Of a stretch of DNA of 64,000 nt, positions 1 to 64,000 are shown piece by piece; positions within the stretch are counted from its first letter, which is position 1; each line of letters starts with the position of its first letter. Source of the stretch: Botryllus schlosseri. Its lineage: Eukaryota. The position numbers were made by a program, and so were the translations under genes. The notes below the pieces were generated by a model, which was not told where the DNA came from, made no database searches, and saw only the letters and a list, made by a program, of their open reading frames with translations. The stretch is from positions 29,266,001 through 29,330,000 of the forward strand of contig CM119371.1 of assembly GCA_051294905.1 (NCBI GenBank), read 5' to 3'.

Positions 1-984
1 ACAAGATATGGCTCTTTGTCAAATATTTATTTTTGTACTTAATCGATCAATATTGCAGCGACTTGTTGGTAAATTTTCATCACGGCTGGAATAATTATTC
101 TCGTGACAGTATAAACATGTCTTTGAGAGATAAAAACAATAATGCCGCCGTCATGTTTAGGGGCTTAGTCCCCCTCTTTTCAAAATCATAAAATTTAAGT
201 TACTGTCACGCCGGCGGTCAATACCACTCGCGAATTCTATGCACTCGACTCGAAATCTTGAATTGTGCGACACGTTGATTAATCAAAGAGGATAGCAGAC
301 ATGGTGACGCCCATTTCAGAACGCAGTTTTGTCTTTGTCTTTTGTCCCATTGTCTTCCTGATCTACGGCGCGAAATGAACTGCCGCGGACGTGACATACA
401 CAATTACAAACAACGCCATAGCTATCCACGTTCTTGATTAGTAAGTAGCTCTGTGGTATCGGCGATAAAATGTATGCGTGCAGCGCAACCTTGACAATTG
501 AGAAGTCGATAAGTATTTAAATTTTCGGAATCAGGATGACAGTTACATTCGATTAATATCAGTTATAATAAATTGTAAGCTACTTACGATGAATTGCGTT
601 ATCAATGGTGAGACTTGGCGCGTCTGTGCCTTACCGCTCATTCGAGCTTTATTTTCTTACAATGCATACCCGTTTTTACAGAAAAAATGTGACGCACACG
701 AGGAATCCCATTTAGTGAGTTCGAATTACTGCTACCATGACGTGTAGAACTTTCAATTGTGACGTAACAGTTGATTAGCAGGTATGTCTCTTTGGGAGTT
801 GAGATGGAAAAAATAGGGCCAATATGGCTCTTCGGACAAAAAAGGTTCCCGACCACTGGTATACGTCGACTATTTTGGCTGCAAATCGTCCGTAAGCTCA
901 TACTGCATGTTTTTCGGACGTATCTACATAATTTTTTTCAGGGCATTTGCTTAAAACACTGTTTAAAACATGTTTTAAACAAAG

Positions 985-1430
985 TGTTTTAAATGCAACC
1001 TTACCCCATTGTATGGTATTGATGAGTAGCTGCGCTGGATAGGCAGAGATAAGATAGGTTGATGAGTCGTTATGATTATCTCTCCATGTGTGTGTGACAG
1101 TGTTATCAGTTTCGAAAGCCTGTACCTATCAGATGATATCCGCTCCTCGCTATCGCGCTTCCTCCGTATCACCAAGTCTGAAAGTCTCTTGTATTCGTTC
1201 CATGATCTATTGTGATAAACTGGTGCTGTGGAAAACTGCAGACAGGGGATATGAAGACTTTGATCTGATCACAAGAATCATGCCGACATTGACCGTCCTA
1301 CAAATTGTCCAGGGGCAAGTCTATATTGCAATGTTGTGAATCTATTTGCGAAGTAACGATAAACCTCTAATGAAACATGAGTAGTCGAAGTCGCCGTTTG
1401 ATGTCAGTATGCGGATCCTGGATCGTCAAA
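985..1430. repeat. About 440 bp segment duplicated at 23401-23845, starting at a hAT-MITE right end
   Basis: Both copies read ttttaaa..gcaac.tta ccccattgta.ggtattgatgagtagc ... gatctgatcacaagaatcatg ... cggatcctggatcgtcaa and align by eye. Confidence 0.85.
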
Positions 1431-2406
1431 ATTTCCAAATCGGTTGGTTACTAAATTCAATACGTCCACTACTGCAAACCTCAGTCGAAATTATAAAAAT
1501 CGTTGCTAAAGTCACAATTGAAAAAAATCGATGCGAAATTGCATGGAAACACACGAGATAATGCGAGCTTTGTCATATTTAATTTCGAGGATTGAAGAAA
1601 ATAATCTCTACCATAACTATGCTTTTTTTGTCCACGCTGAAATACCGATTAATTCTGCAAAAGCTTCCAGTTTCAGCTGGGGATCTAATTTAAATCGGGC
1701 TGATATAAATCAGTGCGATTTTATTCAGGTTTTTACCCTTGATTTTCGATTTCAATTCCACCGGGCTAATTTTATTGATTATTTTGCTGCTGGTTTTTCT
1801 GGAGATGTGGGAATGTGGTTTCTTATTGAACTACCAAGTGTATTTTACATTGTACATACATCAGAAATAGTTTTTCGAATCCAGAAACCACTCCAGAGAT
1901 CATTAATGATAGTCGTGATATCCTAGTCAGCCAGCGTTATTGATGATTCCGACTTGACTCAATATTTGGGCTGATCGAAATCGAGTACCCGAGGGATTCG
2001 ATTCTAAATCGATTATTAGGCTTCGAATCAAGTATTCGAGTATCAAACATTATTGACATATGACATCACAACTGTATACTTAACATGAAAAATTCAAGCA
2101 TATATAGTCCTATATTGTACACTTTATGCGACCGCAAATATAATGACAGTTTTACACGCTTACTTGGACTCGGACTTGACTTTGTTGTGAATTGAAAATG
2201 ACTCAACTTGAGTTAAGTCGACACGGTAAAAGTGAGATTGATTTTAACTCGAAACCTTGTGACCTGGTTACACAACTGCCCCAGCGCTACTCAACAAATT
2301 TCGAAACGGATTATTGGCAGTGAGGTTGAACATTTTCAACTACGGAAATGGTGACTCCCAGCCGCGCGTTATTGAGTTGATGCGATGCGCTGCATTACCT
2401 TGATTG

Positions 2407-2918
2407 CAGAGATGAGCGGATTTGAAATTTCCATATCCTGATCAAATCGAAATCCGAAGCTTCAAATCCTAATCCTAATCCTAATCTGATTCAAACGTAG
2501 AATTCATATCAAAAGCCTGCGTCTTATGCCTATAATTCTGTAGAAATAAATAAAACGCTAAATGCGTGTAAATCCTAATCCTAATCGTATCCAGAAATTT
2601 GTATATTCCAATCCTAATCGTAATCCCATTCAAAATTAGAATTCCACTAAAAAAGCCTACGTCTTACGCCAATAATTCAATAGAAAGAAATAACACGCGA
2701 AATGAGTGCCAAAGTACATGAAGTAACTTTGGTAGGACATAAAACTTTGTCGCCCTTCGCCACAGGACATCAATCTCCCCGAAAATCTGTAAATCCAATC
2801 CTAATCCTAATCCAGTGAAGAAAAATCCCAGATCGTATTCCAATCTAAATCCGTCAACATTTCACAAACCCGAGTTTCCCAAATGCTAATCCTAATCCAT
2901 GCTCAATGCTCATCTCTG
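2407..2918. mobile_element. hAT-type MITE with internal (AATCCT)n repeats
   Basis: TIRs cagagatgagc / gctcatctctg; 8-bp TSD cttgattg / tttgattg. Confidence 0.8.
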
Positions 2919-3006
2919 TTTGATTGACATGATGGTCGTCATTCATCCCATGCTCGCGATTTGAATTAATGATTTCTGACGTCAAAGGTCCAAGTATCCT
3001 CAGCGC

Positions 3007-3085
3007 GGCCTCGTGGCCTAATGGATAAGGCGTCTGACTTCGAATCAGAAGGTTGGGGGTTCGAGTCCCTTCGCCTTCGGGGTCA
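3007..3085 (+). pseudogene. tRNA-Arg(TCG) pseudogene
   Basis: Same body as 3809-3881 with a 6-nt CCTTCG duplication at the T/acceptor stem junction and variable-loop/T-stem changes; T-run downstream. Confidence 0.8.
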
Positions 3086-3808
3086 CACTTTTTAGTTTAA
3101 CCAGAATAAACACGAGCCTGGATGCGTTATCATTCAGAAACATACCATCAATGTTGAGTGCTGGTTAAGTTACGTTACGTTACTGTCACGCAAGTAGAGC
3201 CTCCTACAAACATCCGTCTAGCAAACCAATTCGAACGTTAGTTGAGGAGTTCTGGTTTACACCTATACGCCTGTAGGTTTACGTGGCATATTGTATAAGT
3301 CATCGAAGTGAGGATTGCAGTCCTTTCGGGTTCATCATTGAAAGTTTAACCCGAAAACACTTGGCTGTGTTCATCATACTCGTAAGCATGTCACGAAGTT
3401 CGAGCTCGTGAAATAGCTTGGGATACGCAGAGCCACTCGCACCTACGCAACTGTATCTTGTCTGACAGTAAAGTTCGGCGATCATATATCATAAATAATC
3501 GTGATAACTTTTCCATGTAATCCTATTTCAGTTAATACAGAGGTTCTCAACCTTTTTTGACATGCGCCCCCCTTGGCGATGGTCAAAAATTTTGACATGC
3601 GCCCCCTTGACCCCCCCCCCCGCACTTATCGTCATGTCAAAAAGAGCACATGGTATATTAGTATATTAGCATAGTATACATGTGGTATATCTTACGTCAA
3701 GTTTGAATCCGCATTCCAGGTGTTGAGTGGTTTACATTTCTGACAAATTCCCCCAAACTTGTTTGAAAATAACAAAAAAAACATCAAAGGTCCGAGTATC
3801 TTCAGCGC

Positions 3809-3881
3809 GGCCTCGTGGCCTAATGGATAAGGCGTCTGACTTCGAATCAGAAGATTGAGGGTTCGAGTCCCTTCGGGGTCA
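3809..3881 (+). tRNA. tRNA-Arg(TCG)
   Basis: 73-nt cloverleaf GGCCTCG...TCTGA CT TCG AA TCAGA...GGTTCGAGTCC...CGGGGTCA; A/B boxes intact; TTTT follows. Confidence 0.95.
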
Positions 3882-4386
3882 AACTTTTAGTTTAAACGAA
3901 ATAAACACGAACGTCAATGCGTCATCTTTCAAAAACCGACCATAAATGTTGAGTGGCGATTAAGTTTCTGTAACTTCACGCACGTAGAGTGTCCCACAAT
4001 CATACGCCCAGCACACCAATTCAAACGTTAAAGTTCAGAAGTTTTGATTTACACCTGTAGGCAGGGCATGGTATGGTATGGAATGGAATGGGAATCTTCC
4101 ATACTCCATTCCCGCCCAATCTTTCCATACCATACTTGACAATTTTCCATTCTTCCGTACCATATTTGATACTTTCTACATACTTTCGCAACTTGCTTAA
4201 CCTCTTAAGTGATATTCCATTTTTGATAAGTGGAAATGTTGCGGCGTGTTCATTCTAATTATTTTGTATGAGATTTTCCATTTAAACAGCCCTGATCCAC
4301 CAATGATATCCCAGTTTCTTCACATCATATGTCGTCAGCAATGTATGTTGCCTAATCATCTAAAACGGAACGTATAATATATAGGC

Positions 4387-5695
4387 CAGGGGTCACCAAC
4401 ACGCGGCCCGCGAGGTCGTATTTTCCGGCCCGCGACCGGATTTGGAAAAATTTCGGAAGAACGCTGAGTGAAGCATTTTGAAATGCTGAAATTGATATTT
4501 TTGTTGTTGTTCAAAGTAAGCCATTCTACTGTGCTCAATATCACTATTCCTCTTTAGCTGATACGGCTTCGACATGGTAATATCATTTCACGGAGGAAGA
4601 ATTTTCTGGTATGAATGGGCAAATTGCCTTGAAGTGCAATGGTCCACCACTGCCAAGACCTACACCCTTGAAAAACGGCTTCGGGCTCTCCAAAAGACCA
4701 TGCTTTACGAGGAGATAGTTTTCCAGCAAGTAGACTACCGTGTCTAGCTAACCCCAATATCGATTCTTTAATCCAGGGGTTGCCAATCTGCGACAGTGAA
4801 AGGAAAATTATGCGGCTGTCGACACCTAATTCAATTAGGATGTGTTGGCGGCCGTCAATATGCAAATTGAATTTACGAATTGACTCTCGACAAATCTGAT
4901 GGGAGGTCAAGAAATAACTGCATGCAACAGAGGGTGACCCAACCAAAGATGCAGCACAGCATCAAGTTAACTTAAGTTAACTTCATTAAGTTTTCGAAAA
5001 CAACCCTTGCATCAACTCTACCGGTGAATTTAATCACATTGGCTGAAAAGGGATAATTATTTTAAACTGATATATGAAACTATACTAACATTTAATGACG
5101 AAATTCACTCATGAACCTGAAAAATTTTTCGCGCTTCGCGTGACTACAGGTCGGGTCAATGTGACTCTTTTTATTATGACGATTTCGGTGCGCTCAGTTA
5201 GCCGATATGCGTAAATGTATTAGTCCTGAGTGTACCGGCGATGGACATGGACAGTCTAACGTGGGTATTTGCCATTTGGCCCCGGTTAGTTCATTACGAC
5301 TATGCACCAGAATGCGGCCGCAGGCTATATGAGTAATTGAAATGCGGCCGTGAATATCAAATAGGTTGGCTACCCCCTGTTTTAGCTGCGCTACAGAGTT
5401 TTGTCAGGTATCGTGAACAGCTCATAGTTCAAAATATAATGAAATGGATGATCTTCATATTCTTTGTTGGGTTTGTGTTTGTTCAATAAAATATTATTTC
5501 TTTTGTGGTGACTATGCCCGTCGCCCATGTTAGAGAGCACATCATTGTAATAACGTAGAGCTATCAGACGTGGTTGTTAAACTGCGTAGCCTACTTTAAT
5601 CTCGATATTGATGTCATACGGCCCGCGGCCTCTAGGAATTTTGAAAAGTGGCCCGCGACCGCGCCCGCGACCGCATTTTGAGTTGGTGACCCCTG
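4387..5695. mobile_element. Nested hAT/Charlie-like MITE
   Basis: TIRs caggggtcaccaac / gttggtgacccctg; perfect 8-bp TSD atataggc. Confidence 0.9.
4774..5379. mobile_element. Innermost nested hAT-like MITE
   Basis: Ends caggggttgccaa / ttggctaccccctg; TSD degenerate. Confidence 0.55.
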
Positions 5696-5836
5696 ATATA
5701 GGCCTACACACGGGATTATTTGGAAATCACAACATAATCTCGTGACATGTAAATCTCGTGTGGTAATGGACTGCTAGCACCCTAGCAGTACAGCATCTAC
5801 AAAATCACATAAACCAAAGTTATTGAGAAATTAGAA

Positions 5837-6600
5837 GATTGGTTCCCAACCCTTTTTCTTTATTCCCCACAACCTGAAATCGATATTTCCACTCTTCAAA
5901 ATTGGTCCCTCCAAAAAAATTTAGTAAGACTTTGTTTTGTAAAGACTTGCTAATTGTGAAAGTTAAAACCCCCAGAATTGAACAGCACGCAATGAAATGA
6001 ATGAGCAGTGAACTGGTAACCGTAAACGCAATGTCGCGCCTCCGTCAGATGTATATGCCCGTCGACAGAAAAACAAGAAGGGTTTGACATATTTCCAAAT
6101 GTAGCGAGGTAGCATCAATTTATCTGTGTAAATGCCAAACAATGCATGGACCAGATAAACTTCCTGCTGTTAGATATAAGCCGCCATAAGCTACACTTTC
6201 GTACGCTATATTCATAACTCGAAACGAAATATGTCATTTCATCTGTATCGAGTCCGGCTATGCTATCAATTAGCGAGTCCGCGATCTCACTGAATACATA
6301 TTCACCTACATATGAACTTTTATTATAACAAATCAGATGATTTCAATCACACCAATTCGCAAACGACTGAATAACAACTTATATGCGGGAGATCGCGTGC
6401 CGCTGTTCAGTCGATTCTCGCTAATTGAGGCACTGATAATAGATTGTTGAATTGCAAATGAGCTAATAGGCCTGAATATTAGAGATACGATCGGCATTTC
6501 ATACAGACGTTTAATAAACGAGGTTAATATTGAGATTTTTCAAGAGTGAGTCTATACCCGACCGGAAACCCCTGAATTACCCACCAGTTCGAAACCACTG
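5837..6600. mobile_element. Nested hAT-like MITE
   Basis: Ends gattggttcccaac / gaaaccactg; TSD aattagaa / cattagaa. Confidence 0.7.
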
Positions 6601-7742
6601 CATTAGAATATATCTTGGAATATAAATTTACATCAGTACAATGATTTTGGTACAGCGGATCACATGTCCATTTTCCCGCCATCCTGTGGGCCACACATTA
6701 GATTCATCAGCCAGGATCAGGGTGTCTATTCTTTTATCAGAGATAACCACATTTCATGAAGTTTAATGCGTGTTGAAGGCCGGTATATCGTAACGTCGCT
6801 CCAAGACAAGCTGCATATTTTTGAATTACAATGATGGCTATGTCAAATAGATATTGCGTTATGATAAACCTACTAAAGTGCAGAAAATTATTTCCAAGTT
6901 CAACAAATTGATATAAATATTCACGTAACTTAAAACTCCCTTGGTAGTTTACAGAGTGGAAGTTACGATAAGAGAAATTCTAGTTGTAACGCTACAGTGG
7001 TCGAATATCGTTCGTTTTTATGATATTTAGATTTTATTTTATTTGAATATTCATTATTAATATTATTTCCCTTCATATGCGCGTAGCGCTACTTTGTTGT
7101 CTTCAAATAGAGGTCGACCGGGATGGGTGAGTGATAAATCGCAATTTGACATATGAACATATACAGTGGGAGATTTTCTGAGATATGCAATAAATTTAAC
7201 AAATCGAAATTGGGGTCATTGTCACGATTCTGGCACAACGGTCAAAGTATGCAAAAGGTATGGAAGTATATGGGAAAAACATTCCATACCACACTTGGGA
7301 ACTTTCCATACCATATCATGCTTGCACTCTTCCATATTTCATACCGAGATTTCGTTCCATACCATACCATACTTCCATACCATAGCATACCACGCCTTGC
7401 CTGTAGGGTCGGGTGGCATAATGTATAAGTCTTCGAAGTGAGGATTGCACTCCTTTTGGGTTCATCATTGACAGTTTAACCCGAAAACACACGGCAATGT
7501 TCATCATACCCGCAAGCATGTCATGAAGTTAGAGCTCATTAAATGGCTTGGGATACGCGCACGCGTCACGCGCACCTACGCAATTGTGTCTGATATGACA
7601 GTAAAGTTAGGCAATCATATATCAGAAATAATCATGTGATCGTATTCCGGTTAATACGTCATTTTTCCGTAATGGTCATCAAAATCCTAATCGCAATTGA
7701 TTACACTGAAAACCTATTCGCACAAGTCCTTGTTCAACGCGC

Positions 7743-7815
7743 GGCCTCGTGGCCCAATGGATAAGGCGTCTGACTACGAATCAGAAGATTGAGGGTTCGA
7801 GTCCCTTCGAGGTCA
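7743..7815 (+). tRNA. tRNA-Arg(ACG)
   Basis: 73-nt cloverleaf with TCTGA CT ACG AA TCAGA anticodon arm; A/B boxes intact; T-run follows. Confidence 0.95.
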
Positions 7816-9257
7816 TGGTTTTAGTTTTCCCTGTAACTGCGTACAAGCATCAATTTGTTATTTCAAACAGCAGGTCTCAAATTTCGGACCCACAATGCGG
7901 GTTGGACTAGGTAGCTTCACTCCTTTATACGGCAATGCAATCAATTCTGAAGACAAACGTTTTAGGTTCTGATACGCACCGCGAGACCTAAATGAACAAC
8001 GCGTCCGACGTCCAGTACAGAGGTAGCGAGTTTGAGTTCCTTCCGGTCAAATTCTTTAGTTTCTATCCAAAAAGCGCTATCTACAATCATCATCATTGGT
8101 TTATTAGCAATTTTTATCAGTTCCATACACCACAAAAATGCAATGCGATGAAAAAACAGTAAGATGTCGTGCGACTTGGAGTAGTCTATGGAATCGGACA
8201 CCCACCTTGGCCTAGGCGATGTAAAGAGGAGGCATGCATACATACTGAATGAAAAGTAAAGAAGATAGTATAGAAAAAGAAAGCGACAAGACATAGGGCG
8301 GCGTGTCATGGGAAGCGAGATCGATAGGCCAGTCGTGGTCCGGTAATCTTGAGGATGTACTGTATTTATCTATAGTAATAATTGCTGGTATTTCGACTTG
8401 ACTATGGACATGCTCGTCGACTGTCGGATGGCCGGCATATGTTCCACACATCAGGTCCGGCATATTTGATAGATGATCTTTTCGGTCGACCATATGATAT
8501 TTGGACGACGTGGACGCGCGTGTTATGCTCCACGTACTGCAATATCCTAACTGAAGCAAGTCTGCGTGGGCAACGGACATTGGTTTTTATATCAACAAGC
8601 GCATGATGAAAAATTGCGATGTAAACAACATTGTGAGAATGAAGCATCACGGTGTGTCACCAGCCGTGTACTTTACACACAACTTCATATTTAGTTAAAA
8701 TAAAGTTTTTTCATGTAAAAATTTGTCCGATTTTTTGAGTTTAAAAAGTTAGTTCGGGCCTAACTACTTCGTAATGACATACAGTTCCAAACCGAAATGA
8801 AGATAAGTAGTAGAATTCTACGATTTTGTCGGAAAACATCTAATTTACATACGTGAGGTAAAAACTAAGATTGTTTGTGTAAAAAACGTCTAAAATTTTG
8901 ATTTTTTAGGTCAAAATCTTTCGACTTTTAAGTCAAAAAACTAGCCCTACCAATTAAACTCCGAGTTGAGTAATAATTCGAAGATATCAGATCCTGGTTC
9001 GATCCGGAACTCGAAACCGTGATAAAACTGTGCCGCATATACGTGATCAAAATATCCACGGTGGGTACTATGTTTATTCAAATCCATATTGACATATAAC
9101 AGGAAAAAATTACATAAATGGTTTCAAACTGCATGCATGTAGTAAACGAAAGGCCGCATTTCCCAGAATGCATATAGTTAAAATATCTCGTCACCGAGCT
9201 AGAGGGATGTAGAGTTTCGAGGTTTCCTCATTTCGAATCTTCTTTAATCCTTATTCA

Positions 9258-9348
9258 TCAGTCATCGTTATCGAAGATGTCATCTGGAGGTAGTAGGGGA
9301 ATCGGTTGTCGGGGGTCGAATCCGTACTTCCTGCTAAGTGCGTCCCCG
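9258..9348 (-). CDS. Terminal exon of the cyclin T-like / low-complexity gene model
   Basis: ttctag acceptor, phase 2 matches the previous exon; GDALSRKYGFDPRQPIPLLPPDDIFDNDD*. Confidence 0.55.
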
Positions 9349-9819
9349 CTAGAAGAAAGTGGCAAATCTAAACATTGAGTTCTTGGTACAGAGCAAACCC
9401 ATTGAAATGAAATTGCTTCATGGATTGCGGATAAACTACGAACAAACAGGAATATCAGTACAAGGAGAGAAAGACTTATCTATATCGTTGCAGTGGTATC
9501 AAAGTTGCTTATGTCCAGTTTTAAAACTTGAAAAATATCAAGTTTTTGAGATTTTTTCAATTTTTTTCGGTCAAATCTTGGCCATTGTTATGTCTGTCTC
9601 ATTGTTTCAAAGTTAGTCGGGGCCATTATATGGCTGAAAGAAGATTGAAACTTCACGTTAAGTTAATTTTTAATTTTCTCAAAATGTGTAAAATGGACAT
9701 AAGTTACTTTGATATACGACGCAGTGGCTATGAATAAGCTCTCGCAATATTACGACTCTCGACTAGCCAAAGCCGTGATAATACAACTTTGAACAACGCC
9801 AATATGCGACGATCTGTTG

Positions 9820-10744
9820 CAGTGTTGGAATCAAGTCACTACCTTACCTTCGAGTCACGAATCATCTCGAGTCATTGCACATTTTAACTCGAGTCAAGAC
9901 CAGTCAATCGATTTTTGCAGACGACTCGAGTCAAGTCGAGTCAAGTCAAGTCAATTCACGAGTCAAGTCTCAATTCAAGTCAGGTTCCTTTTTGCAGTAG
10001 GAGGCATAATTAATTAAGTCAGTGCGTTTTTATAACTGTTTTAAAGTTGCCATTTATTTTGAATAGAGGGACGAATATAGAGTCAAATAAACATGCAAAA
10101 GGCCGCCGTATCGCTGACGCATATGTAGCTAGATATATAGCTTCAGTCTATAGTTACCAGCGTAAATAGAGAATACATTAACGTGAAATCTCAGAAAATG
10201 GAAACGAATTTAATGATGCAGTGCACTAACCACCTACACATCCCTGAGATACAAGTTATGCCTGCACCGATGGTCGACGAGTAATATAGCCTTATAAGCT
10301 ATATTAAAATTCGATTCAGATCACACGAGATGTTTGTTTCAGGAGGGTAACAACCACAATGAGCAATTGAGCATTCTATAGAACAGAGATAGATACTTTG
10401 CCATTAGATTACTTTACTAGTTTACGCCAACATAAGCCGTGAGCTCCGATCACTTCATTTGTGGTCTATTTATTTGTGATAGAACAAAGGAGACTCAGTA
10501 AAACGCACAATTATCGAGTGATTGCTCACTGTCACAGGTCACAACAGCTTATCGCGAACAATCAGAATATATGCGAGATCAGCCATTTTAATCGACACTT
10601 TTACTTGACGACTTGAAATTGACTCGTATATTTTTCTCTTAGTCACACGTCAATCCATCTTTCAGAAACGCAAAGTCAAGTCATTTTTGCAAAGTGTCTC
10701 GAGTGAAGTCATATAAAAAAGTAACCGGAGTCATCCCAACATTA
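9820..10744. mobile_element. hAT-type MITE with gactcgagtc subterminal repeats
   Basis: Ends cagtgttgg / cccaacatta; TSD atctgttg / acctgttg. Confidence 0.75.
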
Positions 10745-10783
10745 ACCTGTTGACTGTAAGTTGATGTTGCAATAGTTACTAAC

Positions 10784-10920
10784 TTGATTGTTTTAGGTCC
10801 TGATACTTGTGTAAACGGAGTGTTGGTATGTCCGTTCGATGGTATCACTTTCCCCAACATTCCTGTTGATTTTACTTCAGTTCTGAGCTCTGTTGACCTT
10901 TGGGATCTACGCTTTTCCTT
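10784..10920 (-). CDS. Internal 137-nt exon, paralog of 11728-11864
   Basis: ttttag acceptor, AA|gttagt donor; KEKRRSQRSTELRTEVKSTGMLGKVIPSNGHTNTPFTQVSGPKTI. Confidence 0.6.
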
Positions 10921-11052
10921 CTAAAATACAAAAATGGCAATGCATTTCAGTGCATTGCAGTGAAGAGGCAGTATTTAGTAATGATAAATGCAGATATTCT
11001 CGAGCACTGATACAATCGCGAATTAAAAATATTGGTAACCTTCAAGTCTTAC

Positions 11053-11113
11053 CATAACTTTAGCAGAGTGCCGACTGCTGGAGGTCCCATTGTGAAAGCC
11101 ATTGGCTTGAAGC
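11053..11113 (-). CDS. Internal 61-nt exon, paralog of 11974-12034
   Basis: ttccag acceptor, gtaaga donor; phase 2 in, 0 out; LQANGFHNGTSSSRHSAKVM. Confidence 0.6.
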
Positions 11114-11727
11114 CTGGAAATAATTTAACGTTGAAAATCTTGATCAATGAGTCGCTGGTGCACCATAGGGTTGAAGGAAGGGTTTTGATGTCCCCATTCG
11201 CAATTTTACCATGACTCAACTACCAGGAGTAATTCGGTTGAAAATCGGAAATCTAGATTGAACTATAGCTGTACCCTATAATGTCATATGACCTATGGAG
11301 ATATTACATAGGTTTGGATTCGAGGCGACGGTTTCTACGCTTTTTCATTTGGCGTGTACTGCAGAAGGTTGGAGTATATAAGTCACGTAATTCTCCTGAT
11401 TGAAGTAGTCGACGATCAAAACAATCATAGGATCAAAGGCAAAGTAAAACTATATTACCACGGATATTCAATATATAAGCATAGGACATATTAATAATAA
11501 AAGGTGGCCGATGAATCGTTTGTCAATTTCACAAGTAATCACTGAGATCAACGGGATCCGAAGCAATGGACTTATAAGTGATAACGGGGTGTTATATTTA
11601 CTGTAAATTCGTAGCGGGTGCCTGGTCCACGCCTCCAGCATGTCACTGATTAGAAGACCGCGCCGTCATTAGGGAACTCTGAGAACGTGATGTCGCATGT
11701 CTCTGACAGTTACGAAATTTGACATAC

Positions 11728-11864
11728 GGGAGTGTCTGGAATCCTGTTGCTTGTATAGAAGGCGCAGTGACGTGTGTGTTCGTTGGTATCGCTTTTGACA
11801 TCATTCCATTCACTTTTAATTCATCCTTGCGCGCTATAGGCACTTGAGGTCGAGACGTTTTCTT
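11728..11864 (-). CDS. Internal 137-nt exon
   Basis: tttcag acceptor, CC|gtatgt donor; KKTSRPQVPIARKDELKVNGMMSKAIPTNTHVTAPSIQATGFQTL. Confidence 0.6.
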
Positions 11865-11973
11865 CTGAAATACATAGAAAGGAAATTTCAGTACAGAAGC
11901 ACTATACAATGTCGCAATCCATATTGACGGTAGCTGAGAGGATTTTCCATTGAAATCGGCGGATTAGACTTAC

Positions 11974-12034
11974 CTGAAATTTAGCAGTTGGCTGACCGGA
12001 GGCGTTCATATCGAAGATATATCCGCCCAGAATT
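11974..12034 (-). CDS. Internal 61-nt exon
   Basis: cttcag acceptor, CAG|gtaagt donor; ILGGYIFDMNASGQPTAKFQ. Confidence 0.6.
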
Positions 12035-12396
12035 CTGAAGAAGATTTTCAACGCTAAGCAATATTGGTTACGAATGTACCGCTGCTACATATCGTTCACT
12101 TATTGAATCCACAAGGAATATCCTCGGCAAAGCAGAGTACAGACTGTATGATAGATGTTCAACGCCAAAAGCTTTCAAGATCGAGAGGAGAATATGTTGT
12201 GCACATTTTCATATTTTCAAAAAGTTAAACTTCAAAACAATTTTGAGTATATTTTATAATTTTGGAAACTTTTTACGGCAGTCATCTTCCAAGTATATTC
12301 ACGGGCCAATGTCACTCGCCGGTTATACTCTCGTAAGATATTAAACTATAGATATACATCTCCATGCTTGCTTTCGGTTAACATAGGTTTACAAAC

Positions 12397-12490
12397 TTTT
12401 GGTCGGGAGATCTTCGCAATCGCTGACGATGTTCCTGAGCTTCTGACTCGAAGAGCTCCGAAAAATCGTATATTCTTCGTTTTTTCTCAC
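12397..12490 (-). CDS. Putative internal exon
   Basis: Open and phase-consistent (1 in, 2 out) with neighbours; EKKRRIYDFSELFESEAQEHRQRLRRSPDQ; splice sites weak. Confidence 0.45.
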
Positions 12491-12552
12491 CTTGATGTAA
12501 GTTGAGCGACTTAGGTAAATACATACGCCAAATAAGAGGGATAATATCCTAC

Positions 12553-12687
12553 TTGGTGGTTTGGTGCTGGCTGGATTTGAAGCTGATGTCCTGGCCGCTT
12601 CCTGTCTTACTTTTTCGACTTTATCCGTGGCTTCAGCAGCGGGATTCCGCCAACCGTTGACATGATTGGTCTGATGTCTCTCTTCAT
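12553..12687 (-). CDS. Putative internal exon
   Basis: Upstream 68-nt intron has ctaat branch point and gtcag acceptor; DEERHQTNHVNGWRNPAAEATDKVEKVRQEAARTSASNPASTKPP. Confidence 0.55.
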
Positions 12688-12755
12688 CTGACGCATCAAA
12701 TGAAAACGAAATTAGTTTGCGTGTGCTTCGCTATGAATATATCTTAACACCATAC

Positions 12756-13309
12756 CTGGATCTCTGTGCCGTTTTACTGAATACGATTTGGAAGACTTCA
12801 GCTTCTTCAATGTCGAAGCGAAATTCGCTTCAGGTCCAATGGGTTCTTTGGGCTCTTTTGAACTCGACTTTTTCAACGGCGAATTCATTCGAATCTGCTC
12901 CCGGTACGAGCGGCTTGCTGAAAGTACTCCGTTTTGTGCTGGTGCTGTTGTCGCGCGATGTTGGGATGGCGTGGCTTTTGTGTGATTTTCAACTCGCAAG
13001 TCAGCTTTCTTCTGAACGGCGGGAATAGTTAATTGTGACTTTACTTGAGCTGTTGTCATGCGATGTTGAAATGAGACGGTCAACTCGGAGGTCAGCTTCC
13101 TTCTGGACGGCAGGAATGGTTGATTTTGACTTCTCTGGTGCTGTTTTCATGCGATGTTGGGATGCAGCGGCTTCCCCGTGATTTATCGCTTGGAAGTCAG
13201 CTTTCTTCTGAACGTCGGGAATGGTTGATTGTGACTTTGATACTGAATGGTACGAATAACAAAGGTTAGATTTCACAACGTCCGCTGGCACCTCATTATC
13301 TTTGTATCG
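12756..13309 (-). pseudogene. Exon with three 35-aa repeats, frameshifted
   Basis: Repeats KS.STIP.VQK.AD.....H.....SQHR..TA spaced 105 then 91 nt (14-nt deletion) split ORFs 13001-13291 and 12712-13083; CAG|gtatgg donor; acceptor uncertain. Confidence 0.6.
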
Positions 13310-13664
13310 CTAATTGTTGTCTGCAGTAATTCGGAATCTTATCAACGAAAGCAACCTATTTACCACTATTGATAAGTGCACGCCTCGTACATACATAGGG
13401 GATAAGATAACGCTGTCTGGGCGGTCTATAGCCGTCTACAGTGCCTTACACAATATACACACACGAGTCTATAGACACTCTGTCACTTGTCCCTTGACAA
13501 TTGTTTAGCACATACATTTCAGATGAAATCAGGAAAACGCATCACCCAGACAGTTCAGTTTAGCTGATGTAACGAAACAAACTTCCATAATGCACCAACC
13601 ACAATTTACAGCTATAAATGTATAAGCAGAAAGCGCCGAGGATGCGTCAATAAAGGTAACTTAC

Positions 13665-13764
13665 CATCCACGAACTGGTCCTTCTTTTTTCCTGCAATTG
13701 TGTCATCTTCGTCCTTTGTTGGTATTGAGCGACAGTGAGGGTTTTTGATTGGTCGATTCCTGTT
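13665..13764 (-). CDS. Internal exon
   Basis: aaacag acceptor, ATG|gtaagt donor; phase 2 in matches previous exon; TGIDQSKTLTVAQYQQRTKMTQLQEKRRTSSWM. Confidence 0.6.
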
Positions 13765-13829
13765 CTGTTTCAGGAATGATTGATTGATTACACGGATAAT
13801 TCACGGAACCACATCACACACGAACGTAC

Positions 13830-13996
13830 TTGGAGCCGATTGCAGCAATCACGTCCGGAGACTGTTTTGGAACGGGTCGGTTCGCCTCGACTGCACGGGG
13901 ATTCGTTTTGGGACGACCCGAAGTCTGAACTAGATCTGGACCTTTCGTGGCGCACGGTTTCAAACGGCTCGGCGTATCTTTCGGTGGTGTGTCTCC
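13830..13996 (-). CDS. Internal exon
   Basis: ttgcag acceptor, AA|gtacgt donor; GDTPPKDTPSRLKPCATKGPDLVQTSGRPKTNPRAVEANRPVPKQSPDVIAAIGS. Confidence 0.6.
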
Positions 13997-14614
13997 CTGC
14001 AATATCATAAATGTATAATTATGGATATCGCCCTCATAATTAGGCGATACATAATTTGACCATTTAATGTTATTATTATATTGGAGCATTTACTCGTTTT
14101 CAAATGAATATCATCCGAATGAAAACTGTGTCAATCCAGAAGTGGGAATTCGGCATTTACAGTATAAAGACAGATATAGGAAACTTATTTTGATTTAAAA
14201 ATTAGGCCTTCGCGTGGATATATGTTCCGCGCAAAATTATTAGTCACGTGTTCACTGAAGCCGCGTGCCACGTGATTACGCAGTTAAAACTTTAGGAGGT
14301 CCACAGTGGGTCCATGATTATATCGCCGAAGAATGGCCTATTCCATTTCAGAGAAGACATTTTACGGTCAACAGTCAAAGGTATTGCATCCTCATTGTAG
14401 GCAATCTCTACACTCTCAGCGAAAATACGGTGCGTAGGGTTGTTCATAAATAACTTTTTGCTTCCAAATTCCACCCGCTTAGTGATAAAATTGTCAGGTT
14501 GCCTAAAAAAAACGCTGCACACCAAATTTGGGTCAATTCCGACCAGTAAAGGCCGCGCAATCTTAAATTGAAATTTCGACCACTTTTGAATTTATAGTAT
14601 TTACGGTGAAAAAT

Positions 14615-14795
14615 TTCGACACTTCGATATGACCAATTATCGTGTTCCAGGCATGCCTGAAATTTTTCAATAATTAGCAATTTCATAACTCAACTCCATC
14701 ACAGCCCAGTATAAAGATGTGAACCCGTGAAAAAAGTATCACTTTTTCTTCAGGTATGCCTGGAACACGATATTTGGTCATATCGAAGTGTCGAA
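14615..14795. repeat. About 47-bp inverted repeat (foldback/MITE-like)
   Basis: ttcgacacttcgatatgaccaattatcgtgttccaggcatgcctgaa and its near-perfect reverse complement. Confidence 0.8.
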
Positions 14796-16563
14796 TCAGC
14801 AAATCTGATTACGTGAGGTAAGATAGGATAAAAATTTGATATCAATATATATGTAATTCCCGATCATATTGACCGATTCAAGCAGAAATTACAGAAATTT
14901 TTGGCGCTTCACGCGGTTAGGGAGTAGAGGTTGTGCAACATATTTTGTTGGTAACAATCGGTAAAAGCGTATACAACCCGATGGGGGGTTTGGTTTATCA
15001 CCCTATGGGAGGGCCAAGATGCTGTTTCGGTCCTGGATGTAACGATTTTGTAAAAATGGATATTTCTGGCATTCTTGCCGGTAATACTTTTCAATATTTG
15101 ATAATACACCAGTGTATTAGTGCATTGCATATGCATTCCGAATATCCATACAAATTGAACTAAACTATTTGCACTGCGCGCAATCATTTTTAACTCCCTT
15201 CAGATACGCTCCGCTCCCCTTTGCGTATTACACAACCCGATTGTTACGAAACACGACTATATCAATCCCATATGGAATTGACAACCATCAATTTGTAAGG
15301 AATTGCGTTGAGTGAGGTCTTGGATAAGACAAATTTCAACGTTGTGAGTATCAATTCTAATAAATAATGATTATATTGATGCTTTTTTGTAGTATACAAG
15401 ATTTCATGCATGTAGCTATAATAGCTATACAGTATTTCTACACCTTTTAAGCTATCCAATTTGTCCAAGCAGTCCCGTAACCGCCTATACATTTAAATGT
15501 AAAATAGGCAATCGGACTTCCGCGAACTGAATTGCACTACGCAAATTCAAGCGTGACGGATCTAAATCGAGTACAATGCGTCGTCGCTCCATTCTACTAT
15601 CTCTATAGTGGCACCATGTGTTTAGTAAGGGCATTTTATGGAATATCTCACAATTCTGTGAACTATATTTCACCAAACAATTTATTCACCAATATGTCTG
15701 TCAAGGTCTCTTATAACATGTGTTAAAATGTTGAAGTTCAGCTCTTGTGGGAAACCCAGAAAAAAAAGCTGTTAAATTTGACAAATTTCAAAAAATAAAA
15801 AAAAAATAGAAAATTCTTTATCGCCTATAAGTAACTAAAGATGAGTTTAATAATGGTTTTTCATGATTCTCAATTGATTTTTAAAATTTACATTTTACTA
15901 CAGACTGTTTTGTGGAAAATATATGGCACTAATGACATAGTCATACCGTCAGAAGTACACCGTTCAGTACTTCGATACCGAACGATTCAACAAATTCTGA
16001 ATACTGTGTTACTGGATAAAACACACGTACATAGGATCAAAATAAGTACAGTAATTCCTCAAATACAGTTCTAAGCCATACAGCATGGGCTAAAACGGTA
16101 TTTTGTGTATCATTCCATTCTGTAAGATGCACGCAATTGTACCGAAGTAAAAAGCGACTATGAACGCAGCACGGCCTTGTGTGAGTCCATTGTCAATGGT
16201 TGCTGCATGGTTCATTGCAGTTTCACCATAATTTCTCATCCTTGGCTCATGGATCGGCTTGGACCAGCCTCTCATCTATCCAGGTAACACACTATAAGCA
16301 TTGGTGTGGGTTAATTATTATAAAGCCAAAGATCCTGAGCTTCAACATTCCAACTGGAATGGCTGGATGAAGAGAATCAATGCTAATGATGCAAAATGCA
16401 CACACAGATCGAGTTCCTTCCAGTTATTGAAGGACACCCTTGACCTCAAAACTATCTTCACCGATCTTAAAGAGTGCACAGCTCCACACTGCACATAGCG
16501 CGCTGGGGTCGCTATAGTGACCATCGATCTTCCGGCTATATAAATAAAATAAAAAGCATAGAC

Positions 16564-17344
16564 CAGGCTTGTAACTAAGTCACAAGGTCCGAGTCACAAC
16601 TCAATCTCACTTTTATAATTTTGACTCGAGTCAAGTCGAGTCATTTTCAATTCACCACCGAATCAAGTCCGAGTCCAAGTAAGCTAGTAGAGGGCCGAGT
16701 CCAATTCATCATCGTATTTTGACTCGAGTCCGAGTCCAAGTCATTATGTTCACTGTTCAGTTTTCAATTCAATTCGGTTCAACACACCTTTTTCAACTCT
16801 GCTCGAGTGACATAGAATTGCTCGCATTCATAACATATACAATTAAATAGTATATTCATATTGAAATAAACCCGAATATTTTCGGATGACACTCGACAGG
16901 GGTAATCGTCATCAACTAGTAGAGAATTACCGCTGACGAGTGTCAGTCGAAAATATTCGGGTTTATTTCAACATGAACGTACTATTCAATTGTATATTGA
17001 AGTTCTGTACCTCCAAGAAGCTCTTTATTATAATGTAGTAATTTTCCTCAGTTCTGACAGTTTCTGGCCCTATTTTCAAGTATCAGGGCTGATAGAAGAA
17101 ATACCAATAATGTGGTAACCTTATCTATTCTTCTATGTTATAATGAAATGTCTGTCTTGGCCGTCCTAGTCTTGAGTCATATGACTTGGTTCGAGTCATG
17201 CACAATGACTCCAGTACAAGTCGAGTCAATACTAAAATTGACTCGAGTCGAGTTATTTTACGCATTTGAAAAAATGACTCGAGTCAAGTCGAGTCACCAA
17301 ATCGTGACTCGAGTCGAGTCATAACTCGAGTCATTACAACTCTG
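16564..17344. mobile_element. gactcgagtc-family MITE nested in the Academ-like element
   Basis: Ends caggcttgtaa / ttacaactctg; subterminal gagtc repeats; related ends near 2270 and 30003; TSD only partial. Confidence 0.6.
16929..16962 (+). ncRNA. Minimal type I hammerhead ribozyme motif in an inverted Penelope-like terminal repeat
   Basis: accg CTGACGA G tgtcagt C GAA AATATT C gggt: catalytic core, 1-bp stem II, palindromic stem III; inverted copy at 16870-16903. Confidence 0.55.
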
Positions 17345-19934
17345 AAGCAGACCAATTTACCAGTCATTCCAAGGTTGGGTGGTTTTCACCTATATTGAAA
17401 TCTTATCTTGGATCAATTGGTAACAACATGGAAGATTCTGGGCTACTAGACGTGATCCAGTTGATATATGCCGGAAGCACAACAGCCAGCCACATCATGG
17501 ATGGAGGATGTTCTGACAAGACAATCCGCGCTCACCTCCTCATCGATGCAGCTATCTATCAACATACCATGAAAATTGCCTCAACTGAGGATGAGCGAGG
17601 TGACATGAAGTCCTTTATGGAAAAGGTGGCTGATGAGGAAATGGGAGCCAGACCAGGAGTGCGAGCGAAGGTTTGAAGAAACGTTCAATCGATTCGCAAA
17701 AAGAGGGCGAACACCAGCACTTTGGGTGGAGTACCACAACATGGTAGACATGCCCAAGGTATTTATCGGAACCGGGTGACTCGTAGACGACAATGGGAAT
17801 CTGTCCTGCATTGTTATCAAGATGCTTCACACATGCAGGCCATCATCATTCACCAGTTTGTTTGTTTGTTTTATTACATCATTGGCGCTTATCGCACATA
17901 TGGTTATTTGCGCCCAGCACATGAATTGCATTAACACAATGTCTTTTGCGGTCTTGCTTCGTCTTTCCGGTCATTAGCTGCCATCTTTCCAGAGTTCGGC
18001 TCTCTCTTCTTCTGGGCTTTTCAAGGCGCTGTATATACAGCGAGATCGGCGATCGGCGATCGGCGACAGCAGTGTTTAACCAACTGCGCCACTCGCTCCC
18101 CCGTATCATTCACCAGTGGTTCTCAAACTTGTTTCGACACACCCCTTGATGACAGTGAAATATTTCGCTCCCCCCTTATCGTTATATCGAAAAATATTAA
18201 AAAGAGCAAGCAGATTGTTTGCAATCCCGAATACATTGTTTGGTGGCGGGAGGTATTATGGCTATTGAGACACTTCTCAAATATGGAATTCCAGTTGAAT
18301 ACTTTATTAAACATAACCTTGTGCAATGATAGCATGTAGCACATATACATTTTAGCGATTTTGGTGCCTAACCTCTTCTATTACCACATTTCAGCTTAGC
18401 ACAAACAGACCTGACCATAACTTAAATCAAAAACCAATGACAGCTACACGCATTTACCAGCTACACTTCATTAAAGGATGTCTTCTTATTAGTGCAAAGT
18501 TCGGTATCACTCAAAATCTAGCATATCAGTGTGCGAATGGTATGACGTAATTTCAAATCGAAATATAGGCCTAATTAGGATTATTGCTATTGTTGAAACT
18601 TGGAAGTTTCAGCAAAAATTAAACTCATTACGAGTTCAAGAAAAATCATTTCTCTCAGGTGGCTTCGTGCCTCCCTTCAGAAAAAAAACATAAGATGAAC
18701 AAGGCTAACATTGGAGAATTTTCAATTGCAACCCACTACTGGACTTGACTAACCAACAATGCTGTACCCTCGTAATTGATGGTGGATGACTTCTGTACAT
18801 GGAAACGTGGGAACAGCGTCTATCATGACAGGGAATTGCCGACAATTTCCTGAACTACAAGCAGTATCTGAGCCGTTGCTTTCAGAATATCATTGTGTTC
18901 CTTGATGGTTGCAGCAGTTCACCAAAAGATACAGCATGTTCTCAAGGAAGACAGCGGCAGGAGTGATGGAACCAGAGACACTACCTCTAACAGATGGTTC
19001 AGCTGTACAGTGTACAACCCACACTCCGCGCGTACCTGCAGACCCGGGATTGGATTCTTTTACAGAACATGTCTCCGAACCCCAGCGATTACGGATGAAC
19101 AATAGGCGTGCATGGATATGGACCAGTTCGAACACGGGAACCCATGGCTCCTGATGAGCTATTGCAGTTCACAAGCTGTAGCCTAATTGTCATAAAGATT
19201 GCGACAACCGGATATGCAGCTGCAAGAAGAATGAGGTCACATGCATTTCGGCCTGTGGAGTATGTAAAGGCCTTACATGCAAAAATTGCAGTCACGATGA
19301 TGTTGAGTCTGATATTGTGCATGAGAAATAACTCTTCAGTAAACATAGCTTCGTGAAATGAAGGCTATTTCGCGAACAAATATAAAAGTGGGTGTGGTGT
19401 TTTTACAAAGCAGAGAGTGTAGTGAAATATAAACGTTAACAATTAAGCGAGAACCATGAAAAACCATTATTAAACCCGTCCTAAGTTACTTATTGACGAT
19501 AGAAAATATATTTTTAATTTTTATTTTATTTTTTAAATCGTCAAATTTTACAGATTTTTTGGGGGTTTCCCACAAGAGTTGAACTTCAACATTTTAACAC
19601 ATGTTACTACACACCTTAACAAACATATTGATGAAGAAATTTATTGGGAACAATATAGTTCACAGATTTTCATAAGTTTCCCTTACTAGTTATATCTTCC
19701 GCCAGCTACGCCAAGAGATGCGTTGTAAGAATTTGAGTGCGAATGCAATATGCTGGATTTGGATTAGGTCCGCCCAAAGAAAACGGAGACTTCTACACAT
19801 ATTATTTAAAAAATGCAAAATTGCTTCACCCTTCGGCATGGAATTGTTGAACGGTCGCTACTTCTGACTGCAATTCCGTGGTGCGATAACGGACAAAATG
19901 CACTCCGATGCATGTTAATATTAGGAAGACTTAC

Positions 19935-20086
19935 AAATTAAGCTGCTTCGCGACGTCTCTGATCAGATACGCAGCTTGTCGCCTGTAATCAGACTTAGTC
20001 ACTGCCCTGATTTTCTTCCGAATGGGTGAATTTCGAAGCTGATCTTCCGTAAAAAAACATCTATGCGCTGTCCTTGAATTCTCCAT
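19935..20086 (-). CDS. Cyclin T-like first coding exon (divergent)
   Basis: MENSRTAHRCFFTEDQLRNSPIRKKIRAVTKSDYRRQAAYLIRDVAKQLN(L) matches the recalled cyclin T N-terminus (RWYFTREQLENSPSR...YRQQAANLLQDMGQRLNV); phase-2 gtaagt donor at the equivalent position. Confidence 0.7.
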
Positions 20087-20926
20087 ACTTACAGCAGTGG
20101 CGTCCGCTAATTACTCACGTAAAATGCGTTGCGTTGTCATAGACGGCGCGTATCTCTAACCTCATGGACAACAGGGGCTAAAGAAAAATGTGTAAGAGCT
20201 GATGAGGAAGATGTTATTCGTAAGTCCCTTTGTCTTAATCCGGGCGTCGCACTCCTATTGTTTAGGATCGAAAGCGCATATAATCGCAAGGTTAGGTGAC
20301 CTTGTGTATTGGTTATAACAATTAGCAGTATGCAATTAGGAGAGAAACATACAGATAAGAGTAGAGACTACGGTTTTCAATGTTTATTCAACGCGTCGCG
20401 ATTGTCAAGTGTCTTTTCATGCAAAACATATCCTGCATCGTTAATTAAACAAGCCATTCGATACTAGGGAAGCTATATTATCACCATGAATTGTTTGATA
20501 AGCAGTGTGATAAAGTATTGGTATTATAATTTTTTCTTTCGACTGGTAAATAAACTACAGTCGACTCTTTGGATTCGATCAATTTTGTCTGAATTAAGCG
20601 GAAACCAATACCATCGCGACCATCATGTCTATAGATCAATCTCAACAAACACAAGTTTATCTCACCACATTTGATACATGTTTGGATCGCGAAGGGTACA
20701 AATTTGAGTCGCCAGCGTACCAGAGAGGTATTTCAATATCCTTGTGATATTTGCTGAATTTCATGCCATAAAAAGTTAACCTATCGACAGATCGGTTCCC
20801 TTACTATTTTTGTTAACAATTTATCAATACTAGATGCGCTCTGAGGAATTAACAATTTCTGGGCAGGCTCGCTATTTAAAGATGATTAGTTGTGACTCGC
20901 ATGGTTTTTAGTTGAAATAGGAAATT

Positions 20927-21008
20927 TGACCCCGCAGGGACTGGAACCCTTAATCCTCTAATTTGAAGTCAAACGCCTTAAAAGAAATCCATCAGGCCAC
21001 ATGAGGCC
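20927..21008 (-). pseudogene. Degenerate tRNA-Arg-derived pseudogene
   Basis: Recognisable tgaccccg..gggact.gaaccct...cgcctta...aggccac..gaggcc with insertions. Confidence 0.7.
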
Positions 21009-21828
21009 GCGCGACCGATCGCGGAGCAGATCGAACAAACTACAGACAGACATTTTATCACCAATCTATCAATCTATAGCTAGTAGACGGTCGATTAACT
21101 TCTGATTTTTAGGTCGTTTTAGTTGCGGGATTTGAAAAGTGGCCATTTGCAGCTCAAATTCTAGTGTCGCATAACAAAAGTGGCCGAACAACTGGAAGAT
21201 ACGTGTCGTCGTTTGGCGTGAATAGTGATAGCGGTGTTCTGTTATATGATTTGAATCCACTTATACATGCACTTAGTAGCGCAGTTTCTTCAAATCACGG
21301 CCTGAAGTACACGTCTTTATTATAGTTCGAATCAAACATAATATTAACTAGGCCAACGGTCACACCCAAGCAGTGACGACCAAGCATCGGGACAAATCAA
21401 ATCGATGAAGAATAAACGAAGTAGCCTTTACCTAGGTATTATTGGATATACCCGGTGGCATTTCATCATTTTAGCCTTTCTTGGATCCAGCAATTTCCAG
21501 ACTATTTAAGTTGAAAGCTACTCAAGACTCCTAATATCTGATGAATATCAAACTCCGCAAAATTCAATTGAACAGAAATTACACATTCTGGTTTGCTCAA
21601 AATCCACAATACTGAAATCATTTACTGCGAAAAATGTTCTCAAACGGGTGCACGATATTTGATATTGCAATACAGGTATCACGATGCCAATTCATTTTTA
21701 TCACTTCTATACTACAAGAAAACCGACTACGCGCATGGAGGATGTTAAAAGGGCCCTCTCTTCGCCCTGATGGTTCGAAATTCGATGCCTGTGACGTCAA
21801 ACTTTGTGGTACGATCGTTGATATACAA

Positions 21829-22832
21829 CAGACCTGGGCAAAGTGCGGCCCGCGGGGCTATTCTGAGTGGCCCGCGAATAGTTTCTTGGAATTCAAAACT
21901 TAAAACCTACTTTTTCGTGTTGCTGCGAGGACTAAAACCATATAGCTGTGGAAACTAAACCAAACCATTTACTTTCATGTCTGTTCAATAATATGTCAGG
22001 ATTACGCCTCCTACGTACCTCGAATGCATAATTCAGATTAAAAATTAAGTCAATGTATCAAGTTATGCAGCAGCAATAAAAGTCTCAAGAATTCAAAAGA
22101 CCTTCCCTGTTGTCATTATCACATTACGCATTACACAGTCTGTGCTTGAAATTGTTACGAGGTTTCCAAATCCCTAATTCGTAAAACAAGTCAATCAGTG
22201 CCCGTGATTACTGTGTGTCATGATCATGATCACCCATAAAGGATGAATGAGTCAAAATTCAAAGTCGGTTTGGAGCACTAAATATTTGTTTACTGACGTC
22301 TAGGGCAGACCCGTCTTTTTAGTAGTTAGTGACGAGCAGGTCGCCGTCTTTAAGGAGTATAATTTACGTCGGTCTTGTCACAAAATCAAGAATACATGCA
22401 CTCGATCAATGGAGGACTAATCTCAGAATAACCGCAAGGTTCGCTCAACAACATGGCTATTTCGCCAAATTGCACACTGCTCGGAAGTCAGCGAGTCCAG
22501 CAACCAAAATAATAAGCTTTGATGTATCCAAGACACATTTTAATGGCTTGATAGAAAACGCGAATATGGGTTTAAAAAGAGTTCACTATATATCATGTGT
22601 AACAATGTTCGGAAATATGACGGTCTTGACGGCAACTAAATATTATTTTTTGGTAATCAACCGCCAATTTCTCATTCCCTAATGTCAACACATCCACAGC
22701 GTAGTTCCCTGCATTCAATTTGAAAATAAAATTATATACGCTTGAGAGTACAGCTAATTTTTTTGACTCGGCCCGCCAACGTATTTTCTGCTTCTCATTT
22801 GGCCGGCGGAGAAAAATAATTGCCCACTCCTG
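21829..22832. mobile_element. Charlie-like non-autonomous hAT element
   Basis: Ends cagacctgggcaaagtgcggcccgc / ttgcccactcctg; TSD poor. Confidence 0.55.
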
Positions 22833-22875
22833 AAATAAAATGTTCTTTCCAAATCTCTACTAGTGGCTGACGATT

Positions 22876-22909
22876 ACCCCTGACGAGTTTCAGCTGGAAA
22901 TATCCGGGT
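22876..22909 (+). ncRNA. Degenerate copy of the Penelope-like hammerhead motif
   Basis: accc CTGACGA gtttcagctg GAA atatc c gggt, followed by the same gaagttctgtacctccaagaag tail as 16999-17020. Confidence 0.4.
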
Positions 22910-23793
22910 TCATATCCGTATGAACGTGCTATTTAATTGTATATCGAAGTTCTGTACCTCCAAGAAGATCTTCAACTACTTTTGATATGTATTGAAAATT
23001 GCCAATCCTACTTGTAATAGGGTTAAAACTTATGGCACTATACCTCTACTTCTACTTTGAGCAGGACCGTTGACTGCATTGACTCCTGCATCTACCGCGT
23101 ATACTTTCCACCTCTTCAAAAATATATATCACATTTGAATATAGCTACCGATCCGCAAATACTCACAAACGCGGTGTTTTCATATTTATTTATATCAGAA
23201 GTTACATCTTCAAGATATCCGCTTCGTGGAAGGCCGTCAATACTTTGATGTGGCCCGCGGTCAAAACGAGTTATACGCCACTGATCAAAGTTGCGCAACC
23301 ATTGCGACATTTCGAGGTTCTATTACTCAATAAAAGAAAACCCAACATGAGGGACTTGCATGTATCAACTCTCGTGTGATACAATTGAACCGACATAGCA
23401 TTGTTTTAAACTGCAACTTACCCCATTGTAGGGTATTGATGAGTAGCAGTGCTATTGGCAGAGACAAGTTGATAAGTCATTATTATTATTATTATCTCTC
23501 TCTGTGTGGCTAACGACATTGTTATCAGCGTCGAAAGCCTGCTCCCACCAGACGATATCCGCTTCTCAGTTATCGCGCTTCCTCCTTATCACCAAGTCTG
23601 AAGTCTTTGTATTCGTTCGATGATCTATTGTGATAAAGCTGATGTTGTGGAAAGCTGCAGACAAGGTATATAAAGACTTCGATCTGATCACAAGAATCAT
23701 GTCGACATTGACCGTCACAGCAATTGTCTAGGGGCAATTTTATTGCATTGTTGTGAATCTATTTGCGAAGCAGCAATACACTTCCTTTGAAAT

Positions 23794-24066
23794 ATGAGTA
23801 GTCGAAGTCGCCGTACGATGTCAGTATACGGATCCTGGATCGTCAACACGTACCTCGCTGATCGCGCTAGAATGAAAAGACCGTACTATTGTGCGCCTTG
23901 CGGACGGAGATTTGCGGTGTACCTGAACAGTCATCGCTACTATTCACACTCGAGGGCTTTACACTGCCCATCTTGTCATAAGAATTTCCTGACTAGGGGA
24001 AGGTACAGAACGCATATGTTCCTGTCGACGTCGTGCGCATCGAAAATTGTACGCAAAGGAATTTAA
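23794..24066 (+). CDS. Small ORF with two C2H2/C2HC-like zinc fingers, probably mobile-element derived
   Basis: YYCAPCGRRF..LNSH...SH and LHCPSCHKNFLTRGRYRTHM..STSC. Confidence 0.35.
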   Translation: MSSRSRRTMSVYGSWIVNTYLADRARMKRPYYCAPCGRRFAVYLNSHRYYSHSRALHCPSCHKNFLTRGRYRTHMFLSTSCASKIVRKGI

Positions 24067-24957
24067 CAGATCTTCCTTCGTCGTAAATAGCGTAACAGGC
24101 GACGAGGGAGCCGATGAAGATGATATGCCTTAAAGATCAATAGATTGCAGTCCTGTCATATGAAGAAATCCCTGTTGAGATAGTGTGGAAATTATAATGG
24201 CGGTTCGGACAAGTTAAGCTGTCAGCTGCTTCGCATCTCCAACGTGCAAACGCTGCGGTGGTAAATACGAAGATAAACTCTCTCACTCTCCTGTTTGTCC
24301 TACGCATTCTATTCTGATTCTGATCACCTGTTTTATTAGCAATGTATTATTCCATTCGTTTACCCGTTCTTGCATGAGAATTTTTTTGAATAGCTAATCC
24401 TTACAATCTACTTTTGTAAACGGAGTCGTTTTCAGTGTTTTATTGAAAAGTTATGTTCAGAGTTATGATGGAAAGCATTTCGGCATAGTTGAGTTACCAT
24501 GAGTAGTCCGCGATGATAACAAATTTATATGGTCGTTAGACAGTGAGGAGGATGAGGTTTTTAGAGAGACCTCCTTCTGGTCTCACTCGCGAACCCCTGG
24601 GGATCCCTTTACCAACTAGAATTCTAGAATATGCTTTCATGGATGATTACATGTTTATACGGTCATTTGAGTTAGAATTCAATTCCGAAATGTACAATTA
24701 ATTACTTTATGCTTTTTCAATCCAGTTACTTCTGTAGTACTGCTTATCTATAAGAGATAAAATTCACCATTAGTTGTTATAGCTATGCTAGCCGTATGTC
24801 CGGCACGCTCGTATACAAAGCATTGTAACTCAGATCAAACGCGATTGAATGATACGAAAACACACCCAATTCATGAAGTGAAGTGTCGCGGCATCGTACC
24901 ATACCTGATGATCATTTTAATACATCGAAATCCGCTTTACACAAGAGTTTTATACCA

Positions 24958-25258
24958 TTAGAAAATCTTTAAAAGTATCAAAGCAGTGAAGCTTATCTGA
25001 AGCGCTAGAAATATCCACAACAAAAGTCGGTCGACAACTTTAGCAACGCTTCTCCAATCTTCCGAGATAGCCGCGACTGCTGTGTTCCGCCTGAATTGGT
25101 CTGCGATCGTGTCGACATTCCACGCAATGTTGATCGCATAGGCATTTGCAATTTCGGGCCAATTGCTGATGGGGGATGTCTGCGTGGAATTGTCCTTTGG
25201 AGGTACGTGAGGCGACTGCGCAAACTGCTGACCTTCGGGTGACGAAATGATTTGCGAT
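24958..25258 (-). CDS. nAChR-like subunit, last exon (MA helix, M4, stop)
   Basis: ttcgcag acceptor, phase 2; ...NVDTIADQFRRNTAVAAISEDWRSVAKVVDRLLLWIFLALQISFTALILLKIF*. Confidence 0.9.
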
Positions 25259-26072
25259 CTGCGAAAGCGATTTATTAAAACTATTCAGCGAATGATTTCG
25301 CGTACAGGTAGTGACGAATGGCTGTCTAGCATATGTAGAAGTGCTTCCCAGTTCTACTACAGAATAGACGTACCACCTCACAAATAAATATTTTGTTGCT
25401 TTTATGTTTCATGGTGTTTCGACATATATGGTGATTTCCAGAGGTGGTCAATAGCGAAGTATATCTTCTACTTCGCCTACTTGCTCTACTCAAAGGATAT
25501 GTTCCAAAATACGTCCACTTCTACGTAACGGTTTTTAGTGTAAACCTTCTTACTTTTACACTTTGGATTTTGCAAATTCAAAAGTAGGTTTTGGATAGGT
25601 TTATATCCCTTTTACAAGTGAAATTATCATGGCGAACGGTCGCAATAGCCCTTATTGTAATGACAACGGAATATATTCGCGAGATGTGCACATCTTTGCA
25701 TTGCTATTAAAGTCATTTTGTGTTGGCTATGCATTTTCCAGCCACCTTAGATTGACTACAAAAACTATGCGTCTCCTTGACCAAATCCGCTTTTCGAAAC
25801 TACTTCAGTACTTTTCTGGCCTTTAATTTTTCCTTGGTTGTCATGTCTAAGAAATTGAAACGTCTGCTTGTAATTTAGTATAAATTCACATCATTACGCC
25901 TACTGCTGAGTAGCAACGCTGAATAGTTTGGTAACCTTTGGATATGCATCATAGATCCTATAATAGTAAAGTAAGTACAAAAAGGAATTGCATTATAGGT
26001 TATAAATTTAATGAGTTAGTTGCAGAAAAGACACTGAGTTGCATGTGAGATTTAATTGGTTTCTCGTCATAC

Positions 26073-26903
26073 CTGGAGGAGCAACGTCCTTCGGCAGGTG
26101 ACTTGGAGCACAACTTCGCTCTCCCGAACAGAAAGGTGCTGCCGTCGACATACTCCGACATCGTAATTTTCGCCGAAGGACAACCGGACTCAATCGTCTC
26201 GCCTGCGTTGCACTTTGAGCTCTCACTACACGTATGCGTCGAGTACGACACTTCCGTATCGTCCGAATAATCAGCTGTACGCGTGATTGCGTTCATGACA
26301 AGCAGCGACTTCCGCTTGTTTTCGAGGCTATCCCGCGCTTGTTGCGTCACAGACACCGGTGTCGATGACCTGGTGTTAGCCCGTGTGATTTGCTGCGATA
26401 CTCCTTTCCGCAGTACCGGTCTTGAGCTAGAATTACTGTTACCGGTACTGTATTTCGCATCCGTATCTACCGGGTACACAACCGTCGGCAAGCCTGATCC
26501 GGATCTGTCGAATCCGGTGAAATTACGAGGACATGTACGATTGGTATTAGGCGACAAGGGTATGCAATTTTGACCGCTGTTGACAGTAAATGATCCGCTT
26601 TTCAAATCGTAGCGCGCGTCACGTTGGCAGTCTTGATACCCGGCACATGATCCGTTGCCTGTCAGTTTATGGCTATCCGCCTTTTGCCCCTGCGTGCAAA
26701 CACCTTGTTGGTGACTTGAAGAGTCTCCTAGAAATGGAGTGCTTTCCTCTTCTTGTATGGAATATAATTTGTTGTCGTCTGCAGGCTGCGAAGTTTCAGA
26801 ATGTCGTAGCTGCATGTCGGTATAGCTGTCGGATTTCGCCGCAGGCTGCACTCGGACATTCAAAATTTTAGCGAGATGATGGAGGATATATTTGCGAACC
26901 CAC
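26073..26903 (-). CDS. nAChR-like subunit, intracellular loop exon (831 nt)
   Basis: catacag acceptor, CAG|gtatga donor; MX helix WVRKYILHHLAKILNV then a Ser/Thr-rich loop; phases consistent. Confidence 0.85.
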
Positions 26904-27412
26904 CTGTATGAAATTAAAATATACTTCTTCACGCGAATGGTGCGAGAGGAGGAGATGAACTTCGATTTGGATTTGTAAGAGTATCGAATGTCACAGTCGA
27001 TAGTGTAAGAGCTGAGAGGCGGAGATGAGCTTCGATTTGAATTTGTAAAATTAACATCAGATCGCTCAGGTGTTACGTGTTATTTCACAGCATTACCATA
27101 GGTTCTCAAAGTAGACATCGCTGGTACTGAAGCAGAAGTAAAGTAACGTCATAAATTTCCACTCGAGTTGTATTAAAAGTTACGGTTCCTAAGTAAGTAA
27201 AAAGCAAGCATTTTAGGCATAGTTTAGCCTGAGAAAACTGAAAATGTTAGAGGCGTACATATAAGTAGTCGAAAACATGACCACTTTAGTAAGTATTGTA
27301 AGCAGGCTAAAAGTAGAAGTAGGCCTACTTCGTTACTGAGTACCTTTGCGTCGCATTGCCAGAAGGCACGAACAATGCAATGACTCGTGACAATATTTTT
27401 TAATCTACTTAC

Positions 27413-27518
27413 CGAGGAAGTGTCGGTGGGTTGGATCCGCAATAGTGTATGTTTTGGACGCAAATCGAAAATACGGTGCTCGTTAGGAACAGTAACATCG
27501 TCGTGATGTAATATTTGA
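27413..27518 (-). CDS. nAChR-like subunit, M3 exon
   Basis: ttttcag acceptor, CG|gtaagt donor; VKYYITTMLLFLTSTVFSICVQNIHYCGSNPPTLPR. Confidence 0.9.
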
Positions 27519-29168
27519 CTGAAAAATATAGCGGGGATGTTATGCAAGCTAAATGGGGGTTAACATCTTTACATGTGTTGCACTAGCGTAGCAGCATGTA
27601 CTGCCGCCCCTGGCTCTCGCTTAAAATGCCCCCCCCCCAAGTAGACCGCAGCAAATTTCGACATAGGCCCTTTTCATACCGGGGTTCCGGGAATAACATT
27701 TCTCGAAAATGTTTACCGGAACCCCTCTATGTGAACATAACACTGGTGATTCGGGGCGGTATGAACGCGGTTATTTTCGGAGATTTTTACGGGACCGACT
27801 GAGTATGAACACGAATGGCGCAGCTGGGTTCCCGGAACGCTGTCAATCAATCTTTTAGTTACCGTAACGCGCTGTTCATTCAGGCTGCTTGTATTTCGAG
27901 GTCAGATACCTGTGGCATTTTGGTCTTCTTGGTAATGGTGTTGGGAATGCATTATTCTTGGATTTATATTCTGTATGCTCACAATACGTAGTCACTGACT
28001 ACTAGTCAGCTTCTTTTTTATGTGGTTTTGTAAACAGAGCACGGCTAAAAAGGTAGAACACCATCTCCAATGTCCAAATCATGCAGCATTGGGTGAGTTG
28101 CCTGAAAACGTTAGCCCTTCAACACTAATTTGGTAGGTGATCTTAACCCTTACCAAATTTGTTACATCAAAGGCAAGTTTCTAACCACGGATATGCTGTG
28201 TGTAGGTTAGTCACCGTCATATACGCCTACTGAAAAGGGGATTTAGTAACATTTGCTTTGATAGTGGCAGCACAGCAGAGAATGATGTCCTTAGCTCTGA
28301 CTCACTAACCAAAATTCAAATTGTAGCTCTGACTCACTAACCAAAATTCAAATTGTACCAACGGGCTGGTAAGCCATCGTACATCATCCAAGCCATAATT
28401 TGGTTTTCACCTATGCCTTCATTTTCTTGTTACAACCAAGTCATTCCTTTGTTATGCAAGGTTAGGCAAGTGTAACTTAATTTGATCTTTTCGCAGGTCT
28501 AGATGGAGGATACTGATGAAAAAGGTGAAAAGGCGGGACTGTGCAATTGTGCATCAAGTTATAGTTTCTCTCATGAATAAAATGAACCAGCACAAACACA
28601 TCTGGTTAAGCAAGAGCATTGTTTATTGAGAAAGTCACACAGGGCATTTCCGACGTCTGGGCCAGCGATACTTGGATCACCACCAGGTCTTGTCTTCATT
28701 GCGTATACCATCCTCTGTATCATTCTGGCCTTAGCGGATTGCAGTTTATGAGAAAAGCTGAACACCGCGCCTTCAGTCGACCAAAATCTTTCAACCTTCA
28801 TGTGTGCTTTGCCAAGTTTCTGAAAAAGCAATTGTGAATTTTAATGGCAGCAGAAAGGAAATTTATATTACATATTTGAAATTAGCTTTAGCTTATGTTC
28901 TGTTTGTGTTTCAGGGAAAAGGCTCCATGAGCCGGGGCTGAAAGGGATAGGCTGCATCATCAGTTATGTAGGCTAGTACGGAACTCTCTGGCTCCCAATC
29001 ATGAAGTCATCCTGAAAAAACTTGAATGCAGCAAATGCATGTTTGGTACAAATGTTGCTGTGGTAATTTTTTATCCACCTACAACACTCAGACTTGTACA
29101 AAGTACTGGAATTTAAAAATGCGCAACTTCAACTAGAACTACTCAATTTTTCAAACTAGCAACTAGAA

Positions 29169-29826
29169 CAGCGGTGGCCAACCTTTTCAGCCAAATCACC
29201 ACATTCGATTGACGAACTATTCTGCCGGCCACTAGCCGCGCTAAGCACGAAAATTTTTTGAAGTTGATAAATTCATAATATTGTCACTTGACTATATTGT
29301 AAGCCTGCTGTATATTGCTGGGCTCAGTTTGCAAGGACTGGACTATTCGGCACCTGGACATATGGATATCGAAAGCTTCGTCCAACATGCGGCAATCATT
29401 TTGTGCCTAGGTTTCATAGTCGACGGTCATTCTGCGAGAGCAAACATGAGGTCGCGAATATATATATAGTTAGACTCAATCTGATAGATTAGGCATTCTT
29501 TCATTTTCACAAAGGGGTAACAATATTAAAAGCAAGAAATCGAGTGACAAGATGTTGCGCTAAGCGTGTAGAAAATTTTTACTTTTGATTTATCTATCGC
29601 AAAGTATTCTGCTTTATTGTAGTGTACGAAGATCTACCAAAATGTGACTGGCTCATAGACCTACCACTGCGTCGGAACTGATATTTCAGTCATCACATCT
29701 CAAGTGCTGCGGCCAGACTAATCAAATTTTTGATTGGCCTTGCAAGTTCACAATCTGTGCAATCCATTTTTGATAATACTACTAATTTCGGAAATTAACT
29801 CGCGGGCCACTGGTTGGCCGGCCCTG
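29169..29826. mobile_element. hAT MITE
   Basis: Ends cagcggtggccaacc / ggttggccggccctg; perfect TSD aactagaa; related inverted copy at 57357-58178. Confidence 0.85.
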
Positions 29827-30382
29827 AACTAGAACATCAACTTCAAAATCTGCTATTAGAACTAGAACTACTCACTTTCAAATATCCGCAACTAGAACTA
29901 CATAGTTTTAGTAACTAAATAAGTAGGTTGATGTACATGTCTGACTACACTACAAAAAATATACAAATTTGGTCTCATTTTCAGCAATTTCAGTCAAGTG
30001 AGCAGGGTTGTAACCAAGTCACAAGTCGATCCCACTTCAATAGTTTTGACTAGATTCAAGTCGAGTCATTTTCAATTTATCACCTAGTCAAATCCGAGTC
30101 CAACTCATCGATCAGAGCGTCGAGTTCGAGTCATGGTTTTATGACTTGAGTCCAAGTCATTGTGTTGATTGCTCAGTTTCCAGTTTAAGTCTATTTTTCA
30201 TCCATTTGGGTCTTACTTTTGACACAGAAAGTAGCCTACTTGGCAAGAACAATTGGTCTTTCAGACTTTTTTTTCTGACATAATGATTCAAGACCAAATT
30301 TGTATGACCTTTTTGCAGTGGTATGCTACGCAAAAACTGGCTGACATTCCGCCATGACAAATATAGAAATATTACTATGCAC

Positions 30383-30895
30383 TAGGGCTGGGCAAAATTG
30401 AGTACCTGAGTGATTCGATTCTGAATCACTTATTACGTTTCGAGTCGAGTATCATCATGATGACATCACAATTCACAACACAATGTACCATGCCAAAAAT
30501 TCAAATGTGTAGGCTACCTTTTATGCCACCATAAAGAACATAACGCCTATTGTCCGTCACATTAAAGATACTTTAATGTTTTTTCGACCATACCGTTTTC
30601 ATTGCATTGCTTGACAGTGTTATATGGGATGGTCATGACTTCGGAAACGTGTTATTTCCAGCAACGTTCGTAGCTTTGTACTATATCTCGTATGTTGCGA
30701 CACGGCCAATCAAGGTTTCAAGGCTTACTCAGTGGTAAAGTTTATCAAAACTATGGTATAATTCTCGTTAGTAAATCAACTTTCAGTATAATTTCAGTAG
30801 CCTACTCGAAAAGTAGTATTTTACTACTCGCCTCGAATCAATAAAGTTATTACTCGATTTAGATTCGAGTATTCGAATCATTGTGGCTAGCCCTA
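30383..30895. mobile_element. hAT MITE
   Basis: Ends tagggctgg / ctagcccta; TSD ctatgcac / ctaggcac. Confidence 0.75.
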
Positions 30896-31958
30896 CTAGG
30901 CACGTAGGGCACCAGCAATTTTTATTAAAATCAACTTGTGACAGTTGCATTCTTAAAATACATCTGATGCTTACCTGGATCTATAAACGATTGGCTTCGT
31001 TTTCATTGGCTAGCCGCCAAAGAGCGACAGCTACTCAGCAAGCAAGAGAAATTGAGTTCGTGTAATTTGCTTGCTGCTTTTCGTTATGGTCTCGAAGCTC
31101 GTCGCAGAGTATACCAAATGTTTCTCTCACGAATTTCTCGATTTCCCTGGTTTCTCTGTACATAAGATTAGATTTACCCAAACCATTATACAGCAATCAC
31201 AAAGATAAACTGACTTTGTCGTACCTCGTACGCAGATGTGATCGCCTGATCGGTGGTTCTTTTCATTCCAGGACTCTATCCTCTTTGCTGGCTTTCAGTT
31301 TCTGCTCTCAGCTTCGGTTGATAATATACAAGTCAGGAACATACTCGGGCTCTATATTACTGATACAGATATTGAGTATAGAGCCACATACACATCGAGA
31401 AGGCATATCCGCAACATCCCATAGCTAAAAGTTGGAGCCAACTTCTCCGCATCTCACGTATATGCCTCTCCCACATTGTTTTCCACAAGCATATTACAAC
31501 TGGAACACCCCACAGACGTGGTTTCGTAACTATCAACAGTTACGGAGAATCGCGTTCATACTGGCCATAATTTCCCGCGAATTTACCGAAAACACGACCT
31601 GTGTGAACATAAGTTCGCGGTAACTCTAAATAGGTATGAACGCGTCCTTTTCCCGGAACTGTTCCGGTAATTTTTTCTCTATGTGAACATCGCCTGTTTC
31701 GGAACTTGTTCCCGAAAGAGTTTCGTAAATCCGGTATGAAAAGGGCCATAGATTCATGTTCAAACAATCTAGTCAATAAAAATAATTACATATAATATGC
31801 CGCGTCTCAGCCTCGCCGCCTCAACGTTAATATGGCCAAAAATAATAAAGACAAGAAATAGCGAACGAGTGTATTGTGAAAATGGAAAATCAATTGCCGC
31901 CTCAAAGCAAAATCAGCGATAATATCCTCAAATTCAAGTTTTTGAAAGTAGTCTGTTT

Positions 31959-32150
31959 CTATATAGACAGAATGCATAGAGCGGATAGCCGATCATCATT
32001 CCTGGTAGAACGTAAATAAGATTTAATCAGTTTAAGCTTTGAGAAGCTCCTCACACAGCTCGCAATTGAAACACCAATGGTCAGATAAAGTTTCAGACAC
32101 GAGCATAAATATGGTGTCGAATCAAGTAGCTTTGCATTAACTAACCACTG
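31959..32150 (-). mobile_element. hAT transposase C-terminal dimerisation domain fragment
   Basis: PYLCSCLKLYLTIGVSIASCVRSFSKLKLIKSYLRSTRNDDRLSALCILSI. Confidence 0.8.
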
Positions 32151-32759
32151 TATCCACTCCCGCCTAGACGCGCTAAGCGCGAAAAATTTCAAGAATTCAT
32201 GATTGAATCGGTCAGTATCATCGGGGATTGCATATATATTGCTATCAATTTTTATCCCCTTTCTGCTGACGTAATCAGATTTACCGGTAGAGCTGATTGA
32301 GATGTATTTGAAAAGGTAGGACCCCTCAATAATAATTAAACATCTTCGGGCGCATACCCGTTGACAGGAACGAAACAACACTTCGTGAGGTTCCCAAAAA
32401 CTTGGGTCTTGGGCTCCCATAGGGTGATAAACCGACTCCCCCATCGTGTTGATCGCTTTTTCCACGAAATTAGCCGTGCTGTTTAGTGAGCCAGCGCCAA
32501 GCGCAAAAAGTTTCCATAATTAATGATAAAATCGGTCAATAATATCGGGAATTGCATATATATTGCTATCATTTTCGTGTCCCTTCTATGCTCACTTTAT
32601 CAGATTTACTGGTAGAGCTGAGTGAGATGCTGTAGTTGACTCTGTCAACGTGAATTGGACTTAGAGTATTATTAGGACTATCATATGTGGCCAACATACA
32701 TTGTATCGTATACATCTTGTAACTAGTCAAAGCCAGAATCGTTTTTGTGTATTGCGCAA

Positions 32760-33090
32760 GTTTTAGAAAGATATATCTGCCCTTTTCGTACCGCGACTAT
32801 TTCGCGATCCGTATTCCTATTGGCTAAATTTCACAAACTGTGTTACGTAAAACTAAAGTTCTAGAAAGATATCTCTGCCTTTTTCGTACCGCGACTATTT
32901 CGTGATCCGTATTCCTATTGGCCCTATTGGCTAAACTTCACCACCTCTGTTACGTAAAACACGCTGCCTTTTTCGTACCGCGACTATTTCGCGCTCCTTA
33001 TTTCTATTGGCTAAATAGGCTACTTCACAAATCCATTTTTTCGTCCTGCGACTTTTCCGCAATTCGTTTCCCTCATTGGCTAAACTTTAC
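32760..33090. repeat. About 100-bp tandem repeat, 3 copies plus a partial one
   Basis: ctgcc.ttttcgtaccgcgactatttcg.g...tatt.ctattggc recurs at ~32777, 32876 and 32964. Confidence 0.8.
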
Positions 33091-35307
33091 AACCATTGTT
33101 TCGTACTGCTGTAGTATAAACTCGATCGTTTTCTCGAATAATGTGAGACTCATATAACCGCTGCTAGGACGAACGTCTTTCCTTGTCGTTTCCACACAAA
33201 TACATTCGTGTCGGAGAACTCGCTGTGAATTGAAGAGCTTGCAACAGTATACAGCACAACCAAGGCCTTCACTACTGCTGCAGTGTCTTGGAAACTGTTG
33301 GGCCCGTAAATAATAATTAAACATCTTCGGCGGGCGGACTAGTTGGTACGACTTCGTTACATGATGTTATTTCGTGACCTCCTGTCTGCTACATCAAAAA
33401 ATATAGAATCGGGCAAACGTACTTAACTAAAAGACGCACACGATTTCAAATTGGTTTTTCTTCACTGGCGTATAATTTTTCCTACGGGATGGAATTCGTC
33501 TTCTGTGGTTCAGATTGCCAAGACAGGAACATTCGGCGCCAGTCATTTAGGCGCCTAGGCTGTGGGCAATTAAAGCTATATGTATTTTGTATATATGATG
33601 AAGTTTTCGGTCAGCGTAAGGGCAGTCCTTTTCGGTCAAGGTTTTTGCGCTATGCCGATCGTTCTGGCACATTTCTTGGAGTCGCATGTAATATGTCCTA
33701 AATCGTTATATGTCTTGGTACGTCGTGTCGCGGTGTTGGCCAACGCCGATATGTCCATTTCTAGAAATCTTGCGTGCTCTTTTCTTGGGGGAAGAGTACC
33801 AAATAATCATGATATTTGACACCTTGAAATCGCACGTAGCGCGAAAAAATTTTGAAAAGTTGCAAAAATTTTCAAAAAATACTCTATAATTTATGCTAAT
33901 TCACGAAATAATTTTGGACCCTCTTCGAGCTCGCCCCCCCCCCCCCAATTGGGGGTTTGGGGTGCGGCAGTTACAGTCCTGCGTATCGCATCTCCGTCGT
34001 CAAAGCATCTCGATGATGCAGGCGAAAAAAATACCATATCTCTCTCTCTCACTGTGCAGCCTCATGTTGCCGCCCCCTTGGAGCCTGCCGCCCCTGGCGC
34101 AGAGCCAGAACCGCCAAGTGGCTGCCACGCCACTGATGTGTTGCGGGATTGCCAGCCAATCTCATGCATATTAAGCGACCGACAATCGGTTTTGATACTT
34201 ATATCCTTGTGGGCAGAGGTGGCCCTTCGATGGGGGGGGGCTTGGGCGAGACTTCTGGAGGATATATAAGTATGTAATGGCCCCCAGACCCCCCTTTCAG
34301 ATCTACTGTTACCAACTTAATATTAGTGCGTCATTTGGAACGGGATTACGTGATGCGTATATGACACTCATCCTCGGCTTTGAAGCAGGCCGGAATGTTG
34401 AATTGCACTAGCTCATGAGCCTTCTTTTATCAGACATTTTCAAAATGAACCAGTTAACTATAGCTCATGCATTCATGTTGAAGATGTATGGCGCGTAGCG
34501 TGATATAGCGCTACAACTGCTGCAGTCTAAATAGACCCACACTAATCTGGAAAGCTTCGACCAGTGGGCCCCCTGCGACCACTCACCTCGCCCAAGTCAA
34601 AAGCCAAAACTGATTGTGGGTGAACGGCACTCTTTAATATGCTACTCCGTATCATAAATAGGGCTATACTAAAGCTATGTATGTAGGCCAAGATGGAGGT
34701 TTGATTAATGGAATTCACAATGTCGTTTCGACTACCTAGGTTATATTAATAAACACATGCATTTCAAATCGAAATAAACATAGTAATTGATGATGACTGA
34801 AAATTCCATTTTTTCGCTTCTAAAAACATATACGCACCATGTTTTGGCAAATATAATAGCATAGCAGGATAGTAATTAGCGCCATGGTTACACGTTAGAA
34901 ATGTGTCGTGACGTAACCGTAAGGTTGACAAGAACAGACAAAATGATAGTAGTTCACCGGTTACACTGAACGAAACATTTGGAAACCGATCCATCACTTT
35001 TATGGGTTGATGTTACAGATTGTTTTTGTAACTGCATGGCTGAAAAATATGTGTTTACCCAAAATTTACACCTCGATGCAGGGTGAAAATCAGGTCGTCA
35101 GCTTTTCTGGACCCAAATTTAGCTTGTATACCTATTCCAATGGGGGAAACGAGTCCAATACACCAACCGTTCCCCGGTGCAGTGTACCACAAGTTGCACA
35201 TTCCTGGGGGTGGTACACGGATACAGAATCCACCCCACCCCGAGATATATATCCTTGAAAGTTGTACGTGATAATATGATATAGCTATTCAAAAACAATG
35301 ATCTCAC

Positions 35308-35624
35308 CAAATAACGGCGCACTTTCAAATGGTGGAGCGGTCCGTACTGACGTTACCAGTAGTACAACCAGAACCAGCATAGTCGTAACGCTTGCGGGAA
35401 CTTTTCCACCGGAATCGTTAGGAAGTAAAAGCGTCAGAGGCATTAAAACCGAAATGAGGACACAAGGAATTATGAAGACGTAGATGTAAAAGGATGATTG
35501 GCGCTTGAGTTGAAAGTTGATTTCGATCAGCGTCTTGGCTTCGTCTCGCATGGCTGACCTTCCAATTGTTCGTTTCAGCGTTGACATTGTGACGTTCCAT
35601 TCCTGATTAGGAATGAAGTTGTCC
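35308..35624 (-). CDS. nAChR-like subunit exon (loops F/C, M1, M2)
   Basis: acgcag acceptor, G|gtgaga donor; DNFIPNQEWNV...FQLKRQSSFYIYVFIIPCVLISVLMPLTLLLPNDSGGKVPASVTTMLVLVVLLVTSVRTAPPFESAPLF. Confidence 0.92.
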
Positions 35625-36491
35625 CTGCGTAATCAAAGGACTTCATGTCAGCGCCCCAGAGAGGTAAGTTTGCTTTCGGTGCAGGGTTGAAAAAATGTTC
35701 AACGTGATATCCGCAAGTCTACATGAGGTCATTATAGCAATTTATTAAATGGTCTACATATGAATGATAATTTTTACGGCAAGGCCTAGGAATGGAACGC
35801 CTTTCTGTGGACGTTCGCAGGATGCCGAATCATGCGACTCAGTCAGTTTTGAAATAGCGAACTCGGCGCCCACTCCTTCGTGCCAACCCCACGCCTGCAC
35901 GCCAACAGTACTACTTCATCAACGAATAAATTGTTTCAACAGTTTATTCAAACCGTTGGAAAGAGAACCTCGACCTCTCACCTCAAAACTTCGGCTGGCC
36001 GTAATTCAGAACCGAAAAACTAGTTGCACAAGGCTACGAATATTCATGACACGATATCATTGTTTCAAGTAGTCAAATAGCCATGGTCCAGAAATAAGAA
36101 GTTGTTCTGTTTTAAGTACTAAATTCTTTTTTATCTACTCCTAAATCGTCAATGATGAATCACTTCGGTGCCCTGATTGTAGCGACGCATACCAACAGCG
36201 GCATGGCCCACAAAAATAGTAGGCCATGACAGCGTAAAATATATGATGAATCGGGTCACTTTTGGAAAGGATGTATCTTGCGCTATATACAGCTGCAATC
36301 AATATAGTGTCGCCAAGTTGATTCTTTGTCGACATCAACGTTTATTTTAATTAATAGAGATTTAACGATTGCTGACTTCCCGCAAAACCTCAACATCGCC
36401 ACTATTATATCAATATTGTAGCGATTATTATCGATCGATTGCTATAATATTTGTCTATTAGAAATGAATATTTGATGATATAACCTCTCAC

Positions 36492-36707
36492 CTATTTAGT
36501 TCCGTTTGATTACTCAGCAAATCCAACCGTTTCGAGTCGTAGGCCCGCGATCCGAACTGAAGCCTGCAGTTTTGCGAATCGAACGGGAATTCGGACACGT
36601 CCATTCGGCACATGGCTCGCGTGGTCACTGGCTGTTCCCAGCGTACTTGTCCGTTTGATTTTACAATCACAATGCCATCGAGGTTCCGCGTAAACGTGGC
36701 TTCAGCA
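36492..36707 (-). CDS. nAChR-like subunit exon (Cys-loop)
   Basis: ttttcag acceptor, AG|gtgaga donor; Cys-loop CRMDVSEFPFDSQNC followed by FGSRAYD. Confidence 0.93.
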
Positions 36708-37433
36708 CTGAAAACGAATAATACGCATTGGCGATTGAACTGCAGTGATGTGTAGTATAGTCGCTCCATGTTGTGTATCACCAGGGGGTGATCAAAGTAG
36801 TCAGTGTTGCTACTCGTGTAGAAGTAGAACTAAACCCATCTACTCAATTGCAAGTAGATATTGCAATTTCAAAGACACGTCAAAACACTTAAAGTAGGCT
36901 AGATGTGGAATATTAAAATCTGAAAAGTATTCAAGTAAGTAGTACCAAAAAGCTGATGTGGTCGATGGATCGCTAACTTTTAACTGATAAATTCGGTGAT
37001 GGCCATTTTAGAAATTGAAGGATACATTTTCGCGGACGAGCAAAATGACTAATGGCACTACAAATAGGTGCAATTGTTGAAATTTTCTTGCGATACCGCG
37101 GTACATTCTACATTGTCTCTTTCAATCAGTTGCCGCGACAATTTCAGGCTTACAACTGATGCAAGGTTATTCCAAAATTACTTTCTACTTTTAAAAAATA
37201 TTAAGTTTAGAAGGTTGTAATAGAAGTAGTATAGAATCAAAGGTCAAAATATACCTACTCGAATTAGCAGTAAAAGTAGGCAAAACCGACTTGAATACTC
37301 AAAAAATATAAGTATACTTCGTTGCTAACAACGATAATGAAATAGGATAATCCTCTAGCACAGGACGATGTTCGTGTTCACAGTAATTTACAGACAAACA
37401 TTCTCCACCTCAGTGGCATTGCATTGTTATCAG

Positions 37434-37974
37434 TAGGGCATGTTTTTGCAACTTTTGTAACTTATTTTTACAGCTACTGGCAGCTTCCTAAATACTCAGA
37501 AGTTATGTAGTTTGGTGTTTTAAGCTGTTTTTGAGGACTCTCATATTGCAGCTTTTCTCCATTTTTTCATGAAACTATTTGCGACTTTTTCGATTTTTTT
37601 TTGCAAATAACTTTTTAATAGAAATATTTGGCACTATAAGTAAATAGATCGCTTGAATATTTCACTGTCGTTTAAATTTAAGGTTCTTTCTGATTTGATG
37701 TACATTCAGGCTAGACTGGGGAAAATTGTATTTTCACTGGGTCAATTTTTTCAGGCTATTGGTTTTGTTGAAGTCACCAACACTCAGTTTTGCCACAGTG
37801 CTTTGGATACGGATCGATTCTAGTACATCATATCCTAATAATTTCAAGGAACTTGTGAATAGATGCAATTTTTAGTGCAAACTTTGTGAAAAGTAAATGC
37901 AACTTTTTAATGTAACTTTTGTGAAAAATAAATGCAACTTTCCACAGATTTGACTGCAACAAAAACTTGCCCTA
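37434..37974. mobile_element. hAT MITE with gcaac repeats
   Basis: Ends tagggca / tgcccta; perfect TSD gttatcag. Confidence 0.88.
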
Positions 37975-38032
37975 GTTATCAGTTACCGCATATATAGCCT
38001 ACCTGTGCAATTAATCTGACATATTATACACT

Positions 38033-40551
38033 CAGTGGCGGCTCGTGACAATATCGGGTGGTGGGGCAAAGGCCGCAAGCGACTTGTTATCAATATGACG
38101 TCACAGTAGCGTTTTTCAACGTTCATGATGGCCACATGAATTTCCCGTAAACAATGATTTTTAACGTAGGTGCCGCGAGAGGTTTGCCGGTGGCGTGACT
38201 TGAAGTGCGGTAACAAATGTTTTATTCATTGTTTTTTATTCAAATGATTATTTTACAAAATGTACGCGAACTAAGAATCGTTCCCATGCCACGAATCAAT
38301 CATCAGGTTATCCTTAGTAGCATGCGTTATGATTTCGTGGTAGAGATTACGCAAGCGCCGAGTAAGACTATACCAAAAATACACAGACCAACTACCTACA
38401 AAGAGCATTCGCATGACACCTTGTGGTGTTTTAATCGTTCCATGCTCAGCAATTCTGTAAAGTGCTGCAGCGCCTCCGACTCGATTTATATACGGATTCT
38501 CGTCCCGAAAGCGAGTCAAATCGATTTGCCCTCGTCCGAAAGTGTTTGGTACACGATCCTGATGTGTTACGACCAGGGGATAGGCAATCAAAGCGGTGGC
38601 ACCCATAAACGTAAAACATTATAAAAAGCCAGCTGTTATCCATGGAAGATTAATTACGAGTCTGCCTGCCATCATTCAAGCAGGAATCAAAGCATTGTGT
38701 TAAATTGAAATGCGAGCACATATCGCATTAAACAATTTCATGAATAAATTATTTCATCTTGATGAATTTTTCACTTTTTTTCCATAGCCATAACAAAATA
38801 TATCGGTAAATTAACTGTCAGTGTGCCTCGAGTAATAAGGATGAAAACCACTCACTTTTCCTTAGCCATAGACATGGTTGAGTTACCTGGGCTCACTTGA
38901 TTGAAATTATTCGGAAAGAACATGATGTGTACAGTCGTCCGCCCACCAGCATTAATTTATGTCTTGTATAAGTATTGTGCGCGACGTGATTTCTTATTAG
39001 CAAAATGTTCAATAACGAGTTTATTGAAATCTGGAATTCCCAGAACCACGTCGTTGTGAATCGAGAGAACAGCCAACGCATTAAGACTAAGGTCAACAAG
39101 TTCGGACACATACGCAATTGTTATCTCATAGATTGGACAAGGAAATGTCATATTGAATCCAAAACATCATTCTGAAGAACTACGGATAGCAGCCTCGGAA
39201 ATTCGGTCCCGGTACAGCTTGGGAGATTCTGGCCTTGAGGCTGGAGACTGTCACACGACACATACGGCTTACGGTCTATAGTGTCTATATGTCTGCTGCA
39301 AAATCGCCTTCGGAAAATATATTACCGAATAAATACGTGGATGAAAGCCGAAAACTTGGTACACTGTTGCATGAAATCATCGAGAAGTATAGCCTCATGA
39401 CCGTTTTCGGTATGGTACACTGTCAAAATTAATACGAACAGATCAACGCCGAATTTTGCGTAATATTTACTGAGGAATCGGCTGATCAAGCGATCAGCTG
39501 TTAGCCGCCATCGAAAACGAAACAGCTATCGCGCTTGACAGGGGTTGTAATTGTGAGCAAATGGCCCGAAGGCCACCATTCCACGGTGAAATTGACATTG
39601 GAGAATATAAAATAAAACTAAATATTTGAATGCAAACCGAGGATGTTAGTAAACTGTTTCATGATATCATCATCTCATCACCTATCTCAGTATGGAACAC
39701 AGATACACCGGCTTTTGCGTGAAATCCGCAATGCGTTAGGTAGGCTAAGTGTCAGATCAGCGCACATCTCTACCATACTCGAACTTAATAACGAAATTGC
39801 TGCCCTAATCATTGAGTGTCAACCTTGAGACTTGGCACAGCGTTCGATACTAAAATCAAGACATACCATGTAAAAGTTCATGACGGATCGAGCTAAGGAG
39901 CATCGTTAAAATCAATGGAGACCAATACCGGCTTTGCGTGAAATATGTTTGCGATACATGACCGATCAGCACACACTCGACTTTGGAAACGGAATTACTA
40001 CCCTAAACTTTGAGTAGAAACCCTGAAACTTAGGACAGTGTTAAATACCACCATCACGACATGACATACCAAGTTTCAAGAATTATCATGGTGTGAAACA
40101 CCATCAAAATCGACCTGTACCAGCAACGGTCGACTCAACGCATATCACGGTATCCGAGTTCAGATATAGATACGATTGTTACATCACACCTTAGGGGCGA
40201 GCAAGCATATTTGCCCCGGTTGCTCGGCCATTTTACGAATAGGAGAGAGTAAAGCAACGTTTCTTAATTGTGCGCAGCTTTGCGAGAATAGATAGTGAAA
40301 GCTTGTTATGAGCGCTACCGGGGCAAGCCCCGGCTAGGCATTCACAAAGCGAAAACACAGAAGAGAATTCGATTTTCGCGGAGACTTCGCTATGTATGGG
40401 CATTTGCAAGCGAAAGCACAAGAAGAACGCGGGTTTCGCTGTGATCTCGATATATATTGAGCGCTGTGCGTCTATAAATGGTTAAATTGTTATTGAACAG
40501 AATTTTAGGTGGGGCAATGCCCCAGTTGCCCTATAGGACGAGCCGCCACTG
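38033..40551. mobile_element. 2.5 kb non-autonomous hAT element
   Basis: TIRs cagtggcggctcgt / acgagccgccactg; perfect TSD tatacact. Confidence 0.88.
39551..40233. mobile_element. Possible Helentron-associated non-autonomous element
   Basis: 5' gagcaa plus tggcc-cgaa-ggcca hairpin, internal ~190-bp repeats (ga.actt.g..cag), 3' ggggc...gcccc hairpin and ttgctc. Confidence 0.35.
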
Positions 40552-40837
40552 TATACACTGTACAGTCAATAGCTGTGTTGTACTATTTCCCAACAGTACC
40601 CATAATCACATGCTGTTAAGCAACATTATTTTACATAAATCTAGATGAGGTGGAACGAAGGTTTGCCATGCGAACGATCGTGCAAAAATATGCGGATGAG
40701 TGGCAAGGAATGGCTATATAAAGCAGAAACAGCAATGCAAGGAGTGCTTAGCAGAGCCTCAATGTCCATTAACATTGTGTGTGTGGCCAATAGATGTCCG
40801 ACGACCGTACGTGTGCTTTAGGCGACGAAGACAAAAA

Positions 40838-40910
40838 TGACCCCGAAGGGACTCGAACCCTCAATCTTCTGATTCGAAGTCAGACGCCTTATCCATTAGG
40901 CCACGAGGCC
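40838..40910 (-). tRNA. tRNA-Arg(TCG)
   Basis: Identical to the 3809-3881 body; TTTTT terminator. Confidence 0.95.
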
Positions 40911-41053
40911 GCCGGAGTTATACCTCAACTACCTTGTACTTACCAGAAGACTATGAATCTGTGATAACGTGAGACAGCCTTGCATTATCTGGTAATATTT
41001 GATTACGAAATAATGTGGCATATATCTTTGATTCGTGCATTTCAAAGAAAATG

Positions 41054-41128
41054 CGACCCTGAAGGGATTCGAACCCTCAGTCTACTGATTAGAAATTAGA
41101 CGGTGTGTCTATTAGGCTACGAACTGCC
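41054..41128 (-). pseudogene. Degenerate tRNA-Arg pseudogene
   Basis: gaagggattcgaaccctca core with decayed arms. Confidence 0.65.
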
Positions 41129-41266
41129 GCATCAATATTGTTTTTCAATTAAAAACCCTTTGAACTCGAATGAACTGGTATCGCTTTTGCACTATACTGC
41201 GTTATGGAGCAGGAGCAGCCATCATAAGTGACACATCATTGAAGTATTTGTTTTGCCCGCTAACCA

Positions 41267-41300
<34 letters not shown>

Positions 41301-41710
41301 CAATGATTCAGTCCCGCAAAGCGTGATGTTACTTTACCAAACGAAATCTGCAGGTTAAACCATAAACCATGTGATGATTATAGATATGCGCGAAGCTCCG
41401 TAACCCAACCAATTCGTGGGCCGCCTAAATTTGTACCCCGGCCACGAAAGATGAGTTTGGATACTATCTAACAAGCTTGACCGGAAGGGACTCGAACTCG
41501 CAACCTCCCGACTCGACGTCGGACGCCTTGTTCAATGTTCATTTATGCCACGCGTTGCTTATCAGAACCGAAAACGTTTGTCTTCAGTATTGAATGCATT
41601 GCCATATAAAGAAGTGAGGCTATTTAATACACCCTGCATCGTGGCTCCGAAATTTGTGAATTGCTGTTTGAAATGACGAATTGAGGCTTGTACGGAGGAA
41701 GTAAAAAGTA

Positions 41711-41783
41711 TGACCTCGAAGGGACTCGAACCCTTAATCTTCTGATTCGTAGTCAGACGCCTTATCCATTGGGCCACGAGGCC
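41711..41783 (-). tRNA. tRNA-Arg(ACG)
   Basis: Intact cloverleaf, G49A keeps pairing; T-run terminator. Confidence 0.93.
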
Positions 41784-42311
41784 GCGCGATGACAGGCGCT
41801 TGTGCGGAATAGATCTTAAGTGTAATCAATTGCGATTGCGATTATTTATGGAAATGCCAATGCGATTTTGATTACCATTACGACCAAATGTCGTATTGAC
41901 CGAAATACGATCACGATTATTTATGATTGTATTAGCGCCGAACTTTACCGTCGGAACGGATGCAATTTCGTAGTTGCTCTCTGCGTATCCTAAGTCATTT
42001 CGCGAGCTGGAACTTCGTGATGTGCTTTTCGAGTTCGACGAACTGAGGTATGTGTTTGTTGGGTTGAGCTATATAGGATGACCCCGAAGGGACTCTAATC
42101 CGAAGACTTGAATATTATGCCACGTGACCCTACATTGTGTAAACCAGCACTTCTGTACCTTAACTTTTGAATTGATTTACTATTCGTGTACGACTGTTCG
42201 TGCGAGAAGTTACCGTAACTCAACCGCATCTCGACACGTGTGGCTTGTTTTAGAAAGATTATTCATTGAGGTTCGTGTTCATTTTGGTTAAACTAAAAGT
42301 ATGACCCCGAA

Positions 42312-42735
42312 TATGGTCGCATTTAAAACAAAAATCAATTTAAATGACACATGTTAAATCAAGGCCCTAATTTAAAACATTTTCTTCGTGCTATGACGTC
42401 ACGAATATTCAATTCTGACGCCATAATGGATTGACATTGACAGTTGAAAATATAGGGTAAATATGGCTCCTTTCACGAAATATCTGTACTATTAATGTTG
42501 AACCGACTATTTTGAGGGTTCCAACCATCCCATATCGATATACGTCGGCTATATCTGGTGTTAATTGTCCGTAGGCACATACAACCCGTTTTTTGGAAAG
42601 TATATACACAATTACGGCATAATTTTACGACTTCAAAATCACAATTTATTTTAAAAGAATATTTTTTAAAACACTGTTTAAAACATGTTTTAGACAAAGT
42701 GTTTTGAAACACCGTTTGTTTTAAATGCAACCTTA
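42312..42735. mobile_element. hAT MITE inserted into a tRNA-Arg(TCG) gene (tRNA halves at 42302-42311 and 42736-42803)
   Basis: TIRs tatggtcgcatttaaaacaa / ttgttttaaatgcaacctta; decayed 8-bp TSD accccgaa / atcccaaa made of tRNA sequence. Confidence 0.7.
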
Positions 42736-43094
42736 ATCCCAAAAGGATTCGCACCGACGGCACCGTCAATCTTCTGATTCGAAGTCAGACGCCTTATCCA
42801 TTAGAGACCTTGACGCCATGCGAGGACCGAAAACTTTCGCATTCAAAATTGATGCGTTTTCCGTATATATGAGTCAAGCCATGTTCACAAGCCTATAGCG
42901 TGGGCCGAAAATGTATGAACTGCTTCGAAAATGGTGAATTGAAGCTAGTGCTGTCAGATGCATCAGCAATATTCGTGTACGTGAGACGTGAGTAAGGTTA
43001 GGCAGCGCAACACATTCTACAGTCCTGACATTTATGGGCTGCTTTTGAAATATGACAAAAATAGTGGTATTATTCTTTTTTATACTTAAAAGCA

Positions 43095-43167
43095 TGACCC
43101 CGAAGGGACTCGAACCCTCAATCTTCTGATTCGAAGTCAGACGCCTTATCCATTAGGCCACGAGGCC
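43095..43167 (-). tRNA. tRNA-Arg(TCG)
   Basis: Intact consensus copy. Confidence 0.95.
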
Positions 43168-43627
43168 GCGCTGCAATGGGACAGATCTTTGACATCATTG
43201 CAATTCATGTAAAACTATGACATTAATATTGTTTATCAATTAAAATCCACTTGAACGCGGATATACTGGTATCGATCTTGCACTACTATACGTTACGAAG
43301 CAGGAACAGTCATCATATTTCTTACATCATTGAAGCATTTGGTTTTGCCCACCATTCCATATCTCTACAAAGGGATCAGTGCTGTGGTGCGAGAAGTTAC
43401 TTTACTAGACTTATTCTGCAGGCGCGACATTTGTGACCTGTTTTTGAAAGACAACTATTGATTGTGGTTAAACTAAAAATCATGGGATTTTAGTAGATAT
43501 GCGCGAAGCTCCGTCACCTAATCTATTCATGGACCGCCCAAACCTCCAACCCGGTTACAAAAGACTATTATGGATAGCGCTTTGGGAACCCGAAGGGACT
43601 CGAGCTCTCAACTGTTCGATTCGACGT

Positions 43628-44387
43628 ATTGTGGGGTTCAGCTAAAGCCAAATACTTGAATCGGATTAAAAGCCTGCAGAATAAAGCAATTAAATTGACT
43701 TGTCTCGCCAATCGCAGAGATAGTGTAAATCCTTTATATAGCCACTTGAACATCTTAAAAGTTGAAGATATCCACTTTTATGAAATAGGTAAGCTCATGC
43801 ATGGCTACTACAATGAGAGCCTACCAGAAATCTTCCTAGACTATTTCACTCATCTCACCAGTCACAATTCACACAATACCCAAGGCTCTTCTATGAATCT
43901 ATTCTTACCCAGAGAACATCCTAAGACTATCAGTTTCCAAGGTCCTCGTATATGGAACTCCATTCCACCCCATATTAAAGATAAACCACTCCATATCTTT
44001 AAACAAATGTTTCACGAATATCTTGTAGGAAAATATGAACATTCTTAATAAATGTGTCAATCAGCATCTCTTTGCCTAGTTTGTGTTCCTGTAGCCAGTG
44101 CAATTGTTTTATCTCGTCTATTCAGGTTACCTACTGTGATCCCACTTAGTTTTTCATCTGTTTCTGATACATTGCGTATATGTTATATTTTTTGCTTGCA
44201 AATGTGTTATATTATGTGATAAGTTTCATACTACAACCATCCTTTCAGGCTGTAGCTGACTTGATGATCTCCCGATCCCTTCGCTACAGCCTGGTTCTGA
44301 ATTATATATACTTTGCTTTGTATTTATCTATATGTGTATTATCAATGTTCATGGACCGAATAAATTCTCTCTCTCTCTCTCTCTCTC
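43628..44387 (+). mobile_element. 5'-truncated LINE (CR1/L2-like ORF2 C-terminus plus 3' UTR)
   Basis: ORF 43629-44048 WGSA...LQNKAIK...PLYSHLNILKVEDI...ISFQGPRIWNSIP; AATAAA and (TC)n tail; 7-bp TSD tcgacgt. Confidence 0.85.
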
Positions 44388-44767
44388 TCGACGTCGGATG
44401 CGTTTTTCTTTTAGGCCACTCGGGCGTGTCAGAACCGAAAACGTTTGTCTTCAGAAATGATATCATTGGCGTAGAAAGGAGTGAAGTTACATAATCCAAC
44501 CCGCATCGTGGGTCCGAAATTTATGACATGCTGTTTGAAATGACAATTTAACGCTTCTGTATCGAATTCCGAATTATTTTCTATTGGGTCGCGGGACCTT
44601 GCAGGTGTAAACCAGTGAACCTCAAAATTTGTCGTCAAAACTGATATAATATTCGCGTGCGTGCGTGAGGTTAGATAACGCAACATATTTTGCAGGCCTG
44701 GCATTTATGGCCTGCTTTTGAAATATGACAAAATTAAGGTTGTGTTATTATTTTTTATTTGAAACCG

Positions 44768-44840
44768 TGACCCCGAAGGGACTCGAACCTTCAATCTTCT
44801 GATTCGAAGTCGGACGCCTTATCCATTAGGCCACGAGGTC
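44768..44840 (-). tRNA. tRNA-Arg(TCG), possibly defective
   Basis: Full length but C29.A41 and A51.C63 mismatches. Confidence 0.6.
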
Positions 44841-45591
44841 GCGCTGGGGGTGGTCAGATCTTTGACGTCACGAATCAAAATTTATGTAAAACTATCGCAA
44901 TAATATTGTTTTTTTAAATTGACACCCCTTTGAACGCGGATGTACCGGTATCGATCTTGCACTACTAAGCGTTACTAATTAGGAACAATCATCATATTTG
45001 TCACATTGAAGTATCCGAGTTTGCCCACTATTCCATATCTCTACCAAAAGATTCAGTGCTTTAGTGCGGAAGTTAAGTTACTTGACTTAACTTATTCTGC
45101 AGGCCCGACAATTCATAGAGTTGTTCAAAAATAACTTTTTTCCCGGATTCCGAACATTCGCTGATTAAATTGTCAGGTTACCCTTAAAAACGCGGCACAC
45201 CGAATTTTATTCAATTCTAACCAGTATAAGCCGCCGAAGAGCCAATTTAAATTTTTAAATTATCACGATAAATTATTTAAATATAGTTCTCAAAATTTTA
45301 GGTAAACCCCATGGAATTGTGGAGTTGTCTTCAAAAACGATGCAAAACAAATTTGACTCAATTCTAACCCGTAGAAGAGGTATTATTAACGATTTTCATA
45401 TATAATTCTGGGATTATCCACCGTCAATGCCGTCAGAGCCGAAAACTTTCGTCTTCAGTATAGATTTCATTGCTGTAGAAAGGTGTGAAGTTACCTAATC
45501 CAACTCGCATATAGTGGATCCGGAATTTATGATATGCTGTTCGAAATGACAATTCGAAGCTTGTACGCAGTTTTAGAAGAATTAAAAGGTG

Positions 45592-45664
45592 TGACCACGA
45601 AGGGACTCGAACCCTCAATCTTCTGATTCGTAGTCAGACGCCTTATCCATTGGGCCACGAGGCC
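45592..45664 (-). tRNA. tRNA-Arg(ACG)
   Basis: Full length; T5.T68 acceptor-stem mismatch. Confidence 0.8.
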
Positions 45665-45997
45665 GCTGTGTGACTATAAGGACTTGTACGGAATAGACGT
45701 TCGGTGTATTCATTTGGGATTGCAATTACTTCTGGAAATGCGACCTTTTCGAGCATAACGCACTTAAGAATGTATTTTTCTTCTAATCGTCGCCCTGAAG
45801 ACTTATATATTATGACACGTGACCATACATGTGTAAACCAGAATTTCTGACATTTAACGTTTGAATTGATTTACTATTTGCGTACGACTATAGGAAAGGT
45901 GCGTGAAGTTACCGAAACTCAAAAGAAAATCAACATTTATGGTCTTTGAAATATAACGTATTGAAGTTCGTTTTTATTTCGGGTAAACTAAAAAGCA

Positions 45998-46055
45998 TGA
46001 CCCCGAAGGGACTCGAACCCTCAGTCAGACGCCTTATGCATTAGGCCACGAGGCC
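45998..46055 (-). pseudogene. Anticodon-deleted tRNA-Arg (58 nt)
   Basis: 15-nt deletion of anticodon, 3' anticodon stem and most of the variable loop; G19C. Confidence 0.85.
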
Positions 46056-47151
46056 GAACCATGGCTGGTCGAGTCATTTATGTCACCACTCAAAATCCGT
46101 GCCAAACTATCGCATTAATATTGTTTTTCAATTAAAAATCCTTTCAACGCGATTGAACACCATTCCATATCTCTAGCACAGGATTCAATGCAATAGTAGG
46201 TGAAGATATTATACCGAACCTATTCCGCAGGGCCGACATCTTTGACCTGTTTCTGGAAGATAGCAATTGTTTATGGTTAAACTGACAAGCATGTGATTTT
46301 TCTATGTATGCGCGAAGCTCAGTACTCCAGTCTATTAACGGGCTGCCTAAATTTGTAACCCGGTTGCTGAGGATGATTGTGGATAGCGCTTTTTGAATGG
46401 AAATTAAAAAGTTTGGCCCAAAGGTACTCGAGCTCGTAACCCCTGACACGCGTCGGACGCCATGTTCATTAGGCCGCGTGGTGCGTATCAAATGAGGAGG
46501 TCAGGTCTTTGACGTCATGCATCCAAATTCATGTAAAACTATCGCAATAATATTGTTTATCAATGGAAAACCCTTTGAACTCGGATATACTGGTATCGAT
46601 CTTGCACTACTATACGTTACGAAGCAGACAGTCATCATATTTGTCACATCATCGAAGTATTTGGTTTTGCCCAATATTCCATATATCTACCAAAGGCTCC
46701 AGTGCTGTAGTGCTGGAAGTTACTTTACTAGACTTATTCAGCAGGCCCGACATCAGTGACCTGTTTTTGAAATATAACGATTGATTGTGGTTAAACTAAA
46801 ATAAACTGTGATTTCTGCAGATATGCGTGAAACCTGCGTCGCCTGATTTATTCATGGACCGCGTAAATCTGTAACCCGGTGACGAAAGACGATCGTGGAT
46901 AGCGATTTTTGGATGGAAACTAAAATGGTTAACCCGAAGGGACTCGAACTCTCGCGAACTCGTTGTTCATTTAGGCGGCGCTGGGCGTATCAGAACCGAA
47001 AACGATTGTCGTCAGAATTGATATCATTGCCGTAAAAAAGAGTGAAGTTACTTATTCCAACCCGCATCGTGGGTCCGAAATTTACGACATGCTGTTTGAA
47101 ATGACAATTTGATGCGTGTGCGAAGTTTGATTGAGGAGAAAATAAAAAGTG

Positions 47152-47222
47152 CGACCTCGAAGGGACTCGGACCCTCAATATTCTGATTCGTATTGACACT
47201 CCTTATCAATTGGGCCACGAGT
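47152..47222 (-). pseudogene. Degenerate tRNA-Arg(ACG)
   Basis: Decayed anticodon stem and B box. Confidence 0.75.
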
Positions 47223-47616
47223 GATACGATGTGACATAATTGTGCGGAATACGTCTTCACGTGCAGAATCGGTCAACTGGATAATGCTAGCTGTCTAATT
47301 TCACTAAATTAGAGCGAAAGCAGGCTATCCCAAGCCATTTCGCACAGAAGAGACTCTAATCCTGCTCACCGTAACTCCTCCGCAACTCCACCTTTATGGT
47401 CTGCTTTTGAAAGATTATGCGTTAAGGTTCGTGTTTATTTTGGTTAAACCAGGTGTAAATGATATAGAACATCAAAATTTGTCGTCAAAATCGATGTAAT
47501 ATCCGTGTACGTGCTTAGGGTTAGGTAATGCGACATGTTCTGCATGTCTGACATGTATGGCATGCCTTTGAAATATGACAAAATGAAGGTTGTGCTCTTT
47601 TTTTATACTAAAAGCG

Positions 47617-47689
47617 TGACCCCGAAGGGACTCGAACCCTCAATCTTCTGATTCGAAGTCAGACGCCTTATCCATTAGGCCACGAGGCC
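47617..47689 (-). tRNA. tRNA-Arg(TCG)
   Basis: Intact consensus copy. Confidence 0.95.
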
Positions 47690-48437
47690 GCGCTGCAGGT
47701 GGTGAGATCTTTGACGTCACGGATCGAAAGTTATGTGAAACTATCGCATTAATATTGTTTTTAAAATTGAAACCCATTTGAACGCGGATGTACGGGTATC
47801 GATATTGCACTACTATGCGTTACGAATTAGGAACATTCATCATATTTCTCACATCATTGAAGTATCTGAGTTTGCCCACTATTCCATATCTCTACCAAAG
47901 GATTCAGTGCTGTAGTGCCGTATTTACTTTACCAAACTTATTCTGCAGGCCCGACAATTCATAGAGTTGTTCAAAAATAACTTTTTTCCCGGATTCCGAA
48001 CATTCGCTGATTAAATTGTCAGGTTACCCTTAAAAACGCGGCACACCGAATTTTATTCAATTCTAACCAGTATAAGCCGCCGAAGAGCCAATTTAAATTT
48101 TTAAATTATCACGATAAATTATTTAAATATACTTCTCAAAATTTTAGGTAAACCCCATGGAATTGTGGAGTTGTCTTCAAAAACGATGCAAAACAAATTT
48201 GACTCAATTCTAACCCGTAGAAGAGGTATTATTAACGATTTTCATATATAATTCTGGGATTATCCACCGTCAATGCCGTCAGAGCCGAAAACTTTCGTCT
48301 TCAGTATAGATTTCATTGCTGTAGAAAGGTGTGAAGTTACCTAATGCAACTCGCATATAGTGGATCCGGAATTTATGATATGCTGTTCGAAATGACAATT
48401 TGAAGCTTGTACGCAGTTTTAGAAGAATTAAAAGGTA

Positions 48438-48510
48438 TGACCTCGAAGGGACTCGAACCCTCAATCTTCTGATTCGTAGTCAGACGCCTTATCCATTGGG
48501 CCACGAGGCC
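48438..48510 (-). tRNA. tRNA-Arg(ACG)
   Basis: Intact consensus copy. Confidence 0.95.
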
Positions 48511-48843
48511 GCTGTGTGACTATAAGGACTTGTACGGAATACAGGTTCGGTGTATTCATTTGGGATTGCAATTACTTCTGGAAATGCGACCTTTTCGAGC
48601 ATAACGCACTTAAGAATGTATTTTTCTTCTAATCGTCGCCCTGAAGACTTATATATTATGACACGTGACCATACATGTGTAAACCTGAATTTCTGACATT
48701 TAACGTTTGAATTGATTTACTATTTGCGTACGACTATAGGAAAGGTGCGTGAAGTTACCGAAACTCAAAAGAAAATCAACATTTATGGTCTTTGAAATAT
48801 AACGTATTGAAGTTCGTTTTTATTTCGGGTAAACTAAAAAGCA

Positions 48844-48901
48844 TGACCCCGAAGGGACTCGAACCCTCAGTCAGACGCCTTATGCATTAGGCCACGAGGC
48901 C
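48844..48901 (-). pseudogene. Anticodon-deleted tRNA-Arg (58 nt)
   Basis: Identical to 45998-46055. Confidence 0.85.
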
Positions 48902-49998
48902 GAACCATGGCTGGTCGAGTCATTTATGTCACCACTCAAAATCCGTGCAAAACTATCGCATTAATATTGTTTTTCAATTAAAAAACCTTTGAACGCGATT
49001 GAACACCATTCCATATCTCTAGCACAGGATTCAATGCAATAGTAGGTGAAGATATTTTACCGAACCTATTCCGCAGGGCCGACATCTTTGACCTGTTTCT
49101 GGAAGATAGCAATTGTTTATGGTTAAACTGACAAGAATGTGATTTTTCTATGTATGCGCGAAGCTCAGTACTCCAGTCTATTAACGGGCTGCCTAAATTT
49201 GTAACCCGGTTGCTAAGGATGATTGTGGATAGCGCTTTTTGAATGGAAATTAAAAAGTTTGGCCCAAAGGTACTCGAGCTCGTAACCCCTGACACGCGTC
49301 GGACGCCATGTTCATTAGGCCGCGTGGTGCGTATCAAATGAGGAGGTCAGGTCTTTGACGTCATGCATCCAAATTCATGTAAAACTATCGCAATAATATT
49401 GTTTATCAATGGAAAACCCTTTGAACTCGGATATACTGGTATCGATCTTGCACTACTATACGTTACGAAGCAGGAACAGTCATCATATTTGTCACATCAT
49501 TGAAGTATTTGGTTTTGCCCAATATTCCATATATCTACCAAAGGCTCCAGTGCTGTAGTGCTGGAAGTTACTTTACTAGACTTATTCTGCAGGCCCGACA
49601 TCAGTGACCTGTTTTTGAAATATAACGGTTGATTGTGGTAAACTAAAATAAACTGTGATTTCTGCAGATATGCGTGAAACCTGCGTCGCCTGATTTATTC
49701 ATGGACCGCGTAAATCTGTAACCCGGTTACGAAAGACGATCGTGGATAGCGATTTTTGGATGGAAACTAAAATGGTTAAACCGAAGGGACTCGAACTCTC
49801 GCGAACTCGTTGTTCATTTAGGCGGCGCTGGGCGTATCAGAACCGAAAACGATTGTCGTCAGAATTGATATCATTGCCGTAAAAAGGAGTGAAGTTACTT
49901 ATTCCAACCCGCATCGTGGGTCCGAAATTTACGACATGCTGTTTGAAATGACAATTTGATGCGTGTGCGAAGTTTGATTGAGGAGAAAATAAAAAGTG

Positions 49999-50069
49999 CG
50001 ACCTCGAAGGGACTCGGACCCTCAATATTCTGATTCGTATTGACACTCCTTATCAATTGGGCCACGAGT
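49999..50069 (-). pseudogene. Degenerate tRNA-Arg(ACG)
   Basis: Copy of 47152-47222. Confidence 0.75.
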
Positions 50070-50463
50070 GATACGATGTGACATAATTGTGCGGAATACG
50101 TCTTCACGTGCAGACTCGGTCAACTGGATAATGCTAGCTGTCTAATTTCACTAAATTAGAGCGCAAGCAGGCTATCCCAAGCCATTTCGCACAGAAGAGA
50201 CTCTAATCCTGCTCACCGTAACTCCTCCGCAACTCCACCTTTATGGTCTGCTTTTGAAAGATTATGCGTTAAGGTTCGTGTTTATTTTGGTTAAACGAGG
50301 TGTAAATGATATAGAACATCAAAATTTGTCGTCAAAATCGATGTAATATCCGTGTACGTGCTTAGGGTTAGGTAATGCGACATGTTCTGCATGTCTGACA
50401 TGTATGGTATGCCTTTGAAATATGACAAAATGAAGGTTGTGCTCTTTTTTTATACTAAAAGCG

Positions 50464-50536
50464 TGACCCCGAAGGGACTCGAACCCTCAATTTTCTGATT
50501 CGAAGTCAGACGCCTTATCCATTAGGCCACGAGGCC
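50464..50536 (-). tRNA. tRNA-Arg(TCG)
   Basis: Intact; one variable-loop substitution. Confidence 0.9.
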
Positions 50537-51276
50537 GCGCTGCAGGTGGTGAGATCTTTGACGTCACGGATCGAAAGTTATGTGAAACTATCGCATTAAT
50601 ATTGTTTTTAAAATTGAAACCCATTTGAACGCGGATGTACGGGTATCGATATTGCACTACTATGCGTTACGAATTAGGAACATTCATCATATTTCTCACA
50701 TCATTGAAGTATCTGAGTTTGCCCACTATTCCATATCTCTACCAAAGGATTCAGTGCTGTAGTGCCGTATTTACTTTACCTAACTTATTCTGCAGGCCCG
50801 ACAATTTATAGAGTTGTTCAAAAATAACTTTTTTCCCGGATTCCGGACATTCACTGATTAAATTGTCAGGTTACCCTTAAAAACGCTGCACACCAAATTT
50901 GGTTCAATTTTAACCAGTATAAGTCCCCGCAGAGTGAATTTAAATTTTTAATTTATCACGATAAATTAATAGAAAAGTTCTAAAATTAGTAGGTAAACCC
51001 CCTGGAATTGGGGCGTTGTCTTCAAAAAGGATGCAAAACAAATATGACTCAATTCTAACCCTACGGGAGCTATTAGAGATTTTCATATATAATTCTGGGA
51101 TTATCCACCGACAATGCCGTCAGAACCGAGAGCTTTTGTCTTCAGAATTGAATTCATTGCTGTGGAAAGGAGTGAAGTTACCTTATCCAACCCGCATAGT
51201 GGGTCTGGAATTTATTGTATGCTGTTTGAAATGACAATTCAAGGCTTGTACGCAGTATTAGAAGAATTAAAAGGAA

Positions 51277-51349
51277 TGACCTCGAAGGGACTTGAACCCT
51301 CAATCTTCTGATTCGTAGTCAGACGCCTTATCCATTGGGCCACGAGGCC
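51277..51349 (-). tRNA. tRNA-Arg(ACG)
   Basis: Intact; T-loop TTCAAGT variant. Confidence 0.9.
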
Positions 51350-51663
51350 GCTGGGTGACTAAGGACTTGTACGGAATAGACCTTTGGTGTATTCACTTGG
51401 GATTGTAATTACTTCTGGAAATGCGACCTTTTCGAGCATCACGCACTTAAAAATGTTTATTGAACTATAAAAAATTACCCTCTAACCCTGGCGCTGAAAA
51501 CTTTTATATTATGACACGTGACCTTAGATGTGTAAACCAGAATTTCTGAAATTTAACGTTTGAATTGATTTACTATTTGCGTACGTCTGTAGGAGGGGTG
51601 CTTGAAGTTGCCGTAACTCAAAAGCAACTCAACTCGTGTTTATTTCGGGTAAACTAAAAAGCA

Positions 51664-51721
51664 TGACCCCGAAGGGACTCGAACCCTCAGTCAGACGCCT
51701 TATGCATTAGGCCACGAGGCC
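51664..51721 (-). pseudogene. Anticodon-deleted tRNA-Arg (58 nt)
   Basis: Identical to 45998-46055. Confidence 0.85.
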
Positions 51722-52818
51722 GAACCATGGCTGGTCGAGTCATTTATGTCACCACTCAAAATCCGTGCAAAACTATCGCATTAATATTGTTTTTCAATTA
51801 AAAATCCTTTCAACGCGATTGAACACCATTCCATATCTCTAGCACAGGATTCAATGCAATAGTAGGTGAAGATATTTTACCGAACCTATTCCGCAGGGCC
51901 GACATCTTTGACCTGTTTCTGGAAGATAGCAATTGTTTATGGTTAAACTGACAAGCATGTGATTTTTCTACGTATGCGCGAAGCTCAGTACTCCAGTCTA
52001 TTAACGGGCTGCCTAAATTTGTAACCCGGTTGCTAAGGATGATTGTGGATAGCGCTTTTTGAATGGAAATTAAAAAGTTTGGCCCAAAGGTACTCGAGCT
52101 CGTAACCCCTGACACGCGTCGGACGCCATGTTCATTAGGCCGCGTGGTGCGTATCAAATGAGGAGGTCAGGTCTTTGACGTCATGCATCCAAATTCATGT
52201 AAAACTATCGCAATAATATTGTTTATCAATGGAAAACCCTTTGAACTCGGATATACTGGTATCGATCTTGCACTACTATACGTTACGAAGCAGGAACAGT
52301 CATCATATTTGTCACATCATTGAAGTATTTGGTTTTGCCCAATATTCCATATATCTACCAAAGGCTCCAGTGCTGTAGTGCTGGAAGTTACTTTACTAGA
52401 CTTATTCTGCAGGCCCGACATCAGTGACCTGTTTTTGAAATATAACGGTTGATTGTGGTAAACTAAAATAAACTGTGATTTCTGCAGATATGCGTGAAAC
52501 CTGCGTCGCCTGATTTATTCATGGACCGCGTAAATCTGTAACCCGGTTACGAAAGACGATCGTGGATAGCGATTTTTGGATGGAAACTAAAATGGTTAAC
52601 CCGAAGGGACTCGAACTCTCGCGAACTCGTTGTTCATTTAGGCGGCGCTGGGCGTATCAGAACCGAAAACGATTGTCGTCAGAATTGATATCATTGCCGT
52701 AAAAAGGAGTGAAGTTACTTATTCCAACCCGCATCGTGGGTCCGAAATTTACGACATGCTGTTTGAAATGACAATTTGATGCGTGTGCGAAGTTTGATTG
52801 AGGAGAAAATAAAAAGTG

Positions 52819-52889
52819 CGACCTCGAAGGGACTCGGACCCTCAATATTCTGATTCGTATTGACACTCCTTATCAATTGGGCCACGAGT
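52819..52889 (-). pseudogene. Degenerate tRNA-Arg(ACG)
   Basis: Copy of 47152-47222. Confidence 0.75.
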
Positions 52890-53283
52890 GATACGATGTG
52901 ACATAATTGTGCGGAATACGTCTTCACGTGCAGACTCGGTCAACTGGATAATGCTAGCTGTCTAATTTCACTAAATTAGAGCGAAAGCAGGCTATCCCAA
53001 GCCATTTCGCACAGAAGAGACTCTAATCCTGCTCACCGTAACTCCTCCGCAACTCCACCTTTATGGTCTGCTTTTGAAAGATTATGCGTTAAGGTTCGTG
53101 TTTATTTTGGTTAAACCAGGTGTAAATGATATAGAACATCAAAATTTGTCGTCAAAATCGATGTAATATCCGTGTACGTGCTTAGGGTTAGGTAATGCGA
53201 CATGTTCTGCATGTCTGACATGTATGGTATGCCTTTGAAATATGACAAAATGAAGGTTGTGCTCTTTTTTTATACTAAAAGCG

Positions 53284-53356
53284 TGACCCCGAAGGGACTC
53301 GAACCCTCAATCTTCTGATTCGAAGTCAGACGCCTTATCCATTAGGCCACGAGGCC
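53284..53356 (-). tRNA. tRNA-Arg(TCG)
   Basis: Intact consensus copy. Confidence 0.95.
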
Positions 53357-54096
53357 GCGCTGCAGGTGGTGAGATCTTTGACGTCACGCATCGAAATTTA
53401 TGTGAAACTATCGCATTAATATTGTTTTTAAAATTAAAACCCATTTGAACGCGGATGTACGGGTATCGATATTGCACTACTATGCGTTACGAATTAGGAA
53501 CAGTCATCATATTTCTCACATCATTGAAGTATCTGAGTTTGCCCACTATTCCATATCTCTACCAAAGGATTCAGTGCTGTAGTGCCGTATTTACTTTACC
53601 TAACTTATTCTGCAGGCCCGACAATTTATAGAGTTGTTCAAAAATAACTTTTTTCCCGGATTCCGGACATTCACTGATTAAATTGTCAGGTTACCCTTAA
53701 AAACGCTGCACACCAAATTTGGTTCAATTTTAACCAGTATAAGTCCCCGCAGAGTGAATTTAAATTTTTAATTTATCACGATAAATTAATAGAAAAGTTC
53801 TAAAATTAGTAGGTAAACCCCCTGGAATTGGGGCGTTGTCTTCAAAAAGGATGCAAAACAAATATGACTCAATTCTAACCCTACGGGAGCTATTAGAGAT
53901 TTTCATATATAATTCTGGGATTATCCACCGACAATGCCGTCAGAACCGAGAGCTTTTGTCTTCAGAATTGAATTCATTGCTGTGGAAAGGAGTGAAGTTA
54001 CCTTATCCAACCCGCATAGTGGGTCTGGAATTTATTGTATGCTGTTTGAAATGACAATTCAAGGCTTGTACGCAGTATTAGAAGAATTAAAAGGAA

Positions 54097-54169
54097 TGAC
54101 CTCGAAGGGACTTGAACCCTCAATCTTCTGATTCGTAGTCAGACGCCTTATCCATTGGGCCACGAGGCC
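54097..54169 (-). tRNA. tRNA-Arg(ACG)
   Basis: Intact; identical to 51277-51349. Confidence 0.9.
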
Positions 54170-54483
54170 GCTGGGTGACTAAGGACTTGTACGGAATAGA
54201 CCTTTGGTGTATTCACTTGGGATTGTAATTACTTCTGGAAATGCGACCTTTTCGAGCATCACGCACTTAAAAATGTTTATTGAACTATAAAAAATTACCC
54301 TCTAACCCTGGCGCTGAAAACTTTTATATTATGACACGTGACCTTAGATGTGTAAACCAGAATTTCTGAAATTTAACGTTTGAATTGATTTACTATTTGC
54401 GTACGTCTGTAGGAGGGGTGCTTGAAGTTGCCGTAACTCAAAAGCAACTCAACTCGTGTTTATTTCGGGTAAACTAAAAAGCA

Positions 54484-54556
54484 TGACCCCGAAGGGACTC
54501 GAACCCTCAATCTTCTGATTCGAAGTCAGACGCCTTATCCATTAGGCCACGAGGCC
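54484..54556 (-). tRNA. tRNA-Arg(TCG)
   Basis: Intact copy at the array slot where the other units carry the deleted form. Confidence 0.95.
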
Positions 54557-55215
54557 GCACCGAAGCTGATCGGATCATTTACGTCAACACTCAATATTCA
54601 TGCAAAATTATCGCATTAATATTGTTTTCAATTAAAAATATTTTGAACGCGATTGGACTGGTATCGATCTTGCACTACTGCGTTTGGAGCAGGAACAGTC
54701 ATCATATATGTCACATCAATGAAGTATTTATTGGCTTTGCCCACTATTCCATATGCAATGCAGTAGTGCGTGAAGTTATTTCAGCCAACCCATACTGCAG
54801 GCCGACATTTGTGACCTCATTTTGAAAGATAACGATTTATTATTGTTAAAATAAAAAGCATGCGATTTTTGTATATATGAGCGAAGCTCAGTAATCCAGT
54901 ATACTCATGGGCCGCTTAAATTTGTAAAGCGGTTGCGAAGGTTGATTGTGGATGGCGCATTTTGGATAGAAACTTAAACGTTTCGCCCGAAGGGACTCCA
55001 ACTCCCAACCTTCGACTCGACGTCGGATGCCTTGTCCATTTAAGCCACGCAGTGCGTATCAGAACCAGAAACGTTTGTCTTCAGAATTGATTTCATAACC
55101 GTAGAAAGGAGTGAAGCTACCTAACCAACCCGCATCGTGGGTCCGAAATTTGTGACCTGCTGTTTGAAATGACAAATTGAGGCTTGTACGCTGTTGGAGG
55201 AGAAGCTAAAAAGTA

Positions 55216-55288
55216 TGACCTCGAAGGGACTCGAACCCTCAATTTTCTGATTCGTAGTCAGACGCCTTATCCATTGGGCCACGAGGCC
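55216..55288 (-). tRNA. tRNA-Arg(ACG)
   Basis: Intact; one variable-loop substitution; T-run terminator. Confidence 0.9.
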
Positions 55289-56445
55289 GCCACGGTGACG
55301 TCCATAACCTCAGATTTATCATGTCAGGATCGAGGTTGTTTTCGTATTGTGTGTGAAGTGAATCTATGTAAGCCAACCCAACTCGAAGATGACGAATTGA
55401 GCGGCGACAAATTAAGGGGTTACAATGTGGAATTGTAGTTGTTAAGTTCAATGCAATTTCTTCCGTACTGATGAAATAAAAAATTATATCAGATAGAACC
55501 ACGAATTACATAAACTCTGACCAAGTAAAACCCTTGCAATAGTGCGACATGCCTTACCAACTGGATATTGAGACCCCAGCCGGTAGCATAATAATACTAC
55601 TTCATCAACCGGGCGGTGTGCAGAATTATCATGATGAAAGGTAAACATTTAATTTGAAAGTAGCAACCCGATTATGGCGTGCAATTACCATAATATACTC
55701 TATCGGCAATGTCTATAAACTAAAGCGTTTCATTGCGAATACTGCTTATTTAGCAAGTATTGGATCATTTCGAGAAGTTTTAAATGGAATATCGTTGACA
55801 GCACGCCCTGTTTTAAATATCTATATAGTTCTTTCCTGAAATTCCCAAATTATCCGCGGAACACCTGAAATTCAGTAGCACATTTTGTGAATTCACTATG
55901 TCAGTGCGATCACAATTTTGATGACGATTACAGCAATATGTCGCAGTAATCGATTTACGATAACATAGAAATGTATAATCAGTACTATTTATCATTTCGG
56001 TACCGACGAATTTGTGCCAGATCGCATGCGATGTCGCACATGCGCTTGGGTCTACGTTTTCAGTGATCTCCTTGTCACATATGACGAGTAAACGTATTGA
56101 TTGTTGAGCTTGGTCTGGATAGGATGGTCCTCAATATTCTGTGGCTATTTTGCACTTCTTATCTACTACGCTACGTGGCCTTGCAGGTGTAAACGAGAAC
56201 CTCGAAATTTGTCGTCAGAATTGATGTAATATATTCGTGTACTCTACACAAGTACATCGCGATCAGCGTGTAATTGGATCTTCAATTGACCTCAGTGGCA
56301 ATATGGGTTTGACGGAGGTAGAAAAGAGATATAGGCTGAAGTTTTCAAGCAAACCAAAGTCATATCATCCAAGAATGGATATAAAGGCCTGCTTTTGAAA
56401 GATGACAAATTGAAGGTCGTGTTATTTTTGTTAAGCGTAAAAGCA

Positions 56446-56518
56446 TGACCCCGAAGGGACTGGAACCCTCAATCTTCTGATTCGAAGTCAGACGCCTTAT
56501 CCATTAGGCCACGAGGCC
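56446..56518 (-). tRNA. tRNA-Arg(TCG), B-box variant
   Basis: Full length; T-loop TTCCAGT (G57C). Confidence 0.7.
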
Positions 56519-56902
56519 ACATGTCGTCGGGTAGAACCGAAAGGCTTTCTTCTCAAATTTCCGTAATTATCGTACCGTACATATATGAGTACGGCTATAT
56601 TAACTAGCCTACAGCGTGGAACTTAGATTTATGACCAGCTCTTCGACAATGACGAAATAAGGCTGAGAATTTACGATAACTTTATTGTACGAGCTCGAAG
56701 CGACTCGAACCCGCACGCCTTATCCACGATCCACTTAGTAGGATCAGAACTTCATATCTGTAATGTCAGAATGAAGGCAATTTTCGTAAATGTGCGCGAA
56801 GCTAAGTAAACTGATCCAACAGATTTCGTGGGCGACAACTTGTGACCTACTGTTCGAAAATGACGAATTGAGCGTGTGCATTTTGTGAAGAACCAAAATG
56901 CA

Positions 56903-56976
56903 TGATCCCACAGGGACTCGACACCTCAATCTTCTGATTCGTCGTCAGACGCCATATCCATTGGGCCATACGGGAC
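56903..56976 (-). pseudogene. Degenerate tRNA-Arg(ACG)
   Basis: Anticodon arm recognisable (G33); T-arm and acceptor stem decayed. Confidence 0.7.
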
Positions 56977-57066
56977 CTACACGACTTGCGTAAGGGCCAC
57001 AATTATATTTGTTCATAGTTGAGGAAATATTCGTGGATACATTCGTTTTGATTAAACTAAAACAAT

Positions 57067-57139
57067 TGACCCCGAAGGGACTCGAACCCTCAATCTCCTG
57101 ATTCGAAGTCAGATGCCTTATCCATTAGGCCACGAGGCC
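57067..57139 (-). tRNA. tRNA-Arg(TCG)
   Basis: Full length; G26A and A43G (wobble pair retained). Confidence 0.85.
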
Positions 57140-57356
57140 ACGCGTTAGTCCGTGCAAAACTTGGGTCGAAATCTGAAATAGGCCTACTTGTCTCTGATAC
57201 AGATGAAATCAAAGGTATATAACATATAGGCCAATAGCCTCACCCCTGTACGAATTGTCTACAAGCATCGTGGAGTATCGATAAAGATTCAACAATATGA
57301 CTGCACAAGGGCACAGTGTAGACGTAGAGTTACATTATTGTCGCTAGACAGTTACA

Positions 57357-58178
57357 CAGGGGCGGTCAACCCGTGGACCGCGGGCCACTTGTGACCCGCG
57401 AGGTCATTTTTGAAATCATAGTTATATTATCGAAAAATAATTAACCAGGTAATTTATTGTGAACTTGTAAGGCCAACCAAAAATTTGATTAGCCAGACCG
57501 TGAAATTTGGGCTGTTGATGGCTTATATATCAGTTCCGACGCATTAGCGAGCCATGGTCCAGCCACATTTTCGTATATCTTAGTATATATGACCATAAAT
57601 TAGAATGCTTCGCGGCAGATTTGTTTGACTTGAAATTTTTCTTAAAATTTGATGAGATTGATTGTCACCCGCTTTCTTTCTCCAAGTATTGGTACCCTCG
57701 CCAGAGTTGAGTCTAACTACGTTTGCAATTATGGAAGAACGTGCCGTCCAACATGCGACTTCGCGTGTACGCTCGTAGAAATATCGTCGGGGATGAAACC
57801 TTGGCACATAATGATAGATGCAATGTTCGCCGAAACCTTCGATATTGATATGTTCAAGCGCCTAATAATCCTATCCTTTCTAAATCAGCCCAGCCGTATA
57901 ATACAGAGGCAGCCCGCAAAACATTCAAGCAACAATAGTATTGACATTTATTATCTCTGCGAAATTTTCGCGCATTTCGCGGTAACGACATTAATGCACA
58001 CTGAGTTTTCATGACATAATTGTTATCAATTTTTAGGCGTAATAAAATAAGTCTTGTTTTCACCGTTACCATATCCGGTTCGCTCCTATTTGGCGACTAA
58101 TAAAATGTCATCAGAGTGGCCCGCGCAAATGTTCGTAAGTCTCATGAGGCCCTTTTTCGAATAGGTTGGCCACCTCTG
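57357..58178. mobile_element. hAT-like MITE related to 29169-29826
   Basis: Ends caggggcggtcaacc / ggttggccacctctg; shared internal motifs in inverted orientation; TSD unclear. Confidence 0.6.
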
Positions 58179-60079
58179 GGTTACCGGCACACACGTCAAC
58201 CCTATAAACGATGTGATTATTATCTTCACCCTGTGTCTCTAGGTCTTGCGGCGAAAAATTCAGAAAAGAGCCGATGAGAGACGTAGGCCAACTCAGAGAG
58301 GGAAATGAATAAAAACAAAAAGACAGCTGAAAAAACATTAACTTCGAACACTGTTACATCGGGCACCGGGGCGAGGTGGATGACTGATCGTTTCGGCATC
58401 CTAATATATGTTTATCACAGCGCATTGTGTCTTGTGTATCGCATTGTACATGATGCGTCTTGACGAGATAAAATAATATACGAGGATCGGGGCATACTGC
58501 TTCAGTGAAATCGGTTGCGATAATATTACTTACAAAAACTGTGATCACTATTACGAATGTACAGTAAAATGTCGCAATAATCGATTACTATTACATGGAG
58601 AATATCATCCCTAATTATTCATGATTTCATTCATTTTACTTCCTTGAGCTTGATACTTGAAATGTGTTCGAAGACAACAGGGATTGAGATGGGACAGAAG
58701 TATAATGAAGAGAATATTTGAAAGTTGCAGCGTCAGTTGCTTGTACGTCATGTGTATACATGTAAAAAAAATCACTAACAATCCCTCTGGTCAGCACCTA
58801 TAGGTAGCCTAATACAATGCACACAATATGATTTTGGTATACTTGAATAAACGTTGTCGCGACTTTACTACCATCCGAACCACTGCTGTTATAAAAGGAT
58901 TATACATCTTAAAGTTTAAATTTTCAAAATATATCTGGAAACATTAAATTTATTAGTTGGCCATCGTGGGAATCACGGGTTTACAACACGTTATTTTTTG
59001 TGTCTCATCGTTTCTGATCTAGTCATATCCGTGTACACAATGGTATTTGTTTACATCCAGCCAGTTCCATTTCGGACCTGAATTGGACATGGGGGATACA
59101 TTTTCGCAATACACTATATCTTTCAGACTATGCATATAATTACGAGTGTAAGTCTATGCTATACCTAAACTATATGGCGCTGGAATAAGTCACGCTATGA
59201 TCATTTCCGCGGGATGTCAGATTGTGTCGCATTGATGTTAATTGACCTTGATGCTCTAACCGCAAAAGAAAATATGATATCGAACACAGCATGCGGCTGG
59301 ATGCTAAAGTGATCTGTGAAATCTTCTGGGAATTACGTGTAATTTCAAAACCCATGGCGGCAAACAAGGGTTCGAGATATTTATGGAGGCTTTTTGTGTA
59401 CGAGCGCTATGTCTCGTATAAATTAAATGTGGAATATTATGCTGCATAATACGCTACATGCGTGTGTGCGGCTGTAATATACTGTGAGTGGTTTCGGTGT
59501 GCCTATAAGTTCCTGGTAACAGAGCCATCAAATAAACTGCCTAGCACGTCACGCTTCAATCAAAGCGTAAATACAAGAAGGCGCCACTATAATTGAGTAT
59601 GTATAGAATCCTGCATATATTATTTGATAGTACTGACCGAATTCAACCACAGATCGTGCATAAATGATCTCTCTCTGCTTAAATTTATTTGCTTGCCCTT
59701 GTTATATGAATATTTACAGCAATTTCATGAGCGATATCGTGCACGTTCCCTCACAAGGCTCTGCTAGAGAGTAGTATATGGATGTTCCAAATGATAACAG
59801 CATAGGCAAACTTGGCGATGACTTGAATGAATTCAACAGCATTAAACGCGGTTTCGATGTCGAATATCACGCAGATTGCAATGTAATTCTGATATTTATG
59901 AAATGAAATTGAGTTTTTACTAGTTCCGTATTTTTCAATCCAGGTTGCTGTCAACGCTGGTTTTATATCTGTAATGTTAGCTCAAGTAACAAAGAGAGAG
60001 AGACAGGAAGAAAATAATGAAAACAAAACAGACATATGGCCCAGAAACTGACAGAAAATAACAGCGATGACGATTATAC

Positions 60080-60189
60080 CTGTTGTATAGTACAATATCT
60101 GGCAACCATATCTTCTTCGCTGGTATTCTGATGTTATCTATGCCGTCGTACTTTCTTGGGATCCAAGTTAGCCCTGCATCTCGCCACTC
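60080..60189 (-). CDS. nAChR-like subunit, canonical 110-nt exon
   Basis: caacag acceptor, AG|gtataa donor; EWRDAGLTWIPRKYDGIDNIRIPAKKIWLPDIVLYN. Confidence 0.95.
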
Positions 60190-60387
60190 CTGTTGATATG
60201 ATTGGGGATATAGGAAAATGTTACAACCTGATAACTTGAAGCACATGTTTGAGCTCCACCAACTTGTCTATATAGGTGATATCCGTATATATGAGTGAAC
60301 TTACGTAAACCAAGCTGCTAGTGAGTCAGTCGTGAGATTTGTGACCTGGTTTTCGAAAATGACGAGTTAAGAAGAAACACATAAGCT

Positions 60388-60460
60388 TGACCTCGAAGGG
60401 ACTCGAACCCTCAATCTTCTGATTCGTAGTCAGACGCCTTATCCATTGGGCCACGAGGCC
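60388..60460 (-). tRNA. tRNA-Arg(ACG) in the preceding intron
   Basis: Intact consensus copy; no immediate TTTT terminator. Confidence 0.9.
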
Positions 60461-61867
60461 GGTATCATACTCGGAATGGTAGATCTATATAATCTCACAA
60501 TCGAGGTCATTTTCGTAATGTACGTGAATCTGCGTAACCCAATCCTACCCAACCTATTTGGCGGGCCCGAACTTGTGACTTGATCTGCGATAACTATTTA
60601 TTTTACTACATGGAAATATCCATCTGTGGCGATGACAGTAGGATTACCATATTCTTAGATCCGACTTTATACGAAGTCACAAAAGACCCCACGCATAACC
60701 AGTTAAGGTTGGCCTTTTATTTTTGTCAACCTTGCTGTCGAAATCCATATTTCACGTCTAGCATGGATTTTTTTTGCTTGTCTGTAGGATCGCCTGACTT
60801 TCAACGCTATAAAGTAGGACGAATTGCGAAAAAGGAGGACATATGGTAACCATAGATAACAGTAACTTACGATTTCACAATTCTACACATTGTATTGTTT
60901 TGCCATTGGCTGTACCGTCACAGAAAGATATTCCACAAAGTAACATTTTATGCGAGTTGAATGCGGCGTCGATTCAGCCCAGTTACGAACCTGACCCTTT
61001 TGAAAGATTGCTAAAGGATATTTTGATATAATAATCGATTGAAAATTATACGACTTTTCTGACACTGTATACTACCGTATCAACGAATAGGCATGTTAAC
61101 GATATTGCGGTCCAGCGGATCAGAATTTGCATCTAGCATTACGAATCAATAAACAATCTTCTTATCATAATCGCTTGTGGTAACATGAACATATTAACAA
61201 AACGACATTGATGAAAAAATGTTAGAAACCCAGAAAGCTGACGTGCCTCGTTGTCAGATGAAGGTATATATGCTAGTAGCATTCTACAATCTACGACATC
61301 TACGGCAGTGGTTCTCGACCTTTTTCACCTCGCGGTGAAAAAAATTTCAGAAAATATATGGCGGACCGGTGGACTTTCAAAAATCGAAATTAACCCAAAG
61401 GATGCCACCATGTGATGTTACGGTAGTGAGTCTACTGAGTCGAGGTAAAGTTATCTTGACCAGAGAAACATGCTACCACCGGGAGTCGTTCATAGTCTTT
61501 CGTGCCGAAAGCCGTGGCTTTAGCCGACCACGCTAACTCCAATATTATTCTTCCCTTCGACAATATCGAGAGAAGAAGCGTTTTGGAGTCTATATAAGCA
61601 CCTTGTCGTGCTACCTTGCCCACTACCACCAGGCGTAGGCTACTCTGGCTACTACGAATATAATGCGCCGCACCAAAACCCCTGACAACAGTTACGCCCT
61701 ACAAGTAATTTACTTCTAAGTGAAGCAGCTGTTCGCGCGTGCTTATGGTGACACTTAATGGTGCAGGGAGAGGAAAATATATCGGATGTAAGACTAAATA
61801 ACCTTGCCAAGGCTTATTCTGACACATATTCTCCGCCTTTTTACCTGTAACACAATTATAACTTTAC

Positions 61868-61912
61868 CTGGCGTATCGAGAGAAAGCAGGAGAACGTCTG
61901 GGCTCGCTCGTC
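61868..61912 (-). CDS. nAChR-like subunit, canonical 45-nt exon
   Basis: ttttcag acceptor, CAG|gtaaag donor; DERAQTFSCFLSIRQ. Confidence 0.9.
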
Positions 61913-62527
61913 CTGAAAATACAGTATAAAATCTATTTTGGTACATCTCTTGGCAGGCCCGCATGAGTAGGATATATACTTGCTTAGTTTTAACGATATA
62001 TATCAGATCCTATAACTAACAGCACAATACTGTGATACTAAGATGAGATTGGAACGAGTTGAAACTACTTGGTGAATTGTCATCACCTCATAGTATGTTC
62101 GTTCATGCAGTATTTACAGGTTACAAATAAACTCATGTAAATTTAGGTTACAATCTCAGAGTAAATATCGGAAGATGTGGATATTATTATAATAACTCAG
62201 TTTAGTACTGCTAGGTGTGCGTATTGTATATTACAGATTCAGTCAGTTGCGATGTTAGGCCTGCACCACAATCCATGGGGTAATTTCATTGCTACAAATT
62301 TATCTATTATTGTCTAATTCCATTGCGGCTATATGCTATATGCAGTATACACCATATCAGACATATACATATCGCATGCTGAATTCGAGCAGTAAAGTGA
62401 TGTAACAATACTCAGATAATATCTAATTTGTTAGAATATAGCATGCCAACGTTCTGGTTTTATACTGAAATATAACTTATGCGAATTATCCACGTGTTAT
62501 AGATCCGAGAAAACTACCATGCCTCAC

Positions 62528-62673
62528 CAGTTCAATTATTTGATGTAAAAATACCGTGAGATTAACCGAAAGGACGTTGTTAGTGTCGTTCACGGGTCTG
62601 ATGTCCTTTTTGTAATCCAAATACATATCGTAGACAAGTTTTTGTGCGTATCTCCTATCGGCCGCGAAGGAAT
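62528..62673 (-). CDS. nAChR-like subunit, N-terminal helix exon
   Basis: ctttcag acceptor, CTG|gtgagg donor; SFAADRRYAQKLVYDMYLDYKKDIRPVNDTNNVLSVNLTVFLHQIIEL. Confidence 0.92.
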
Positions 62674-62783
62674 CTGAAAGCAAAGTGTCGTGGAACTTGA
62701 TTATTCATATTATAGCGTTGTACAAAATTGTCCATACAAAGCATTGCCGTGGTTACACAAGTATAGCAGGAAAGTATCGTGAC

Positions 62784-63220
62784 TAGGGCAAGTTTTGTTG
62801 CAGTTAAATCCATGGAAAGTTGCATTTACTTTTGACAAAATTGCAGTAAAAAGTTGCATTTATTTTCTCACAAAAGTTGCACTAAAAGGCCACATTTTGC
62901 TCGGTTGACTAAACAAAAGGTCAACTTCTCAGTTCCACTCCCGAAATACAGTTTTCCATCCGGATTCTCAAAGGGTCAACTTTCCGGCTCAGCAACCGAA
63001 ATACCCATGAGCCGTGTATTTCACCAAAATCGAAAATTCTTTCATGAAAAATCGAAAAAGTTGCAGAATGTTGCTAAAAGTTGCATGAAACCAAATGGAC
63101 AAAAGTTGCACTATAAGATTCTTTCAAACAGCTTAAAACAGCATTCTACATATCTTCCGAGTATTTAGGAAGCTGCCGGAAGCTGTAAAAAAGTTGCAAA
63201 AGTTGCAAAAACTTGCTCTA
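62784..63220. mobile_element. hAT MITE, same family as 37434-37974, inverted
   Basis: Ends tagggcaagtttt / aaaacttgctcta; TSD atcgtgac / atcataac. Confidence 0.8.
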
Positions 63221-64000
63221 ATCATAACATATCAATGGTTAATGGTTATACTCATCTACAGGTATAGAAATTGGAGTCTCACTTACTCGCACAAGCACAT
63301 TGTATATACAAGTAGAAAACATTCTAAGCTGGGAAAGGTAAAATCGGCTTCATGGGGTGGGGGTGGCATCAATAGGTAAATGTCACGACCTCATGAGATA
63401 CCATATAATGACTACTGGCGCAATTCTGGAACCATAGTGTCCTAAATTGTGTGGATGTGAACACAGCGATATCGAACGGATCACTGCGTTTGGGTTACGT
63501 CATACTTTTAATTTGATCAAAGGCAATTTCGCGGCAATTTTTGAACGACTTGCCGAGCGCTACATTTGATTAAACCGGTATCAATCGAATGCTGCTGCTG
63601 TACTGATTACGAAAATATAAATTTTATTCTGCTCGTGGTCCTGTAACCCCCCAACATTAGCTTCGATACGTTAAATCTGTCGTTGTTTATCGATTTTTCT
63701 GGCATTTTGAATGTTGGTTCCGAGGTTAAAATCAACGCGGTAGCCGGTGAGGCGTAACTTTGGTTGTCAGTTTTCGGATAGGTGGTTAGTGTTACTTATG
63801 CTCGATTGGATCGAGAATTATCATAAAAACCAAGCCTTTGCAAATGATCTTCAGACTGGTGGCACTGGGTTGCGGACTAGCTTGCCCACTTAACCACTTT
63901 CAAATCCTCAAAACCGCAACAGTACATTTTATGATCCTTTTTACCTCGATTTGAAATACTTAGCCTACTTTTGCAACGTAAACCATGACTAAGTGATAGT

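What the first reader, a model, noticed from the sequence alone, without database searches (positions are those of the whole stretch)
24958..62673. Orphan nAChR-like channel that has lost the acetylcholine-binding aromatic box
Seen: an open, phase-consistent model of about 690 codons with nAChR exon sizes (45, 110), a Cys-loop and M1-M4. Loop B reads FGSRAYD (the cation-pi Trp is Arg), loop C has no YxCC or second Tyr (RTIGRSAMRDEAKTLI), and loop D reads FLSIRQ (no Trp). Only the loop A Tyr (LYNSA) remains. Known: these residues bind the quaternary ammonium of ACh, and cephalopod chemotactile receptors arose from nAChRs by losing them. Inference: neither face should bind ACh, and an Arg in the pocket suggests a neutral or anionic ligand, i.e. 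a candidate independently evolved chemosensory or orphan channel. It could also be a purely structural subunit.
Basis: partly seen in the sequence, partly recalled or inferred. Interest (0 to 1): 0.7.

Follow-up and report, generated by a model that had tools for sequence, protein, structure and literature searches.

The report
Acetylcholine-blind alpha9/10-type nicotinic subunit
This is an intact gene, probably from a sea squirt, for a relative of the vertebrate hair-cell acetylcholine receptor that has lost its acetylcholine-binding residues and its usual cation-selective pore charges, so it is most likely a non-binding helper subunit and possibly a channel for some other signal.

Summary
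Observation confirmed: eight GT-AG exons (62673-24958, minus strand) give 689 open codons with Cys-loop and M1-M4; W149 is Arg, W55 Ser, and loop C lacks Y190, C192-C193 and Y198. The protein is not an orphan by descent: it aligns without a gap over 326 residues (44%) to a vertebrate alpha9-like subunit and groups with alpha9/alpha10 (99/98). RNA supports only the last two exons. An Arg in the pocket is the known mark of non-binding beta2/beta4/beta3 faces, so it does not point to an anionic ligand. Best reading (0.45): a non-binding accessory subunit that lowers site number and calcium/cation flux. Orphan sensory channel 0.25: no expansion, ligand or tissue evidence. The host is probably an ascidian (inferred), where two reviews report no alpha9/alpha10; that makes it a probe for the hair-cell/coronal-cell question.

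The parts
62528..62673 (-). First modelled exon (146 nt): N-terminal helix and beta1; enters in phase 1 after an unidentified signal-peptide exon
   Evidence: AG/GT ends; Pfam LBD E 6e-4; gap-free to alpha9-like
61868..61912 (-). 45-nt exon with loop D; W55 is Ser (61879-61877), R57 kept
60080..60189 (-). 110-nt exon with loop A; W86 and Y93 kept
   Evidence: Pfam LBD E 2.5e-11
36492..36707 (-). 216-nt exon: loop E (Arg117, Glu119), Cys-loop (C128 36610, C142 36568), loop B (G147, Arg149 at 36547-36545, Y151)
   Evidence: Pfam LBD E 1.2e-17; PDB nAChR hits; DNA-like contig of X5 identical over 36498-36677
35308..35624 (-). 317-nt exon: full-length loop C without Y190/CC/Y198/D200 (35557-35528), M1, and M2 with -1' Gly (35407), 2' Pro (35398), 6' Thr, 9' Leu, 13' Val, 20' Arg (35344)
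   Evidence: relatives P0156 and P0003 keep these states
27413..27518 (-). 106-nt exon: M3 and the alpha9/alpha10-type post-M3 motif
   Evidence: inside the gap-free alignment; profile hit E 5e-4
26073..26903 (-). 831-nt exon: MX helix and a long, Ser/Thr-rich cytoplasmic loop (M3-M4 stretch about 360 residues)
   Evidence: open frame; covered by RNA reads of X18 and contigs of X1
24958..25258 (-). Last exon: MA helix, M4 and stop
   Evidence: Pfam Neur_chan_memb E 4.6e-9; joint 25258/26073 seen in one X1 contig and 10 X18 reads
62738..62813 (-). Unproven candidate for the signal-peptide exon (ATG, 25 codons, phase-1 GT donor, 64-nt intron); its start lies in a dispersed repeat, so the true first exon may lie upstream of the window
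   Evidence: no reads laid here

Best explanation
An alpha9/alpha10-lineage nicotinic subunit that has become a non-binding accessory subunit. Shown: descent, loss of the acetylcholine residues on both faces, loss of both acidic pore rings, retention of the assembly and gating scaffold (Cys-loop, loop A Trp-x-Pro-Asp, 9' Leu, 23' Pro), retention of the changes in two relatives. Inferred: it takes one or two places in a pentamer whose acetylcholine sites are formed by other subunits; its own pocket is filled by its basic side chains (Arg149, Arg193, Lys198), as arginines do in beta2/beta4 and beta3; each copy removes binding interfaces and replaces an intracellular and an extracellular acidic ring residue, which lowers calcium entry and conductance; the long cytoplasmic loop serves trafficking or anchoring. 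It carries the trend of mammalian alpha10 (basic binding domain, Arg117) to both faces.
For: Gap-free 326-residue alignment at 43.9% to alpha9-like P0008, 39.9-42.8% to four other alpha9/alpha10-type proteins, against 35.4% or less with gaps for every other class among the 53 long hits; clade with vertebrate alpha9/alpha10 99/98 in a 28-row tree; placement with the alpha7-like rows rejected, p-AU 0.01. beta3, an accessory subunit, has loop C arginines, lacks the Y190-type Tyr and has a hydrophobic residue for the post-loop C Asp; beta2-Arg149 and beta3-Arg190 block the pocket (PMC9319688 passages): the same three features are present here. Arg117 and excess basic residues mark the defective complementary face of rat alpha10 (PMC8634148 passages); here the extracellular domain has 31 K+R against 27 D+E, versus 16/29, 19/34 and 21/28 in three alpha9/alpha10 references. 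-1' is Glu in 141 of 149 other hits and 20' is Glu/Asp in 124 of 149; muscle gamma-type non-alpha subunits tolerate a neutral -1' residue and E-1'A abolishes calcium permeation in alpha7 (PMC2233820 passages). Both relatives have Met at 6' beside Pro at 2', which is easier to house once or twice per pentamer than five times (inference).
Against: No partner is shown: no genome was available, and vertebrate alpha9-like subunits are said to assemble only with each other (PMC7086180 passage), while no Ciona alpha9/alpha10 appears in the one chordate survey read; without a canonical paralogue the accessory role has no obvious host. Loop C is as conserved as the rest of the exon in the two relatives, which also fits a new binding site. 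beta2/beta4/beta3 keep the loop B Trp, so the match is an analogy. No RNA read covered the loop B or loop C/M2 exons in the three RNA-type runs laid.
Confidence: 0.45

Rival explanations
1. Orphan ligand-gated channel: a homomer, or a heteromer with equally remodelled sister subunits, whose basic pocket (Arg149, Arg193, Lys198, Arg117, Arg57) binds an anionic or neutral molecule, and whose pore, lacking both acidic rings, is calcium-impermeable and weakly selective or anion-permeable.
For: Both faces and the pore changed together, and 20 of 30 derived residues at positions invariant in 11 vertebrate alpha9/alpha10 sequences are identical in all three sequences. Loop C keeps full alpha length, unlike the shortened beta3 loop. 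alpha9 forms homomers (PMC8634148). nAChR-derived channels with new ligands are known: cephalopod CRT1/CRB1 as cited in PMC10338036 and dopamine-gated alpha9/10-like channels (bioRxiv 10.1101/2025.10.31.685654).
Against: No second nAChR gene in the 64 kb and only two close relatives in the protein searches, so no sign of a receptor expansion. The anion-selective signature (-2' Pro, 13' Thr) is absent. No tissue or ligand data. Known pocket arginines mark non-binding faces.
Confidence: 0.25
2. Non-conducting subunit: a decoy or dominant-negative partner, or a scaffold that signals through its long cytoplasmic loop without ion flux, as proposed for alpha9/alpha10 in vertebrate immune cells.
For: Pore changes at -1', 2', 6' (relatives) and 20'; M3-M4 stretch of about 360 residues; papers on non-ionic alpha9/alpha10 signalling exist (PMC9523446, PMC4923896; search listings only).
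Against: The 9' Leu gate, 13' Val and gating prolines are kept. The loop looks weakly constrained: both listed exonic variants change a residue and X18 shows an in-frame 225-nt loss in it.
Confidence: 0.17
3. A gene under relaxed selection or one whose full-length message is no longer made.
For: Long branch (1.65 substitutions per site); zero RNA depth on the exons at 35308-35624 and 36492-36707 in X14 and X18 and none in X1 contigs, and no exonic depth at all in X14 (6% of the run read).
Against: 689 open codons with intact splice sites over 37.7 kb; correct splicing of the last intron in two runs; two relatives at 85% and 78% with open frames and the same derived residues. 3' bias at low expression explains the coverage (inference).
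Confidence: 0.1

Closest known systems
Vertebrate nicotinic alpha9/alpha10 (CHRNA9/CHRNA10, hair-cell receptor); nearest rows P0008 (XP_056140252.1, alpha-9-like), P0022 (XP_055493305.1, alpha-9), P0155 (XP_065531979.1, alpha-10)
   Same: No insertion or deletion over 326 residues, 40-44% identity, post-M3 motif and short C-terminus; one clade, 99/98; genomic read-through ORFs of alpha9/10-type hits start and end where exons 4 and 5 here start and end; Arg117 as in mammalian alpha10.
   Different: No W149, Y190, vicinal Cys, Y198, D200 or W55; no -1' or 20' Glu; 2' Pro; at least eight introns where vertebrate CHRNA9/10 have four (PMC6354393 section 6), including the 45/110 intron that they lack; much longer cytoplasmic loop.
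Accessory neuronal subunits beta3 and alpha5 (beta3 ECD structure 8a5u is the top PDB match of the Cys-loop exon)
   Same: Derived from an alpha lineage; no vicinal Cys; loop C arginine, loss of the Y190-type Tyr, hydrophobic residue for the post-loop C Asp; Gly kept two residues before the loop B Trp position.
   Different: Different lineage; beta3 keeps the loop B Trp and has a shortened loop C; the pore rings of beta3/alpha5 are not remodelled like this (recalled).
Cephalopod chemotactile receptors CRT1 and CRB1
   Same: nAChR-derived and insensitive to acetylcholine (as cited in PMC10338036).
   Different: They bind terpenes, steroids or bitter compounds; an expanded, clustered family with a hydrophobic (CRT1) or retained aromatic (CRB1) pocket and cation pores is recalled, not read (primary paper not held). 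Here: one multi-exon gene in the window, a basic pocket, altered pore, unknown tissue.
Alvinella Alpo4 and invertebrate dopamine-gated alpha9/10-like channels (Dm-DopC1)
   Same: [quoted passage not shown]
   Different: Both keep the aromatic cage; Alpo4 keeps -1' Glu and 20' Asp, and Dop channels keep YxCC.

Membership tests
Cys-loop pentameric ligand-gated ion channel subunit | Cys-x13-Cys loop with the conserved Phe-Pro-Phe-Asp, loop A Trp-x-Pro-Asp, four membrane helices | tested here: met
Cys-loop pentameric ligand-gated ion channel subunit | N-terminal signal peptide | tested here: inconclusive
   only a candidate exon at 62813-62738 whose start lies in a repeat
nAChR alpha subunit (principal face) | Vicinal cysteines C192-C193 in loop C | tested here: not met
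   Met-Arg; Leu-Arg and Met-Arg in the relatives
nAChR alpha subunit (principal face) | Aromatic box Y93, W149, Y190, Y198 | tested here: not met
   only Y93 kept; Arg, Ser, Lys at the others
nAChR complementary (beta2/beta4/delta-type) subunit | Loop D Trp55 and a non-basic loop E residue 117 | tested here: not met
   Ser55, Arg117 (Arg117 effect from PMC8634148)
alpha9/alpha10 subfamily (by descent) | Groups with vertebrate alpha9/alpha10 in a tree | tested here: met
   99/98 careful tree of 28 rows, SH-aLRT 93 in 48 rows; sister position not rejected p 0.287; alpha7-like position rejected p 0.01. Long branch; no certain tunicate or amphioxus orthologue and no vertebrate alpha1-7 or 5-HT3 row with a known name in the set
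alpha9/alpha10 subfamily (by descent) | Vertebrate four-intron gene structure | tested here: not met
   shared boundaries are present but there are seven introns in the model plus one after the missing first exon against four
alpha9/alpha10 subfamily (by descent) | Conserved synteny with CHRNA9/CHRNA10 | not testable with these tools
   no genome held
Cation-selective, calcium-permeable nAChR pore | -1' Glu and 20' acidic ring | tested here: not met
   Gly and Arg in all three sequences; Glu in 141 of 149 and Glu/Asp in 124 of 149 other hits
Anion-selective pLGIC pore | -2' Pro, neutral -1', 13' Thr | tested here: not met
   only the neutral -1' is present; -2' Gly, 13' Val (criteria from PMC2233820)
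Accessory subunit (beta3/alpha5 type) | Pocket arginine, loss of Y190-type Tyr and of the post-loop C Asp | tested here: met
   (resemblance, not descent)
Accessory subunit (beta3/alpha5 type) | Co-assembles with binding subunits and is silent alone | not testable with these tools
   needs expression
Cephalopod chemotactile receptors | Member of an expanded tandem family (recalled) | tested here: not met
   profile search of the window finds only this gene's exons; the rest of the genome could not be searched
Cephalopod chemotactile receptors | Expression in sensory epithelium and gating by environmental compounds | not testable with these tools
   runs carry no tissue labels
Cephalopod chemotactile receptors | Descent from the CR clade | not tested
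   no named CR sequence in the trees; placement with vertebrate alpha9/alpha10 makes it unlikely

The most novel reading that the evidence does not exclude
An ascidian orthologue of the vertebrate hair-cell receptor alpha9/alpha10 has been rebuilt into a non-cholinergic channel: a basic pocket for an anionic or neutral signal and a pore without acidic rings (calcium-impermeable, possibly anion-permeable), used in coronal or other sensory cells. It would be an independent, chordate origin of a sensory or inhibitory receptor from a nicotinic gene.
Probability: 0.2. Interest if true: 0.8.

Novelty: new variant of a known kind. Interest (0 to 1): 0.5.

Why it matters
Two reviews state that alpha9/alpha10 receptors have not been described in ascidians and that finding them, and their cells, would test whether tunicate coronal cells and vertebrate hair cells share an origin (PMC5401870; PMC8634148). 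If the host is an ascidian, this gene is a direct probe for that test, and it says that the lineage survived in tunicates in at least one copy that cannot bind acetylcholine. As an accessory subunit it would be a third, convergent route (after beta3/alpha5 and mammalian alpha10) to a non-binding nicotinic subunit, with a natural pore variant (-1' Gly, 2' Pro, 20' Arg) that is easy to assay. As an orphan channel it would be a chordate parallel to cephalopod chemotactile receptors.

Tried and rejected
No whole genome is held for this window, so paralogues and synteny stayed open. Word-index searches with single exons: none for the loop C/M2 exon among longer proteins (201 candidates; weak evidence), none for the loop B exon, and 224 pattern hits but no confirmed relative in metagenome contigs; so conservation of Arg149, Ser55 and Arg117 in relatives is untested. 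ESM Atlas gave only generic neurotransmitter-gated channel clusters. AlphaFold of the 105-residue exon piece was uninformative (mean pLDDT 58.4, pTM 0.26, loop C modelled as helix); no model of the whole domain or pocket was obtained. No listed holder run is on record as RNA, which is no evidence either way. Alternative or duplicated nAChR exons in the window: none (tblastn, profile). Assembly error at the loop B codon: disfavoured by X5. Pseudogene: disfavoured (see rivals). alpha7 ancestry: rejected. Earlier findings near this place or like these sequences: none. Papers describing a tunicate alpha9/alpha10 gene: none seen in searches (listings; the library lacks most subscription journals, and automatic database names were not surveyed). 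The primary octopus CR paper is not held, so CR details beyond one search are recalled.
Full report
1. Observation. The gene is on the minus strand. Eight exons, 62673-62528, 61912-61868, 60189-60080, 36707-36492, 35624-35308, 27518-27413, 26903-26073 and 25258-24958, all with AG acceptors and, for the seven introns, GT donors, splice to 689 open codons and a stop. Five of seven exon pieces scanned hit the two Pfam neurotransmitter-gated channel families, and the best solved-structure matches of the two exons searched are nicotinic subunits. With Torpedo-type numbering anchored on loop B, W55 is Ser, W149 Arg, Y190 Ser, C192-C193 Met-Arg, Y198 Lys and D200 Leu; W86, Y93, G147, Y151 and the Cys-loop are kept. 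The signal-peptide exon is missing from the model; a 25-codon hydrophobic candidate at 62813-62738 has the right phase but starts inside a dispersed repeat.

2. Is it real and expressed? Four runs were laid on 24200-37000. The last intron (25258/26073) is spliced as modelled in one contig of X1 (RNA is a guess) and in 10 reads of the RNA run X18. X18 covers the last two exons; depth is zero on the loop B exon and the loop C/M2 exon in X18 and X14, and X14 (6% read) shows no depth on the last two exons either. So transcription is shown for the 3' part only; the other junctions rest on phase and homology (121 weaker joints were not shown in the output). Contigs of X5 cross exon-intron borders, so it is DNA-like, and one matches 36498-36677 without a difference, which includes the loop B Arg codon. 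X18 also shows a 226-for-1 replacement at 26557/26784 (40 reads, 31 starts): an in-frame loss of 75 codons from the cytoplasmic loop, without splice consensus or end repeat, either an allele or a library artefact.

3. What it descends from. A phmmer search with the loop C/M1/M2 exon gave 1035 hits, best 150 listed. After one close relative, many top rows are vertebrate alpha9/alpha10: 6 of the first 10 looked up are vertebrate proteins, five of them named alpha-9 or alpha-10. Residues 1-326 of the model align to alpha-9-like P0008 at 43.9% with no gap, and to four other alpha9/alpha10-type proteins at 39.9-42.8%; two partial or mis-spliced alpha10 models score 38%; all other classes among the 53 long hits reach 35.4% or less, with gaps. 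A quick tree of 48 rows (six divergent or partial rows left out) joins it to the vertebrate alpha9/alpha10 rows at SH-aLRT 93; a careful tree of 28 rows does so at 99/98. A position as sister to all vertebrate alpha9/alpha10 is not rejected (p-AU 0.287); a position with the alpha7-like rows is (p-AU 0.01). The branch is long (1.65) and the set holds no sure invertebrate-chordate orthologue, so one-to-one orthology is likely, not proven. Genomic read-through ORFs of alpha9/10-type hits begin just after loop A and end just after the M2-M3 linker, at the outer borders of exons 4 and 5 here. From memory, human CHRNA9 has exons of 146, 155 and 533 nt, which equal 146, 45+110 and 216+317 here. Vertebrate CHRNA9/10 have four introns and lack the 45/110 one (PMC6354393 section 6), so the structure is related, not identical.

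4. Host. The window is 40% GC with CpG observed/expected 1.10, which excludes a vertebrate by established knowledge; with the closeness to vertebrate alpha9/alpha10 this points to an invertebrate chordate. Earlier AI notes on the same genome call it a Botryllus-type ascidian (unchecked, not tested here). I treat 'ascidian' as probable. [quoted passage not shown] A 2026 Botryllus cholinergic preprint (PMC13596531, passages) maps CHRNA7 only and has no 'alpha9' in its text; a tunicate sensory-cell review (PMC10973136, passages) has no 'Chrna'. Searches listed nothing that describes such a gene; automatic database names were not surveyed.

5. (a) Loop E carries Arg117, which in mammalian alpha10 is tied to a defective complementary face, along with an excess of basic residues (PMC8634148); the extracellular domain here has 31 K+R and 27 D+E against 16/29, 19/34 and 21/28 in three references. 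(b) M2 reads -1' Gly, 0' Lys, 2' Pro, 6' Thr, 9' Leu, 13' Val, 20' Arg. Among the 149 other listed hits -1' is Glu in 141, 2' is Pro in 2, and 20' is Glu or Asp in 124 (these hits were chosen by likeness to the query). Neutralising -1' removes calcium permeation in alpha7, while anion selectivity needed -2' Pro and 13' Thr as well (PMC2233820 passages); an acidic residue at the outer end also supports calcium permeation in 5-HT3A (PMC2443672 abstract). The prediction is low calcium and cation flux, not a clear chloride channel. (c) Two unnamed proteins, P0156 (79 of 93 identical) and P0003 (63 of 81), cover this exon and read through into the same intron. Of 55 positions invariant in 11 hand-picked vertebrate alpha9/alpha10 rows, the query differs at 30; both relatives differ from the vertebrate state at 28 of them and carry the identical residue at 20, among them Arg193, Lys198, Leu200, -1' Gly, 2' Pro and 20' Arg; both have Met at 6'. 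The remodelling is therefore older than their split and has been kept. They may be orthologues or paralogues; no DNA was available for dN/dS, and no relative covers loops B, D or E.

6. How it most likely works. Neither face can build the cation-pi box, so acetylcholine binding is very unlikely (established nAChR pharmacology). The solved precedents say otherwise: beta2-Arg149 and beta3-Arg190 fill the pocket of faces that bind nothing, and accessory beta3 also lacks the Y190-type Tyr and has Phe for the post-loop C Asp (PMC9319688 passages), the same pattern as here. I therefore rank first (0.45) a non-binding accessory subunit of the alpha9/alpha10 lineage that reduces site number, conductance and calcium entry of a heteromer. 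Its weak point is the partner: alpha9-like subunits assemble with each other (PMC7086180, one passage) and no canonical paralogue could be sought. Second (0.25) is the orphan channel: pocket and pore changed together and are conserved, loop C keeps alpha length, and nAChR genes have been re-tuned before (CRT1/CRB1 and Alpo4 in PMC10338036 passages; dopamine-gated alpha9/10-like channels in bioRxiv 10.1101/2025.10.31.685654 passages, whose supplements are closed). Nothing here shows chemosensation: the window holds one multi-exon copy and no tissue is known. Third (0.17) is a non-conducting decoy or scaffold, fourth (0.10) relaxation or loss of the full-length message.

7. Verdict. A real and conserved Cys-loop subunit; a member of the alpha9/alpha10 lineage by descent, but not an alpha subunit by function, not a complementary subunit, and not a chemotactile receptor by any test made. 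Acetylcholine-blind nicotinic subunits are common in invertebrates, so the kind is known. What is new is the lineage and probable host, and the joint loss of both binding faces and both pore rings. Novelty: new variant of a known kind. Interest 0.5; the most novel reading has probability about 0.2 and would merit 0.8.

Noticed in passing
window 40838-57140 (minus strand, inside the 23-kb intron), also 60388-60460, 3809-3881, 7743-7815: ARAGORN finds 18 tRNA genes, all Arg; 15 lie in this one intron, mostly alternating TCG and ACG anticodons, on the gene's own strand, partly as a young tandem unit of about 2.83 kb (95-98% identical over 44602-54655), with decayed copies between them.
   Followed up: partly
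window 28819-30975 and 28070-28496: Reads from three RNA-type runs show a spliced joint (CT..AC, minus strand) and other joints inside the intron before the M3 exon; depth in the DNA-like run is in the hundreds to thousands, so this is a transcribed repeat family, probably read from other copies.
   Followed up: no
window 31962-32519 (minus): hAT transposase C-terminal dimerisation remnant (PF05699, E 1.2e-6) in the same intron.
   Followed up: partly
window 26557-26784: In run X18, 40 reads lack 226 bases and carry one other base: an in-frame loss of 75 codons from the M3-M4 loop, with no splice consensus or end repeat; allele or library artefact.
   Followed up: partly
window 11600-14100 (minus): Several overlapping low-complexity ORFs in different frames with a short repeated peptide unit, some ending at GT donors; may be exons of a neighbouring fast-evolving or frameshifted gene; no Pfam hit for the two pieces scanned.
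   Followed up: no
window 23791-24063 (plus): ORF with weak C2H2 zinc-finger-like matches (all below cut-off) about 0.9 kb behind the stop codon, touching a repeat that recurs at 985-1429.
   Followed up: no
window 62782-62887 and 63047-63237, with inverted copies at 37870-37976 and 37417-37598: The same two repeat pieces sit just upstream of the first modelled exon and in the large intron, in opposite orientation.
   Followed up: no
P0108 (Branchiostoma lanceolatum, named CHRNA10): An amphioxus protein among the hits also lacks the vicinal cysteines and has an altered loop B and a long branch; it falls next to, not inside, the alpha9/alpha10 clade, a possible parallel loss.
   Followed up: no
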